Of a stretch of DNA of 64,000 nt, positions 1 through 64,000 are shown one piece after another. Position numbers and translations under genes: made by a program. The stretch is taken from positions 1,408,001 to 1,472,000 of the forward strand of contig CBDCKW010000009.1 of the NCBI GenBank assembly GCA_965218435.1. Direction: 5' to 3'. This DNA comes from Truepera sp. Its GTDB lineage: Bacteria; Deinococcota; Deinococci; Deinococcales; Trueperaceae. Under the pieces are notes generated by a model, which did not search any database, was not told the DNA's origin, and was given only the letters and a program-made list of their open reading frames with translations. How positions within the stretch are numbered: the first letter of the stretch is position 1; every line of letters starts with the position of its first letter.

Positions 1-134
1 TGACACTTTCTTAGCTATCGCGGGGCTTCATAACTTCAGAAAGTTAGATGCTCTGGCTTGGTAAGCCGACTTAAACCCTTTCTCTAAGCCTAGCTACTTT
101 ATTCTGATCGTGTACTTATTTCGCAGATGATTTA
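1..134 (+). mobile_element. Right end of an IS5-family (ISL2-like) element, with the transposase C-terminus at <1..64
   Basis: Frame 2 reads DTFLAIAGLHNFRKLDALAW*, a typical transposase tail. 117-136 is the exact reverse complement of 29389-29408, the left end of an IS fragment with an ISL2-type HTH. Confidence 0.8.
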
Positions 135-193
135 ATAGCTTAATCTAACTTAGCTCAAAAAGTATTTGCCATAGCTGTCAAGTATAGTCACCG

Positions 194-1171
194 CTAATCC
201 GCAACCGGATAAACCCGCACGGCCCGCTCAACCTCGCGGCAGATCAGCCGCGTCATCGTCTCGACGGTCGCGTCTAGGTAGCTGCGCCCGTCGGGGAGCT
301 TGCTCGAGTCGTCTAAGTAGCCCCCCGGTCCGGTGTGATCAGGCGGCCCCATAAAGATAAGTTCAACCACGCCGCGTTTTTTAGCGGTGTTCCACGGAGA
401 CGGGATGAGAGGCCAGCGCCCCGGAAAAAAGATGCTGCCGAGGCGCTGCACGTTGTCGCGGACGCCGTAAAGGTGATAGAGGTGCTCGAGCGTCAGCAAG
501 CCGGGGTCGGCGCTCATCACCCCGCCGAGCGAGATGATAGACACCGGCACCCGGACGGTCCGTTTCAGGTGCGGCGCGGCTCCGAGCGCAACTTGTCCCC
601 CACCGGAATACCCGATGAGCGTAACCGGCACACCACTGCCGAGCGTGTAACCGTTGCGCCGCAGGCCGTGAAGGATCATCTCAGCAGAGCCCTGGTTGTA
701 GATTGGCCCGTAACGGCTGTCCGCTGAGACCGCGACCTGCCAGAGGTTACGGATATTGATCAAAAACCGTGCGGCTCCCGCACCGCTGATTTTGGTGCGG
801 AGCGCCCACCGCCAAAACCAGGCAAAGACCCGGCGACCGGTCAAGGGGCGTTCGGTCACCGAGTAGGGAAAAACGTCATCGACGAGTACCGTATCCGAAT
901 CGGCCAATTCGCGTTTTAAGCGTTGTAAAAAAGTGATCTCGCGTTCGGCCAACGACTCGCCGGAGACGCTGTTGATGCCTGACAAAAAGACGACGAAACG
1001 TGCCGCGTGAACCGGTTCTATGTTTGTGAGCGGTTTAGGCTTGTCCTTGATGCCACTCTCTTCGTCGCCGTACCACCCGGCCCACCAACCGAGCGCCTCA
1101 AAGGGGGAGAGCACGCCTGCCAGCAAAAACGTCAGTACGAGAACGCCTAAAAAGAGGAGTAGCTCGAGCAC
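194..1171 (-). CDS. Membrane-anchored alpha/beta-hydrolase-fold protein
   Basis: N-terminal hydrophobic helix and a GYSGG nucleophile elbow. Start moved to GTG 1171 (AGAGGAAGAG upstream, adjacent to the upstream gene's stop). Confidence 0.7.
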   Translation of the reverse strand: MLELLLFLGVLVLTFLLAGVLSPFEALGWWAGWYGDEESGIKDKPKPLTNIEPVHAARFVVFLSGINSVSGESLAEREITFLQRLKRELADSDTVLVDDVFPYSVTERPLTGRRVFAWFWRWALRTKISGAGAARFLINIRNLWQVAVSADSRYGPIYNQGSAEMILHGLRRNGYTLGSGVPVTLIGYSGGGQVALGAAPHLKRTVRVPVSIISLGGVMSADPGLLTLEHLYHLYGVRDNVQRLGSIFFPGRWPLIPSPWNTAKKRGVVELIFMGPPDHTGPGGYLDDSSKLPDGRSYLDATVETMTRLICREVERAVRVYPVAD

Positions 1172-1172
1172 C

Positions 1173-1844
1173 CTACTCTTCCTCTCTGGATTTGCGAAAC
1201 GCTTTGGGTTTTTGCGGCAAATCAAAGAGTTCACGGAGTTCTTGGCGACTTGTAGCCAAAGGCGCACCGGCCACCCGCCGCCGCAGCCAGCGGACGCCGC
1301 CGACAAAAGGCCGCCCGACGGTGCGTTGCAGTAGCTGGAGCAAAAGCCACCCTAAAAAGGTGCAGAGCAGGGCCTGCTCTAAAGTCAGGCCCAGTGAAAC
1401 CTGTATCCCCCGGTTGACCGCCACCAGGCTCCAAACCGCTAAAAGCAACCCGATAGGGTTGCCGAAATAGGGCGCGAGCACAAAAAATGAAAATAAGTAC
1501 GGTGCGTAGCCGAGCCCGACCGCTCGCATCACGGTGTCAAAGCCCACCGTTTCAAAGCCGGTGGCGCGGCCAAAAACCTGCGTGCTGACAAGCCAGATGC
1601 TGAGCGCCAAAAAAAAGAAGCTAAAAGTATAGATAAACGCCGAAAAGAGGAGCGAAAAGACGAAGCGCCGCTTTTTAACCCGGCTGGCAAAAAGGACCAG
1701 CGACTGCCCGAGCGCCTCGGAAAACCCTGCCAAGACGACAATCAGCGTAACAAACGTATTACGCCACGGGGCCTGATTGATCAGCACGTAAACGCTGTTG
1801 TCGAGGGCTAGGGCGCGGCCCACGAGGGTTAAAAAGTCAAACAT
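1173..1844 (-). CDS. Multi-pass membrane protein (YIP1-like)
   Basis: About 5 hydrophobic helices; directly upstream of and co-oriented with the hydrolase gene. Confidence 0.65.
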   Translation of the reverse strand: MFDFLTLVGRALALDNSVYVLINQAPWRNTFVTLIVVLAGFSEALGQSLVLFASRVKKRRFVFSLLFSAFIYTFSFFFLALSIWLVSTQVFGRATGFETVGFDTVMRAVGLGYAPYLFSFFVLAPYFGNPIGLLLAVWSLVAVNRGIQVSLGLTLEQALLCTFLGWLLLQLLQRTVGRPFVGGVRWLRRRVAGAPLATSRQELRELFDLPQKPKAFRKSREEE

Positions 1845-1966
1845 AGTAAAAGCGTCATCTAGGTGCGGGGCAAGGATAGGCGAAAAGGCGCTGTCATGAA
1901 GTGGGCCGTTCTAAACCAAATGACGTCGGGCACTGCAGCTGTAAGGCAGATACCGAGTGGAGCTGA

Positions 1967-2350
1967 TCAGGTACCCTGGCACTCTGGGCAGAGGCCGTAA
2001 AGCGTGAGTTCATGGTGTTTGACGGCAAAGCCTCCGGGGAGCGTGACGCCCTCTAACACCGCAACCGGGCAGGTCGCCGTAAGTTCAAAGACGTTGCCAC
2101 AGGTTTCGCAGCTAAAGTGATGATGATGGCCGCGTCCGGCTACCTCAAACCGGGCGCTCTCACCGGGGAGGTGGACCGGCACGACCGCACCGTCTGCCTC
2201 GAGCGTACCTAAATTACGGTAGACCGTCGCTAGTCCGAGTCCCGCGTGCGTTTCACGGGCCGCGTCTAATACCTCTTGCGGGGTCAGCGGGCCGGGTGCG
2301 TGCGTGAGTGCGTCTAAGATGGCGCGGCGCTGGGCGGTCTGGCGTTTCAT
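1967..2350 (-). CDS. Fur-family transcriptional regulator
   Basis: TAQRRAIL, GLATVYRNL, HHHF and two CxxC motifs. TAAACT lies 6 nt before the ATG (leaderless). Confidence 0.92.
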   Translation of the reverse strand: MKRQTAQRRAILDALTHAPGPLTPQEVLDAARETHAGLGLATVYRNLGTLEADGAVVPVHLPGESARFEVAGRGHHHHFSCETCGNVFELTATCPVAVLEGVTLPGGFAVKHHELTLYGLCPECQGT

Positions 2351-2420
2351 AGGGGTAGTTTAGCAAACCACAAGCAAACCACAGTATGCTGCTGAGTATG
2401 GGCGCTGCGAATACCCGTTG

Positions 2421-3293
2421 CTAACGCCTGCCGCGCGGGTCGAGGATGTCGCGGAGACCGTCGCCCAGCAGGTTAAACGCTAGCACCGTCAGCAAAATAG
2501 CGAGTGCTGGCGCGGTCGAAGCCCACGGCGCTTCGGCGATAAAGTTGCGCGTTTCAGAGACCATCGCGCCCCACTCCGGGGTCGGAGGTTGTGCCCCGAA
2601 GCCGATAAAGCCGAGTCCGGCAGCCGTCAAAATCGCGCCGCCGACATCGAAACTCGCTTGCACCAAGAGGGGAGAAAGGCTGTTGGGCAAGAGATGCCGC
2701 CACGCGATCCGCCCGCCCGAGGCCCCGAGGGAACGGGCCGCGTCCACGAACTCGAGCCCCCGAATCCCCAAAACCTGCGCCCTGGTCAGCCGCGCGTAGT
2801 TCGGCCACGAGACGGCGGCTACCGCGATCATCACATTGGTTAAGCTTGGCCCGAGCGCCGCTGAGATCGCCATCGCCAAAATGAGTGCAGGGAAGGCCAA
2901 AAAGATGTCGGTTACGCGCATCAACACGTTGTCCCAGAAGCCGCCCAAGGTACCCGCCAGAAGTCCGACGGCTGTACCTACTACGAGCGACAACGCCACA
3001 ACCAAAAAGCCGATGGCGAGTGAAATCCGTGAGCCCCACAACACGCGGTCTAAAACGTCGCGGCCAAGTTGATCGGTGCCGAATAGATGGGCGCTGCTCG
3101 GCGGTAACAGCCGGTCTGAGAGGTTTTGCGCTAACGGGTCACCGGCTAACAGGGGGGCGAGGGCGGCGAGCAGCATCAGCAGCAATACGATCACGAGGCC
3201 GATCACTGCGCCGGGGTCGCGCGAAAAGCGGCGTACGGCGCGGCTCTGCCAAATCCCGCCTAAAAAGGGACGTGTAAGTCTGCGAGTCCTCAC
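2421..3293 (-). CDS. Peptide ABC transporter permease (DppC/OppC type)
   Basis: HLFGTDQLGRD, EAA-loop-like EFVDAARSLGA, FNLLGDGLRDILDPR. Confidence 0.93.
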   Translation of the reverse strand: MRTRRLTRPFLGGIWQSRAVRRFSRDPGAVIGLVIVLLLMLLAALAPLLAGDPLAQNLSDRLLPPSSAHLFGTDQLGRDVLDRVLWGSRISLAIGFLVVALSLVVGTAVGLLAGTLGGFWDNVLMRVTDIFLAFPALILAMAISAALGPSLTNVMIAVAAVSWPNYARLTRAQVLGIRGLEFVDAARSLGASGGRIAWRHLLPNSLSPLLVQASFDVGGAILTAAGLGFIGFGAQPPTPEWGAMVSETRNFIAEAPWASTAPALAILLTVLAFNLLGDGLRDILDPRGRR

Positions 3294-3308
3294 GCTGTCC
3301 CCATAGGC

Positions 3309-4316
3309 TCAGGCATAGCTGATCCGGGGGTCGAAAAAAGCGTAGAGCAGGTCAACGACGAGGTTGATCAGCGCGTAGGTCAGTCCGGCGACGAGGGTGA
3401 CGCCCATCACGGCGGGAAAGTCTAAGGCGGTGGCGCTCGAGGTCGCGTAGCTCCCGATTCCCGGCCAGGAGAAAATGGTTTCAGTTAAAACGGCCCCGGT
3501 TAAGAGGCTCCCCAAGACGTTCGCCGAAACCGTCAGAATCGGCAAGGCTGCGTTACGAAGGCCATGTTTGAGGACGACCTGCCCTTCACGCACGCCTTTG
3601 GCCCTAGCCGTGCGGATAAAGTCTTGCGACAGGGTTTCTAACATGGCGCTCCGCACCATCCGGGCCAAAAGCGCCGTTGAAAATGCGCCGAGCACCACAG
3701 CAGGTAAGACGAGGTGCCGGAGGCTGTCCCAATAGACTTCGTAGTCGTGGGCCAAAAGCGCGTCAAGACTCAGCATCCCGGTGACGGTTTTGGGTTCGAA
3801 TAGGTAGGCGTCCAACCGGCCCGGTCCCGGCAACCAGCCCAGGCGGGCGTGAAACAAATAGAGCATCACAATCGCCAGCCAGTACACGGGCGTCGCGCCG
3901 CCCAAGAGGGCGAAAGTACGAACGATCAGGTCGGCGGGACGGTTTTGATAGAGCGCCGCAATCAGACCGGCGGGCAGCCCGAACACGAGCGAGATGAGCA
4001 TCGCCGCGAGGGTGAGCTCCAAGGTCGCCGGAAAAAAGTCTTTGAGGTCGTCTACAATCGGACGGCGCGTTCGCAGTGAAACGCCCAAATCACCCCTAAA
4101 CAAGTTACCCATATAGTTTGCGTACTGCACAAGAATCGGATCGTTTAAGCCGAACTTTTCACGGTACGCCTGAATCTGCTCTTCACGGGCGTTTTGCCCC
4201 AGCGCGGCGGCAGCAGGGTCGGCGGGAACGACTCGAGAGATAAAAAAGGCCGCAAACCCCACGCCCCAAATCACAAATACCAGATACCCTAAACGCCGCA
4301 GTAGATAGGCCAGCAA
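3309..4316 (-). CDS. Peptide ABC transporter permease (DppB/OppB type)
   Basis: GDLGVSLRT, DFIRTARAKG, ETIFSWPGIG, DLLYAFFDPRI. Start moved to TTG 4316 after a GGAGGT RBS. Confidence 0.93.
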   Translation of the reverse strand: MLAYLLRRLGYLVFVIWGVGFAAFFISRVVPADPAAAALGQNAREEQIQAYREKFGLNDPILVQYANYMGNLFRGDLGVSLRTRRPIVDDLKDFFPATLELTLAAMLISLVFGLPAGLIAALYQNRPADLIVRTFALLGGATPVYWLAIVMLYLFHARLGWLPGPGRLDAYLFEPKTVTGMLSLDALLAHDYEVYWDSLRHLVLPAVVLGAFSTALLARMVRSAMLETLSQDFIRTARAKGVREGQVVLKHGLRNAALPILTVSANVLGSLLTGAVLTETIFSWPGIGSYATSSATALDFPAVMGVTLVAGLTYALINLVVDLLYAFFDPRISYA

Positions 4317-4424
4317 ACGTACCTCCGGGTGTTCCCAACAATTACAAAATACGTGCTCTACCAAACGTTTCTATGCTCAAAAATAACTTGTCCGGCTGAG
4401 ATTTTTACGGCGTCGCTGTAAGGC

Positions 4425-4448
4425 AAAAGAGGGACCCGGAAGTCCCTC
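4425..4448 (-). terminator. Stem-loop after the substrate-binding gene
   Basis: GAGGGAC/GTCCCTC 7-bp stem, followed by TTTT on the minus strand. Confidence 0.55.
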
Positions 4449-4459
4449 GTAGTCACCTT

Positions 4460-6031
4460 TTACTCGGTTTTGCTCACGGCCGTAAAGTCTACGTTACCCT
4501 GCGCATTGCGGATGAAGTTCTCGACTGAGGCGAGCGTGACGATAGGTTTTAACGACTGATACAGAATCGCGTAAGGACCTTGATCAGCGACGAGCGTGGT
4601 GAGTTTTTTATAGACGTCCTTGCGTTTAGCGGGGTCGGTAGCCGTGGCACCCTCCTTGGCGAGCGTTTCTGCTTCTTTGTTTTCCCAAACGTTACGCCAC
4701 GCGAGGCTCTGGGCGTTGTAGTCCGCTAGGGGCGTCGCGTTGCCATCGGGGTCGGGGTAATCGGGGCTCCAGTTGATGAGCACCAGCTGCGCCTTTTGTG
4801 CGCGGTAGATGTCTAACAGCTCGGCCTGGACGGTCTGGGTGATGTTGGCCTGAATACCCACGGCGGCGAGGTCGCTCTGCACCTTCGCGGCGAGGTCGGC
4901 GCACGGGACGCCGCCGAAACACGCCCCGGTCGGGACTAAAAAGTCAACGCTCAGCCCGTTCTTAACGCCCGCCTCGGCGAGCAGTTGACGGGCACGGTCT
5001 TGGTTTTGCTCGTAAAAAATCTTTTCGTTTGCGCCCAAGAGCCCAATTGGGATAATCGTCTGGATTTTGCGGCCCAGCCCGCCTAAGAGCCCTTCGACCA
5101 TGCCGTCTTGGTCGAGCGCGTAGCGCACCGCCTGACGAACCCGGTTGTCGGCAAAAGGTGAGCCCTCACCGGAGTTCATGCCGAGATACTCGAGCACAAA
5201 CGTGTCAGAACGGAGCGCCTTAAACTGGCTGCCGGACTCGGCCGCCTTAAACGCGTCCGGAGTGAGGTCGTAAGCGACGTCAATCTCGCCGGATTCTAGC
5301 GCCGCCCGTTGCGCCGACGACTCTTGAATGTTGCGCAAGATGACCCGGCTGATGCTGCCGGTGCGAGACGCGTTGGGATTGGCCTCGAGCCCGACCTGTG
5401 CGCCCCGGTCCCAGCGCACCAGCACATACGGCCCCGACCCTGCCGAATTCTCGGTCAGCCACGCGGAACCGTAGTCGCCGCCCTGCTCGTGTTCTTTGAC
5501 GGTTTGCGAGTCCACTACGCCGCCGACGTTAAAGGTCAGCAGGTTGAGGACAATCGTCGGGTTGACGCCTTTGGGCAGATTGAGCTGTACGGTTTTATCG
5601 TCTACTGCGACCGTCGAACCGACCTTTAAGCCTGCGACGTCAGTTAAAAGAAACGACGAGGGGCTCTGCAACTCGATCACCCGGTCGAACGAATACACCA
5701 CGTCTTGCGCGGTCACCGGATTACCTGAGGCAAAGGTCGCGTCCCGGAGCTTAAAAGTCAAGGTCGTGCCGCTGTCCGCCTGCGCCACGTCCCAAGACTC
5801 GGCGAGCCCCGGTTTGACCTCGGTTAAGTCAGTGCCCTCGAACCGCACGAGCGTCTCGTAGAGGTTATCTGTAATAAGTGACCCCGAAAACTCGTACGAG
5901 ACGCCGGGGTCCATCGTGATGAGGTCGGAGAGGTCGGCCCCGATCACGAGCGTGGACTGACGCGCACTCTGCGCTAGAGTGGCGGGTAAACCCGCGAGCA
6001 ACACTAAAAGAAACCACCGATACGCACGCAT
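4460..6031 (-). CDS. Peptide ABC transporter substrate-binding protein (family 5)
   Basis: Signal peptide; LYETLV, PGLAESW, GSGPY, RVRQAVRYALD motifs; GGAGG RBS. Confidence 0.93.
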   Translation of the reverse strand: MRAYRWFLLVLLAGLPATLAQSARQSTLVIGADLSDLITMDPGVSYEFSGSLITDNLYETLVRFEGTDLTEVKPGLAESWDVAQADSGTTLTFKLRDATFASGNPVTAQDVVYSFDRVIELQSPSSFLLTDVAGLKVGSTVAVDDKTVQLNLPKGVNPTIVLNLLTFNVGGVVDSQTVKEHEQGGDYGSAWLTENSAGSGPYVLVRWDRGAQVGLEANPNASRTGSISRVILRNIQESSAQRAALESGEIDVAYDLTPDAFKAAESGSQFKALRSDTFVLEYLGMNSGEGSPFADNRVRQAVRYALDQDGMVEGLLGGLGRKIQTIIPIGLLGANEKIFYEQNQDRARQLLAEAGVKNGLSVDFLVPTGACFGGVPCADLAAKVQSDLAAVGIQANITQTVQAELLDIYRAQKAQLVLINWSPDYPDPDGNATPLADYNAQSLAWRNVWENKEAETLAKEGATATDPAKRKDVYKKLTTLVADQGPYAILYQSLKPIVTLASVENFIRNAQGNVDFTAVSKTE

Positions 6032-6154
6032 ATAGCCTCCTGAGGGGTGTGAAGAGGGTTTGACGACCCTGCGGTAAGTATACCCGGTGTTCGCCCGGTC
6101 ACCTCAAATTCTAAAAAATCGGCTACGGTAGAACGAACCCGAAAGGAGTTCCTG

Positions 6155-7399
6155 ATGGTTTACGCCTCTCGAGTCCACGCTGCAAGCTTAGCTGCAAAGT
6201 TACTCGCAAGCTTTCTGCTCGTTTCCTGCAATACCGACGAAGCAACTGCGTCTCCAACGAACCGCGCTCCCACGGTGTCAACCGGCCCTGACCGAACTGC
6301 ACCCCCAGCGACAGGTGTCGCGTTAAACGGCGTCGCTAGCGACCCGGACGGGGACCCGTTGCAAGTGCTGTGGTCAGGTGACGGTGCAACGTTTGCCGAT
6401 GACGCTGCCCTAGAAACCACGGTGACCTTTTCGGGGGTGGGTAGCTACACGCTCACCTTGAGTGTGTCCGACGGCGTGCTTAGTGCCGAGGATAACCTCA
6501 AAGTAAGGGTTGCCGAAACGCCTACGGGTACAGGGATGTGGAAAACACTGCCGCCCACATCAGCGGCGCGGCAAGAGGTCTCTTACGTGCAGCTCGGCGG
6601 TAAGTTTTACCTGGCAGGCGGGAGCACCTTGCATGAAGTCTACGACCCGGTGGCGAAGACGTGGAGGAAGCTCGAGCCCCTCCCCAAAAGTCTCGACCAT
6701 ATTCAGGGCGTAACGCTCGGCGGCAAGGTCTACTATATCGGTGGACTCGCAGGTTGGCCGGGTCCAGCGGTTGCCACGGTTTATAGCTACAATCCGGCGA
6801 CCGACAGCTTTGCCGAGGGTGCGCCCCTGCCCCAAAGCCGAGGCGCGGGCGGCGTCGCGGTATATGACGGCAAGATTTACTACGCGGGGGGCCTGAAAGA
6901 CGCCGAAGTGCAACCCTCGTTTTATCGCTACAACCCGGTTGCCGACAGTTGGTCTGAGCTACCTGATATGCCCCACCCCAGAGATCACTTTCACGCGGCG
7001 GTCCTAAACGGCGTGTTTTACGCCGTCGGCGGACGAGAAGCGGAGATCAACGCGACGATTCCTTTTGTTGACGCCTTTGACTTTGCTACGCAAACCTGGA
7101 CGACACTCGAGACGAGCCTCCCGACCGAACGTGGCGGCTTCGCTACGGCGGTGCTGGGCAACGAAATCTTGATTATCGGCGGTGAGAGCGGGGGCACGCA
7201 CGCCGAAGTCGAGGCGTACACCCCGGCGACCAACAGCTGGCGAACGCTCTCTCCTCTCCCTACCCCCCGTCACGGGATTCAGGCGGCAGTTTGCAGCGGC
7301 GGCGTCTATCTCGCGGCGGGCGGCGTCAAACAGGGTATCGGGCCGTCTACGGTCCACGAGGTTTTTTCGTTCGGAGAACTCGAGCCCTGTATACCTTAA
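6155..7399 (+). CDS. Lipoprotein with a PKD/Ig-like domain and a Kelch beta-propeller
   Basis: Lipobox LVSC; NRAP..SDPDGDPL..YTLTLSVSDG; repeated YxxGG...YxPxxxxW Kelch units. Confidence 0.85.
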   Translation: MVYASRVHAASLAAKLLASFLLVSCNTDEATASPTNRAPTVSTGPDRTAPPATGVALNGVASDPDGDPLQVLWSGDGATFADDAALETTVTFSGVGSYTLTLSVSDGVLSAEDNLKVRVAETPTGTGMWKTLPPTSAARQEVSYVQLGGKFYLAGGSTLHEVYDPVAKTWRKLEPLPKSLDHIQGVTLGGKVYYIGGLAGWPGPAVATVYSYNPATDSFAEGAPLPQSRGAGGVAVYDGKIYYAGGLKDAEVQPSFYRYNPVADSWSELPDMPHPRDHFHAAVLNGVFYAVGGREAEINATIPFVDAFDFATQTWTTLETSLPTERGGFATAVLGNEILIIGGESGGTHAEVEAYTPATNSWRTLSPLPTPRHGIQAAVCSGGVYLAAGGVKQGIGPSTVHEVFSFGELEPCIP

Positions 7400-7487
7400 A
7401 GGTTATACAGCAGAGGTTGTACAGCTACAGTCGGCACTCGGTAAGACCTACTTAGGTCAAGTTTGGGGAACTGCACTACAATGGTCT

Positions 7488-8489
7488 ATGCAGCTTTTTT
7501 TGCTCCTTTTGACAGCTCTGGTTACATTCTCTTTTAGTACCGCCCAAACGCCGAAACTCCCGGACGGCTACCGTGCTGAAACTCTCGTAACCGGGCTACG
7601 CAGTCCCACGCAGATGACCTTTGGCCCGGACGGACGACTCTGGGTTGCCCAACTTGCCGGGGGTGAAAACGCCGGAACGGGTCAGATTGTCGCGGTTGAC
7701 CTCGAGACTCAGCAGCAGACAGTCTTGCTGCGTGACCTGTTCAAACCGACCGGTCTGGCGGTTACCCAAACTGACCTCTGGGTGATGGCCGGAAACCAGC
7801 TTTTGCGTGCGCCGCTCTTAAGAAATGGGACTGAGGGTGCGGGGAGGCTCGAGGTCGTCTTGCAAAATTTGCCTAACAACGGGCGTTCGCTAGGGACGTT
7901 GACTCTCACGCCGGACGGCGGCCTGCTCTTTGAAACGAGCGGCGCACTCACCGCCAGCGGCCCACAAAAAGATTCCGGTATCTTGTGGCGTGTAAACCTC
8001 GAAAATCCCAACAACCCCGAACCGTTAGCTACCGGCTTTAAGGGAGCCTATGGTCACACGTTTGCCCCTGACGGCGCACTCTACACCACCGAGATCGGTG
8101 ACGACCCGATGAACGGTGCGCCCCCATCTGACGAGCTTAACGCTGTTAAACCGGGCGCAAACTATGGCTGGCCCAAATGCTATGGGCGGCGGCTCCCGGC
8201 AAAAAATACCGGCGGAACGTCTGAATTCTGCCAAATGACACAGGCTCCGCTTGCCCTGTTCGCCCCCGGCGCAACCCCGACGAGCGTCGCCGCGTCACCA
8301 TTTTCGCCGGGCAAACTCTTCGCCTCACTCTGGACGCTTTCAAAAGTCGTTCAAGTAGACGCGCAAACGGGCAAAGTGACGCCGTTTATAACCGGCATCA
8401 CGCTGCCGCAAGACCTGCTCGTTGACGGCAACACGCTGCTCGTCAGCAGCTTTGCCACCGGGACGGTCTACCGCGTGAGTAAAAATTAG
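7488..8489 (+). CDS. Secreted glucose/sorbosone-dehydrogenase-like (PQQ-type) beta-propeller protein
   Basis: Signal peptide from Met 7488 (TACAAT 5 nt upstream); FGPDGRLW, DELN..PGANYGWP. Confidence 0.8.
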   Translation: MQLFLLLLTALVTFSFSTAQTPKLPDGYRAETLVTGLRSPTQMTFGPDGRLWVAQLAGGENAGTGQIVAVDLETQQQTVLLRDLFKPTGLAVTQTDLWVMAGNQLLRAPLLRNGTEGAGRLEVVLQNLPNNGRSLGTLTLTPDGGLLFETSGALTASGPQKDSGILWRVNLENPNNPEPLATGFKGAYGHTFAPDGALYTTEIGDDPMNGAPPSDELNAVKPGANYGWPKCYGRRLPAKNTGGTSEFCQMTQAPLALFAPGATPTSVAASPFSPGKLFASLWTLSKVVQVDAQTGKVTPFITGITLPQDLLVDGNTLLVSSFATGTVYRVSKN

Positions 8490-8490
8490 T

Positions 8491-9413
8491 AGACCTCCGG
8501 CGAAAGTCACACAATGGCTTGTAGATCATGGTTGTAGAGAGCAGCAATGAGATTAAGCCGAAGTCCAAAGCGCCTGCGCCGATGACGATAGGTTTCTTTG
8601 AGGATACGCCAGACCTTAAGCTTACGAATGACGTGTTCAGCGAGGATGCGTTCTTTAGCTAGGATGCGGTTATGTAGCTGTTGCTCTGGGGTAAGTACGT
8701 TACCCTTCCAACGTTTATGCGGGGTACGACTTTTGGGATGAAGCTTAGCCACGCCCTGAAAGCCGCTATCAGAAAGAAGTTCGGTGTTTGGCGCGAGCAC
8801 CGTAGCGCAGCGGCTTTGTGTCAATAACTTGAAGTCGTGTGCTCGGCCTTTGCCATAAGCCGTACATAGGATGCGCTGACTGTTTTGTGCAACAAATACT
8901 TGGCTCTTTTGCGTGTGTCGTTTCTTCTTACCCGAGTAGTAACGCCGCTACCCTGCCGCTGCGCTTGGGGCACTTTGTTTTTTTGGGACGTTCAACCGGC
9001 GACTCGGCAATATCCACTACCACAACTTCTAGCGTCTGGTCGTCACGCAACGCTTTGCGTCCCGGCAGTGTGAACTTACCCGAGCTGATGAGGGCGTCTT
9101 CGACGCGTTCTATGGTGCGCCGCACGGTGCTCTCGTCTACGCCCCAATCTTCTGACAAGTGAAAGTGGGTTCGGTATTCTCGTAAAAACGATAGGGTCAG
9201 TACAAGTTGGTCTTCAAGACACAGCGCGGGAGTTCGTCCGCGTTTCTTCTTCCGCCCCTCTCTCGCTTTAAGTAACTCCAGCATCGTTCTGAAAGTGGTG
9301 GGCTTGACCCCAAGTTTGCGTTTGAACTTCTCAGGTGACAACTTTAGACTCCGTGCTGTTTGTTCGCGCATCTTTACATGTTGTCATCTTCGAGCTACTT
9401 TCGCCGGAGGTCT
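8491..9413 (-). mobile_element. IS5-family (ISL2/IS702-like) element with a split and probably inactive transposase
   Basis: Perfect 17-bp TIRs AGACCTCCGGCGAAAGT; AGT duplicated at both flanks. ORF A (8928-9371) is HTH plus DIAESPVERPKK. The downstream frame has YSGKKKRH, DSGFQG and AEHVIRKLK. Confidence 0.92.
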
Positions 9414-9550
9414 AGTGTATCTGTCGGCCTCTTCATCTGAATAACAGCGTGGGTCATTAAACGTTATGACCGTAACCTTAAATGGGAAACGCTGCGCAAG
9501 GTAGAAAAGAAGCTCGAGCAAGCCAAATAAGCGTATGGTAATTTAGCGCC

Positions 9551-10345
9551 ATGTATACACTTGACCTAAGCGGCAAAAAAGGCGTTGTTTTTGGCGTCAC
9601 CAATCAGCGTTCGATCGGCTGGGCCATCGCCGAAAAACTCTCACAAGCAGGCGCACAACTCGCGTTCGGTTATCAAGGCGAAAGACTTAAAGGCACCTTA
9701 GAAAAGCTCACCGTCGGGTTTAATAATCCCCTGCTTTTACAGTGTGACGTCACCCAAGACGATGAACTCGACGCAGCTTTCTCAACCCTGAAAAGCGAGT
9801 TTGGTGAACTTGATTACCTCATTCACGCCGTTGCTTTTGCCCCACCAGCAACGTTTGAACGACCCTTTTACGAGGTTTCCCGCGAAGACTGGGCGCTGGC
9901 GATGGACGTGTCGGCCTATTCACTCGTGGCGATGGCGCAGCGGGCGCAGCCGCTACTGAAAGAGGGCGGCGGGATGTTGGCGCTCTCGTATCTGGCGGCT
10001 GAACGTGTGGTGCCGCACTACAACATGATGGGCGTGGCGAAGGCGGCGCTCGAGGCCAGCGTCAGATTCCTCGCCTACGACCTCGGCGCGCAAGGTGTCC
10101 GGGTCAACGCGATTAGCGCGGGGCCGCTGCGCACCGTGGCAGCCCGGAGCATTTCAGGGTTTGGCAGCATGTTTGAAGCCGCCGGTAAACTCTCGATGCT
10201 AAAGCGCAACATCACCCAGGATGAGGTTGCGGGCGTTGCCTTGTCGCTCCTGACTGAAGAACTAGGCGGCGGCGTCACGGGGGAGACCGTGTATGTAGAC
10301 GCCGGGTACAATGCGATGGGGATGTTTTTGGACGAGCAAAAATAA
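9551..10345 (+). CDS. fabI: Enoyl-ACP reductase
   Basis: GVTNQRSIGWAIA, YNMMGVAKAALE, RVNAISAGP. Confidence 0.95.
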   Translation: MYTLDLSGKKGVVFGVTNQRSIGWAIAEKLSQAGAQLAFGYQGERLKGTLEKLTVGFNNPLLLQCDVTQDDELDAAFSTLKSEFGELDYLIHAVAFAPPATFERPFYEVSREDWALAMDVSAYSLVAMAQRAQPLLKEGGGMLALSYLAAERVVPHYNMMGVAKAALEASVRFLAYDLGAQGVRVNAISAGPLRTVAARSISGFGSMFEAAGKLSMLKRNITQDEVAGVALSLLTEELGGGVTGETVYVDAGYNAMGMFLDEQK

Positions 10346-10349
10346 CTTT

Positions 10350-11270
10350 TCACTTCGGACGATTCGTTATGGAAGCTTCAATCCTTAATTGGAGCTTCTT
10401 ACGTAAATCGGCAGCGTCTGTCCAAACTATGTGATTGTACTGCCGGGTATCGAAATGAAGATTTCCTATGTCTTCTTCTTTACAAGTCCAGATAACGGGG
10501 ATGCCAAGCCCCATAGCAAATCCGGCTTCAAAGTAGACGCCACCCCGCTGTCCCGTAAAATCTGCTATTAACAAACCACTTTTGCGGATTTCTGCGATGA
10601 TGAGGTCGTCAATTTTGCCGTTGTGCTCTTTCATATCTACACGAAAGGGCTTATAGGCTGTGGCCTCAAGCGCCGGTAGAAAACCCTCCGAAAAAGCCGT
10701 GTTCATATCTTCGCTGAACCACATAGCGACAAAAGCCTGATGAGAATCACTTTGTTGAAGGCGAAGGTTTGAAACACGTTCCCATCCTCCGAGTGACAAG
10801 CGAAAGTCTGCGAAACTCCAAGTTTCTGGGACTTTGGCTTCTAAATAATTGAGTTCTTTGGCCTTTTCTACAAGAAACTTAAAATCGTCAGAGTTTCGTG
10901 CATATCCGATAGGATAATCGGTCTCAACATCTAAATGTACCCAACTTGTGAAAGTCTCTGCTTTTCGATAGGTATGTAGAAGGATACGATCTATGGACGC
11001 TAAAGGGTCGTCCCTAAAAGGAATCTGTGCTTGAAGTTCACTGAGACTGTGAAGTATTGGTATTACACCTGTCTCGGATTTTTCTCTGATTACTCCGGAT
11101 AGAAGATAACTTGGTTCAATATTTGGGCTTTGAAACGGGCTTGCTGGCTCAATCTCCATTAGAAAGCGTTCCGTGGGACGATACGTACCACATATCTTGC
11201 ACTTGATGTCATCTTGCGAAGGTTGAAATTCTAGTACCGAGTTTCTACAAACTGGACATTCGTAAGACAT
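10350..11270 (-). CDS. Zn-ribbon plus nucleoside-2-deoxyribosyltransferase-like (NDT) domain protein
   Basis: N-terminal CPVC...CKIC; C-terminal AFVAMWF..IADFTGQRGGVYFEAGFAMGLGIPVI..HFDTRQYNHI. Visibly AT-richer than flanking genes. Confidence 0.75.
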   Translation of the reverse strand: MSYECPVCRNSVLEFQPSQDDIKCKICGTYRPTERFLMEIEPASPFQSPNIEPSYLLSGVIREKSETGVIPILHSLSELQAQIPFRDDPLASIDRILLHTYRKAETFTSWVHLDVETDYPIGYARNSDDFKFLVEKAKELNYLEAKVPETWSFADFRLSLGGWERVSNLRLQQSDSHQAFVAMWFSEDMNTAFSEGFLPALEATAYKPFRVDMKEHNGKIDDLIIAEIRKSGLLIADFTGQRGGVYFEAGFAMGLGIPVIWTCKEEDIGNLHFDTRQYNHIVWTDAADLRKKLQLRIEASITNRPK

Positions 11271-11354
11271 AACAGAACTATATTCCGCACTTCTTTAATT
11301 CGGAGCAAAGTAAACTAATGTCGCATGTTACATACATGTGCTAATGTCATAAAC

Positions 11355-11585
11355 ATGTCTAAGATGATTCAAATTCGCAACGTACCGGACGACCTGCACC
11401 GTAAACTTAAAGTGCGAGCCGCCGAACTTGGGATGACGCTTTCAGACTATCTGCTCTCCGAGGCGCGGCAAGCAGCGGAAAAACCGACTCTACAGGAGAT
11501 GTTGGCGCGGCTTGCGGAAGAGGAGCCCATCGCCCTAGATGAAGACCCAGCCGTGACGATTCGCCGTCACCGAGACAGTGACTAG
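11355..11585 (+). CDS. Ribbon-helix-helix antitoxin (FitA/VapB-like)
   Basis: IQIRNVPDDLHRKLKVRAA; overlaps the PIN gene; CATGT-N5-ACATG inverted repeat upstream (11324-11338). Confidence 0.85.
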   Translation: MSKMIQIRNVPDDLHRKLKVRAAELGMTLSDYLLSEARQAAEKPTLQEMLARLAEEEPIALDEDPAVTIRRHRDSD

Positions 11586-11988
11586 CGTGGTTGTTATTGA
11601 CGCGTCAGCAGTCGCCGCTTTACTTCTCAATCAGCCGAATGCGGCGCAGCTTCGTGAACGTTTGGCGCACGAGAATACTTTGCACGCGCCGCACCTGCTC
11701 GACCTCGAGGTTACGCAAGTTTTACGGCGTGCACTCAGGCAGGGTCTACTAAATGAGACGCGTGCAGCGTTACGGTTAGTTGCGCTCAAAGAGTTGCCGC
11801 TGACGCGTTACCCTCACGAACCGTTTCTGGACCGAATCTGGGAGCTGCGCGGGGCGGTTACCGCTTATGACGCAGCCTATGTCGCCCTCGCCGAAGCTCT
11901 CGCTGCGCCGCTTGTCACTACCGACAGACCTTTAAGCCGTGTACCGGGACTTCGCGCTGTGGTCGAGTTTTACGGCAACCCTGAGTAA
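11578..11988 (+). CDS. vapC: PIN-domain toxin
   Basis: VIDASA, HAPHLLDLEV, YDAAYVALAE, LVTTD. Confidence 0.92.
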   Translation: MTSVVVIDASAVAALLLNQPNAAQLRERLAHENTLHAPHLLDLEVTQVLRRALRQGLLNETRAALRLVALKELPLTRYPHEPFLDRIWELRGAVTAYDAAYVALAEALAAPLVTTDRPLSRVPGLRAVVEFYGNPE

Positions 11989-12037
11989 ACCAGCCTAAAC
12001 GGTGACTCTGACCGGTAGAAGCCTGTTATACTGCCTT

Positions 12038-12085
12038 ATGTCTAAGCTGTCTTCTCAGCTCGAGCCTCAGCGATGGCGTCTCTGA
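12038..12085 (+). CDS. Candidate trp leader peptide MSKLSSQLEPQRWRL
   Basis: 15-codon ORF with one Trp codon near its end; TATACT 5 nt upstream; ends 56 nt before trpE. Confidence 0.5.
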   Translation: MSKLSSQLEPQRWRL

Positions 12086-12141
12086 CCCAAGCTTTATATA
12101 TTGGCGTCACCCTGCTGTTTTCTCGAGCCTGAAAAGGAGAC

Positions 12142-13578
12142 TTGCTTATTACCCCGCTCAAGTTGCCCCGGATTAAACCTGTTTACAAAGAAGTTCTAGC
12201 CGACCTAGAAACCCCGCTGACTGCGTACCTTAAAGTTGCCGGACACCCGAGTTTTCTTTTAGAGAGCGTCGAGCAGGGTGAACGCGTCGCCCGTTATTCG
12301 TTTATCGGCACCGGCGAGCGCCGCCGGATTGAAGCGCGGGGGGACGCGGTGCAGGTCAGCACGCCTGAAGGTGCGGAGAGTTTCGAGAGTGCCGACCCTT
12401 TACGCGTCTTATGGGACCTGACCGTCCGTGACGCCGAACATGATCCCAATTTGCCCGACTTCTGGGCGGGCAGCGTCGGTTACGCGGCCTACGACCTGAT
12501 TCGGCAATACGAAAAGCTGCCGGATACTAATCCTGACGAGTTAGGTATTCCAGACCTACTCTTCATCGAACCCGAAGCCCTGATTATCTTTGACCACCTC
12601 AAGCGGCGTATCTTTTTAGTTGCGCCCGCCGAAGTTGATAATGGCGCGGATGAAGCTAGGGCACACACCCTCATTGAAGGACTTTACGGCAAACTGCGCG
12701 GGCCACTGCCGGGGGTTCCCGGCGACCGGGCGGGCAGGCGCGTGACATTCACGCCGAACGTGACGAAAAAGCAATATATGGACGCCGTGACCAAAGCCGT
12801 TGACTACATTCACGCCGGAGACATCTTTCAAGTCGTGCCGAGCCAGCGTCTGAGCGCCGAGTTGGGCGTCCATCCGTTCGCGCTCTACCGGGCGCTCCGC
12901 GTCGTCAATCCTAGTCCGTACTTAGGCTACTTAGACCTCGGCCCGGTAACTTTAGTGGCGAGCAGCCCTGAAAGCTTGGTGCGGAGTGACGGCTTACGGG
13001 TTGAAACGCTGCCGATTGCCGGAACCCGCAAACGTGGAAAAGATGCCGCCGAAGACGACGCTCTTAAAACCGAACTCTTAGCCGACGCAAAAGAGTGCGC
13101 TGAACACATCATGCTCGTGGATTTGGGCCGTAACGACCTCGGGCGCGTGTGCGAGTTCGGCAGTGTCAAGGTTACCGACCTGATGCGCGTTGAACGTTAC
13201 AGCCACGTCATGCACATCGTCTCGAGCGTTGAGGGGACACTCTCCCAAGACAAAACGCCGCTTGACGCACTCGCCTCAACGTTGCCGATGGGTACCGCTT
13301 CGGGCGCACCCAAAATCCGGGCGATGGAGATTATTGATGAGCTCGAGACCGTCCGCCGTGGTCCCTACGCGGGCGCGTTCGGTTACGTGTCGGTTTCCGG
13401 TGCGATGGACATGGCGCTGACGCTCCGCACGGCGGTGATTACGGGTGGCAAGATTCACCTGCAAGCCGGGGGCGGTGTGGTGGCCGATTCCGACCCGGAG
13501 TATGAATATCAGGAGAGTATGAACAAGTTGGCGGCGCTCGTGCGGGCGGTAGAGTTAGCAACCGAAGGTTTAGCGTAA
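12142..13578 (+). CDS. trpE: Anthranilate synthase component I
   Basis: LETP, FLLESVE, NPSPY, PIAGTR, EHIMLVDLGRND, SGAPKIRAM. Confidence 0.96.
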   Translation: MLITPLKLPRIKPVYKEVLADLETPLTAYLKVAGHPSFLLESVEQGERVARYSFIGTGERRRIEARGDAVQVSTPEGAESFESADPLRVLWDLTVRDAEHDPNLPDFWAGSVGYAAYDLIRQYEKLPDTNPDELGIPDLLFIEPEALIIFDHLKRRIFLVAPAEVDNGADEARAHTLIEGLYGKLRGPLPGVPGDRAGRRVTFTPNVTKKQYMDAVTKAVDYIHAGDIFQVVPSQRLSAELGVHPFALYRALRVVNPSPYLGYLDLGPVTLVASSPESLVRSDGLRVETLPIAGTRKRGKDAAEDDALKTELLADAKECAEHIMLVDLGRNDLGRVCEFGSVKVTDLMRVERYSHVMHIVSSVEGTLSQDKTPLDALASTLPMGTASGAPKIRAMEIIDELETVRRGPYAGAFGYVSVSGAMDMALTLRTAVITGGKIHLQAGGGVVADSDPEYEYQESMNKLAALVRAVELATEGLA

Positions 13579-14051
13579 TGGCCGCTACCATCCGCGCCGT
13601 AAAACTAGAAGATGCCCCGGCCCTCGCCGACTTGGTACGAGACCTCGGCGAGTTCTCGAGCGTCACCCAAGAGGTTCCCGCTGTGACGTTTAGGCGGGTA
13701 GAGCAGCACTTGGGGATTATTACCACGAGTGAGCGGCACACCTTACTCGTCGCTGAAGAGAACGGCGAGCTTATCGGCTACTGCAGTGCACACTGGATTC
13801 CGATGATGTCGCAGCTCAGTGGGTTTGTCAGCGAACTTTTTGTCAGACCTTCACGCCGCGGTGAAGGGATAGGGACAAGGCTGCTCGGGCACATTGAAAC
13901 CGAAGCCAGAGCGCGGGGGTGCGGGCGGTTACATCTCGAGAACTTCCGCACCAAAGCGTCGTATAAGCGCGGTTACTATGCTAAGCACGGTTTTAGCGAG
14001 CGGCCCGCCGCGGCCAGTTTTATTCTCGATTTACGGGAGACGACGCCGTGA
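13578..14051 (+). CDS. GNAT-family acetyltransferase
   Basis: [17 protein letters not shown] motif A; YYAKHGF. Confidence 0.88.
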
Positions 14052-14635
14052 GTAGAACAGCGAAACGCATCCTCATCATAGACAACTACGACTCGTTTAC
14101 CTATAACTTGGTGCAATATTTGGGCGAACTCGGCGTGGAAATAACCGTCTGGCGTAACGACCAATTTGACCTCGCCGACATTGACGACTTAAACCCTGAC
14201 GGTATCGTCGTGTCACCGGGGCCTTGTACCCCTACGGAAGCGGGCCATTCGGTCGAGGTCATCCGGCAGTACGGCGCAAACACACCCGTTCTGGGCGTAT
14301 GCCTAGGCCATCAGAGTATCGGCGCAGCGTTTGGCGCGAAGGTCGAGCGTGCGCCGCTGATTATGCACGGCAAAACGAGCGAAGTAGCAAACGACGGTAG
14401 CGGGGTTTTTATCGGTCTGCCAGAAACGGTGACGGTGACGCGTTATCACTCGCTGATTGTCCGCGATTTGCCGGAGGTTTTAGAAACGAACGCCTGGGTA
14501 GACGAAGCGGGCGAGCGTGTCGTGATGGGCCTCAAGCATAGAGACTATCCGATCTGGGGCGTGCAGTTTCACCCGGAGAGCGTGCTGACCGAAACCGGTA
14601 AGGCGATGCTGAAAAACTTTTTGGACCTCTGCTGA
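14048..14635 (+). CDS. trpG: Anthranilate synthase component II (glutamine amidotransferase)
   Basis: [28 protein letters not shown]. Confidence 0.95.
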
Positions 14636-15135
14636 TGCACGCCGTAAAAACGTCAACATGTGACCTCTTGGCTCAAACGCATGTTGTAACGCGCGGAGCA
14701 TTTGCCGTTGACCGCTTTGAGGAGGGCGACGGCTGGCTTTATATGGCGCGGCCTTCTGTCGGTCATCCGCACATTGCCTATATGGAAGCGTATTTGTTGC
14801 CCGCTTTGGGGATTCAGGTCAACCGCTGGCAGCATCATCCAGGCAGTGAGTACGCCTGGTATGACTTTTATGTCGATGTGATGACGTTTGAGACAGGGGA
14901 AACGTATTGGACGAGCCGTGACCTTTACCTCGACGTGGTGGTCGTTGAAGGGCAAGCTGCATACATCGATGATACTGATGAATATCTAGCCGCTATAGAG
15001 GAGGGTCATCTGGACACTGAAGAAGCGGCTTACGCTCTAACGACGGCGCATACTTTGCTAAACGGTCTAGCAAAGTTTGACTACAGTTTGCACGCATGGC
15101 TCAAAAATGTAGCGGGACTCGAGGCAACCTTCTAA
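14635..15135 (+). CDS. DUF402-family protein
   Basis: YDFYVDV...DLYLDVVV...DDTDEY acidic motif. Confidence 0.75.
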   Translation: MHAVKTSTCDLLAQTHVVTRGAFAVDRFEEGDGWLYMARPSVGHPHIAYMEAYLLPALGIQVNRWQHHPGSEYAWYDFYVDVMTFETGETYWTSRDLYLDVVVVEGQAAYIDDTDEYLAAIEEGHLDTEEAAYALTTAHTLLNGLAKFDYSLHAWLKNVAGLEATF

Positions 15136-15668
15136 TGCATCCGGTTACCGAAGCTGTTTACAACTTTGAGAAGCGTCAACGTCTACGTCATAAAGTTGAA
15201 GGAGTTGAAATCAGTCGGCTCGTGTATTACAACGTAGGCTCAAATGAGCTTGTGTATGTCGCTGAATACGATGACCATCCAGAGTCTTTAGCGATGCGTG
15301 CTCAGGTACTGCCAGATTTAGGGCTTCAGATCGTACGGTTTGACTACCGTAAACCTAAACGTCCACACGCCAACTTTGATTACTACGTGGATATGGTGCG
15401 CGTTGTGGAACAGGGTGAACGCTGGGTTGTCCGTGACCTTTACTTAGATGTCTTGGTTTACGAGGGCAAAAGAGCCGAAATCATTGATACCGACGAATAT
15501 CTGGCTGCTATCGAGGAAGGTCATCTAAACGCTAAAGAAGCGGCTTACGCCCTCGAGACCGCTCACCAACTCCTCAACGGTTTAGCAAAGCACGAGTACA
15601 GTTTAGAAGCGTATTTACAAGCTGAGGGGGTGACTTTAGCGTGGCCCAAGTTAAAATCTACGCTTTAG
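15135..15668 (+). CDS. DUF402-family protein (paralog of the upstream gene)
   Basis: DYYVDMV...DLYLDVLV...IDTDEY; TAATG overlap gives start 15135. Confidence 0.75.
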   Translation: MHPVTEAVYNFEKRQRLRHKVEGVEISRLVYYNVGSNELVYVAEYDDHPESLAMRAQVLPDLGLQIVRFDYRKPKRPHANFDYYVDMVRVVEQGERWVVRDLYLDVLVYEGKRAEIIDTDEYLAAIEEGHLNAKEAAYALETAHQLLNGLAKHEYSLEAYLQAEGVTLAWPKLKSTL

Positions 15669-16030
15669 CTTCGACGCTTTCCGGGCAAAGAGAAAAGCTC
15701 TCGGACACCGTCCACAGCTGCTTGGTAGACGCGTTTGCACTCCCTGAAGATAAACGCTTTTACAGGTTTTTCCCCTTGGCCAACAAAGACTTTATCTTTC
15801 CGGCAGGGCGTTCGGAACGCTATACGATTTTAGAAATCTCTATGTTTGAAGGGCGCTCAGATGAGGCGAAAAAGCGGCTGATTCGGCTGCTGTTCGAGCG
15901 TTTTACGGCTAAGTTGGGGTATGACGTAAGTGATCTCGAGCTGACTCTCACTGAAACGCCGCGCACAAACTGGGGGATTCGCGGTTTGCCGGGGGATGAG
16001 CTGGAGCTCTCCTACAAGGTTGAGGTCTAA
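15641..16030 (+). CDS. Tautomerase-family protein
   Basis: AQVKIY, EISMFEGRS..KKRL, NWGIRG. Confidence 0.85.
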   Translation: MAQVKIYALASTLSGQREKLSDTVHSCLVDAFALPEDKRFYRFFPLANKDFIFPAGRSERYTILEISMFEGRSDEAKKRLIRLLFERFTAKLGYDVSDLELTLTETPRTNWGIRGLPGDELELSYKVEV

Positions 16031-16031
16031 A

Positions 16032-16847
16032 ATGAGCGTTCAGCTGAGCGTCATTACGGTGACGCACAACCGTGCCCCGCTTTTACGGCAAAAACTAACG
16101 GCCCTGGCGCAGCAAACGTTGCCGCCTGAGCAGTTTGAACTCGTCGTGCTGGAGAACAGCTGTACGGACGAGACAGCAGCGTTATTGGAGAAAACCCAAA
16201 CACCTTATCGTCTACGCGTAGAGAAATCTCAAGTGTTGTTGAGCCCGGCTGAGGCCCGGAACCGCTGCGTAGCGGCAGCGGCGGGCCGGGTGCTCTACTT
16301 CTCGGATGACGACTGTTTGCCCGCGCCGGAAACGTTGCAAAAACATCTGCAGGCACAAAAACATCCGTGTGTGGCAGTGGGGGGGCTCGAGTTTATCTCT
16401 AAAAGCAAAACAGAAGTTTGGCAGCCCAAGCGGGTAGGTTTTTGGAACCTCAACGGGGCCAACACGAGCGTCCCGGCGGCGGCGTTTCACCGTGTCGGCG
16501 GCTTTGATACGTCACTGTCGGGGTACGGTGGGGAAGACATTGCACTCGGGTACGCCCTAAAAAGGCTGCCTTTTGTAGCCTTACCGGACGCAACCGCGCA
16601 GCACCTTGGTCCTAATCCGGCGCGTTCCGGCGACCTCAGCAAAGCGTATAGTGCGGGCCGAAACGCACAGCAGCTGGCAAAACGTTATCCGGCACTTGCC
16701 TACCGGCTGGGCGTTCACCGGGCGCTGCTGGCGCTTAAACGCTTTGCCTTGTTGGGGCCGCCGCGTTTTTTGTGGCGGCGGCTGGACGCTCGGTACGCTT
16801 ACGAACGCGCCTATCTGCTCGGCGCTCTGGAGGAGAAACGTGTCTAA
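16032..16847 (+). CDS. Glycosyltransferase family 2
   Basis: SVITVTHNR, ARN, FSDDD, GGFD...GGED. Confidence 0.88.
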   Translation: MSVQLSVITVTHNRAPLLRQKLTALAQQTLPPEQFELVVLENSCTDETAALLEKTQTPYRLRVEKSQVLLSPAEARNRCVAAAAGRVLYFSDDDCLPAPETLQKHLQAQKHPCVAVGGLEFISKSKTEVWQPKRVGFWNLNGANTSVPAAAFHRVGGFDTSLSGYGGEDIALGYALKRLPFVALPDATAQHLGPNPARSGDLSKAYSAGRNAQQLAKRYPALAYRLGVHRALLALKRFALLGPPRFLWRRLDARYAYERAYLLGALEEKRV

Positions 16848-17883
16848 AGCACAAACCGATTTCGATATTACGACGCTTTTGGGTGACGTCTTTGATGGTC
16901 AAACGCTCTCGCAGGCGCGGGCCGAGTGGGTCATGGGTCACCTGATGGACGGGCAGCTCAGTCAGATGCAGGCGGCGGCCCTGTTAGCGGCGCTGCGCAC
17001 GCGGAGCGAAACGGTAGACGAGATTGTCGGGTTCGCGCGGGCGATGCGGGAGCGGGCCGTTCACGTTCCGGTTAAGGTGTCGGGGCCGCTGCTCGATACC
17101 TGCGGCACGGGCGGCACGGGGTTAAGTACCTTTAATATCAGCACGGCGAGCATGTTTGTCTTAGCTGCCGGAAATGTCAAAGTAGCCAAACACGGCAACC
17201 GTGCGGCGACGCGTAAGTCGGGGGCAGCGGATGTGCTCGAGGCGTTGGGAGCACGCCTTGACGGAACCCCCGAACAGCTCGCCGCGTGTATCGAAGAGGT
17301 GGGTTTGGCGTTTATCTTTGCCAAAACGCACCACCCCGCAATGAAATTTGTCGCGCCGATTCGCGCCGACTTGCGGGCGCGTACCATTTTTAACAGCCTT
17401 GGCCCGCTGACGAATCCGGCGGGGGCGAATCGGCAGCTCTTGGGGGTGTACGACCCCAAGTTGACCGAACCGCTCGCACGAGTTTTGGCGGGTCTCGGCG
17501 TCGAGCGGGCGCTCGTTGTTCATGGGGACGGCTTAGACGAGTTGAGCGTCTGCGGCGAAACGCGCGTCACCGAACTTGACGAGGACGGGACGCTGCGTAC
17601 CTACACGGTGCATCCCAAAAGCTTGGGGCTGGGGTTGTACGACCGGCTCGAGCTCTCCGGCGGCACCCCTGAAGAGAACGCCGTCACCATTCGTGCTTTA
17701 TTAAACAACGAGTTGCACGGAGCCAAACGCGATGTGGTTTTGCTCAACGCGGGGGCGGCACTTTATTTGGGTGACCAAGCACCGGATTTAGAAGCGGGCG
17801 CTGAACTGGCTGACGAGTTACTAGACACTGGGGCCGCAGCGGAAAAGTTAGAGGCGTACCTCGAGTTTACGCAGCGGGCGTAA
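16840..17883 (+). CDS. trpD: Anthranilate phosphoribosyltransferase
   Basis: DTCGTGG, FNIST, KHGNR, GDGLDE; GTG 16840 after GGAGGAG. Confidence 0.96.
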   Translation: MSKAQTDFDITTLLGDVFDGQTLSQARAEWVMGHLMDGQLSQMQAAALLAALRTRSETVDEIVGFARAMRERAVHVPVKVSGPLLDTCGTGGTGLSTFNISTASMFVLAAGNVKVAKHGNRAATRKSGAADVLEALGARLDGTPEQLAACIEEVGLAFIFAKTHHPAMKFVAPIRADLRARTIFNSLGPLTNPAGANRQLLGVYDPKLTEPLARVLAGLGVERALVVHGDGLDELSVCGETRVTELDEDGTLRTYTVHPKSLGLGLYDRLELSGGTPEENAVTIRALLNNELHGAKRDVVLLNAGAALYLGDQAPDLEAGAELADELLDTGAAAEKLEAYLEFTQRA

Positions 17884-17959
17884 AGTATTTCAAATGTATA
17901 GCAAGGAGCAGTCCAACGCCTTGCCCTTACACAGAAGATGAAACCTCAGGAAGAACGAC

Positions 17960-18448
17960 GTGAGCGTTAGCCAACTGGTTAGAGAAACTTGGCGCGTCAA
18001 TGACGGGATGAACAAGGTGCTGCTCGAACACCTTACCCCTGACATGCTTAGCGTTCAAACACCCGACAAGAACGGGTCGGTTGCAGGCTACCTAGCACAT
18101 TTGGCGGGGAGCAAAAAGTGGTGGGCGTCGCATCTTAGTAAGGAAGACGCGGCTGGTTTGCCGGACCTCTATCAGGAAACAGAAGGAACCTTCATTGTTG
18201 AAGAAGACATAGAGAAAATCAAAGCGGTGTTCGCGGAGACCAGTCGAACCCTCCTCGAGACTGCCGAACGCGCCGATAACAAAGGGGGGTTACCTTACGC
18301 CTCTATTGATCTCTACCTCGTCCATATGCTGATCCATGACGCACATCACCGGGGACAAATTTTACTGGCACTCAGAGCGGCAGGTCACGCGCCCCCTGAT
18401 GAAGACACATTTTGGGGAGGGTGGTGGCCTGAGCAAAGTTCGTCATAA
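17960..18448 (+). CDS. DinB-family protein
   Basis: LAHLAG and HDAHHRGQ histidine triad. Confidence 0.85.
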   Translation: MSVSQLVRETWRVNDGMNKVLLEHLTPDMLSVQTPDKNGSVAGYLAHLAGSKKWWASHLSKEDAAGLPDLYQETEGTFIVEEDIEKIKAVFAETSRTLLETAERADNKGGLPYASIDLYLVHMLIHDAHHRGQILLALRAAGHAPPDEDTFWGGWWPEQSSS

Positions 18449-18600
18449 CACTTAAGTCGAACATAGCAGGGTTTATAAAGTAGCAATTCGTTAGAGGACC
18501 AACGAGTCACGTCGCCTCAATAAGCAAATGAACCATGACCTACTCGGGCCAGTGCTTCCAAATACATTTGAACCAAAGTGAACCGCGAGAACGAACTGTT

Positions 18601-18630
18601 AACGCCGCCAGTCTCCCGGCGGCGTTTTTT
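18601..18630 (+). terminator. Intrinsic terminator between dinB and ftsH
   Basis: AACGCCGCC/GGCGGCGTT stem followed by a T run. Confidence 0.75.
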
Positions 18631-18644
18631 GTACAGCAGATAAG

Positions 18645-20543
18645 TCAGCTCGGTTTTGGCATCATCCCCGGCGGCAACATCGGCCCTTTCGACGGTTTGT
18701 CGGGTTGGCTGGGGGTTGGCGGCGCTACGTCGAGCGGCGCTTCGTAAGGGACTTCGGGGAGCGTTTCACCCCGCATGACGGCCGCGAACTCTTCAGCGTG
18801 GAGCGTTTCGCGCTCTAACAGGACGCGGACGATGGTCTCGAGCCCTTCCCGGTTTTCTTTTAAGAGATTCAAAATGCGGGTGTACTGAACGTCAATAATC
18901 TCTTTGATCTCATTGTCCACCATCCGGGCGGTCTCTTCACTGTATGAGCGCATCCCCTCCATCTCACCTAAGTAAGACTCGGAACCGCTCGAGAGGGCCA
19001 CGCGCCCAAGTGCGTCACTCATGCCCCAGTTGGTGACCATCCGTTTGGCAATGTTCGTCGCTTGCTGAAAGTCGCTCTGTGCCCCGGTGGTGATGTCGTC
19101 GAAGATGATCTCTTCGGCGGCGCGTCCGGCTAGCGCGACGCCGACGGTATCTAGGAGCATGTCGCGCGACATATACATCCGGTCCTCTTCGGCGACGCGC
19201 ATCACGTAACCGCCTGCACGTCCACGCGGGACGATCGTAATTTTGTGAACGGGATCGGCGTGCGGCAGCAAAAATGCAGCGAGCGCGTGGCCCCCTTCGT
19301 GGTAGGCGGTGATCTTTTTCTCTTTCGGGCTGATGATCCGGCTCCGGCGCTCGGGTCCCATCACCACGCGGTCGGCGGCCTCATCGAGGTCTTTGGGCAA
19401 AATCTCTTTACGGTTTGCGCGGGCCGCCACGAGCGCCGCTTCGTTGAGGAGGTTCTCGAGGTCAGCTCCGACAAAGCCCGGTGTGCGTTTGGCCACGGTT
19501 TTAAGTTCAACACTTTTCGCGAGCGGTTTACCGCGCGAATGAATCTGCAAAATGGCTTCGCGGCCCCGCATATCGGGCGCGTCTACCACAACCTGCCGGT
19601 CAAAACGGCCGGGGCGCAAAAGGGCCGGGTCGAGCACGTCGGGGCGGTTCGTCGCGGCGATGATGATGATGTCATGCTTCGACTCGAAACCGTCCATCTC
19701 GACTAACAGCGCATTTAAGGTCTGCTCGCGTTCGTCGTTGCCGCCGTTGATATTCATCCCCCGGCGACGCCCCACTGCGTCAATCTCATCAATAAAGACG
19801 ATACACGGCGCACTCTTTTTGGCGTTTTCAAACAGGTCGCGGACACGGGCTGCGCCGACGCCGACAAACATCTCGACAAAATCCGACCCCGAGATGCTAA
19901 AAAATGGCACTTTGGCCTCACCCGCGACGGCTTTAGCGAGGTGTGTTTTACCCGATCCGGGCGGACCGACCATCAACACGCCGTGCGGAATTCGCGCTCC
20001 GAGCGCGTGAAATTTGCTGGGATTTTTAAGAAACTCGACGACTTCAAAAAGGTCGTTTTTAGCCTCTTCGACCCCCGCAACGTCTCGAAAGAGCGTCTGC
20101 GAGTTTTCTTCGGTGATGACGCGGGCTCGAGACTTGCCAAACTGCATCGCGCCGTCGCCGCCCGAACGCATCCCGCGCATCAAGTACCACAAAAAGGCGA
20201 CCATCAAGAGAATCGGCAACAGAGCAATTAACAGTCCACCCCAGTTCTGGCTGCGCGGGGCGACCTCGAGGTTGGGGACTTGTTTCTCGAGCGCGTTAAG
20301 TTCGTCGGTCGTTAAGGGCGCGTTGACGCGGGTGGTATAGGTTTCGCCACTTTTAGCTTTCACGTCTAGCGCGAGGTCTTTAACGGTGATGGCGTCAATC
20401 TGGGCACCGGCGAGCTGCCGGGAGAAGTAGGTGTAACTCTGCGTATCGGCACGGTTACGGGCGTTATTTTGCGAAGCGACGAAGACGACAAACCCTAAAA
20501 CTGCAGCTCCGATCAGAAGACTGCGTATCGGAAATTTCCCCAT
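18645..20543 (-). CDS. ftsH: ATP-dependent zinc metalloprotease
   Basis: Two TM helices, [29 protein letters not shown]. Confidence 0.97.
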
Positions 20544-20633
20544 AGGTTAGTCTACTCTGTCCAGCGCACAAATGTATGGGGGAAAAGTAGCAATATACAA
20601 GGACTTTGCTACCTATGACTCATTGCTGCTTTG

Positions 20634-21965
20634 TTATTGCTGTTTGGCCAGGTCGTTAAACCGCACGTGCGCGTTGTGAAACTGCAGCTCAACGGTTCCC
20701 ACCGGGCCGTTACGCTGTTTGCCCAAGATGATCTCGGCGATGCCCTGCTTTTCCGAATGCGGGTCGTAGTATTCGTCGCGGTAGATAAACATCACCAAAT
20801 CTGCGTCTTGTTCAATCGCGCCTGATTCACGTAAGTCTGAAAGCATCGGGCGTTTGTTGGGCCGCGACTCAACGGCCCGGGAGAGCTGCGATAAAACTAA
20901 AACCGGAATATCGAGTTCACGAGCTAGAGCTTTAAGACCCCGTGAGATGTTTGAAATCTCTTGCTGCCGGTTTTCTCCGCCCCCGCTCCGACTCGAGCCC
21001 TGCATCAGCTGCAGATAGTCAATCACGATCAGTCCCAGATTGTGTTCAGCCATCAGTCTGCGTGAACGGCTCCGCAGCTCCATCACCGTCATGTCGGCCG
21101 CGTCGTCAATAAAGATTTTGGCTTCGGACATCCGTCCGGCAGTGTCGGCCAAACGCTGAAAATCGCGGTCTGAGAGCTGTCCGTTCCGGACCCGGCTCAT
21201 GTCTACGCGGGCTTCGCTGCAGAGCATCCGCATGACGAGCTGGACGGCGGACATCTCGAGCGAAAAAATGCCTACGGTTGTGCCCTCACGGAGTGCTACA
21301 GCCTGACCAATGGTCAGGGCTAGGGCCGTTTTGCCCATACTTGGCCTTGCTGCCAATACATTCAGGCTCGAGGGTTGCAGCCCCGCCGTCATATTGTCGA
21401 GTTCCTTAAACCCCGTTCTGAGGCCGGTAATCGGATCGGGGTTGGTAAACAGTTCGTTAATCTGCGCAAACGAGTCGGCAACCAAAGACGGCATCCCCTC
21501 GAAGGCGTGAGTGCGCTTGTTTGACGACAGTTCAAAGATGCCCGACTCGGCCTTATCTAAAATCTGCTCTAAGGGTAGCGCCTGGTCATACGCCGTCTGC
21601 ATAATCGAGCCAGACGCCGAGATCAAATCGCGTAACACCGCTTTTTCGGCAACAATCCGGGCGTAACTCTCGGCGTAGGCGGCGGTCGGTACGCTGTCGG
21701 CCAAACCGATCAAATACGGAACGCTGCCGACAGTCTCCAACTCACCTGTTTGCCGCAACTCTTCAGTCAAGGTCACCAAGTCCATCGGTTCGTTGCGCCG
21801 GAAGAGCCGTTCGCACGCCCGCCAGATTTTACGGTGCGATTCTTTGTAAAAATGCTCGGCTTGGAGCGTGCCTTCAATCTGCGCGTAGACTTCGTTATCT
21901 AACAAAATGCTGCCCAGCACGCTCTGTTCGGCCTCGAGGTTTTGCGGTGGGGTGCGACTTTCCAT
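20634..21965 (-). CDS. dnaB: Replicative DNA helicase (no intein)
   Basis: AARPSMGKT, IDYLQL, SDLRESGAIEQDAD, KQRNGP. Confidence 0.97.
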   Translation of the reverse strand: MESRTPPQNLEAEQSVLGSILLDNEVYAQIEGTLQAEHFYKESHRKIWRACERLFRRNEPMDLVTLTEELRQTGELETVGSVPYLIGLADSVPTAAYAESYARIVAEKAVLRDLISASGSIMQTAYDQALPLEQILDKAESGIFELSSNKRTHAFEGMPSLVADSFAQINELFTNPDPITGLRTGFKELDNMTAGLQPSSLNVLAARPSMGKTALALTIGQAVALREGTTVGIFSLEMSAVQLVMRMLCSEARVDMSRVRNGQLSDRDFQRLADTAGRMSEAKIFIDDAADMTVMELRSRSRRLMAEHNLGLIVIDYLQLMQGSSRSGGGENRQQEISNISRGLKALARELDIPVLVLSQLSRAVESRPNKRPMLSDLRESGAIEQDADLVMFIYRDEYYDPHSEKQGIAEIILGKQRNGPVGTVELQFHNAHVRFNDLAKQQ

Positions 21966-22061
21966 TACAGATGACCGAGGGTAGATAGATAAGAGCCGGG
22001 TGGGGGAGCGAGTAGGGTCACGACTAAGAATTGTACCGGATTGACAAATGCCCGGAAAAGG

Positions 22062-23237
22062 TTATAGCAGCTTGAGGAGTAGACGCAAAAAGTAAGGCAC
22101 ATATTGAGGTCGCCAACCCAGGACCGTACCCTGCCAGTCGCGAAAACGCCCGTGGTAGACGAGGGCGCGGTGAATCAGGGCGAGTACCATGACATCGTTT
22201 AGAAGGTCGGCGTCGTCGGGTAAGTCCGACGCTCGCAAGTAGGTCTGCCACAGCTTAGGTGCGGCGTCCGGGTACCTTTGACGTAGCGGCAACGTATGCC
22301 GCGCCGGAAGTGACAGCCACGCTAAAAACCAGCCGAGGTCGAGCAGCGGATGAGCTACGCACGCTTCACTCAGGTCAAACCACACGAGGTCGCAGCCGAC
22401 AAGCGCGTTCATCGGATGCGCGTCGCCGTGTGCCGGTAACAGGGGCAAGTTCAGCGCCGACACCCGGTTATGTGCGTTTCTGATACGAGGCAGCTGTGCT
22501 TGTAGATGAGACGTTTGCGCTTCGGTTAAGCCCCAGCGACGCAAGGTGTCGGTAGCGTGTAAAAAGCCTTCGGCCTGATTTGCCAGCGCCGCAAAATCGT
22601 AAACCGGACACCCTAACTTTTGCAGTGCGGCCGCGTCTGCCCGGCGCTGCAAGTGAGCGAGCTTAGTCACGGCTGTGTTCCAAAGGGCTAGTTCCCGTGT
22701 TTCGCTCAGCCGGAGGCCGCAGTCTCGTGTGACTAACACGCTGCGCTTTTCGTCCCAAGTGATGACGTTCGGTAGTAAGTCGGGGTGCTGCGCCGCCAGC
22801 TGAGCGGTTAGGGCGGCCTCGAGCCCCGTCTCCGAAGCTTTGAGATAAACGGTTTGCTGCTCAGTTTTCACCCGTAAAACACAAACGAGATCATTGGTGC
22901 TGACCTGCTCCGTTGTCTCCAGCGGTTCACCAAGCGCCTCACTTAACCAGTCCAGCGTGTCCCTATACCAACCCGGTTGCTGCCACGCTCTCGCGTGCTC
23001 GAGCCCCGGATAATCTGGGGCCGCGCCGGAATCCTCGAGCCTCACCACAAAACTCTCTCGGTCTAAACCCAAACGGTCTAAGCCTAACTCGAGACCGCCG
23101 CCGTGAAGCACAAAGGCGTCCCGGCCCGTTCTCTCGAAAAAAGCTCTCCGCAACCCCTCCGGTGTGGTCTGCTCGGGAGTCACCTCGGTAGGGGGCAGCG
23201 TTATTCCGGCGGAAGAAACAAAAGTGACGCGGGGCAC
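22062..23237 (-). CDS. Aminoglycoside-phosphotransferase-like (APH) kinase
   Basis: VYLKAS, HGDAHPMN Brenner motif, WFDLSEA..HPLLD. Confidence 0.8.
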   Translation of the reverse strand: MPRVTFVSSAGITLPPTEVTPEQTTPEGLRRAFFERTGRDAFVLHGGGLELGLDRLGLDRESFVVRLEDSGAAPDYPGLEHARAWQQPGWYRDTLDWLSEALGEPLETTEQVSTNDLVCVLRVKTEQQTVYLKASETGLEAALTAQLAAQHPDLLPNVITWDEKRSVLVTRDCGLRLSETRELALWNTAVTKLAHLQRRADAAALQKLGCPVYDFAALANQAEGFLHATDTLRRWGLTEAQTSHLQAQLPRIRNAHNRVSALNLPLLPAHGDAHPMNALVGCDLVWFDLSEACVAHPLLDLGWFLAWLSLPARHTLPLRQRYPDAAPKLWQTYLRASDLPDDADLLNDVMVLALIHRALVYHGRFRDWQGTVLGWRPQYVPYFLRLLLKLL

Positions 23238-23291
23238 GCGCCCAGCTTACCGCCCAGCTCGCTCTTCTCGGCCGCTATACTGGTCTTGACT

Positions 23292-24062
23292 ATGGCGGTA
23301 GAAACGCGTCAGACGCTGATTGATGGGGTTGAGGGGGCTTTAGCAGAGCAACCGTTCGTTTACGCCGCGTGGCTCGAGGGGGCCGACGCTGCCGGAACTG
23401 CCGATAAGTATTCGGACATTGACCTCTGGGCTGACGTTGAAGCGGGAGCTGAAGCGCAGGTCTTTGCGAGTATTAGAGCGGCGCTTCTGGGGCTTGGCCC
23501 GTTGGATTTAGAGCAAGACGCCGCGCATCCTCACCCACAGCTCGAGCAACGGTTTTACCGGCTCGCAGACGTGTCACCATTTTAGTTTATTGACGTGTGT
23601 TTGCAGCAGCACGGGCGTGAGACCGTATTTACCCCGGCTGACCCGTTTCTCGTACTTTTTGACCGGAGCGGAGTCATCCGAACGGCTGAAATGCAGCTAG
23701 ACCGTACCGAAATCGAGCGCGCCGTGCAGTTATTAACAGCTGCCTGGTGGCGGCGGGTGCTCGTACTTAAAGAAATTAGAAGAGGCCATCTGCTCGAGGC
23801 GCTCGGCTACTATCACACAGAAGTTTTAGACCCGCTGACCGAGCTTTTACGGCTGCGTTACTGCCCTGCCAAACGGGGCTACGGCCTCAAGCATCTTTAC
23901 GCCGACTTGCCGGGTGAGGTTATAGGGAGGCTCGAGGCGCTTTACCGCGTCTCTACGTTGAGCGAGTTGCCCGCTGCTACCCAACAGGCTGATGAATTTT
24001 TTAGAAGGGAGCTCGAGGCTTTTTGTCTGACCAATCTGCCTCATCCGGGGCGAGTACAATAG
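23292..24062 (+). pseudogene. Nucleotidyltransferase (LinB/ANT-like) interrupted by an in-frame TAG at 23583-23585
   Basis: AWLEGADA...DKYSDIDL. The reading frame continues unchanged after the TAG to a helical C-terminal domain. Confidence 0.7.
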
Positions 24063-24066
24063 GCCC

Positions 24067-25773
24067 GTGTCAGTTTTTACTGCCCTACTCGCCCTCGTCG
24101 TCTCTTACGTCGTCGGGTCGTTGCCGTTAGGTGGACGCTGGGTGGCGCTCCTGAGCGGCCAAAATCCGGCGACGACGAGCGCCCATAACTTAGGTGTTGA
24201 AAACCTCTTGCGCTTCGTCGGTGTTCCGGCGGCGCTCGGCTCATTTTTACTCGATGTGGTTAAGGGGAGCTTAGCCCTTGCGTTTTTTGCCGGTAACCCT
24301 TGGGCGGCGCTCGGCGTTTACGCAGGGCATCTGTATCCGCTCTCACTGTATCTCCCGTGGTGGCGCGGTGAGCTTCCGCGTGGGCGCGGGAACGGGGTGC
24401 TGCTGGGCATTCTCGCAGGACTGTGGGCTTACGGCGGTGTTCCTTTTGTCTTGACGCTGGTGCCGCTGCTTTTTTACGTCGCGCTGCTGAGCTGGTACCG
24501 TTACGTCTCGCTAGCGACGACGGCGGGGCTGCTGAGTTTGCCCCTGCTCGCTTTGGGCGCACCCGGGTATCTGCCTGCGTTACTCGGCGTGACCTTGCTG
24601 GGGCTCTGGCGTCACAAGGTCAGTCTGGCCCGTATTTTGGACGGGACCGAGGCGCAACTCGGTGACCCGCTGCCGGTACGGGGCGTAGACCCGAACGTGG
24701 TTTACGCCGCGTTTATGATCCATCCGCTGACGCTGGACGACCTCTGGGGGTCGCCGAGTACACACTGGTTGGGGCCGTTGGTTCGGCGTGGCTGGCTACC
24801 TGAACCGCTCGTCCGGCTTTCGGTTCGCTGGCTCCGCCCGCAGTGGCGCGGCGATATTCGTGGGGTGACCCTTGCTGACGGGCGCGAACTGCGGGTGATG
24901 CTCATCGGTGGCCCGATGCTGCCCGACCAGATTCGGCGTTACCCGGACGAAGCCCTGCGGATGGCGACGCAGGGTGCGCGGCTCGCCTTTGAACTGGGCG
25001 CTGAAGCGTTCGGGTTGGGCGCGTTTTGGTCTACGGTCGGCCACAAAGGTCTGGACGTTCAGGTGGCGGTGCCTGAACTGCCCGTAACCAACGGTGGCGC
25101 GTACACCGCCGGGACGGTGCGGGCTGCACTGCCGGGGTTGCTGAGGCGGTTTGAGGCTTCGGGGGCGGCGCTTGCCGGGGCAACCGCTGCCGTTGTCGGG
25201 GCCAATGGGGTCGTCGCCTTCGGCATCGCCCGCACCGTGGCCCCCGAAGTGGCGCGGCTGATTCTAATTGGCCGAGACGCCGAGCGGTTAGCTAAAAGCG
25301 CCCGTACGCTCCTGCGTAAATATCCACAGACCGACATTCTCGTCTCGACCGATATAGGGCGGGCTTCGGGAGCTGACCTGGTTTTTACCGCCACATCCGA
25401 CCCGGAACCGGTAATTTTCGCGCAGCACGTCAAACCGGGCGCGTGGGTCTTCGACCTGGGTCGCCCCGCCGACGTAGACGAGAGCGTCCGTCAGGTACCG
25501 GGTGTGGAGCTGATTCCCGGCGGCGTCGTGCGGCCACCGGGCGCGGCGCGAAGTTCACTCGATCTGCACTTCGGCGACGGCCTGGTCCCAGCGTGCCTCG
25601 CTGAAACGATGATTATGACGGCGAGTCGCGCCTTTGAACGCCAATCTCTTGGAGAGCACACGAAAGAGGCAAATATCGCGTTTTATGTTGCCGAAGGGGA
25701 GCGGCTCGGCTTTGAAGTGGTGACCGGCGACCCGCAGCGGCCCGTAGCAGCGCCTATATTAGAGGTTACGTGA
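24067..25773 (+). CDS. plsY: PlsY acyltransferase fused to an acyl-ACP-reductase/shikimate-DH-like NAD(P)-binding domain
   Basis: SYVVGSLP, NLGVEN, DVVKG, GHLYP, GRGNG; C-terminal FMIHP, GLGAF, VTNG, VVGANG, DLGRPAD, ACLAETM. Confidence 0.75.
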   Translation: MSVFTALLALVVSYVVGSLPLGGRWVALLSGQNPATTSAHNLGVENLLRFVGVPAALGSFLLDVVKGSLALAFFAGNPWAALGVYAGHLYPLSLYLPWWRGELPRGRGNGVLLGILAGLWAYGGVPFVLTLVPLLFYVALLSWYRYVSLATTAGLLSLPLLALGAPGYLPALLGVTLLGLWRHKVSLARILDGTEAQLGDPLPVRGVDPNVVYAAFMIHPLTLDDLWGSPSTHWLGPLVRRGWLPEPLVRLSVRWLRPQWRGDIRGVTLADGRELRVMLIGGPMLPDQIRRYPDEALRMATQGARLAFELGAEAFGLGAFWSTVGHKGLDVQVAVPELPVTNGGAYTAGTVRAALPGLLRRFEASGAALAGATAAVVGANGVVAFGIARTVAPEVARLILIGRDAERLAKSARTLLRKYPQTDILVSTDIGRASGADLVFTATSDPEPVIFAQHVKPGAWVFDLGRPADVDESVRQVPGVELIPGGVVRPPGAARSSLDLHFGDGLVPACLAETMIMTASRAFERQSLGEHTKEANIAFYVAEGERLGFEVVTGDPQRPVAAPILEVT

Positions 25774-25818
25774 CAGGTTTTAGATGATAGGTTCTAAATG
25801 ACAGGCTTTAGATGACAG
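25771..25818 (+). repeat. Degenerate 14-bp tandem repeat (about 3.5 copies) at the plsY-prmA junction
   Basis: TGACAGGTTTTAGA / TGATAGGTTCTAAA / TGACAGGCTTTAGA / TGACAG. Confidence 0.8.
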
Positions 25819-26618
25819 CCTCCAGTCAAAGCGTAGCCTTTCGGATGACCGGAAGTCCCGAAAACCCGGACGTCGCGCGGTTGTGGGACTACGGTTGTAC
25901 CGGCATTTTAGAAGTGGACGGTGAACTCGTCGCGTATTTTGACGCGCTCATTGACCTTCCTTTTGACGGTCAGTGGGAAACGGTCGGCGATACGGATTGG
26001 GTGGCGGATTACCACCGGACGCTGCAGCCGGTCACTATCGGGCGGCTCGTGGTTGCGCCGACCCATCATACGGTGACGCTTGCCGCGCCGCAACGCCCGC
26101 TCTGGCTCGATCCGGGGATGGCGTTTGGCAGCGGGCATCACGAAACGACCTATCTGGCACTCGCGGCGCTCGAGCAAACCCCCCTGCGCGGTCTCCGAGT
26201 TCTCGACGTGGGCTCGGGGTCGGGTGTGCTAGCCATCGCTGCCGACCTGCTGGGCGCAGCCGACGCCGAAGGTTTAGACATTGACCCCGATACGGTGCCG
26301 GTAGCCGCAGCGAACGCCGTGCTCAACTTGTCCAGAGCGCATTTTTCCGTCGGGACACTGAGAAACGAGGTAGAGCCCGCCGACCTTATCGTCGCTAACC
26401 TCTTTGCCGAACTGCACGCGGAACTGGCCCCGGCCTACTTCGCCGCCCTTAAACCGGGAGGCTCGCTCTTTGCAACCGGGATTTTAGCTGAACGTGAACA
26501 GATTGCCAGAGACGCGCTGAACGCGCTTTTTAGTGACCTCGAGACCCAAACTAAAGGCGAATGGGTGCTCTTCAAGGCGCAAAAACCTGTGCGAGCACAA
26601 GAACAGGGACGCGTGTGA
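25812..26618 (+). CDS. prmA: Ribosomal protein L11 methyltransferase
   Basis: DPGMAFGSGHHETT, VLDVGSGSG. Confidence 0.93.
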   Translation: MTASSQSVAFRMTGSPENPDVARLWDYGCTGILEVDGELVAYFDALIDLPFDGQWETVGDTDWVADYHRTLQPVTIGRLVVAPTHHTVTLAAPQRPLWLDPGMAFGSGHHETTYLALAALEQTPLRGLRVLDVGSGSGVLAIAADLLGAADAEGLDIDPDTVPVAAANAVLNLSRAHFSVGTLRNEVEPADLIVANLFAELHAELAPAYFAALKPGGSLFATGILAEREQIARDALNALFSDLETQTKGEWVLFKAQKPVRAQEQGRV

Positions 26619-27316
26619 GGACGCACCGGGTTTTCGTTCCTACGCTAAAGCTGGGTGAAACGGCGTTGACGGGGGGTGAAGCGCAACATCTCGCGCAAGT
26701 TTTGCGGGTTCAACCTGGGGCCAAAGTCCGGGCGTTTGACGGTGCGGGGCTCGAGGCGGACGGGCTCGTTTCTGAAGTTGACGCCTTCCGTGTAACGGTG
26801 CAACTAGGAGACCCGGAGCCGAGTACGGTCGAGGCGGCGTTAGACATCACGCTGGCGGTGGCGCTCCTCAAAGGTGACAAACTGAGCGAGGTTGTCCGGC
26901 GCGGGACTGAACTCGGCGTAGACCGGTTTGTCCTCTTCGTCAGCGAACGTTGCGACGCGCGGGCGCTCTCGCCGAACAAGTTGGAGCGGCTCCGGCGGGT
27001 TGCCCAAGAAGCGTCGAAACAGTCAGGGCGGAGTGTCGTACCCGAGGTGACGGTCGTAGGAGGGCTGGGGGCGCTGCCCTTAGATGGGCTTTGCGTCGTC
27101 GCGGACCCCAAAGCTAAACAAACGCTGCGTCACCTCGACGACATCACCGAGCCCGTGACCGTTATTACCGGACCCGAAGGCGGCTTAAGCGACGCTGAAA
27201 TCACTGACTTAACCGGACGCGGCGCTCACAGCGTGCGGCTCGGCGCACGTATTTTACGCGCGGAGACGGCCCCGATTGCCGTCGCTGCCGCGCTGCTCAT
27301 CCCGGAGGCGTTATGA
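26615..27316 (+). CDS. rsmE: 16S rRNA m3U1498 methyltransferase
   Basis: HLAQVLR, TELGV, EASKQSGR, GPEGG, ILRAETA. Confidence 0.94.
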   Translation: MRTHRVFVPTLKLGETALTGGEAQHLAQVLRVQPGAKVRAFDGAGLEADGLVSEVDAFRVTVQLGDPEPSTVEAALDITLAVALLKGDKLSEVVRRGTELGVDRFVLFVSERCDARALSPNKLERLRRVAQEASKQSGRSVVPEVTVVGGLGALPLDGLCVVADPKAKQTLRHLDDITEPVTVITGPEGGLSDAEITDLTGRGAHSVRLGARILRAETAPIAVAAALLIPEAL

Positions 27317-27705
27317 CCCGCATTTTCCTTGTCTGCGCGTTGCTGCTACTCGGTGGCTGCACCTTCACCTATATTCCGCCCTTACGTGAGGCTAGGGCTC
27401 CCGAACCCCGGTTGAGTATTTTGGATCAGAGTGCGCTTAAGCAAAGCGAAACCTCACTCGAGCTCAACTTGAGGCTGGCCACGGTTCCTGAAGCTGACTG
27501 GCTGACTGTCCAGTGGTTTGACCCCGCGAACGACGAGGTGGCCGCCGAGTCGGTGTGGATAGGGCCTGCCCCTAAACCGCAAGCGGTCGCGGTGTCTTTA
27601 CCGGCGCGGACGGCGCTTAAAGACGGCCTTTGGCGCGCGGTGGTGTCGTATCAAGGGGAGTTGGCACGGCAGTTTTCGGTGACGGTTAGAGTGCCGCGTA
27701 ACTAG
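27313..27705 (+). CDS. Hypothetical lipoprotein
   Basis: Lipobox LGGC; ATGA overlap with rsmE. Confidence 0.75.
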   Translation: MTRIFLVCALLLLGGCTFTYIPPLREARAPEPRLSILDQSALKQSETSLELNLRLATVPEADWLTVQWFDPANDEVAAESVWIGPAPKPQAVAVSLPARTALKDGLWRAVVSYQGELARQFSVTVRVPRN

Positions 27706-27847
27706 AATTTTGTTGGCGATCAGAAGCTAAAGCGGGTCATCAGGCGGCGGGGGCCGTTTACAGAACCGAAGATTAGCGTCTACCAAAACAGCCTACGGCA
27801 ACAGTGTCAGTTCAGAGTAAGCCGTTTTGTAGCGGTTCCCGTCCGAC

Positions 27848-28102
27848 GTGAGTAACTGCTCAGCCTGTAAGAGCGCGTGCGATCAAAAGGGCGGCTGAAG
27901 GGGCGTTTGCCAAGCTGAACTTATCGCCCAGTGAAGCGGTGAAGGTGTTTTATCGTCAGGTGGAGCTGCGCTGGGGCTCTCCTTTGAGCTGCGCGTCCCC
28001 AACGAAGAGACTGTGTGGGCGATTCGTGACCTCGACGAACGCCGGGGCGTAACGAGCTATGAGGGTCTCGAGGCGTTCGCAACATTGCTAGCTGAGCTGT
28101 AG
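27848..28102 (+). pseudogene. Frameshifted DinJ/RelB-type antitoxin relic
   Basis: VRAR..KRAAEGAFAKLNLSPSEAVKVFYRQV, then in another frame PFELRVPNEET...; lies immediately before the YafQ relic. Confidence 0.7.
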
Positions 28103-28207
28103 TTGCGGAAAATCGTCCAAACTACGACGTTTCGGCGCGACAAAAAGCGGGGCAAGGACTTGGGTAAGCTCACAGAAATCGTCGCCAAGCTGGTGCAGGA
28201 GAGACCC
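28103..28207 (+). pseudogene. Truncated YafQ-type toxin relic
   Basis: RKIVQTTTFRRDKKRGKDLGKLTEIVAKL resembles the YafQ N-terminus; no C-terminal catalytic part. Confidence 0.6.
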
Positions 28208-28266
28208 CCGAGCACGCCAACGCTGTTCTGCTACGATAGCCTCAGAGCCATAAAGGAGTTGACAAC

Positions 28267-28422
28267 ATGCCGGACCAAAAAGACAAAGCTCAAGACAAAA
28301 AGGCGATGGAGCAAAAAGAAGCGCAGGGCGAAGACCTGTCTGAAAATACGGTACATGAACCGCAACCCGGCAAGAAGCCCAAACTCGAGCGGGACGAGGA
28401 CGGCAACGTCAAAGAGGACTGA
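28267..28422 (+). CDS. 51-aa highly charged small protein (MPDQKDKAQD...GNVKED), absent from the ORF track
   Basis: AAAGGAG RBS, TACGAT -10 box at 28232, and a 14-bp hairpin at 28431-28470 downstream. Confidence 0.7.
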   Translation: MPDQKDKAQDKKAMEQKEAQGEDLSENTVHEPQPGKKPKLERDEDGNVKED

Positions 28423-28554
28423 GCAAATAAGTAGGTAAGCAAATACTCAGATACTCATTTGCTTATCTACTCAGATGATGTTTCGGCACACAGACGGTTT
28501 TAGGCGCACGTCTTACTAGCTGAGCCTCTGCCGAGCCTTTAATCCTTTACCTTA

Positions 28555-28758
28555 TTAAGCCGCGCGGTTAGCAGCGTCAACTTGTAAATCGCCTAACCTC
28601 TCTAGCAAGTCTTCCCGCTGAGCACTTGTCAACCTCGAGCTCTTACCCTCTTCTTCGATACGCTTGGCAATCGCTCTAAGATCATCGAAGCTGCGGTGAG
28701 CACGGTGGCTGATGAACTCGAGCCATTCGCTGTAGGTCGGACCTGAATCAAACGTCAT
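28555..28758 (-). CDS. 67-aa hypothetical helical protein
   Basis: AGGGGG RBS; TTGCCA-N17-TATAGT promoter upstream. Confidence 0.6.
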   Translation of the reverse strand: MTFDSGPTYSEWLEFISHRAHRSFDDLRAIAKRIEEEGKSSRLTSAQREDLLERLGDLQVDAANRAA

Positions 28759-28790
28759 AAAGACCCCCTGGTGATTTTTAAGCCTTTTTG

Positions 28791-28904
28791 ACTATACGCC
28801 ATATTTGCATCGTTGGCAATATTCTTGCCAACATTACGTTTTTGAGAACCGACTTTCCAATTTTTGCTTACCCTAAGTGAAGTGTTGGCAATATTTCTGC
28901 CAAC
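28791..28904 (-). promoter_or_regulatory. Sigma70-type promoter with two GTTGGCA-N7-TGCCAAC palindromes
   Basis: Palindromes at 28812-28832 and 28884-28904; the first overlaps the -35 box (28814-28819). Confidence 0.65.
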
Positions 28905-28942
28905 ATAGATTTAGGCGGATTAAGGGCGCATCATGCAGAAAC

Positions 28943-29383
28943 CTACCGGACCAGCTTAGTTGAGGCTCGAGCCTTGCTAGAACCGGTAGCCGCGCCGACC
29001 TGCTCAGCAATCAGTAAGGCTAGGTCTGCATAGATACGCTCGAAATTACGGCTTATGCGGTGGAACCGGCTCAGCTCAGGCAATACGGGAAAGAGCGGTT
29101 GACAGTCTGACTTGACGAGTAAGTACCACAACCCTTGGTTATTCTGTTGCAATACTCCACCTACCAAAACAATCGTCAAAAGTTCAGCGTAGCTTACCCG
29201 CTGATTACACTTTCGCGGGAGCTTGAAGCGTCCGAGCTGTTGCGCCGCTCGTAAGTAATCGTCTACCAGCACATATACAGCTGTGAAGATGTCTGTTACT
29301 GTTTGTTTCGAGAGAAGTTCTTTGGTTCGCATAAACCTGAGCTTCTCTCGTTCTCTTACAACCTGTCAACTAGCACCCGAGGT
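28943..29383 (-). mobile_element. IS982-family fragment (left end plus transposase N-terminus)
   Basis: VYVLVDDYL..SYAELLTI..LFPVLPELSRFHR; end sequence ACCTCGGGTGCTAG. Confidence 0.75.
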
Positions 29384-29390
29384 AATAAAT

Positions 29391-29693
29391 TAAATCATCT
29401 GCGAAATAGCGCCGAAGGAGTCAAAGGACTAAACTAGCAGGATGAAAGCGAGCCGCTTAAAGAGAAAGCCCAAGCATCTGTATAACTTCACAGGTTTAAG
29501 CGTCGAGCAGTTCAAGTTGCTTAGTAAAGCGGTCGAAGTACGCCTTGCCGAACCAAAAGGCACCCAGGGCAAATTACGTCAACGTGCAGTAGGCGGGGGA
29601 CGCAAGGCAGAACTAGGGGTAGAGGATCAGGTTTTAGGGGTGCTGCTGTATTACCGTTTGTACCTGACCCAGCTGCTACTAGGCTACTTATTT
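29391..29693 (+). mobile_element. IS5-family (ISL2-like) left-end fragment, same TIR as the element ending at 134
   Basis: TIR TAAATCATCTGCGAAATA; FTGLSVEQF..GGGRK..LLYYRLYLTQ HTH, truncated. Confidence 0.8.
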
Positions 29694-29880
29694 AGAGGGT
29701 ATTTGAGAAACAACCCCTACTCGTGCTTGAGTAGGGGTTGATGATGAATCGAAAGCAGTATACAACGGACTTAAAGGATGAAGAATGGGCGTGGGCGGTG
29801 CTTACGCCCTATCTACAACGGTTAATGCCTGCAAAAGAGAGAGGGCGACCTTTAGACCATGAGCTACGCTTGTTGATAAG
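29694..29880 (+). mobile_element. IS5-family (IS1031-like) left-end fragment nested in the previous IS
   Basis: Starts near GAGGGTATTTGAGAA; ATG 29744 gives MNRKQYTTDLKDEEW...GRP..H.LR; perfect 12-bp hairpin at 29711-29740. Boundaries approximate. Confidence 0.7.
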
Positions 29881-30309
29881 TGACAGACCGAGCAGGGCAA
29901 ACACCGACACCGCGTAATCCACCAGGTGGCCGCGCCTAAGCGCCGCCGCAACCCCGGCAGGGACTGCGACAAGTAGGGCAACGCAAAGGCTTAAAAAGGT
30001 GAGTTGTAAAGTCACCGGAAACCGCAGCGCCAGGTCGAGGCTGACCGAGCGGCCCATCCGGAGCGAGCTGCCGAGGTCGCCTTGTAACGCCGCTCCAAGC
30101 CACTGGACAAACTGCACGTGAACCGGCAGGTCGAGCCCGAACATACGCTGCAACTCGGCGCGGCGTTCGGGGGTGACGTTGCCCTCGAGCCCCACGAGGT
30201 TCGTTACCACGTCCCCCGGTACGGCCCACATCAACAGAAAGACCACGAGCGCAACGCCTAAAAGTGCAGGCAGAGCAAGTAAGATGCGGCGAGTGAGAAA
30301 GGCAAGCAT
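29880..30309 (-). pseudogene. 3'-truncated peptide ABC permease (DppB type)
   Basis: MLAFLTRRILL..GDLGSSLR..RFPVTLQL ends at LLGLSL, where IS sequence begins. Confidence 0.8.
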
Positions 30310-30461
30310 AGAGCCTCCGAACGTGAGGCAGTCTATCATTCTGTTTTGAAAGGGCTACACCAGGTTGCCGTGAGAGTGTCGCAGTCGCCAACTACAGCTT
30401 GAAATGGCTACACTGTCAGTAACGACCCAATCTCAATCTCACGTGTATCAAGGAGACCACA

Positions 30462-31664
30462 ATGACCGTCGCCGAAAACCTTGCTCAGCCGATTAGCGCC
30501 GCCGAGTACGCCCAAAGGCGACAAACTTTAGGCGAACACCTCACTCAAGGAGACAGCGGCTTTGTCTGGTGGGGTAGTGCAGCGATCTTCTACTTGACCG
30601 GTTTTCCGTTTGTTCCGACCGAGCGCCCGATTGCGCTGGTCATCAGCCGCGCGGGTGAGGCAGTTTTGCTGGTGCCCCGGCTTGAACTCGAGCACGCTCA
30701 AGCTTACGCCCAGGTCAAGCGCGTCGCGTTTTATCCTGAATATCCCGACGTGCGTCACCCGCTTACTTACCTCGCCGACCTGCTTAAAGAACTCGAGATA
30801 GGGCAAGGCAACCTCCTCGGTGACGGCGATGGGTACGGCGCAGTGATGGGCTACCGAGGGCCGAAACTCTCTGAGCTGCTCAGCGTCAAAATTAAACCGT
30901 TTGGCACCGCCTTAGACGAGACGATGTACGTCAAAAGTGAGCACGAGGTTGCGCTGATCCGCGAGTCCGCGCGGTGGGCGAGCAAAGCGCACCGGCGGTT
31001 GCAAGACTACACTGAAGTCGGCCTGAACGAAAGTGACGTGGCAGAACGGGCGAGTTTCGATACGAACCGTGAGCTGCTCGCCGAATACGGCGGCGCGTAC
31101 CGGGCACTCGCCTGAGGGCGGAGTGGCCCGTTTGCGACCTATCGGGGTCAGGTCGGGGAGCACAGCGCGTTGCCGCACAGCCTCAACGTCAACGCGGTTT
31201 TTAAGGAGGGCGACACGCTCGTCACCGGCGCGAGTTGCCCGATGTTCGGCTACTACAGCGAACTCGAGCGCACGATGTTTATCGGTGAACCGAGCGAAGC
31301 GCAGCGGCGCTACTTCGGTCATATGTTAGCCCTACAAGATTTGGCAATTGACCTGTGCCGAGCAGGGCAGCCGTGCAGCAGTGTTGACCGGGCGGTACGC
31401 GACTATTTTGAGCGACATGACCTGATGGAAACGTGGCGGCATCATACGGGGCACAATATCGGGATTCGCTATCACGAAGGGCCTTTTTTAGACGTGGGTG
31501 ACGACACGTTGATGGAAGCTGGGATGCTCTTTACGGTTGAACCCGGTCTTTACGTGCCGGGTCTCGGCGGCTTCAGGCACTCTGACACGATCCTCGTGAC
31601 CGAAGGCGAGCCTGAGTTTTTAACGGAGTATCCACGGGGGCTTGAAGACCTAATCATCAGCTGA
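30462..31664 (+). pseudogene. M24 Xaa-Pro peptidase with an in-frame TGA at 31113-31115
   Basis: Creatinase-type N-domain and VKS..E; the same frame continues to HHTGHNIG..HEGP, TVEPG, GFRHSD. Confidence 0.8.
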
Positions 31665-31680
31665 CCAAGATGTAGCCCTA

Positions 31681-32946
31681 GTACAGCGACCAGGTAGCAA
31701 TTTAAGACAAGAGCTGATACCTTTTCTCACATGCCAGCGACGATAAAGATAAGTTTGCAAGCCGAAGAACGTAGAGAACTTGAGAAGATAGCGCGTGCGA
31801 ACAAATGCTCAGTCAGAGAAAAGACGCGAGCACGTATCTTGCTGCTGTCGGACACGAACCGTGAGGGAAGTAGTATGCAAGTCGAGGCGATAAAAGCGAA
31901 GCTACGGGTTAGCCCACCCACGGTGGTACGAGTGAAGAAAGCTTTTCTTGAACGAGGGATAGAGTCGGTTGTTCGTAAAGCGCAGAAGCGTCGCAAAGCT
32001 CGGGTGATAGGTGGTGAAGCTGAGGCGTTTCTGATCGCCACTGTTTGCAGTGCGGCTCCACAAGGCCGAAAGCGTTGGACGCTGGAACTTCTCCGAGACA
32101 AAGTAATTGCAGCAGGTTACGTCGACGAGGTTGCTAAAGAAACGGTTCGCCAAACGCTCAAAAAAACGAACTTAAACCTTGGCTAAAAAGGTGCTGGGTC
32201 ATTCCGCCCAAAGAGAACGCCCGTTTTGTGGCTCAAATGGAAGATGTCTTGGAAGTTTACCAGCGCCCGCACGACCCTAAACGCCCCGTGATTTGCTTGG
32301 ACGAAGCTTGCAAGCAGCTTACCAGCAGCACTCAAGAGAGTTTGCCCTTAGAGCCAGGCAAACCGGTGCGGGTGGACTATGAATACGAGCGCCACGGTCA
32401 AGCCAACCTGTTTATGCTCTTTGCGCCACTCGAAGCTTGGCGTGAGGTGTGCGTTCATAAGTCGCGCAATGCTAGCGATTATGCCCACGTCATCCGCTAT
32501 TTGGTCGATGAGTGCTTTCCCCAAGCCGATAAAGTCGTACTAGTACAGGATAACTTGAGCACTCATCACGCCAGCAGTCTCTACCAAACCTTCCCGCCTG
32601 ACGAAGCAGCGCGGTTAGTACAAAAACTTGAGGTTCACTACACGCCGGTACATGGCTCCTGGCTAAATATGCGGGCAGGCCCGGAAGCGGCCAAGCCCGG
32701 TAGGTGCTGCTTTAAGGCCAAGACAGGTGCCGTTTTGCCCAAGACGGCTGAAATAGAGCTCTCTGTCTTAGCTAAACAGTGTCTCGCTGAACACGTAACC
32801 TCTGTGGATACCCTCAAAAACAACACTCGGCACTGGACTCGGCAGCGTAATGACCACAAAAACATGGTGGACTGGCGTTTCACTACAGATGATGCTCGCA
32901 CTAAACTTAAAAGGCTTTATCCCTCTGTTCTACCTGGTTAGAGTAC
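31681..32946 (+). mobile_element. IS630-family element with a -1 frameshifted transposase (A7 at 32160-32166)
   Basis: TA flanks; imperfect TIRs GTACAGCGACCAGGTAG / CTACCTGGTTAGAGTAC; CLDE, QDNL and AEIE DDE motifs. Confidence 0.93.
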
Positions 32947-33392
32947 TAGTCGTTCGTTTATCTGTATGGCCGATCTTTTTGAAATGGCACTTTTGCTTGT
33001 AGCCGAAAAACCGGTTCTCTGGAGCAATATCAAACTACCGGTGGATACCTAGTCTCCGAGCTACTTAACCCAAACGCGGGCAAAGCTGTAAGTGGCCCGA
33101 GCCTTCCCTTGTCTGCAGTGAGGGCAGCGTCTCGAGCACGCTCTTTGACACGTTAAACACAGACTTTTTAGATGGTAAAAACCAAACCTACGTAAACGGG
33201 GTATGCCGAGCATCAGCCCTTACCGGCAGCGTCCACATCCCCCGTAAAGCTTTGGTCAACATAATCGTTCTTTGAGACGCACAACAGCACTTGGACCGGC
33301 CAACCTTTTGCAAGGAGTGTCCGAGCGAGGCGCACACAGTCATCATGCTCCCAGCTAGCTCGTTACGTCCGTTGTAGTCAAAAAGAACCACG

Positions 33393-33426
33393 AAAAGAGG
33401 AAGAGGCTGTGTAGCTTCTTCCTCTT
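33393..33426 (-). terminator. Terminator downstream of tRNA-Pro
   Basis: AAGAGGAAGAGGCT/AGCTTCTTCCTCTT stem, then TTTT on the minus strand. Confidence 0.7.
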
Positions 33427-33448
33427 CTGCGTCTAAGACGACTTTCTC

Positions 33449-33525
33449 TGGTCGGGGTGACATGATTTGAACATGCGACCACTTGACCCCCAGTCAAGTG
33501 CGCTACCAGGCTGCGCTACACCCCG
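33449..33525 (-). tRNA. tRNA-Pro(GGG)
   Basis: CGGGGTGTAGCGCAGCCTGGTAGCGC...CTTGA-CTGGGGG-TCAAG...GTTCAAAT...CACCCCGACCA; 77 nt with encoded CCA. Confidence 0.96.
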
Positions 33526-33549
33526 AGGCGACGGCGTTTCAGCTCTAAA

Positions 33550-33578
33550 AGCGTAGCATGGGCCTAGCAGCACGTCAA
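33550..33578 (-). promoter_or_regulatory. tRNA promoter
   Basis: TTGACG-N17-TACGCT. Confidence 0.65.
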
Positions 33579-33588
33579 CTTAGCCTGA

Positions 33589-34740
33589 CTAAACGAGGTG
33601 ACGTTCGCGCCTTTTTAGAGCTTTGCCAAAACGTTCTAAACGGAGCGTAGAAACGTCTATCAAGGGCGCGTCCCCCGCGACTTCAGCCGCGATGACGTGC
33701 CCGGTCGCCGCGGCTTGTTGAACGCCGTGACCGGAAAAGCCGCAGGCGTTAAACCACCCCGGGGCGTCGGTCATTTCACCTAAAACAGGGCCGCCGTCAG
33801 GCGTAACCTCGTAGTATCCCCAAAAGCTGTTGGCGCGGTCGAGCGTCAGCGTCTCGAGCCAGGGAAACCGGGGGTGCGCAACCTTGTAAACCTCCCTCAG
33901 CCAAGCCCAATCTATACCTGCGTGCCACCCTGCGGCTTGCGCCGGGTTGCTGACGGTAAAAATTACGGTATCGCCGTGCCCACGGAGCCAAAAATTGCTG
34001 GTTGTATCTACCGTCAGCGGATATGAACGGGCGCTGTTCCCGCCCAGCGTGCGGTAGACCGAGCGTTTAACCGGCACCACCGGTACCTCTAACCCGGCCT
34101 TGTACGCGACCTCTCCGGCCCACGCGCCCGCTGCATTGACGACCAAAGGTGCCGTCAAGGTCTCGCGGGGTGTTCTGACGACCCACGACCCGGCAACTCG
34201 TGTGATCTCTAAAACTGGCGCGTCCAAGTAGAGCCGCGTCCCCCGCGTCTGCGCCTCACGAAGGTAAACCTGTAAAACCGCCAGCGGGTTGATGTACCCG
34301 TCGGCAGGGCCGTAGCTGCAGCGGTAGAGACCAGCTTCAGCAAAGGAGACGAGCGTCTGCGCTTCGTCCGGCGTCAGCTCAGAAATCGGTGCCCCTACGC
34401 GCCGCTGGACCTGAATACCCCGTTCGTGCTCCGGCCAAGCTTTCTCAGAAACGAGAAAAAGGTAGCCGACAGGCCGGTAGCCACTACTTACCCCGTAACG
34501 TTCCCTAAATGTCCGGTACTCCTGAATACTCTCCCACGACAGCCGGACGTTGACCTCTTCACTAAACTGCACCCGTACCCCGGCCCCGCTCCGTCCGGTC
34601 GAACCCTGACCCAGCTCGGGGGCAGCCTCGAGTACCACCACCTTAAAGCCCCGTTCAGCGAGCCGAAACGCGCACGCAGCGCCGATGATGCCTCCACCTA
34701 TAACGATTACATCCGCGGTACTGCGCCCAAAAGTTGCCAT
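33589..34740 (-). CDS. FAD-dependent oxidoreductase (DAO/sarcosine oxidase beta-like)
   Basis: VIGGGIIG, GSTGRSGAG, TPDGGPVLG, GFSGHG. Confidence 0.9.
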   Translation of the reverse strand: MATFGRSTADVIVIGGGIIGAACAFRLAERGFKVVVLEAAPELGQGSTGRSGAGVRVQFSEEVNVRLSWESIQEYRTFRERYGVSSGYRPVGYLFLVSEKAWPEHERGIQVQRRVGAPISELTPDEAQTLVSFAEAGLYRCSYGPADGYINPLAVLQVYLREAQTRGTRLYLDAPVLEITRVAGSWVVRTPRETLTAPLVVNAAGAWAGEVAYKAGLEVPVVPVKRSVYRTLGGNSARSYPLTVDTTSNFWLRGHGDTVIFTVSNPAQAAGWHAGIDWAWLREVYKVAHPRFPWLETLTLDRANSFWGYYEVTPDGGPVLGEMTDAPGWFNACGFSGHGVQQAAATGHVIAAEVAGDAPLIDVSTLRLERFGKALKRRERHLV

Positions 34741-34784
34741 TTGCAGAGTATAGCGCCTCGAATAAAACCACCAAGAATCTCAGA

Positions 34785-34829
34785 GAAATAAATTTTTCAC
34801 GAGCAGATGTGTTGTGAATTAAAACACTT
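34785..34829 (+). repeat. 45-bp dispersed element, copy 1
   Basis: GAAATAAATTT-TTCACGA-GCAGATGTG-TTGTGAA-TTAAAACACTT. Confidence 0.8.
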
Positions 34830-35134
34830 AAAAGTCATCGGAACAGTGCTCCCGGCAAGGGTTGTAACCGACGCCACCTCAGAGCGTGGGTCCTGATTAG
34901 AAAAACTTATGCTGAAAAGCGGTCCTATCCTGAACTTCGGTCCTACCCATTAGACGCTACTTGCTCACGTAGGAGAGAACCGGCATAAGGCTTTCGGCGT
35001 TATGCAACACCGCCTACGGTAGGTTTTCAGCTTCGTTTGCTACAATAACGACCACAGTACAATTCGTGCCCTGAAAGGAGTTTTAACGTCCGTTCGCCCG
35101 CCGCTTTAATTTTTGGCAACAAGAAAGGAACACC

Positions 35135-36652
35135 ATGATTCAAGATGTAGAAAGCCGCGTTAAACCCCCCGTAGATTTCAAAAAACGTTACGACAACTTT
35201 ATCGGCGGCGAGTTCGTTCCTCCAGCGAAGGGGATGTACTTTGAAAACCCCTCACCGGTCACCGGTCAAACCTTTTGCGAGGTCGCCCGCTCGACCGCTG
35301 AAGACGTCGAAAAAGCGCTCGACGCCGCGCACGCTGCCAAGGGCGCGTGGGGCCGCACCTCACCGGCGGAGCGTTCCAACATCCTCTTAAAGATCGCCGA
35401 CCGAATCGAAGAAAACTTGGAAACGCTCGCCAAAGTCGAAACCTGGGACAACGGCAAGGCGCTCCGTGAAACGGTGGCCGCCGACCTGCCGCTCGCGGTA
35501 GATCACTTCCGCTATTTTGCCGGGGCGATTCGCGCCCAAGAGGGCGGGATTTCACAGATTGACAACGACACCGTGGCGTACCACTTCCACGAGCCGATCG
35601 GCGTGGTGGCGCAGATTATCCCGTGGAACTTTCCTATCCTGATGGCAACCTGGAAGCTTGCGCCGGCCCTTGCAGCAGGCAACTGCGTCGTCTTAAAACC
35701 TGCTGAGCAAACCCCGATTGGCATCATGTTCGTCGCCGAACTCATCGCCGACTTGTTGCCCGCCGGTGTGCTCAATATCGTCCAGGGTTTCGGTGTCGAG
35801 GCCGGGAAACCGCTGGCGAGCAGCCCGCGCGTCGGCAAGGTCGCCTTTACCGGTGAGACCACGACGGGCCGCCTGATCATGCAGTACGCCTCGGAAAATC
35901 TGATCCCGGTGACCTTAGAACTCGGCGGAAAGTCGCCCAACGTCTTTTTTGAAGATGTGATGCGTGAAGACGACGCCTACTTCGACAAGGCGTTAGAAGG
36001 CTTTGCGTTGTTCGCCCTCAACCAAGGCGAAGTCTGCACTTGCCCGAGCCGCGCCCTGATTCAAGAATCGATCTACGACGCCTTTATGGAGCGCGCCGTG
36101 GCCCGCGTGGAAAAGATTCAGATGGGCAATCCTTTAGACCCCAATACGATGATGGGCGCACAGGCGTCGAACGACCAGTTAGAAAAAATCTTGTCCTACT
36201 TTGACATCGGTAAGTCTGAAGGGGCGAAGGTTTTGACGGGCGGGCAACGTAAGCAGATTGAAGGGTTGGAAGAGGGCTACTACGTCGAACCGACCATCTT
36301 TGAAGGCAACAACAAGATGCGCGTCTTTCAAGAGGAGATTTTCGGCCCGGTCGTCTCGGTGACTTCGTTTAAGGATGAAGCCGATGCGCTCGCTATCGCC
36401 AACGATACGCTCTACGGCCTCGGAGCCGGGGTTTGGAGCCGTGACGCCGACATCTGTTACCGGATGGGGCGCGGCATTCAAGCGGGCCGGGTCTGGGTCA
36501 ACAACTACCACGCGTATCCCGCGCACGCGGCTTTCGGCGGCTACAAGCAGTCGGGTGTAGGCCGTGAAAACCACCTGATGATGTTAGACCATTACCAGCA
36601 GACCAAAAACATGCTGGTGTCTTACAGCAAAGACGCGCTCGGGTTCTTTTAG
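35135..36652 (+). CDS. NAD-dependent aldehyde dehydrogenase (AldB/ExaC type)
   Basis: [37 protein letters not shown]. Confidence 0.95.
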
Positions 36653-36664
36653 ACTCTGACGTCA

Positions 36665-36700
36665 AGCCTCGAGCCCCGTTTGCAGGTTGGGCTCGAGGCT
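36665..36700. other. Perfect 12-bp-stem hairpin between the aldehyde dehydrogenase and DUF779 genes
   Basis: AGCCTCGAGCCC / GGGCTCGAGGCT, no U-tract. Confidence 0.65.
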
Positions 36701-36851
36701 GCTTCTGACAGCGGTTTACAGTGGAAACTTAAGTTGGGAATGAAAAATATAGAAGGCAGAATCCTGGACGCTTCTGTATTCTTCATTTTGCCTTCCACCT
36801 TCTCACTTACAACGAACTGTCACCCTACTCGAAACCCAAAAAGGAGAACGT

Positions 36852-37274
36852 ATGGATACAGTTAAACGCACCGCCGACGGGCGCGTCGAACGGGTCGGTA
36901 TCACCCCGAAGGCCGCTGAGCTGTTAGAGACGCTTAAGGTGATTCACGGCCCGCTGATGTTTCACCAGTCGGGTGGGTGTTGCGACGGCTCGTCGCCGAT
37001 GTGTTACCCACGCGGCGATTTCCGGCTGGGTCAGGTAGACATCTATCTCGGGACGGTCGCGGGCGCACCGTTTTACATCAGCGCGTCGCAGTACGAGTAC
37101 TGGAAACACACGCATCTAACGGTTGACGTCGTAAAAGGACGCGGCAGCGGGTTTTCAGTCGAAGCGCCCGAAGGCGTGAGGTTTTTAATCCGCTCCCGAA
37201 TTTTTAGCGACGAAGAGTACGCGCAGCTTTTGGCCGAGGGTGAGCCGACTCGAGGTGACCAACACGAACATTAA
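36852..37274 (+). CDS. DUF779-family protein
   Basis: FHQSGGCCDGSSPMC; AAGGAG RBS; usual neighbour of AldB-type genes. Confidence 0.9.
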   Translation: MDTVKRTADGRVERVGITPKAAELLETLKVIHGPLMFHQSGGCCDGSSPMCYPRGDFRLGQVDIYLGTVAGAPFYISASQYEYWKHTHLTVDVVKGRGSGFSVEAPEGVRFLIRSRIFSDEEYAQLLAEGEPTRGDQHEH

Positions 37275-37278
37275 CTAA

Positions 37279-37323
37279 GAGCTAAAATTTTCACAAGCAA
37301 GAGTATTGTGAAATAAATCATTA
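37279..37323 (+). repeat. 45-bp dispersed element, copy 2
   Basis: GAGCTAAAATT-TTCACAA-GCAAGAGTA-TTGTGAA-ATAAATCATTA. Confidence 0.75.
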
Positions 37324-37374
37324 GCTCTAGCTTGTATGGCAGCTGAAAAGGGGAGAAGCATGTTCTAAGAACCT

Positions 37375-38055
37375 TTAGGCACGTGCAAAACCGTCCTGAT
37401 AGTCGGTGACAAACTGTCTCAAGCTGAGAGGCCCTCGTCCCAGCAACGTAGCGGTGTCGGCTGTAGTCCCGGCAGCGAGGCCAAACCGACACGCACTGTA
37501 GAGCGCGAGCCTCACGAAGATATACCCGCGCGGCAGCCCCCGTGAGCGCATCCTCCGGTAAAAGGTGAGGGGATTTGGATTAGTGTAGCTCACCCTTCTC
37601 CCCAACACGTCGGAAAAAATCTGCGCCGCTTCGGTGTAGCTTAGCGCCACCGACCCCGTAAGCTCGTAGGCTTTACCGTCGTGACCTGCTTCGGTCAGCA
37701 CCTTGGCTGCGACCGCGCCGACGTCTCTGGCGTCAATAAAATTCGTCCGACCGTGCCCCGCCGGGACAAAAATCTCATCGTGTTCCCGGACGTCTTGAGC
37801 GTGAACGCCGGAGAGGTTTTGCATAAAAAACGAGGGGCGCAAAATCGTCACCTCAAAATCGGATGTCTTGAGGTAATCTTCGACGCGGCGATGCGGTACC
37901 AGCGGGTTTTTCTCCGCCCCCTGGACCGACATAAAAACGACGTGCCGAACCCCTTGGGCACGGGCGACCTCGAGCGCCGGGAGCATCTCTCTGTTGATCT
38001 TCGTCAGCTGCGGTGGCCGCATTAAAAACACCCTGTCAACGCCCGCAAAAGCTGC
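37375..38055 (-). pseudogene. 5'-truncated NmrA/atypical SDR oxidoreductase
   Basis: AFAGVDRVFL, LRPSFFMQN, IDARDVG, YELTG; no N-terminal GxxGxxG. Confidence 0.7.
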
Positions 38056-38252
38056 CGTTCGGGCCGGTTGTACCTTCGGTTAGCTTCACGGGTCCCCCTT
38101 TATCCCAGAGTAAGCGGGTTTGTCTAGACTGTAAAGGAGTTTCTCAACCTGAAGATGATAGGCAAACCGTAACTGTTTGAGCAGCCTGGGTACAACAACC
38201 TTACGGTTTTACCGTTGGGGAACAGCGGCTGGGAAACAGGAAAAGTCCATAA

Positions 38253-38297
38253 AGGACAATTATTTCACAAGCAGTAGTGTTGTGAAATAAAACACTT
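38253..38297 (+). repeat. 45-bp dispersed element, copy 3
   Basis: AGGACAATTAT-TTCACAA-GCAGTAGTG-TTGTGAA-ATAAAACACTT. Confidence 0.8.
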
Positions 38298-38370
38298 GCC
38301 GTCCTATATGGGTAACTTGACCAGGGTCTTGTAGGTCTTTGGCTAAACCTACGACTTAAAAATCGTCTTA

Positions 38371-38928
38371 CTACGTTTCAGTTTCCCAATGTGCCAGACA
38401 TTTAAGCAGCTCATAGACAAACACTACGTCTCCGAGTGCACGGTGGCTGGCGTGCTGCGTTAAAAGTTCTTCTAATCCCTCGGTGACGACCGCTTTATGG
38501 AGGCCGTAGCTGGGACGACCATGCGTTTTGGCGTAAAGCCGCATCGCGCAAACGTAGAGCAGCTTAGGGTGGGGGAGACGCCAGCGGGCGCTGGTCTGCT
38601 CGAGCATCCGTGCGTCAAAGGAAGCGTTCCACGCCAGCACCGTTGCGTCTCTGGCTAACGCGACAAACTCGGGCAACACCTCGGGCCAGCTCGGCTCGTT
38701 TTGCAGGGCGTCAAGTGAAATCCCGTGGACGCGCTCTGCGTACGGGTTCATGACCGGCGTCTGCGGTTTTAGAAGCGTGTTAAGCCGAACCGCGCCGGTC
38801 GTATCCATGAGCGCCACTTCGATGACCTCGGCATCTTTTAGACCGGTCGTTTCGGTGTCGAGGATCAGGACGTCGGTCCGGCCCAAGAGCTTCCGGGCAG
38901 CTTCAGCGACGCGCGTTTGAGCTAACAC
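38371..38928 (-). CDS. DEDDh 3'-5' exonuclease
   Basis: LDTETTG, WNASFD, HRALGD. Confidence 0.9.
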   Translation of the reverse strand: MLAQTRVAEAARKLLGRTDVLILDTETTGLKDAEVIEVALMDTTGAVRLNTLLKPQTPVMNPYAERVHGISLDALQNEPSWPEVLPEFVALARDATVLAWNASFDARMLEQTSARWRLPHPKLLYVCAMRLYAKTHGRPSYGLHKAVVTEGLEELLTQHASHRALGDVVFVYELLKCLAHWETET

Positions 38929-39048
38929 ACGGTCCTAGCCGTCAACGAGCTTGAAGGTAGGTCATAAAGCATCGTTATCATTGTAAAGGTAGTGCAGTGC
39001 GGCGCACGTACGCTACACTGACGCAGACAAGCACGACGAGAGGACAAC

Positions 39049-40521
39049 TTGATGAGCACAACGCCTAAAGAAACGACCGCCACCAAAGCACAAGCAGACA
39101 TCGGTCTGATCGGCCTCGCGGTGATGGGCCGCAACCTGGTCTTAAACCTAAACGACCACGGCTACAAGGTCTCGGTCTATAACCGGACGACCTCGAGGAT
39201 GACCGACTTTACCCACGGCGAGGCGAGAGATACCGAGGTCACGGGTTACGCCGAGTTGCCGGAGTTTGTCGCGTCCCTTTCAACCCCGCGCAAAGTCATG
39301 TTGATGGTTGAAGCGGGCCGCCCGGTTGACGCGGTGATCGCGGAACTTACGCCCCTGTTAGAGCCCGGTGATATGGTTATCGACGGCGGCAACTCGAACT
39401 TTGAAGACACCCGCCGCCGCGACCACGAACTGAGGGACCGAGGCTTTCACTTTATCGGGACCGGGATTTCCGGCGGTGAAGAGGGGGCGCGTCACGGCCC
39501 CTCGATTATGCCGGGAGGCTCGCAGCAAGCGTGGCAAGAGGTTAAACCCATTTTGCAGAGCATCGCCGCGCACGTTCACGGCGTCCCCTGTTGCGACTAT
39601 GTAGGCGAAGACGGCGCGGGTCACTTTGTCAAAATGGTCCATAACGGCATCGAATACGGCGACATGCAGCTGATCGGCGAGGCGTACGGTTTGATGCGCA
39701 CAGTGCTGGGGCTGAGCGCCGACGACATGAGCGCGGTCTTTAAGCAGTGGAACACGGGCCGCTTGGACTCGTATCTCGTTGAAATTACCGGAACCATCTT
39801 GGCGGTTAAAGACAAAGACGGGTCGCCTTTAGTCGAGAAGATTCTAGACGTTGCCGGACAAAAAGGTACCGGACGCTGGACGGTGATCGCGGCACTTAAC
39901 GAAGGGATTCCGCTGACGCTGATCGGCGAGGCGGTCTTCTCCCGTTCGCTCTCGGCGCTTAAAGACGAGCGGGTGGCCGCGTCGAAAGTTTTAGGCGGTC
40001 CGGACGCGCCCACGGCTCCCGAACGAGACGCGTTTATCAGTGACCTCGAGGACGCCCTCTACGCCGCTAAAATCGTGTCGTACGCCCAAGGCTACATGCT
40101 GATGCGCTCAGCGGCCGAAACTTACGGTTGGAACCTCAACTACGGCGGCGTCGCGCAGATGTGGCGGGGCGGTTGCATCATCCGCTCAGTTTTTTTAGAC
40201 AACATCAAAGACGCTTTTGATCACAACGGTGAGCTCGCCAACTTGCTTTTAGACCCGTACTTTCAAGCAGCGGTCACCAAGGCGCAAGCCGCGTGGCGGC
40301 GGGTGGTGGCGACGGCGGTGGCGTGGGGCGTCCCGGTTCCGGCATTTTCAGCGGCCCTCGCCTTTTTCGACGGTTACCGCACCGCCGACCTCCCGGCGAA
40401 CTTGCTCCAAGCCCAACGTGACTTTTTCGGGGCACACACCTTTGAACGGGTTGATGAGTCCAGAGGCACCTTTTACCATCACAGCTGGCTCGGTGACGCC
40501 GGGGGGACGGCCGAGGGCTAA
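39049..40521 (+). CDS. gndA: NADP-dependent 6-phosphogluconate dehydrogenase
   Basis: GLAVMG, SGGEEGARHGP, KMVHNGIEY, QAQRDFFGAH. Confidence 0.96.
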   Translation: MMSTTPKETTATKAQADIGLIGLAVMGRNLVLNLNDHGYKVSVYNRTTSRMTDFTHGEARDTEVTGYAELPEFVASLSTPRKVMLMVEAGRPVDAVIAELTPLLEPGDMVIDGGNSNFEDTRRRDHELRDRGFHFIGTGISGGEEGARHGPSIMPGGSQQAWQEVKPILQSIAAHVHGVPCCDYVGEDGAGHFVKMVHNGIEYGDMQLIGEAYGLMRTVLGLSADDMSAVFKQWNTGRLDSYLVEITGTILAVKDKDGSPLVEKILDVAGQKGTGRWTVIAALNEGIPLTLIGEAVFSRSLSALKDERVAASKVLGGPDAPTAPERDAFISDLEDALYAAKIVSYAQGYMLMRSAAETYGWNLNYGGVAQMWRGGCIIRSVFLDNIKDAFDHNGELANLLLDPYFQAAVTKAQAAWRRVVATAVAWGVPVPAFSAALAFFDGYRTADLPANLLQAQRDFFGAHTFERVDESRGTFYHHSWLGDAGGTAEG

Positions 40522-40623
40522 GCACTACTCGCTTAAAGACGGGTTCACCGTAAATTAATTCTTCCTTAATGTAAGGACGGTTACAACAGACCTTTGTGTT
40601 CCTGATCTGGTACGCTGAGCACC

Positions 40624-43437
40624 GTGCCGCCTTCTGTTCTGCCGCTTTCTCCTGAGGCCGAAGCTCACCGGTTAGCCACGCTGCGCCGTTACGGGGTCCT
40701 AGGGTCTTCCCCTAGCAAAACCTTCGACCGGCTGGCGCAGCTGGCCGCCGGTAGCTTAGGGGTGGCGGGCGCAGCGATCAGCTTTGTCGGTGAGCAGCGG
40801 GTTTTTTACAAAGCTTTTTACTACCGAGCTTTGCACGGTCAAGCTCTATACAGTCAAGCTTTATACAGTCAAGCTTTATACAGTGCTGCCGGTCAACCGA
40901 GCCGCCGTTCATTTCCGCGTGGTCAAACACTTTGCGCGGCGGCGGCTTTCGCGAAAACGCCCTTTGTGTTGGAAGATGTAGGCGCAACTGAAGCAGCGAA
41001 ATACCGGAACCTCGCATTTGTTCAGCAAAACGGGGTACATTTTTACGCCGGGGTGCCGCTGACGGCTCCTGACGGTGCGGTGCTCGGGACGCTGAGCGTC
41101 TTTGACGCTGTACCCCATACCCCCAAACCGGGTCAGCTCGAGCTTTTAGAAACCCTCGCGCAAACGGTGCTGGAACTGCTCGAGCAGCAGCGTGAAGCTT
41201 TAGCCCGCGCCGAGGCGGTCAAGACCAAAACGCATCTGGGCGAACTGCTCGAGCACGCCCCTTACTACGCCTTTACCGTCTCCGCTGACGGGCGTCTGGA
41301 CTACCTTAACGATACCCTCAAACGGGCGCTGGGTTACCCTTCACCTCCTGAACACTACCGCACGCTCTACGCCGAAAATGCTCAAGACGTGGTGAGAGCC
41401 GCCTTTCATGAAGCCCTCGAGCAAGGGCGAGCTGAGCTCTCTACGACGCTGCAAACAAGGAGTGGCGCACTGATTCCGGTTTCGCAGACGCTAACATGTT
41501 TGGTGCGGGCTGAGGGTGAGGCGGGTTTAGCGGTCGTAGCCTACGACACCTCGGCGCAGCAGCAGCGCGACGCCCTCGAGCAAAAACGCGCTGAGGTGCT
41601 CGAGCTTACCGCCCGCGGCGCACCGCTCCCGGCGGTGCTGCTCGAGCTGCTCAAGCTTTTAGAAACGTCGTGCCGGGGGCTCATCGGCGCGGTGTTTCTC
41701 GTCCATCAAGGGACATTACAGCTCGAGGTCGCGCCGCAACTACCGAGCGCCTTTGCACATATCGTCCGTGAGCTGCCCCTTAGCGCGGTGGCGGCAGCGC
41801 CGGGGGCCGCGGTGCTACGAGGCCAACGGGTCCTCAGCAGCGATATTCGGCGTGACCCGCTCTGGCACCATCAACGCTACTACGCCCTCCAAAACGGGCT
41901 GCAAGCGTGTTGGGCCGAGCCCATTTTAAGCGACCAAAATGAAGGTCTCGGGACCTTTGTGCTTTACGCGAACGAGCCGAAAACGCCGACCGAGACCGAG
42001 GGGCGGCTGTTACGTGAAACCGCCCAGCTAGCCGCCATCGCCGTTTCACGGCAGAAGCTTTACGCGCAGCTCGAGCACCAAGCGCACTACGACGCGCTGA
42101 CCGGCCTGCCCAACCGTAGACTCCTCAGCGAGCATTTAGGGCGCGCCGTGCGGCAGGCCCAAGCTCAACCTGAGCAAGGGGGTGTCGGCGTCTTTTTGCT
42201 CGACCTCGACGACTTTAAGCGGGTCAACGATGCACTTGGTCACGCAGCGGGTGACGCGCTGCTCAGCGCCGTTGCCGGACGACTGCAGACGCATTTGCAA
42301 ACGCAGCTGCCGCCGCGGACCACGCTGGCGCGGAGCGGCGGCGACGAGTTCGTCTTGACCGTGCCCTTAGCCTATCAGGGTGACGCGGCCCGCTTCGCTT
42401 TCGAGCTCGAGCGTACGTTTGCCGCTCCCTTTAGGCTGGGCGAGCGCACGCTCCAAGTCGGGGCCAGCATCGGGGTCAGCCGCTTTCCCGAAGATGCGAA
42501 TACCCCGCAGGCGCTGCTGCAAGCGGCCGACACCGCTATGTACGCCGCTAAAGCCGACCGCCGCGCCGGGTCGGGGCAGAGTTACAGGCTCTACCGGAGT
42601 GAGATGACCGAGCAGCTCGAGGCGCAGCTCAGGCTCGAGGCGGAGCTTAAACGAGGACTCGCACAAGATGAGTTCTGCCTTTTTGTTCAACCTCGTTTCG
42701 ACCTTAAACGGCAGCAGGTGGTGGCCTCCGAAGTGCTCATACGTTGGGCACATCCCCAAAAGGGTTTGCTCTTGCCCGGAGCCTTTTTGGAGGGTGCGCA
42801 GCAAGCCGGACTGTTGCCGCAACTCGACGCGTGGGTGTTGCACCAGGTCACGCGCTACTTAAGCGAAGGCGCAGCGGCCGGTAAACCGGTGCAGCTCTCT
42901 TGCAACGTGTCGGCGGTAAGTTTTCAAGACGCGACCTTTTTGCGTGAGTTAGAGGCGGCTTTAGGCGAAGACCCGGAAGTTTCCAAAGGGCTCGAGCTCG
43001 AGATTACCGAAAGCTTGCTGATGCAAAACTTAGACAGCGTGGCAGCTCGGCTCACCGACCTCAAGGGGCGGTTTCCGGGTATCCGCGTGGCGATTGATGA
43101 CTTTGGCAGCGGCTATTCGTCACTCGCCTACTTGCGTTACCTCCCTATTGATACGCTCAAGATAGACCGGGCGTTCGTCCGTGACCTCGACCATCAGGGC
43201 GGCACCCTCCAAAGGACCGCCCTGGCGGTGATTCGCACCGTGATCGCCCTCGGTCACGACCTCGGCTTTCGGGTCGTCGCCGAGGGCGCTGAGTCTGAAG
43301 GTCAACTTGGGATGCTGACCGCGCTCGGCGCTGACGAAGTGCAGGGTTTTGCTATCGGCAAACCGCAACCGCTGACGCCGTGGTTACATACGGGTGGTTC
43401 CGCTGAGGCGTCGGCGTCCCCAGGTGACCTGTCATAG
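40624..43437 (+). CDS. GAF-PAS-GAF-GGDEF-EAL c-di-GMP signalling protein
   Basis: FYAGVPL, DALTGLPNR, GGDEF, EVLIRW, IDDFGSGYSSL. Confidence 0.92.
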   Translation: MPPSVLPLSPEAEAHRLATLRRYGVLGSSPSKTFDRLAQLAAGSLGVAGAAISFVGEQRVFYKAFYYRALHGQALYSQALYSQALYSAAGQPSRRSFPRGQTLCAAAAFAKTPFVLEDVGATEAAKYRNLAFVQQNGVHFYAGVPLTAPDGAVLGTLSVFDAVPHTPKPGQLELLETLAQTVLELLEQQREALARAEAVKTKTHLGELLEHAPYYAFTVSADGRLDYLNDTLKRALGYPSPPEHYRTLYAENAQDVVRAAFHEALEQGRAELSTTLQTRSGALIPVSQTLTCLVRAEGEAGLAVVAYDTSAQQQRDALEQKRAEVLELTARGAPLPAVLLELLKLLETSCRGLIGAVFLVHQGTLQLEVAPQLPSAFAHIVRELPLSAVAAAPGAAVLRGQRVLSSDIRRDPLWHHQRYYALQNGLQACWAEPILSDQNEGLGTFVLYANEPKTPTETEGRLLRETAQLAAIAVSRQKLYAQLEHQAHYDALTGLPNRRLLSEHLGRAVRQAQAQPEQGGVGVFLLDLDDFKRVNDALGHAAGDALLSAVAGRLQTHLQTQLPPRTTLARSGGDEFVLTVPLAYQGDAARFAFELERTFAAPFRLGERTLQVGASIGVSRFPEDANTPQALLQAADTAMYAAKADRRAGSGQSYRLYRSEMTEQLEAQLRLEAELKRGLAQDEFCLFVQPRFDLKRQQVVASEVLIRWAHPQKGLLLPGAFLEGAQQAGLLPQLDAWVLHQVTRYLSEGAAAGKPVQLSCNVSAVSFQDATFLRELEAALGEDPEVSKGLELEITESLLMQNLDSVAARLTDLKGRFPGIRVAIDDFGSGYSSLAYLRYLPIDTLKIDRAFVRDLDHQGGTLQRTALAVIRTVIALGHDLGFRVVAEGAESEGQLGMLTALGADEVQGFAIGKPQPLTPWLHTGGSAEASASPGDLS
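40810..40884 (+). repeat. In-frame 15-bp tandem repeat in the first GAF domain
   Basis: CAAGCTYTATACAGT x3 (QALYS) preceded by two degenerate units. Confidence 0.9.
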
Positions 43438-43550
43438 GTTGTAGCCGGTATCGTCCAGGTAGCAACGTCCGCTTGGCTTTTACCGACCGGCACGCATATT
43501 CTGTGATACCTGTAGCGTAGTAGCCTTGCCCAGAAATGGCAACAGCTGTG

Positions 43551-44546
43551 CTACCAGTCTCGGGTCACGTCCTCGAGCGCCTTTTCACTGACTTTGGCGT
43601 AGATTGTCGTGGTGGCGATGTTTTTATGCCGCAGATGGGTTTGGGTCCGCCTGAGGTCGCCGGTTTCTTCGTACATCCGGGTTCCCGATTGGTGCCGGAG
43701 AGGATGGAGTGCGCGGTAGTCAACCCCGGCGGCGGCGCAGAGCGCCCGGAGCCGCTGGCGCAGACGTTCGTCGCCGTAGGGGAGAACCTTGCCCGCTCTC
43801 GTTTTACCTTTGCGCCGCACCGTCGTATCGGTTTTGAGCACCTCGAGCGCGGTGACGAGACTTTGAGACAAAGCCACGCTGTCCACGTAGCCACCTTTAC
43901 CCCGAACCTGGAGCCGCTTTGTTTTAAGGTCAACCGTGCGCCACTCGAGCCCTGCCGCTTCATGAGCACGTAACCCGGCGTGGGCGCAGAGCAGGAGTGC
44001 TGCGGTGTCAGCCGGGTCAGTAGCAACGTTGAGAAGCGCCCCCAGGTCGGCCTGCGGATAAGGCTGAACTTTTTCCCACGCCGGGACGGGATCGTGAACG
44101 CCTTTAACTGAGGCAAACGGGGTTGCGTCGGTGGCCCCGGCCCAGTGCAGCGCCCGGTAGAGTACACGGGCCGCGGCCAGCGTTTTGTTGACGGTCGAGG
44201 GCGAGCGGTAACGGGGTGGGCCGTCGGTACCGGTATTAAAAGGTGTTTCTTTAAGCCACGCTCGGTAGCGGCTCCCCATGCGGCGGCTGGGGCGCAAAAG
44301 GTTTTCGTGAACGTTGGCCGTGACAAAAAGTCCGACGCCGTGGCGGTACGCCTTAAAGGTCAGGCGGCTTAAGTTGCCCTTGTCGGTGGTGTCCTCGAGG
44401 TACGCCTGCGTCAACACCCAGAGCGCAGCGGCGTCCCGGTCGCCGGCGGCTTGCAAGGCAAAACGGCGGAGGGCCTCGTCGTCTAAACGGCGGGTAAGGC
44501 TGACTTGCTCGAGCTCACCCGTGGGTGTGTAGGGCGTCAGAGTCAT
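43551..44546 (-). CDS. Tyrosine recombinase (XerC/D-like)
   Basis: GLRAHE, GKGG, HPLRH, LRH..TTTIY catalytic set; TACACT 5 nt before the ATG. Confidence 0.92.
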   Translation of the reverse strand: MTLTPYTPTGELEQVSLTRRLDDEALRRFALQAAGDRDAAALWVLTQAYLEDTTDKGNLSRLTFKAYRHGVGLFVTANVHENLLRPSRRMGSRYRAWLKETPFNTGTDGPPRYRSPSTVNKTLAAARVLYRALHWAGATDATPFASVKGVHDPVPAWEKVQPYPQADLGALLNVATDPADTAALLLCAHAGLRAHEAAGLEWRTVDLKTKRLQVRGKGGYVDSVALSQSLVTALEVLKTDTTVRRKGKTRAGKVLPYGDERLRQRLRALCAAAGVDYRALHPLRHQSGTRMYEETGDLRRTQTHLRHKNIATTTIYAKVSEKALEDVTRDW

Positions 44547-44641
44547 GCTGTAGTGTAACCGCTAAATACATAATAAGATTGTAGTGAGAATGTTCGTTCT
44601 CCAAAATAGGATAGGTTTGTATAGAGTCTTTTAATCATGAA

Positions 44642-45370
44642 TTATTGCTCCCAACTAACCTCAGGAATAGTTAGCGTGATTCCCGCTACACCAAATGGTT
44701 GAGAAACCGGGCCTTCAATCTTCTGTTCATAGACCGAAAGACTCATCACTCGTTGCCCAGTTTTGTCACTCAGAAAAATATCTACAGGGAGCTTGAGCCT
44801 GTAAAGCACTGTTCCAGTCACGCTGTGTTGGAAATAGAAGTATATATTTGTCCGTCCTAGCTTTTGAATTTCTATGAGGTTGATTACTTTTTCTTTAATT
44901 TCACCTGGGGCAATGATGAAGTTTGGAATGTCAGGCACGAGCGGCCCAGGACGGTCTGGATAATCGGGACCCCAGTAGTGGGGCTGCGAGTCAAAAATAA
45001 CGGCTTGACGGAGCAAAATAAAGCCCTGACTCATGTTGGCAAAGTGGAACTTATATGTGGGCTGCTGTTTTGGTGTTTCAAACAATTCAGTGTTTTCCAG
45101 AAGGATTTGGAAGTAAGGTTTTCGTACCTTGTCCTCCAAATCATCTCTACGCTGCTGAATACGCCTTGAAAAATAGACTGACCAGAACGCCGCAAACGCA
45201 GCAGCCATAGTTCCTAAGGCTGTAATAGTTTCAAACCACTGTGAACCGATACTGAGCGAAACAGTGACCGATAAACCGAATAGGATACCGAAAGCAAAGA
45301 CTGGAATAGACCATCCATACTTTTGCGCCCAGTCGGACGCCCGCTCAAGTCCTGCGCGCCACCCCTTCAC
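44642..45370 (-). CDS. Low-GC membrane-anchored hypothetical protein
   Basis: Two N-terminal hydrophobic helices, a short charged helix, then a beta-rich domain. Confidence 0.7.
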   Translation of the reverse strand: MKGWRAGLERASDWAQKYGWSIPVFAFGILFGLSVTVSLSIGSQWFETITALGTMAAAFAAFWSVYFSRRIQQRRDDLEDKVRKPYFQILLENTELFETPKQQPTYKFHFANMSQGFILLRQAVIFDSQPHYWGPDYPDRPGPLVPDIPNFIIAPGEIKEKVINLIEIQKLGRTNIYFYFQHSVTGTVLYRLKLPVDIFLSDKTGQRVMSLSVYEQKIEGPVSQPFGVAGITLTIPEVSWEQ

Positions 45371-45387
45371 GCTTCCACCACCCGGCC

Positions 45388-45585
45388 TCAGTCTTCCTTG
45401 TCAGCGTGGCGAACGTCCAGCACAGTTTCTAGGTCGAACCGTGGTGCGCTGAAATATACAGGAGTAACGGGCTCAGGCTGTTGGTTTGGAGATAAAGTCC
45501 GAGATAAAAGACTTTCAAATTCAAGTGGTTCTATCTCTAGTTCCTTAGAGCGTGAACCATTCAGAGCGACTTCTAAAGGCGGCAT
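45388..45585 (-). CDS. 65-aa hypothetical protein
   Basis: TAGAAT 5 nt before the ATG, matching the window's leaderless pattern. Confidence 0.45.
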   Translation of the reverse strand: MPPLEVALNGSRSKELEIEPLEFESLLSRTLSPNQQPEPVTPVYFSAPRFDLETVLDVRHADKED

Positions 45586-46325
45586 GGGGGATTCTATACC
45601 GATCAGCTATAGCTAAATAAGCTATAGCTAGATAGAGGTCGAATCAATAAAAGTGTCGCGGCAAAGCGAAGAGCTATTCTCCAAAATAAACGCTCGTTCA
45701 CCCCTGTCTTACGCCGTAGCCTGAGCCTGATGAACTCGCCCCTCGGCGCAAGTAGTGACGCAAATAGTGCTTTACAGTACCTCTCAAACCTGGTGTGTTT
45801 TGGCGGTGGGGCTGGGTTTCGCTTCTTAGCGTGTAGTAGGTCGAGTCACATCCTCTGATACGGACTTGGCCGACTAGCGCCAGCTCTTGGCAGATACTGT
45901 ACATTTGCCCCGGAGTCAGACTGTTCGTCCTAGAAAACTCGATAAAGCTCCCATGCCAAAATGAGTGGTCTTGATGAGACTCGATGTGAACGTATAGGTT
46001 ATTTGGTTCCATGAGGCAGCATAGTCTGCGGTAGTTGCGACCCCTTTGCGACCTTTTTGCGATTTTTTGCGGTCAGCTTGCTGAGGCAGGTTGCGGCAAA
46101 CATGTGGACATGCAGTAGGATTTTAGCGAACACCTTGGCGTCTGGTCCGCTGGATTGCGGTTCTCGCAAAAGCCAGGACGACTCTTTCATTCGTTCTGAG
46201 CTTCCATAGCTGTTCTTCATAGGTGCGATAAGGCACACGCAGCTTTACAAAGCTCGAGGATGCTTGTAAGAGGATGCTTGTAAATTGACGTCACCTCAGT
46301 GCAGCTGCTCGATCCCCTCTCACTT

Positions 46326-47190
46326 TCAAGGTTTGACACTCACTTTAGCCACAATCACCCCGATGGTTGTACCCAAGCTGTCTTTACAGACGAAGATACG
46401 TTTTTGCTTAACACATGGGTCAGTTGACGCCGGTACGCCGTCAAGCTCTGGAAATGCCCCCGGCCCACCTACGGTATAACTTCCAAGGCTTGGTGTACTA
46501 ACCAACATGTATAAACCCTGATGACCTTGCACTATGTTTACCCCCGGTCGTTGAGCAAGGATGACCTCGATACCCCAATTTGCAGTCATGTGAAACGACC
46601 TGGGGATTAGTTTGGTGGTTACTTTGTACGAAAAACGCGGCACAGCAGCGAGCGCACCTGTCAAGGTAGAGTAAACTTCCTGTCCGGTGGCGTGCATCAT
46701 GCTTAGCGTGTGGTCATACGAGACTTTGAGGCCGAGTGCTTGCAGCACAGGTTTGGCAGAGACGTAAAGGGTATTGCCCAGGGCTTTGTTACGGTAAAGA
46801 TACGTCGGCTTAAACCCCGTCTTGATAGGTTTACCTCTGTACAAGGCTGTAGCGTCGTTGGGCGTATAGATGACGCGCTCTTCTGTTTCGTGATATGTCG
46901 GCCACGAGAGATAGATTGTACCGTCTTTAGCTCGGTCTATTTTTGCGTTAAAGATATCGGCACAAACCTTTAGGGGTATAACCAGCTCGCCATCAGCTCG
47001 AGTGAAAGGTCCATCAGGGCCGGTAAAAAAGATGTAGAGATCGTTTAGCTTAAACAGGCTTCGCTTCAGCTGGTGCTTGGCTAAGACAGCATTGGAAACC
47101 GGGGGCAGCTTTATAAACGTCTGAGCTGGCAAAGACCGAACTGCTAAGTAAGGTAACCAGCGCGGCTAGTTTGATAACTCTGAGCAACAA
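46326..47190 (-). pseudogene. Frameshifted secreted protein with a copper-amine-oxidase N-terminal (stalk)-like domain
   Basis: RBS plus TTG 47190 gives signal peptide LLRVIKLAALVTLLSSSVFA, with a stop at 47050. Another frame continues PF..GELVIPL..LYVSAKPVLQALGLKVSYD. Confidence 0.6.
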
Positions 47191-47392
47191 GTACCTCACT
47201 CCTCTAGGGCCGAGCACATGGTCGCCCTCTACCCTATCACTGCAACTTGCAGTCTGTCTCTCAGTGACCGAGCCTATTTAGCTCTTGGCCTCGCAACGAG
47301 CCAGGACGTCTATACTGCCGAGCGTGCCCGGGCTAATGAGTTATTTGACCTCGAGACGATAGGGATTGACTGAGGTAGCGTTATATACGATT

Positions 47393-47437
47393 AAATGAAA
47401 TATTTCACAACACCCTAGCATGTGAAATATTTATTTC
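47393..47437 (-). repeat. 45-bp dispersed element, copy 4 (inverted)
   Basis: Minus strand: GAAATAAATAT-TTCACAT-GCTAGGGTG-TTGTGAA-ATATTTCATTT. Confidence 0.75.
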
Positions 47438-47636
47438 CTCGAGGGTCTAGAGACAGCTGTATGAGCCGCAAGCAGGCTGTTAAGAATGGAGATATTTGAT
47501 GTTAAATAACGTTTTGAAAGTGAGCTTGCGGCTGGTGGTTCGCCTGTGACACAACGACTGGTTGCTCCGTTGGTGTTAGAAGCAAAACGGGCGCACAAGG
47601 TTTATAAAACAACTTACTTATGGAAACAGCAAGGCG

Positions 47637-49013
47637 TCACTCGGTACCCTGCTCGGCGTGCGTAACGTGGGCGTCCTCACCCTTAAAACCGGTAAGCTCG
47701 AGCCCTACCGCACCCTCCGCCGCGACAGCCTTGCCGTAGTAGGCCGGACGGTTTTCGCCCCAAACCACTTCGCAGTTTCGCAGTGTGACGTTCTTAGCGT
47801 GATGGACGGTAAAGCCGTTGGTCGGCAGCTCCGGCATCCCGTCCCCCTCGTCACGTGGACGCAGGTCTTGCCTCGAGCCGTTCCACTTACTGGTCTTATT
47901 TAGTTCGATACGGACATTCTCGAGCACAATATCGTCAATCCACCCCGGCTTTTCGGCGTAGATCATCACGCCGTTCTCACTTTTAGCTAAGACGTTAAAG
48001 ATACGGACACGGCGAATCCGACCCGAGCCGTCTCGTTTGCGCCACGGGGTGCTGTTAAGGTAGATCGGTTCACCCCGCCCCCACCAAGCTTCGTAAAAGA
48101 TGCGCGTTTCAACGATCATATTTGAGAAAATGACGTTCTCAACGTCGCCGGGTTCGCCTACGTGAATACACAGGCCCCTATGCGAACTGCGCACAGTACA
48201 AGCGTCAAAAATGACGTTGCGAATGGGACTGCAAATTTCGTTACCGAGTTTGAGGGCGCTCGAGGTGCTCATGAGCGTACAACCGGTGACGGTAATGTCC
48301 TCGCACGCCCCGTAAACTTGCGTCGCCCGGTTGGTTTTAAGGCAAATGGCGTCGTCACCCGACACGATGTCGCAGTCGCTGACGCGTACGCGGCGACAGT
48401 TTACCAGGTCGATAGCGTCGTTGTTCGGCAGTTTGAGGTCGTTACGGATACGGACGCCGTGAATCACCACATCTTCACAGCCGGTTAGCCGCAGCGTCCA
48501 GAAGGCCCCGTCTTTAATGATGACGTCTTTGATGGTCAGTCCGACGCTGCCGATGAGGTGCAAGGTGTAAGGCCGCGCCAGATATTGCGGTTCGTCGCCA
48601 TTGTCCCGCATTTTATAGATATAGGTCTGGTCTTCAGCGACGAACGCCCGCCCGTTCCCATCTAAGGTGCCGCCGCCCGTAATCGCCGCGTCGTGCGCCC
48701 TAAATGAGGTGATCCAGGCGCGTTTGGGTAGTTCGGTCTCGTCGAAGAGACCGTCCGTTACGGCGTCACTAAAGTGTTCGCGGGTGTAATCGGCGTAGTT
48801 GGGGCTGGCGAGGAGCGTCGCGCCGCGCTCCAGGTACAGTTCTACCCGCGCTTTTAGAACAAACGAGCCCGTCATAAAAACCTGTCCGGCAGGGACGAGC
48901 ACCGTGCCGCCGCCCGCTTCATAACAGGTATCAATGGCGCGTTGCAGCGCGGCCGCGTCGTTTGTGACACCGTTCCCGTCGGCACCGAAGTCGTTGAGAT
49001 GGTAGGGCATCAT
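47637..49013 (-). CDS. GH28-like beta-helix glycoside hydrolase, no signal peptide
   Basis: FGADGNG..QRAID, NNDAID, GDDAICLK. Confidence 0.85.
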   Translation of the reverse strand: MMPYHLNDFGADGNGVTNDAAALQRAIDTCYEAGGGTVLVPAGQVFMTGSFVLKARVELYLERGATLLASPNYADYTREHFSDAVTDGLFDETELPKRAWITSFRAHDAAITGGGTLDGNGRAFVAEDQTYIYKMRDNGDEPQYLARPYTLHLIGSVGLTIKDVIIKDGAFWTLRLTGCEDVVIHGVRIRNDLKLPNNDAIDLVNCRRVRVSDCDIVSGDDAICLKTNRATQVYGACEDITVTGCTLMSTSSALKLGNEICSPIRNVIFDACTVRSSHRGLCIHVGEPGDVENVIFSNMIVETRIFYEAWWGRGEPIYLNSTPWRKRDGSGRIRRVRIFNVLAKSENGVMIYAEKPGWIDDIVLENVRIELNKTSKWNGSRQDLRPRDEGDGMPELPTNGFTVHHAKNVTLRNCEVVWGENRPAYYGKAVAAEGAVGLELTGFKGEDAHVTHAEQGTE

Positions 49014-49159
49014 AAATCTCCTTTAGAACCTAGCTCGCTGATAGGCCGCCGTATATGGACTCTTCCAAAACCGGCGGGCAGTGTAGCTACACGCCGTAGC
49101 AACATGAAACCGCAGGCGTCCTCCGTAAAACGCTGAGGCTCGAGTTCGGGTCGCTCTTT

Positions 49160-50179
49160 TTACGACTCGAGCACTACGCGCTCACTCCTGCGGGCACTTT
49201 CGGTAGCGCCGAAGACCATCGCCAGCGACTTGAGGTTGTCCTTCGCTTCGGTCGCGGGCCTGGTACCGTCCCGTAAAAAAGCCAGCAACTCGCGCAGCGC
49301 CCCGTGCTGCTGCGTGTACTTAACGGTCACGGCGGGTAGCCCTAAGTCTCTCAGCGGCCGCTGAAAGCCTTCGTCCCCGGCAACGACTTGAGCTTGCGGC
49401 GGCGCGTCACGCTCGTACAAAATGCTCCCCCGCTCGCCCACAAAACGCCAGTCGCCGTTCCAACTCGTCGGCTGACCTTCGGCGCACCAACTCCCCTGAT
49501 AACTAAAGACGACGCCGCCCGTCAGCTCGAAGATGCAGCTCGCCGCCGCGTCGCCTCGGTACCACGAGCCCTGCGGGTTAAACCCTTTGGCGTAAACGGC
49601 AAGCGGGTCTGCACGAGTAAAAAAACGGGCCAGGTCAAAGTGGTGAATCGCCATGTCTAAGAGCAGCGGGTTCGTCATCTCATTGCGGAAGCCGCCGAAG
49701 TGTGCGCCCAGGTAAAAGGCGCAGTTGAGCGCCGTCACCCTTCCCACCGCGTTATTTTCTAAAGCTTGACGGATTTGTACGTGCAGGGCGTCCCAGCGGC
49801 GGTTCTGACTGACCATAAAGAGTTTGCCGGTCTGTTCGGAGAGCTCGAGCAACCCCCTAGCCTCGGCCATAGACGCCGCCAGCGGTTTTTCACTGAGGAC
49901 GTGACAACCGGCCTTTAACGCAGTCGTAACGACCTGCGCCCTCGCTTCGGGCACGGTCAGGTCCAAAACAAAGTCGGGCGACTCGGCAGCTAAGACCGCC
50001 GCTAAGTCCGTACTCGCTTTTGCTCCTAAACCAAACTCATCAATCCGGCGCTGGGCGGCTTCTCTTTGCAAGTCCACGACCGCAATCACGTCAACCTCTT
50101 CAGCTTTGACACCCGGCAGCCACGCCCCGGCGATGCCCCCGGCTCCGACGATGACAACTCGGGGACGGCCTTTAACCAC
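49160..50179 (-). CDS. Gfo/Idh/MocA oxidoreductase
   Basis: VGAGGIA, EKP, SQNRR, DMAIHHFD. Confidence 0.9.
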   Translation of the reverse strand: MVKGRPRVVIVGAGGIAGAWLPGVKAEEVDVIAVVDLQREAAQRRIDEFGLGAKASTDLAAVLAAESPDFVLDLTVPEARAQVVTTALKAGCHVLSEKPLAASMAEARGLLELSEQTGKLFMVSQNRRWDALHVQIRQALENNAVGRVTALNCAFYLGAHFGGFRNEMTNPLLLDMAIHHFDLARFFTRADPLAVYAKGFNPQGSWYRGDAAASCIFELTGGVVFSYQGSWCAEGQPTSWNGDWRFVGERGSILYERDAPPQAQVVAGDEGFQRPLRDLGLPAVTVKYTQQHGALRELLAFLRDGTRPATEAKDNLKSLAMVFGATESARRSERVVLES

Positions 50180-52697
50180 GTACCACGCCCTGGTTCTCGG
50201 CAACGGAAAGTTTTCTTTTCGATGAGTTTAGGAGGTTGGCGCACTGAAAAACAGGCGCAACGACGAGCGTCTCCTTAACTAAATCTTTTTTTGAACAAAG
50301 CTCGAAAGTAAACGACTCACCCGGTAGCAGCGTTACGAGTTGGTCGCTGACCGTCGCGTCCGGGTCTAACCTGTCAATAAAAATAGCGACGTCGCGGAGC
50401 AAGGTTTTAGCTGTCAGGGTCAAGGTGTAAAGGTCGCCGTCACGTGCCAACTTTGCCTCAACCTGCACGTCGGGATACTGGAGGTTCTTGTCCCGCTCAA
50501 AAAACCACAGCGCCCGCTCTTGACCGACCTGGGCGACGATGAGTTCGGCTCGAGAATCGTCCGGCGTACTTAGGGTAGCGGGAAGCTCGAGCACGCCCTG
50601 GGTCGTCCGCTTAGGAACGTCTATCCTTAGACTCTCCGCAGCTAAGACCTCACCCGCAAAACTCACCCGCCGCAGCGTGACCTCCCCCGTCCACACCTCA
50701 TCGCTGTCGTTACAGGCAAAGAGCACGAGCTTGCCGCCGCGCGGCTGAACGCTCAAGAGTCTATCGGCGTAAAACCGTTTGGTGGCGTACCAAAAGGGCT
50801 TTTTACGCCCGTACCCGTCTACCGCCGCCCAACTCGTCACCGGCCAGCAGTCGTTGAGCTGCCAGTAGAGCGTACCCATACAGGTCGGCTGATGGCTGCG
50901 CCAGTGCGTCACGCCGTATTCAACCGCGCGAGCTTGGTTGAGCTGTGTGGCGTAGAGCCAAGCGTCAAAGTTTTGCGGCTCGGGAAAGTACTCGAGCAAC
51001 CTGTCCAGCAGCTTCTGATTGCCGTCAACCGCCTTTTGGTGATGCAGCATCCCTGGTGAATCGGGTTTTATGGGCCGCTCGCTCAACGACGCGGCCAGAG
51101 TTGCGTAGGTCGCGGGAGCTTGATGCCCGAATTCGGAGACGAAGCGCGGCACGTAAGCGCGGTAAACGTCGTAGTCGAGCGTGTTCCAGGCGTCCCAGAT
51201 GTGTTTGTTGCCGTGGTTGTCGGCCAGCGGGTGAATGTCAAACGAACCCGAGTAGGGGCTACCCGGCCAGTAAGGGCGGGTCGGATCGAGTTCGGCAACG
51301 ATACGGGGCAGCAGCTCCAAGTAGTACCCTTGGCCCCACGTACGCCCCTCGAGTTTTTCTTGCCAGCCCCACGAAAAGTAACCCCAGATGTTCTCGTTGT
51401 TGCCGTCCCACAAGACCAAACTCGGGTGCGAACTCAGCCGCGTGACCTGATAACGCGCTTCGGCCTCGAGCTCGCTCCAAAACGGCTCCTCTTCCGGGTA
51501 GGCGGCGCAAGCGAACAAAAAGTCTTGCCAGACGAGGATACCCAGCTCATCGCAAACCTCAAAGAACGCTTCTTGCTCGTACAAACCGCCGCCCCAGACG
51601 CGGAGCATGTTCATGTTCGCTTCGAGGGCTTGCGTGATGCGTTCGCGGTAACGCGCCTTAGTGATACGCGTGGGAAAGCAGTCGTCGGGAATCCAGTTCG
51701 CGCCCTTGATAAAGATGGGTTTATGGTTGATTTTTACCGTGAAAGCCGAGCCGATAGGGTCTACCGAAGTATCCAACTCGGTTTTGCGAACGCCGATGCG
51801 CTTAGTCCGTCGGTCAAGAGCCGCGTCGCCCTGTGTGAGCGTCAAGGTGAGATCGTAAAGCGGCTGCTCACCGTGGCCGACGGGCCACCAGAGGTCGGGG
51901 TTGTCCAGCTCGAGTTCAAACACCGCCTCGGTCTGTCCCGCAATCACCTCGACTGTCGTCTGCACCCCGGCAAGCTCCGCCGTAAGTTGCGCCGCGCCGG
52001 TACCGGTAGTCCAGTCGAGTTCGGCGTGAAGTTCGACTCGAGCCTTCAATAGGTCGTCGTTGAGATAGACGAGCGGGCGCACCGCCCCGAGCCGCGCCCC
52101 GCTCCAAGCTTCTAGATAGAGCGGCTGCCAGATGCCCGCAGTGGTCAGCGCCGGACCCCAGTCCCAACCGAAGTTACACGCCATCTTGCGGATGAAGTTA
52201 AACGGCGCGTCAGGGTAAGCGTTCGGCAGATCGCCGTGCTCGTCGCGCACGCCCTCAGCGTAGGTTACGGGCGCAGCGAAGGTAATGCTGAGGACGTTCT
52301 CCCCTGCCTTAACCAGCGGTTTGATATCAAACCGGTACGCGCGGTGCATATTTTTGGTTTCCGCGACCACTTGGCCGTTCAGCTTAACGCGGGCCACGGT
52401 GTCCAAACCGAGACAGACCAGCTCGAGCCGGTCGTGATCCAACTGTGCAGCGGTAAGCTCGAGCTGCGTCTCAAAACGCCAGTCGGTACGCCCAATCCAC
52501 TGCAACTCGTTTTCGTTTTGGCCTAAGTAAGGGTCGGGGATAAGACCTTGGGCGAGCAGGTCGGTGTGAACGCACCCCGGTACGGTGGCGGGAATAAGCT
52601 GACCCTTGATGGCTCCCGGTACGTGCCCCAGGTCGCCCACGGCCTGAAGCGTCCACGACTGGTTACTTAGCGACTGGTTAAGCGGGTATTGATTCAT
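50172..52697 (-). CDS. GH2 beta-mannosidase-like enzyme
   Basis: FGWDWGP, KGANWIP, RVWGGG, GNNE, FVSEFG, WQLNDCWP. Confidence 0.92.
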   Translation of the reverse strand: MNQYPLNQSLSNQSWTLQAVGDLGHVPGAIKGQLIPATVPGCVHTDLLAQGLIPDPYLGQNENELQWIGRTDWRFETQLELTAAQLDHDRLELVCLGLDTVARVKLNGQVVAETKNMHRAYRFDIKPLVKAGENVLSITFAAPVTYAEGVRDEHGDLPNAYPDAPFNFIRKMACNFGWDWGPALTTAGIWQPLYLEAWSGARLGAVRPLVYLNDDLLKARVELHAELDWTTGTGAAQLTAELAGVQTTVEVIAGQTEAVFELELDNPDLWWPVGHGEQPLYDLTLTLTQGDAALDRRTKRIGVRKTELDTSVDPIGSAFTVKINHKPIFIKGANWIPDDCFPTRITKARYRERITQALEANMNMLRVWGGGLYEQEAFFEVCDELGILVWQDFLFACAAYPEEEPFWSELEAEARYQVTRLSSHPSLVLWDGNNENIWGYFSWGWQEKLEGRTWGQGYYLELLPRIVAELDPTRPYWPGSPYSGSFDIHPLADNHGNKHIWDAWNTLDYDVYRAYVPRFVSEFGHQAPATYATLAASLSERPIKPDSPGMLHHQKAVDGNQKLLDRLLEYFPEPQNFDAWLYATQLNQARAVEYGVTHWRSHQPTCMGTLYWQLNDCWPVTSWAAVDGYGRKKPFWYATKRFYADRLLSVQPRGGKLVLFACNDSDEVWTGEVTLRRVSFAGEVLAAESLRIDVPKRTTQGVLELPATLSTPDDSRAELIVAQVGQERALWFFERDKNLQYPDVQVEAKLARDGDLYTLTLTAKTLLRDVAIFIDRLDPDATVSDQLVTLLPGESFTFELCSKKDLVKETLVVAPVFQCANLLNSSKRKLSVAENQGVVRG

Positions 52698-52706
52698 AGG
52701 GCTTCC

Positions 52707-54437
52707 TTATTTCGCTAGTTTGAACGCGAGGTCTCGGGCTAGAGGAGGTAACGTGAGCGTCAACCTGCCAGCTGCAACCTGCACCGTCTCTTTGCCCGTC
52801 CAGGTCGCCGTTTGCGGGTCGTAGCTTTGGAGCGTATAACGCCCGTCCGTGAGTCCGCTTAACGTGACACTTTGACCTGAAACAGCTTTGGGTTCGTAGC
52901 GCCAAGCCGCGCCGGGCAAGGTGCCGCCGCGCAGCACCTCGGTATAGGCGTCCGACGCCGCTTGCGCCGTGTACTCGCCCCCGCGTACCCAGAGGAGGGC
53001 TCGAGTCGGTGAGGTCATCGCGCCCGCACAAACGCCTGAACTCTTCTCCGGTTTTACAGCCGTCAGGGTAGCGAGGTCTTCGCCTGCTAAAAAGGTGCTG
53101 ACCCCTTGGTAATGCCCCCATAAGTCAAGCGGCTCGACCAACGTGTCCCACCACCAGTACATCGCAGTCGTCGCGTAGCCGCTCAGCGCCGACGCCCAAA
53201 GTGCGTTGTGCAGGTGAATCCCCTCGCGGTCCGGGCCGTCGGCGTCCTCGCCGCCCGTTCCAAAACCGTATTCGCCGTAAACGACGGGCTTATCTGCCTG
53301 ATCAGCAAATCGTCCGAAACTACTTAGCATCGTCAAGCAAGGGTCCAAAGTGTCGTAGAGGTGAACTTGCAGCAGGTCTACGGCGGGGGAAGTCCACAGG
53401 TCACCGCTCGAGCCGCTCCCGTAGCTGCTGGTGGTGAGGTGATGATACGGGTCTACGGTCTCTAAATAAGCGCCCATCTCCGTTAACCAAGCCTTCAGCG
53501 CGTCCCGTCCAATCGGCGTAAAGTTGACCTCGTTCCACCACTCCCAGGCGAGGATATTGGGGCTGCTGTAGCGGGCGGCAATATAGGCGAGCCGCTGCTT
53601 GAAGTAAGTCTTCGCCTCTTGGTTGGTCGCAAAGCATTCGGGTACGTCACAGGGGCCGCCGTTGGCGGCGTTGTAGGGGTTCTCAGCCCACTCGGGGTTG
53701 GTCGTTTCGCTGAACTGGCCGTGATTGGTAAGCACCAAAATCAGGTAAATCCCGCGGTCCTCGGCCATTTGAACCACTTGGTCGAGCAGCCAAGCGCGGC
53801 CTAAACGGTGGCTGTAGTCGCCCAAACCGGTATCTTGCCACTCGAGCGCAAAGCCCCACGGCGCAAACCAGAACCGCGCCACGTTGCCCCCCGACGCGGC
53901 GAGCGCGTCAAACCAGCGTTCGTAATCGGCCAGGGTCGTCTCGACGGACGTTGCCCAGGCGAGGTTAAGCCCGACGCCGAAAAAAGGGGTGCCGTCGTCA
54001 AACGCGAGGTAGCGCGGGTTGTCAGCAACGCGCAAAAATCCGTGGGTACCGCCCTTTTTGACCTCAAAGCGCAACCCTCGGTCGGTGGTCCAAATCCCGG
54101 CCTCGGTGGGCGTAAAGCGCACGCGGTAGCCGGGTTTACCGACGGCGTTGAGCTGCGGATCAAAGTCCTGAGACCAAAAAGCTTGCACCGAAGTTTTGTG
54201 ACCGGACGGCGCAATAAAGGTTACGGTCGGGGCAACGTCCGTCAGAAAAGGGTTTTTAGGCGTGTTAGAGATTTGGAGGGTCAGCTCGAGCGGTTTATAA
54301 GTCGTTAAGGTGTTGAGATCGGTTATCAAGGTCACGTCCGTAACGCTGGCTGATCCTTTAGGTAGCTGGGCAGACGCTAAACCCACCGAGCCAAACACCA
54401 AAGTCAGCCCATAGGCCAAAATCCAATTTCTTACCAC
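52707..54437 (-). CDS. Secreted DUF5060-like plus clan GH-A (GH5-like) glycoside hydrolase
   Basis: Signal peptide; RVRFTP..GIW; WEWWNEV acid/base and VYGEYG nucleophile candidates. Confidence 0.75.
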   Translation of the reverse strand: MVRNWILAYGLTLVFGSVGLASAQLPKGSASVTDVTLITDLNTLTTYKPLELTLQISNTPKNPFLTDVAPTVTFIAPSGHKTSVQAFWSQDFDPQLNAVGKPGYRVRFTPTEAGIWTTDRGLRFEVKKGGTHGFLRVADNPRYLAFDDGTPFFGVGLNLAWATSVETTLADYERWFDALAASGGNVARFWFAPWGFALEWQDTGLGDYSHRLGRAWLLDQVVQMAEDRGIYLILVLTNHGQFSETTNPEWAENPYNAANGGPCDVPECFATNQEAKTYFKQRLAYIAARYSSPNILAWEWWNEVNFTPIGRDALKAWLTEMGAYLETVDPYHHLTTSSYGSGSSGDLWTSPAVDLLQVHLYDTLDPCLTMLSSFGRFADQADKPVVYGEYGFGTGGEDADGPDREGIHLHNALWASALSGYATTAMYWWWDTLVEPLDLWGHYQGVSTFLAGEDLATLTAVKPEKSSGVCAGAMTSPTRALLWVRGGEYTAQAASDAYTEVLRGGTLPGAAWRYEPKAVSGQSVTLSGLTDGRYTLQSYDPQTATWTGKETVQVAAGRLTLTLPPLARDLAFKLAK

Positions 54438-54442
54438 GTGCT

Positions 54443-55330
54443 CTAGCCCTTCGTCCCGCTCAGCGCGATGCCTTCAACGAACTGTTTTTGGAAGATTAGA
54501 AAAAAGATAACGGTCGGTAATGAGGTCAGGAGCGCCGCTGCCATGAGCACACCGACATTACCGGGGCCGCTCAGCACGCTGTTCAGATTTGAAAGGGCTA
54601 AGGGCAGCGTCAGGTGCGCCTGGTCACGGACGATAATCAGCGGCCAGACGAAGTTATTCCATTCGGAGAGCATCACAAAAATTGCCATCGCGGTCATCGC
54701 CGGACGTACCAGCGGCAAGATGATGCTCCACCAGATACGGAACTCGTTCGCGCCGTCAATTTTGGCCGCGTCGATGAGTTCATCGGGCAAGCCGAGCATG
54801 TACTGCCGTAAAAAAAAGACGGCGAAGGCCCTCGAGAGTCCCGGTACGACGATACCCGCAAAGGTATTGATCCACCCAAACGCTTTCATCGTCAAAAAGT
54901 TGGGGATGATGGTCACTTGCCAAGGGATCATCATCGAGGCGACGATGATAAAAAAGACCACGTTGCGCCCCGGGACCCGCCCTTTGGCCAGCACGTAGCC
55001 CGCTGCCGAGGCCATCAGCAGCGAGACCACCGTGACGATGACCGTGATAAAAACGCTGTTAAAGTACGCCGTACCAAACCCCCAAGGCGCTTCTTGAAAA
55101 CGCTGAAACAACCCCGGAATGTGCTGCGGCGCGTTCGGCGTTGCGTCGTAAAAGTTGTTGAGCGAAGGGGTTTCTACCGTAAAGGTAGGCGGGTTTCGAA
55201 TCAGTTCCGGCACCGGCTTAAAGGCCCCGATCACCATCAGGTAGTAGGGTACGACCATCGAGAGCGCCAGGATAACAAAAGGTAGACGGACGAGGCTGCT
55301 CAGCCACGAAGGTTTATTTTCACCGATCAT
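54443..55330 (-). CDS. Carbohydrate ABC permease (MalG type)
   Basis: LPDELIDAAKIDGA, WNNFVWPL. Confidence 0.93.
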   Translation of the reverse strand: MIGENKPSWLSSLVRLPFVILALSMVVPYYLMVIGAFKPVPELIRNPPTFTVETPSLNNFYDATPNAPQHIPGLFQRFQEAPWGFGTAYFNSVFITVIVTVVSLLMASAAGYVLAKGRVPGRNVVFFIIVASMMIPWQVTIIPNFLTMKAFGWINTFAGIVVPGLSRAFAVFFLRQYMLGLPDELIDAAKIDGANEFRIWWSIILPLVRPAMTAMAIFVMLSEWNNFVWPLIIVRDQAHLTLPLALSNLNSVLSGPGNVGVLMAAALLTSLPTVIFFLIFQKQFVEGIALSGTKG

Positions 55331-55339
55331 CGTGCCCCC

Positions 55340-56296
55340 CTAGTACGCGTCGTTGGCGCGGCCCAACCACAAGTTAATCATGGTGATGACAAAAATCACC
55401 AAAAAGAGCGCCCAGGCGATCGCCGAGGCGTACCCGAGCTGAAAGTAGGTAAACCCTTTTTCGTACAGATACGGCACCACAAACAGAGCTGAGTCGAGGA
55501 CCCCGCCGATGTTGCCGCCGACTGAGCCGAAGATCACGTAAGCTTGCTCGAAGATCTGAAAGCTGCCGATAATCCCCGTAACAACGACAAATAAGATAGT
55601 CGGGCGTAGTAGCGGGAAGGTAATCCGCCAAAACCGCTGCTGCGTGGTCGCGCCGTCAATGGCGGCAGCTTCGTGTAACTCTTTGGGTACGGCGTTAAGG
55701 CCCGCTAAAAAAAGCACCATCGCGTAGCCCATCCCGCCCCACGCACCGATAATAACCAAAACCGGAATAGACCAGCCGGGGTCGGCAAAAAAGGTAATTC
55801 GGCCCAAACCGAAGCGGGTCAAAAGCGCGTTGATCACGCCGAAACTCTGCCCTGAAAAAATCCAGATCCAGATCGTTAAGACCGCCAGCCCCGAGGTGAC
55901 CGAAGGCAAAAACAAAAGGGTTCGCAAAAGATAGTTCAACCAGGTGTTGGCGCGAAAAACCAGCGCCAGCGCCAGCCCTAAAACGTCGGTAATTAAGACC
56001 TGCGCCACCACTAACGTCAGGGTATTTTGCAGCGCCTTAAAAAAGCGGGGGTCACTCAGGAGTTCTTTGAAATTAGCTAGACCGACGAACTCGGGTGCTC
56101 TGAGGCCGCTGTATTCGGTAAAACTCAGGTAAAGAGACTGTCCCAGCGGCCAGATGGTAAAGATCATAAACCCGATTAAAAACGGCGCGGCCAGCAAGTA
56201 GCCTTGGGCAATACGCCTCGCCTTCGCTCCGCGAAAGCGGCCCCCGCCCCGCCGCACGACAACGACGTGCGGCGTCTCCGTGGTTGTGCTCATCAT
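55340..56296 (-). CDS. Carbohydrate ABC permease (MalF type)
   Basis: FVGLANF, EAAAIDGA, GYASAIA. Confidence 0.93.
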   Translation of the reverse strand: MMSTTTETPHVVVVRRGGGRFRGAKARRIAQGYLLAAPFLIGFMIFTIWPLGQSLYLSFTEYSGLRAPEFVGLANFKELLSDPRFFKALQNTLTLVVAQVLITDVLGLALALVFRANTWLNYLLRTLLFLPSVTSGLAVLTIWIWIFSGQSFGVINALLTRFGLGRITFFADPGWSIPVLVIIGAWGGMGYAMVLFLAGLNAVPKELHEAAAIDGATTQQRFWRITFPLLRPTILFVVVTGIIGSFQIFEQAYVIFGSVGGNIGGVLDSALFVVPYLYEKGFTYFQLGYASAIAWALFLVIFVITMINLWLGRANDAY

Positions 56297-56343
56297 AACC
56301 TCGTTTCACCCTAGTGACCCATGTCAATACAACCCGGTAAAGT

Positions 56344-56363
56344 GGGGAGGGCGTACCCTCCCC
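56344..56363 (-). terminator. Stem-loop after the sugar-binding protein gene
   Basis: GGGGAGGG-CGTA-CCCTCCCC. Confidence 0.6.
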
Positions 56364-56372
56364 TTGACGCCG

Positions 56373-57581
56373 CTAGTTAAGGTTTTTGTTCATCTCGTCA
56401 GCAGCAGCGTCGAGCGCCGCTTGCGGGTCAGCGCCGTTTAAGATGACCTCTTGGAGCTGCCGATCTACAAAAGCGTTCGACTCTTCCCAACCGGTGCAGT
56501 TGGGAGGGCCTGCTGCGTCTTTAAGCTGCGAGGTGAGGGCAGCCGTCACTTTTTCGGACAAGCCGCTCTGCTTAGCGTAGGCAACTACCGGCGTAATCCA
56601 GACCTGATTAACCTCAGACGCTTTGCTGAGCATCGCTTTCGCAGCTTCGGGGGTGTAGAGGCTACCGATAAACTCCGCGGCGACGTCTTTATTAGGTGAG
56701 GCTTCCATCACGCCGATCACGCGGCCCCCGATAAACGAGGTGCGTTTCCCGGTCGGCCCGGCCGGAAGCGGCGAAAAGTTGACCTGCTGGTAAAGGTCGG
56801 GGCGGCTGCTCTCTAAACCAAGCACCCAGCTCCCCTGATATCCGGCGACGAACTCGCCACTGGCCAACCCCCCCTCGACGTCAATATCGGCCTCGGGCGA
56901 GGTGTTGTACTCCGTGTAGAGGCTCGCGAAAAACTTGAGCGCCTCGAGTCCCTGGGGGCTGTTAATCGTCGCGGCGCTGCAGTCTTCGTTATAGAGCGTC
57001 CCGCCCGCTTGGTATAAAAACGGGAAGTAGCCGAGCCAGCTGGCGTTACCCCAACCGAAGCCGAGCCCTTTGTTGCCGTCTTTTTGCAGCGCGGCTGAAA
57101 GCTCATCCCAGGTCCCCGGCGTCTGACTGACGTCTTCTTTTTTGAGCAGGTCGGGGCGCGTGATAAAGGTCTGCAGGGTGAGGTCGAAAGGAACGCCGTA
57201 CACTTCACCCGAAGGCGGTACCACCGAGCTGTAAATCCCCGGCTGCGCGAGCTTTTGCACGTTGGCAACGAGGTCGGGGTAGTTGGCTTTGAGGTCAACC
57301 ATCCCGCCCTGCTTACCGAACTCGATGCCCCACGACAACCCGCCGGTAATGATGTCGGGGCCGGAGCCGCTGACCACCGCCGAGAGCACCTTAGCATGAG
57401 CGTCTTGCCACGAGATCGGCTGAATGTTAAAGCTCACGTCGGGGTGACTCTGTTTGAACAGGTCACCGGCGGCGTTTAAGATGGCCGTGTCGGTGTCGCC
57501 CCCGGTATTCCAGATCGTGATGGTTTGAGCGGATACGAGACTAAAACAGAGCAGGGCAAAAAGGATAACTAGCTTTTTCAT
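56373..57581 (-). CDS. Carbohydrate ABC substrate-binding protein
   Basis: Signal peptide, GSGPDI, YGVP; AAGGAG RBS. Confidence 0.9.
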   Translation of the reverse strand: MKKLVILFALLCFSLVSAQTITIWNTGGDTDTAILNAAGDLFKQSHPDVSFNIQPISWQDAHAKVLSAVVSGSGPDIITGGLSWGIEFGKQGGMVDLKANYPDLVANVQKLAQPGIYSSVVPPSGEVYGVPFDLTLQTFITRPDLLKKEDVSQTPGTWDELSAALQKDGNKGLGFGWGNASWLGYFPFLYQAGGTLYNEDCSAATINSPQGLEALKFFASLYTEYNTSPEADIDVEGGLASGEFVAGYQGSWVLGLESSRPDLYQQVNFSPLPAGPTGKRTSFIGGRVIGVMEASPNKDVAAEFIGSLYTPEAAKAMLSKASEVNQVWITPVVAYAKQSGLSEKVTAALTSQLKDAAGPPNCTGWEESNAFVDRQLQEVILNGADPQAALDAAADEMNKNLN

Positions 57582-57637
57582 ATCATCTCCTTAAAGGTGC
57601 GAACGTACGTACTGGACCGACGCGGACTGGATCGTCT

Positions 57638-58861
57638 TCACCTCCTCCCGGGCAGCAAGCTCTGAGCGGGCGGGCTCTGAGCGTTTTTTTCGAGCAGCTT
57701 GGGGTGGGGTACCAGCGAATCGTAAATCGGCAAGATCGCCACCCCCAAAGCGGCCGCGTCTTCACCGGCTTCGGCGTGAACGAGGCGTGGCTCGTAAGCT
57801 TTTTGGGCGATACGCAGTTCCGGCAAAAGCGCCGCGAGCTGCTCGAGCAGATAGTCAATCAGGGGCGCAGGCCACGAGCCCCCAAAAACGATGATTTCAG
57901 GATCAACAAAAAGTTCTCCGGCGACGAGTGCGGGCGCGAGCTGCTCAGCGGCGCACTCGAGCCAGGTCAGCAACACGTCGTTCTGCGCCGAAAAAAGTGG
58001 CTCGAGGTCACTTGGGGCAGTAACGGGATGACCGGCACGCCCCAGCTCTTGATAAAGCGACGGGAGGTCGAAAAAACTCCCTACCCGGTCAACTTTTTTG
58101 TCAGCACGGCGAACCGGCATAAAGCCGAATTCGCCGGTGTTACCTTGAAAGCCGTGAAACGGTTGACCGTTTAGCACAATCCCGCCGCCCAAACCGACGC
58201 CCAAAAAGACGTAGACGAAGCTCGCTACCCCTTGACCGACACCGTAAAACGTTTCGCCGATCGCTGCGGCGGTCGCGTTGTTTTCTAAAAATATCGGCAG
58301 GTCGAGGCGCTGAGCGAGCTCGTCTACGACCGGCACATTCTCCCAACCGGGAAACGAGTTCGGGTTGACGATTTGGTCTATGACACGGCCGTCACTGATG
58401 CGAATAGGCCCCGGCAACCCCACCCCGACGCCCCAAACCCGGCTGCGCTCGAGCTCTTGTTCGGCGATGAGCTGTTCCGTGACTGAGGCCATCAGCGCCA
58501 GCGCCTCGGCCGGTACCGGAAAATCGAGGGCCTGATGAAACCGCCGCTGAACGGCTCCGTTCAAATTGACCAACACGCCGGTTAAATGATCGCGGTCGAG
58601 GTCAAGTCCTACCGCGAAAGCTCCGTCTGCGCGAAACTCGAGCTGCGCCGACGGTGCGCCGCGGCTACCCTGTTTACGGCCCGTTTCTACCACCAAATTT
58701 CTGTGGATCAGCTGAGCCGTGATGTTAGAAATTGTCTGCGGCGTCAGCTCGGTGCGCCGCGCGACCTGAGCACGTGACAGCGGCCCGTAAAGCCGAACGG
58801 TCTCGAGTACAATTCGGGCGTTATAGATTTTGGCGTACTCGAGGTTCGTTCCCTTAAGCAC
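57638..58861 (-). CDS. ROK-family transcriptional regulator
   Basis: N-terminal HTH SRAQVARRTELT; GVGVGLPG, ENNATAAAIGE, GEFG. Confidence 0.92.
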   Translation of the reverse strand: MLKGTNLEYAKIYNARIVLETVRLYGPLSRAQVARRTELTPQTISNITAQLIHRNLVVETGRKQGSRGAPSAQLEFRADGAFAVGLDLDRDHLTGVLVNLNGAVQRRFHQALDFPVPAEALALMASVTEQLIAEQELERSRVWGVGVGLPGPIRISDGRVIDQIVNPNSFPGWENVPVVDELAQRLDLPIFLENNATAAAIGETFYGVGQGVASFVYVFLGVGLGGGIVLNGQPFHGFQGNTGEFGFMPVRRADKKVDRVGSFFDLPSLYQELGRAGHPVTAPSDLEPLFSAQNDVLLTWLECAAEQLAPALVAGELFVDPEIIVFGGSWPAPLIDYLLEQLAALLPELRIAQKAYEPRLVHAEAGEDAAALGVAILPIYDSLVPHPKLLEKNAQSPPAQSLLPGRR

Positions 58862-58910
58862 AGGAGACCTTTCTGCAACCGAGGCGTCACGCTTCTTTAG
58901 AGGTGCCGAT

Positions 58911-58940
58911 ATAGTATTTCAAATTGATAATAGATGTCAA
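58911..58940 (-). promoter_or_regulatory. Promoter of the sugar operon with a possible ROK operator
   Basis: TTGACA-N18-TACTAT; the spacer holds the imperfect palindrome TTATCAATTTGAAA. Confidence 0.6.
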
Positions 58941-59040
58941 GGGTCACTTAAATCATTCCAAAACTTGCAAAGTACTACCGAGAAAGTTCCGGTTCTTTTT
59001 TCTAACTGCCGGGTTAGAAAGATTTAGTTGGTTTTACGAC

Positions 59041-59153
59041 TAGAAGCCATCTCAAAAACCCTTGGCGGGCGGAGCCCGGTGAGGGTTTGACCGAGCTAGG
59101 CGAGTAAGATAGGACGCTCTCACGCTAGAAAGCCATTTTTGAGATAGGTTCTA
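59041..59153. mobile_element. MITE-like element, 113 bp
   Basis: TAGAAGCCATCTCAAAAA / TTTTTGAGATAGGTTCTA inverted repeats (16/18), TA at both ends, non-coding interior. Confidence 0.65.
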
Positions 59154-59407
59154 ACTACACCTTCGAGCTCGAGCCTAGAAAGCACGCATCCTCGGCCGAA
59201 TAGTCAGCTTCGGGAGTCACCGCGCCGAGCACCGGATTGGTCAATGAACATACCTTCGTCCCAGTACCGAGCGTTTAGACGCTCAGCAGGGCAAAAAAAA
59301 TGCCGTGACAGTCTCTCTACAAAACAGCGTGGCTACTTTGCTCTCCGGAATGCCTCGGTATGTTTAGCTTGTATCGGCAGTCTGGCAGGTGAGTAAGTAC
59401 CCACAGA

Positions 59408-60205
59408 TCACTCGGGCTTGCCCAGTCGGATAGGGCTACGTTCTGCGATCCAAGGCGTATACCCGGCCTCGGCAAAGTAAAGACCGTGCGGCGGCACATT
59501 CGGCCCCAGCCGGCGGCGATCTTTGGTGTCTAAAAGAGCCGGTATCGCACTAGGACTCACTTTGCCTTCACCGACCCCGAGGAGCGTCCCGACGAGCGCC
59601 CGCACCATGTTGCGTAAAAACCCGTCGGCGGCGACGTGCAGCGTCAGGTCTGCCTCGTGCGCGGCCAAGCGGCAGAGAAACACCGTACGGACCGTCGGCC
59701 GCGTCTCCTGGGTCGCCAGCGCCGCGAAATCGCGGGTGCCTTCAAAGTGAGGGGCAGCGGTCTGCATCGCCCCTACGTCGAGGCGTTGGGGCAGCAAAAG
59801 GACGCGGTGACGGTCCAAAGCCGAGCCTGCCAGCCCACACGGGCCGTTCAGTAAGCGCAGACGGTACTCGTAGCGGCGGTAACAGCAGCCAAACTGGGCT
59901 TCAAAGTCGGGCGGGGCGTCTTCAGCTCGTAACACGCGCACGTCCCTCGGCAAACGGGCGTTGAGGGCAGCGGCAGTGCGGGCGATAGGAACCTTGTCTT
60001 CGGTCAGGTAGTGCGCGGTCATGGCGAGCGCGTGAACGCCCGCGTCGGTACGACCCGCCGCCATCACCCGCGGCACTGCGCCGGGAACGTCCGAGAGGGC
60101 CGCCTCGAGCACCCCCTGCACCGTCCTCTCCCCTGTTTTGGCCTGCACCTGCCAGCCGTAAAAATCGGTGCCGTCGTACTCGAGCGTCAGTTTAACTTTG
60201 CGCAT
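59408..60205 (-). CDS. truA: tRNA pseudouridine(38-40) synthase
   Basis: YDGTDFYGWQ, AGRTDAGVHA, FLRNMVR. Confidence 0.95.
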   Translation of the reverse strand: MRKVKLTLEYDGTDFYGWQVQAKTGERTVQGVLEAALSDVPGAVPRVMAAGRTDAGVHALAMTAHYLTEDKVPIARTAAALNARLPRDVRVLRAEDAPPDFEAQFGCCYRRYEYRLRLLNGPCGLAGSALDRHRVLLLPQRLDVGAMQTAAPHFEGTRDFAALATQETRPTVRTVFLCRLAAHEADLTLHVAADGFLRNMVRALVGTLLGVGEGKVSPSAIPALLDTKDRRRLGPNVPPHGLYFAEAGYTPWIAERSPIRLGKPE

Positions 60206-61088
60206 GGGTTAGCCGCTTGAGCTGTTGCGGTTTGGGCGCGAGCCCAGTTCTTTGCGCGAGCCAGGGCGTCAGGTAGAGTGCGAGATAGGCGATCACCGCG
60301 TAGCGGAAAAACCCACCTAGGGCGCTGCGTTTGACGGCTTCGCTTAAGAGCAGGCTCGAGGCGCTGAGCGCAGCGAACGCCAGCGCGACGCCGAACACCG
60401 CGACGACCAGCCGCGCCCACAGGGGTTTGGGCGGCGCGTAGGGCATAAGGAGCGGGGCGCTGCCGAACGCGGCCAGTGCGCCCATCATCAGGTTGGCCTC
60501 GAGCCCCGGCGGTGGCAACACGAGTAAGAGGGCAAGCGGCAGAAAAAACCCCACAGTCGCGCGTAGCGGTACCGCCATTCTCTTGAGACTCTCCCAAAGC
60601 GGTTCGGCAAACGCCGCCGTCGCCGTATAGACCACGCCGATGACCAGTCCCCCGACGACGTCTACCGGAAAGTGCATCCCCAGATAGAGCCGTGACAGCG
60701 AAATCAGCACAATAACAAGGGTAGCGAGCGCCCAAAACCACGGCCGCTTGAGCCACCACGCCGCGTACCCCCAAAAGCTCAGGCTGAGCTGCGCGTGCCC
60801 ACTTGGAAACCCCGGCCCACTCGTGGGGACCGCTTCCGGGGTACGGGCAACTGAAAGGTCAAGTAAAAAGGGCCGCTCGGTGCCGACCAGCCCTTTGAGG
60901 TGAAAGTTGAGATAAAACCCGACCAGGACAAAAATCCCCAACCGCTGCCCCAGCCGCGCGTCGAGCGCCAGATAGGTTCCGAGCAGCAAGATGATATAAG
61001 CGCGGGTTCCGCCCAGCGCACTCATAAACCGAAAAAAGTGGTCGAGCGTCGGCGACGCGAACTGTTGCAGTGCGGCGATGGTTTCCAT
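60192..61088 (-). CDS. PAP2-family membrane phosphatase
   Basis: K..ERP, FPSGH, SRLYLGMHF. Confidence 0.9.
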   Translation of the reverse strand: METIAALQQFASPTLDHFFRFMSALGGTRAYIILLLGTYLALDARLGQRLGIFVLVGFYLNFHLKGLVGTERPFLLDLSVARTPEAVPTSGPGFPSGHAQLSLSFWGYAAWWLKRPWFWALATLVIVLISLSRLYLGMHFPVDVVGGLVIGVVYTATAAFAEPLWESLKRMAVPLRATVGFFLPLALLLVLPPPGLEANLMMGALAAFGSAPLLMPYAPPKPLWARLVVAVFGVALAFAALSASSLLLSEAVKRSALGGFFRYAVIAYLALYLTPWLAQRTGLAPKPQQLKRLTHAQS

Positions 61089-61259
61089 AGGGTCTGAAGC
61101 GCAGTCTAGCAAGCCCAGCCCACCACAAAACTTCAGGTTAATGAGGAATGAAGAGAGCTGCAGCTAAAACCAAACCGTAACGGAAAGATAATCCGGCAGC
61201 CTCTCTGTGGCCTTAGCAGACGAAAGGTGAGGCGTTAGGAGGCTGAGCACCTTAGCAGT

Positions 61260-61304
61260 AAGTGCTTTAATTCACAACGGTCTAGCTCGTGAAATTTTTG
61301 TTTC
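61260..61304 (-). repeat. 45-bp dispersed element, copy 5 (inverted)
   Basis: Minus strand: GAAACAAAAAT-TTCACGA-GCTAGACCG-TTGTGAA-TTAAAGCACTT. Confidence 0.8.
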
Positions 61305-61398
61305 TTTATGTTCGCTTTATTCTCGAGGATTCTGGCAAACATGGCGTTGAGTAGGCTGATATGCCCTTTGTAAGCCGTCGCTGTGCGAGCATAAGAGG

Positions 61399-62700
61399 AT
61401 GAATACCCGCACTTCAGAAGAGCTTTTTACCCGCGCCAGTGCGCTGATGCCGGGGGGCGTCAACTCGCCGGTTCGCGCCTTCGGGTCAGTGGGCGGCACA
61501 CCGCGCTTTATCACTAAAGCCAAAGGCGTGACGCTGACCGACGCCGACGGCAACACCTACTTGGACGCCATCGGTTCTTGGGGACCGATGATTTTGGGGC
61601 ACGCCCACCCGGAGGTTGTGGCGGCGGTGCAACGCGCCGCTGAAGACGGGACCTCGTTCGGTGCGCCGACGAGCCGCGAGGTGGCGCTGGCCGAAGAGGT
61701 CTTAAAACGTTACCCGGGGTGCGAACGCGTGCGGTTTGTCAACTCGGGAACCGAAGCGACGATGAGCGCCTTGCGGGTGGCGCGGGGCGCGACCGGGCGC
61801 GACTACATCATCAAGTTTGCCGGAAATTATCACGGTCACGCCGACGGGCTGCTCGTCGCAGCGGGCTCGGGCGCGCTGACGACCGGTGTGCCGTCGTCGG
61901 CAGGGGTTCCGGCAGATACGGCCAAGACGACGCTGGTGGCGCAGTACAACGATTTGGGGTCGGTACAAGAGCTCTTTGAGGCGTATCCAAACGGTATCGC
62001 CGCCGTGATTTTAGAACCCGTCGTCGGCAATATGGGCGTGGTCGTACCGACCGCTGAGTTTTTGGCAGGTCTGCGTGAGCTGACCCGTAATTACGGTGCG
62101 CTGCTGATTGCCGACGAGGTGATGACCGGGTTTCGGCTCGCGCGGGGCGGGGCGGTCGAGCGTTTTGAGATTGACGCCGACCTCGTATGTTGGGGCAAGA
62201 TCATCGGCGGCGGGCTGCCGGTGGGCGCTTACGGCGGCAAAGCGCGTTATATGGAGCAGGTCTCCCCGGTCGGCAAGGTCTATCAGGCCGGGACGCTTTC
62301 AGGCAATCCGCTGGCGATGGCGGCGGGGCTGGCGACGTTTGCGGCGATGGACGCGGTGCCGGATTTGTATGAGGTGTTAGAGGCTAGAGGCGCACAGCTA
62401 GAAATCGGCCTCAAAGCTGCGGCGAAGGCGCAAGGCGTCCCGGTAACGATCAACCGCGTCGGCTCGATGATTACGGTGTTTTTCACAGGCCAGCCGGTGA
62501 CGGATTTCGAGAGCGCCAGCACCACCGATACCGCGCAGTTTCGGCGCTGGTTCCACGGCCTCTTAGATCGGGGTGTCTACTGGCCCGCGAGCGCGTATGA
62601 AGCGGCGTTTTTGTCGTACGCGTATACTGAAGCGGACATTGAGACGATAATTAAGGCGGCGAACGAAGCGTTTGCGGAGGTGGCACCCCGAGCCGTCTGA
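61399..62700 (+). CDS. hemL: Glutamate-1-semialdehyde 2,1-aminomutase
   Basis: PGGVNSPVRAF, NSGTEATM, DEVMTGFR, GKIIGGG. Confidence 0.96.
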   Translation: MNTRTSEELFTRASALMPGGVNSPVRAFGSVGGTPRFITKAKGVTLTDADGNTYLDAIGSWGPMILGHAHPEVVAAVQRAAEDGTSFGAPTSREVALAEEVLKRYPGCERVRFVNSGTEATMSALRVARGATGRDYIIKFAGNYHGHADGLLVAAGSGALTTGVPSSAGVPADTAKTTLVAQYNDLGSVQELFEAYPNGIAAVILEPVVGNMGVVVPTAEFLAGLRELTRNYGALLIADEVMTGFRLARGGAVERFEIDADLVCWGKIIGGGLPVGAYGGKARYMEQVSPVGKVYQAGTLSGNPLAMAAGLATFAAMDAVPDLYEVLEARGAQLEIGLKAAAKAQGVPVTINRVGSMITVFFTGQPVTDFESASTTDTAQFRRWFHGLLDRGVYWPASAYEAAFLSYAYTEADIETIIKAANEAFAEVAPRAV

Positions 62701-62935
62701 AACTAGGCTCTTGGGAATATGCTTAGAGTTTGGGCTGTTGGCAAAAGGCACGAACGAAGTCAGAAAGTAGCCGAGCGTGTATGAGCCTCTCCGGTAACAT
62801 CACTGAGTGCTTTGTTAGTAGGCTCGAGCACTGCCGCCGTTGCAAGGTTCAGCAAGCTTGCTCCCAGCTTTCATCTGGTTACGGTGAAATATCGTCAGAA
62901 CCTGGGCTTGCAAAGGGCCGTCTAAAGCCAGCTGT

Positions 62936-64000
62936 TCAGGCCGCTTCACCGGCAATCAGCAGACCAAGCCGCTGCACCGTCGCCTCATTCCGGTCAAGGA
63001 CGCCCATCAGCTGCCCGTGAAATAGCACAGCGATGCGGTGCGAAAGCTCGAGCAGCTCGTCTAAATCTTCAGAGATGAGGAGCACCGCGCGGCCTTGTTC
63101 GCTCTGTTCTAAAAGCTGCGTCCGCAAAAACTCGGACGCGCCGAAATCTACGCCGCGCGTGGGTTGTGCTGCAATTAAAACAGCCGGATTACGCCTCAGT
63201 TCACGGGCGAAGATGACCTTTTGGGCGTTGCCCCCCGAAAGGTTTTTCATCGGCGTCGTAACCGAAGGCGTTTTGACCTTGAACTGCTCGACGAGCCCTT
63301 GCGCTGTGGCGCGGATGGCGCGAAAGTTTAGCAGCCCGTGTGACGCATAGGGTGGCCGCCCACTCTCCCGTGAGATGAGGTTGTCGGCAACCGAAAAATC
63401 GCGGATCAGCCCGTCACGGTTGCGTTCTTCGGGGATGTACGAGAGCCCGAGCGTCACGCGCGTGGCGACCGTCATCATAGTGATATCTGCGCCACCGAGT
63501 GAGATATGCCCGCCGCTCAGCGGCCGGAGTCCGGCGACGACCTCGGCTAGCTCGAGCTGCCCATTGCCACTGACCCCCGCGACGCCTAGAATCTCTCCGG
63601 CACGGACGTTCAACGACACGTTGTTAAGCGCGACCAAACCGCGGTCGCCTTTGGCTGAAACATTTTTGAGTTCTAAACTAGGTGCGCCGAAAGTGGGGGC
63701 CGGTCGGTCGGGGGGCCGCAAGAGGGGTCGCCCGACCATCAGCTCCGCGAGCGCCGCTTTGCTGGTCTTAGAGGTCGGCACACTGCCCGCGTTGCGGCCG
63801 TCGCGCAAGACCGTCACCCGGTCGGTGTAGGCCGTCACCTCACCGAGTTTATGCGAGATAAAGATGATGGCGTGACCTTCAGCGGCCATATGCCGGAGGA
63901 CGACGAAGAATTCAGCGACCTCTTGCGGCGTTAAGACGGCGGTCGGTTCGTCCAAAATGAGGAGCGCCGCCCCCCGGTAGAGCGCCTTGATGATCTCGAC
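62936..64000 (-). CDS. Sugar/nucleoside ABC ATPase (two-domain), 5' part outside the window
   Basis: LDEPTAVL, FISHKL, LSGGNAQK, QPTRGVD. Confidence 0.92.
   Translation of the reverse strand, partial: VEIIKALYRGAALLILDEPTAVLTPQEVAEFFVVLRHMAAEGHAIIFISHKLGEVTAYTDRVTVLRDGRNAGSVPTSKTSKAALAELMVGRPLLRPPDRPAPTFGAPSLELKNVSAKGDRGLVALNNVSLNVRAGEILGVAGVSGNGQLELAEVVAGLRPLSGGHISLGGADITMMTVATRVTLGLSYIPEERNRDGLIRDFSVADNLISRESGRPPYASHGLLNFRAIRATAQGLVEQFKVKTPSVTTPMKNLSGGNAQKVIFARELRRNPAVLIAAQPTRGVDFGASEFLRTQLLEQSEQGRAVLLISEDLDELLELSHRIAVLFHGQLMGVLDRNEATVQRLGLLIAGEAA

Follow-up and report, generated by a model that had tools for sequence, protein, structure and literature searches.

Polar 46-bp sites converge on the replication terminus of Truepera and related bacteria and may form a Rex-bound fork trap

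Introduction

The RTP-Ter complex of Bacillus subtilis contains a winged-helix dimer, and its sites combine a strong core with a weak auxiliary dimer site, the core facing the fork that is blocked; Tus of Escherichia coli binds a 23-bp site as a monomer. In both the Tus/ter and RTP/ter systems the sites are non-palindromic and point to dif (PMC6549158), and in B. subtilis they form two opposed groups (PMC6549158, PMC7174701). One published account describes only these two fork traps and says that both are missing from most bacteria (PMC6549158).

Multiple protein-binding sites also mark the terminus region in the MatP/matS system and where XerD-bound sites unload SMC, a feature common to the array described here. 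In B. subtilis it is site-bound XerD that unloads SMC at the terminus. The matS site is palindromic and unoriented, whereas the present sites are oriented, and no MatP gene was found in the source genome. A further likeness is to the single-recombinase Xer/dif systems (XerS/difSL, XerH/difH and XerA/dif), in which a lone terminus recombinase gene has a dif-like site just upstream; this likeness concerns an element that neighbours the repeat and not the 46-bp repeat itself.

The window analysed here is a stretch of 64,000 nucleotides from a Truepera chromosome, and its features are as follows.

34785..34830, plus strand: polar terminus site, copy 1, left arm; position matched in G004 and G005
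37279..37324, plus strand: polar terminus site, copy 2, flanked by convergent genes; position matched in G002, G004 and G005
38253..38298, plus strand: polar terminus site, copy 3, innermost of the left arm
43551..44546, minus strand: single Xer-like tyrosine recombinase at the array centre, with R, H-x-x-R, H and Y motifs, below the XerC, XerD, XerS and XerA cut-offs
43778..43785, plus strand: last left-arm copy of the KOPS-like octamer RGGGGAGA (octamer scan)
44580..44607, no strand: dif-like site, 11-6-11 with a GAGAA-N6-TTCTC core, kept 5' of the gene in G002, G004 and G005
47392..47437, minus strand: polar terminus site, copy 4, innermost of the right arm
47670 (1,455,670 of the contig, C9), no strand: cumulative GC skew maximum of the chromosome (skew computation)
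52298..52305, minus strand: first right-arm copy of the KOPS-like octamer (octamer scan)
61259..61304, minus strand: polar terminus site, copy 5, right arm

Results

Copies of the element

An earlier note on this DNA had listed five oriented repeats, and their places and strands hold, as does the intergenic location of every copy; the element is 46 bp long and not 45 bp as had been given. The arms TTCACRW and TTGTGAA, the 9-bp spacer that starts with GC and ends in GTG in three copies, the WTAAARCACTT tail in three copies and the GAAAYAAA head in three were likewise confirmed. The spacer had been called fixed, which is true of the source genome but not of the order, where 123 sites have spacers of 9 bp (77 sites), 10 bp (41), 8 bp (3) or 11 bp (2). 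The NmrA gene was correctly described as truncated: its 5' end is missing, it covers profile positions 93-244 of 298, and an in-frame stop lies upstream.

A matrix scan of the 4.8-Mb assembly, which the earlier note had called for, found nine sites, all scoring 45-55 bits, and nothing beyond them exceeds 8 bits, which is well beyond chance. The matrix was built from the sites of relatives only, and controls with a two-part matrix on reversed and complemented chromosomes gave a maximum of 9.1. Outside the window there are three further copies on the chromosome, with one copy and one decayed copy on other contigs. An Rfam search of 33000-63000 returned a single tRNA, with no structured RNA or REP-like RNA family matching the element, a promoter scan of 34600-38500 gave matches at chance level, and a plasmid collection held chance-level matches only. 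Viral contigs contained 81 matches to the core pattern, and none of the 80 that were scored reached 30 (the median of true sites is 44.5). A XerD-like 11-mer is present at 47497.

Across the order, the neighbours of the sites are mostly housekeeping genes. Among 111 classified sites, 32 lie between convergent genes, and the orientation of the element is independent of the direction of the neighbouring genes. The genes on either side of copy 1 are divergent and encode oxidoreductases, and the exonuclease gene at copy 3 has counterparts in G001, G002, G004 and G005 that also carry a site at their 3' side.

Polarity and place at the terminus

The chromosomal array consists of eight sites in the order ++++----, all facing the tyrosine-recombinase gene and the separate dif-like site. 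The switch in orientation coincides with the recombinase, with the GC-skew peak, which is some 230 bp beyond the inner site pair (the four-fold-site peak is 17 kb further), and with a switch in the KOPS-like octamer, for which the left arm has 115 plus-strand and 20 minus-strand copies and the right arm 11 and 110. On contig C5 the KOPS switch is weak and away from the site. In the g17 genomes, KOPS appeared by eye to be fused to the site. The flip in orientation at the replication terminus, the key property of the array, was absent from the earlier note, and the interpretation given there is supported in part: its side remark about sites for chromosome-organising proteins came closer to the outcome, since the sites are terminus markers.

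The array is conserved across five families of the order. The strict order of plus and then minus sites was found in all 17 chromosome-sized contigs (99 sites), with the inner pair flanking a tyrosine recombinase. All but one of these contigs have the array centre no more than 5% away from the dnaA antipode, the exception being G129, where it is 25% off. Model R1 matched 81 of 151 genomes, spread over all five families, and a second draw gave 19 matches in 21 genomes for model R2. In a search for hidden divergent arrays in array-less genomes with conserved Rex, looser patterns revealed no cluster in G126, G008, G020, G060, G133, G152 or G035.

Two boxes of Rex-like geometry

Each site can be read as two boxes of Rex geometry, a weak box on the origin side and a strong box, TYGTGAA-N4-WTCAC, on the terminus side, with their centres 27-28 bp apart. 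The inner half-sites have about 0.5 mismatches to the TTGTGAA-N4-TTCACAA geometry, and the outer halves average 2.9 (terminus side) and 4.5 (origin side) mismatches of 7, the origin-side one being largely lost. The half-sites, TYGTGAA / TTCACRA, and their 4-bp spacing equal the Rex consensus, given as TTGTGAAW4TTCACAA in the source consulted (PMC2883068). The element differs from Rex operators in being tandem, asymmetric, oriented with replication, confined to the terminus and often placed between convergent genes. No scattered Rex-box regulon was found in the source genome, in line with the reading as a trap bound by Rex, and upstream of rex itself a Rex box was seen in just 2 of 36 cases, in weak form.

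The rex gene lies far from any site and is present in all 65 other genomes searched (35/35 and 30/30), with or without the array, and therefore its presence or absence does not discriminate. In the sequences compared, it is the conservation of the Rex DNA-binding domain that co-varies with the array. Changes at conserved columns of this domain averaged 0.47 in 19 genomes with the array and 2.65 in 17 without, and the NAD domain showed 2.74 and 2.76. In a fresh sample, for which the conserved columns were fixed beforehand, the values for the DNA-binding domain were 0.19 (16 genomes) and 4.57 (14 genomes); the NAD domain drifts here too (2.75 and 4.57, p 0.07), and p-values are overstated because the genomes are kin. 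Array-less genomes fall on about 11 separate branches of the Rex tree. A C-terminal NP motif is present in Rex of 35 of 35 genomes with the array and 6 of 31 without, and the solved Rex structure 1xcb carries the array-type sequence. The control regulators DdrI and NrdR showed no comparable shift in array-less genomes; in array-less G016 and G020, DdrI evolves fast as well.

Discussion

An intergenic, oriented element that faces the terminus throughout an order invites comparison with the replication fork traps. By analogy, the array is likely a third kind of trap, and sequence comparison points to the redox-sensing repressor Rex as the likely binder, with two dimers per element. The combined reading, in which the 46-bp sites are a Rex-bound polar fork trap at the terminus that is unrelated to the two known traps, has in our estimation about an even chance of being correct. 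Two Rex dimers would bind each site, probably cooperatively at the two boxes, and forks that meet the strong box first would be held, so that the complex would be a polar barrier, open to forks moving into the terminus and closed to those moving out. In other bacteria NADH releases Rex from DNA, and its release here would open the barrier. The 37 kb from the origin's antipode to the first left-arm inner site has a strongly left-arm skew (+0.021), the pattern that an early fork held waiting in the trap would leave.

The layout of opposed, non-palindromic groups in all 17 contigs is common to RTP-Ter and Tus-Ter. The likeness to RTP-Ter would extend to binding by a winged-helix dimer and to the pairing of a strong with a weak dimer site, the strong one turned towards the fork to be blocked. 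RTP-Ter differs in sequence from the 46-bp element, whose boxes do not overlap and whose spacer varies by 1-2 bp; moreover, RTP is restricted to some Bacillales, whereas the candidate binder here is a metabolic repressor. The array resembles E. coli Tus-Ter in having about ten polar terminus sites, the outer ones hundreds of kb away, and related sites on extra replicons. It differs from Tus-Ter in that the element has two inverted half-site pairs and in that the inner gap is 2-32 kb in most genomes. Searches of the source genome with the RTP (PF02334) and Tus (PF05472) profiles gave no match, and the B. subtilis and E. coli controls were positive.

An alternative is that the same polar, probably Rex-bound array acts on segregation, stopping or unloading FtsK or SMC that arrive from the origin side or positioning Xer/dif at the septum. 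Polarity directed to dif is common to FtsK and SMC traffic, so it is no specific sign of forks. The genome encodes FtsK, and the KOPS-like octamer switches where the array does; the tightest arrays enclose the recombinase gene alone (1.8 kb in G141, 3.1 kb in G068), sites come right after Xer-like genes on contigs C5 and C7, and in five genomes (G001, G017, G141, G076 and G149) a site immediately precedes smc. However, the E. coli trap is the closer parallel for outer sites at 270-700 kb from the array centre and for gaps of 280-480 kb in G102 and G147 (the G102 recombinase lies outside); array-less G016, G015, G113 and G154 keep both smc and the recombinase at the terminus, and KOPS-like words are not enriched 5' of the sites (10 versus 12 over all 123 sites). 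We regard a role in segregation as somewhat unlikely.

It is improbable, in our judgement, that the array is a fork trap with another binder, either a dedicated protein or the CRP-family regulator DdrI, and that Rex was relaxed as a by-product of lifestyle. The motif TGTGA-N6-TCACA, to which DdrI binds, also matches the terminus-side box, and ddrI is linked to genome segregation (PMC11253593); the Rex DNA-binding domain is unchanged in seven array-less genomes (G126, G060, G113, G154, G081, G035 and G152). On the other hand, the A that follows GTGA and the T that precedes TCAC are nearly invariant in the sequence logo and of Rex type. The query used for DdrI gave no match in array-bearing G129 or G102, and array-less genomes show no relaxation of the DdrI HTH; DdrI as binder was thus not supported. 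At the loci examined there was no dedicated terminator gene beside the sites and no small gene tied to them solely in array-bearing genomes; the recombinase and housekeeping genes alone recur.

The lead proposal of the earlier note, namely that the repeats are dif-like or pdif-like tyrosine-recombinase sites that capture, excise or invert gene modules, is very improbable. In its favour are the inverted arms around an asymmetric spacer, gene content that varies between copies among species, an exo-gnd-GGDEF-xer block that is inverted in G001 and G004, the 3' edge of a site being the end of three homology blocks, and the Xer-like genes adjoining sites on C5 and C7. Tyrosine-recombinase crossover sites have a fixed spacer of 6-8 bp, and the 8-11 bp spacers of the 123 sites fall outside this range; in addition, spacers do not match between copies, all ten in the source assembly being different from one another. 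The recombinase at the array centre likely has its target, as far as sequence can indicate, in the dif-like site at 44580..44607, which is distinct from the 46-bp element, and every clade of recombinase, in array-less genomes too, carries a 6-bp-spacer site of its own 5' of the gene. Central recombinases are 27-49% identical and interchange with plasmid lineages, having been replaced repeatedly while the 46-bp site stayed constant. None of the joints listed, which exclude 41 others, starts or ends at a copy (contigs, four runs; contigs drop rare forms). The recombinase was not borne out as a gene of an islet, as had been suggested: it is a conserved terminus gene, though the stretch of 2.8 kb that separates it from copy 4 is without a match in the relatives' loci. 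The genome has no XerD equivalog, the best score being 195 bits against a cut-off of 330.

The double Rex-like operators offered earlier as an alternative probably had the double geometry right, but as ordinary operators regulating adjacent redox genes they are hardly tenable, for beyond that geometry and the placing of copy 1 they would have to account for an orientation that follows replication and flips at the terminus in every one of the 17 contigs, for the 32 of 111 sites between convergent genes and for neighbours that are mostly housekeeping genes, where promoters of redox or fermentation genes would be looked for.

Should the sites prove to be a fork trap, an ancient, order-wide third trap in polyploid, radiation- and heat-resistant bacteria would change the picture of two traps missing from most bacteria. 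The terminus and dif of this group of Deinococcota would gain a sequence definition. If Rex binds the sites, a textbook metabolic repressor, whose Thermus structures serve as the models for its family, would have an unrecognised chromosomal role that could tie replication termination or segregation to NADH. A more tentative extension, against which we lean slightly, is that Deinococcota turned Rex into a replication terminator, an independently evolved third trap, the first to be gated by redox state, and the main job of Rex in the phylum, in which tandem Rex dimers and the lineage-specific C-terminal NP tail would form a one-way barrier around dif that opens as NADH rises. With array losses within one genus and a genetically tractable array-bearing thermophile, each step would be directly testable.

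The site array and the replication terminus

The earlier note had claimed five copies of a 45-bp oriented element in the window, which spans C9:1,408,001-1,472,000, and all five were found as stated. When the 4.8-Mb assembly was scanned with a matrix trained on relatives' sites only, nine sites scored 45-55 bits and all other positions 8 bits or less. C5 carries the ninth site, C7 a decayed tenth, and the others lie on contig C9.

Sites on C9 from the matrix scan, and features between the inner pair
1,150,154, +, site
1,442,785, +, site (copy 1)
1,445,279, +, site (copy 2)
1,446,253, +, site (copy 3, inner pair)
1,455,392, -, site (copy 4, inner pair)
1,469,259, -, site (copy 5)
1,551,952, -, site
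1,721,360, -, site
window 43,551-44,546, tyrosine recombinase gene
window 44,580-44,607, dif-like site (11-6-11) before the recombinase start, kept in three relatives

Every C9 site left of the terminus point is on the + strand and every site right of it on the - strand. The cumulative GC skew of C9 has its maximum at 1,455,670 (window 47,670) and its minimum at 3,382,200, adjoining two parS words and 12 clustered DnaA boxes. The octamer RGGGGAGA (115+/20- on the left arm, 11+/110- on the right) switches strand between window 43,778 and 52,298, and the genome encodes FtsK. The fit is not sharp in two respects: the peak of the skew falls about 230 bp beyond the inner pair, and that of the four-fold-site skew, uncorrected, is 17 kb further right. 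Circular closure was examined for C9 only, the ends of which overlap by 9 bp.

Several other features lie near the terminus. The replicative helicase gene dnaB (window 20634-21965) is 13 kb from copy 1. An XerD-arm-like 11-mer (47497-47507), of which one run shows a variant with 2 inserted bases, lies 60 bp right of copy 4 and adjoins the skew peak. A split M24 peptidase, a split HTH+DDE transposase, a tRNA and an NmrA gene broken at its 5' end (30462-32941, 33452-33525, 37375-38031) were also seen, the split and broken genes being attributed to decay typical of the terminus region. In copy 1, a variant of the central spacer (34804-34808) at about one quarter of the depth in two runs from one sample suggests that the site centre varies freely. 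The sites at C5:378404 and C7:11874 are each directly downstream of an Xer-like gene on a secondary contig, the former 11 kb away from the point antipodal to a parS-like word (C5 25076).

Distribution across the order

The sites are real and ancient. A first, sequence-only model built on 30 sites matched 81 of 151 genomes, single weak matches counted in and with 171 further matches beyond those listed (by family 13/41, 32/41, 1/15, 23/41 and 11/12). With a broader model, matches came from 13 of 29 chosen genomes, from 19 of 21 genomes drawn from the phylum and from 6 of 20 picked mostly as negatives. The hand-compiled test of order comprised 17 chromosome-sized contigs that carry dnaA together with two or more sites. 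In every one of them (99 sites in total) the order is strictly + then -, and the inner pair encloses a tyrosine recombinase, the inner gap being 1.8-32 kb; the product of 10^-19 for this order is overstated because kin share sites. The array centre is at most 5% from the dnaA antipode in 16 of the 17, the exception being C1 of G129 at 25%.

Four genomes outside this count, G102, G147, G109 and G095, in which the chromosome is split or its length was not seen, likewise have + then - order, with the G102 recombinase outside the inner pair. Also left outside were a decayed - site of G001 and, in G046, a weak + match that overlaps a - site. Inner gaps in genus g26 (G102 C2, G147 C13) are 280-480 kb. 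In five genomes of two families a site is directly upstream of smc in the same direction (L014:13160, L027:9947, L073:1734, L048, L051).

Site anatomy and the candidate binder

The consensus reads A-tract, TTCACRA, GC, 5-6 variable bases, WT, YGTGAA, N4, WTCACTT. Each arm, read outward, forms one half of a box whose 4-bp spacing is that of the Rex consensus TTGTGAAW4TTCACAA, as given in the available text of PMC2883068. Mean mismatches to Rex half-sites are 0.5 for the inner halves, 2.9 for the outer terminus-side and 4.5 for the outer origin-side half, and genomes of genus g17, probably Thermus, match chiefly through the terminus-side box. An intergenic run of about 10 TTGTGA-N-TTCACA palindromes, iteron-like and with two sharing the 9-bp tandem spacing, lies on a viral contig (L213:1300-1540; also L229, L269).

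Searches of this genome for Tus, RTP, MatP and an XerD equivalog found none, and Rex was found in every genome searched. Rex is a winged-helix dimer that NADH releases (PMC6125430, available text), and by-eye comparison of Rex from array-bearing G089 with the solved chain 1xcb found them the same over the aligned part. Over 43 conserved columns of the Rex DNA-binding domain in 36 genomes, the mean number of changes was 0.47 with the array (19 genomes) versus 2.65 without (17); the NAD domain gave 2.74 versus 2.76. With columns fixed from that set, 30 further genomes gave 0.19 (16) versus 4.57 (14) for the DNA-binding domain and 2.75 versus 4.57 (p 0.07) for the NAD domain. G007, G008 and G126, with one weak match each, were counted as array-less. 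The C-terminal NP motif is present in 35/35 genomes with the array and 6/31 without, and isoleucine at position 9 in 34/35 and 7/31. G078, with a normal Rex and no match to the first model, has six sites with the broader one.

The control regulators DdrI (27 rows) and NrdR (30 rows) had no such shift; the DdrI query had no match in array-bearing G129 and G102. The contrast is clear in family f2, with Rex end branches of 0.39 (G100) and 0.31 (G133) versus 0.01-0.08 for controls. Against the link, the DNA-binding domain is unchanged in seven array-less genomes, and G016 and G020 evolve fast in DdrI too. Array-less G133 (L137) has an 8-residue insertion in the winged-helix domain, and the Rex of G152 (L313) is likewise longer than usual.

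What the array may do

The data establish the array's polarity and place, that it is conserved, its two-box anatomy and its co-variation with Rex conservation. Two Rex dimers may bind each site cooperatively. A fork from the origin would then meet the weak box first and pass, and one overshooting dif would meet the strong box first and be held. With RTP, a fork meeting the strong box first is held. Here the leftward fork's share of the chromosome is about 85 kb shorter than the rightward fork's, and skew of the left-arm kind (+0.021 versus -0.016 beyond) is found from the antipode to the inner left site, which fits a trap and also follows from a recent length change.

The main rival, less likely in our view, is that the array serves the segregation machinery; it has this rank because FtsK and SMC move along the chromosome in the direction that forks take.

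The reading of the sites as tyrosine-recombinase crossover sites for module capture or shuffling, put forward in the earlier note, is not supported. In its favour, species differ in gene content between copies, G001 and G004 carry a four-gene block in inverted orientation, and three blocks of homology stop at the 3' edge of a site, but terminus-centred inversions and poor intergenic conservation account equally for all three. Of 123 distinct sites, 77 have an arm-to-arm spacer of 9 bp, 41 of 10, 3 of 8 and 2 of 11, and no two of the assembly's ten spacers are alike. All recombinase clades tested carry a 6-bp-spacer palindrome of their own ahead of the gene, and this holds for array-less G016, G015, G113 and G154 and for array-bearing G129; for three other groups a motif sampler gave no such palindrome. 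Central recombinases outside the genus core share 27-49% identity with the queries and cluster with plasmid-borne lineages, while the site core is constant. The variable, unlike spacers, the separate dif-like sites and the recombinase turnover speak strongly against this reading. None of the listed sequencing-contig joints touches a copy (four contig sets; 41 joints beyond the list).

The palindrome of G016, G015, G113, G154 and G129 (L081, L094, L095, L096, L070) is a different one, GATAA-N6-TTATC, clade-specific and a candidate dif for these lineages. Compared with G002, G004 and G005, the dif-like site at 44580-44607 points the other way with respect to the recombinase gene; its arms occur with another spacer twice on contig C8, and right-arm copies occur on C5 and at window 45667-45690. 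The terminus recombinases of G001 and G068 (L013, L075), with a long N-terminal extension, cluster with a 463-aa C5 recombinase (C5:152086-153477) and that of G031 with another C5 lineage, which suggests repeated replacement.

Of the note's alternative, double Rex-like operators, the geometry is probably real, but gene context speaks strongly against ordinary operators. A rough gene caller placed 32 of the 111 classified sites between convergent genes, 22 between divergent ones and 57 between tandem genes of either direction, with 9 of 123 sites inside an ORF call, and the neighbours are genes such as hisS-aspS, asnS, smpB, smc and dnaE. Besides the array, this genome has two intergenic single boxes, and no dispersed Rex regulon was seen in it.

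Fork traps of two unrelated kinds are described, with tus and rtp restricted to four clades, in the available text of PMC6549158; that of PMC7174701 agrees and names Deinococcus for ploidy only. Searches of the accessible literature, which largely excludes subscription journals, listed no account of these sites or of Rex at the terminus, PMC11253593 included. The array is not a member of the Tus-Ter, RTP-Ter, dif or MatP families; most likely it works like a fork trap, and its binder is possibly without precedent.
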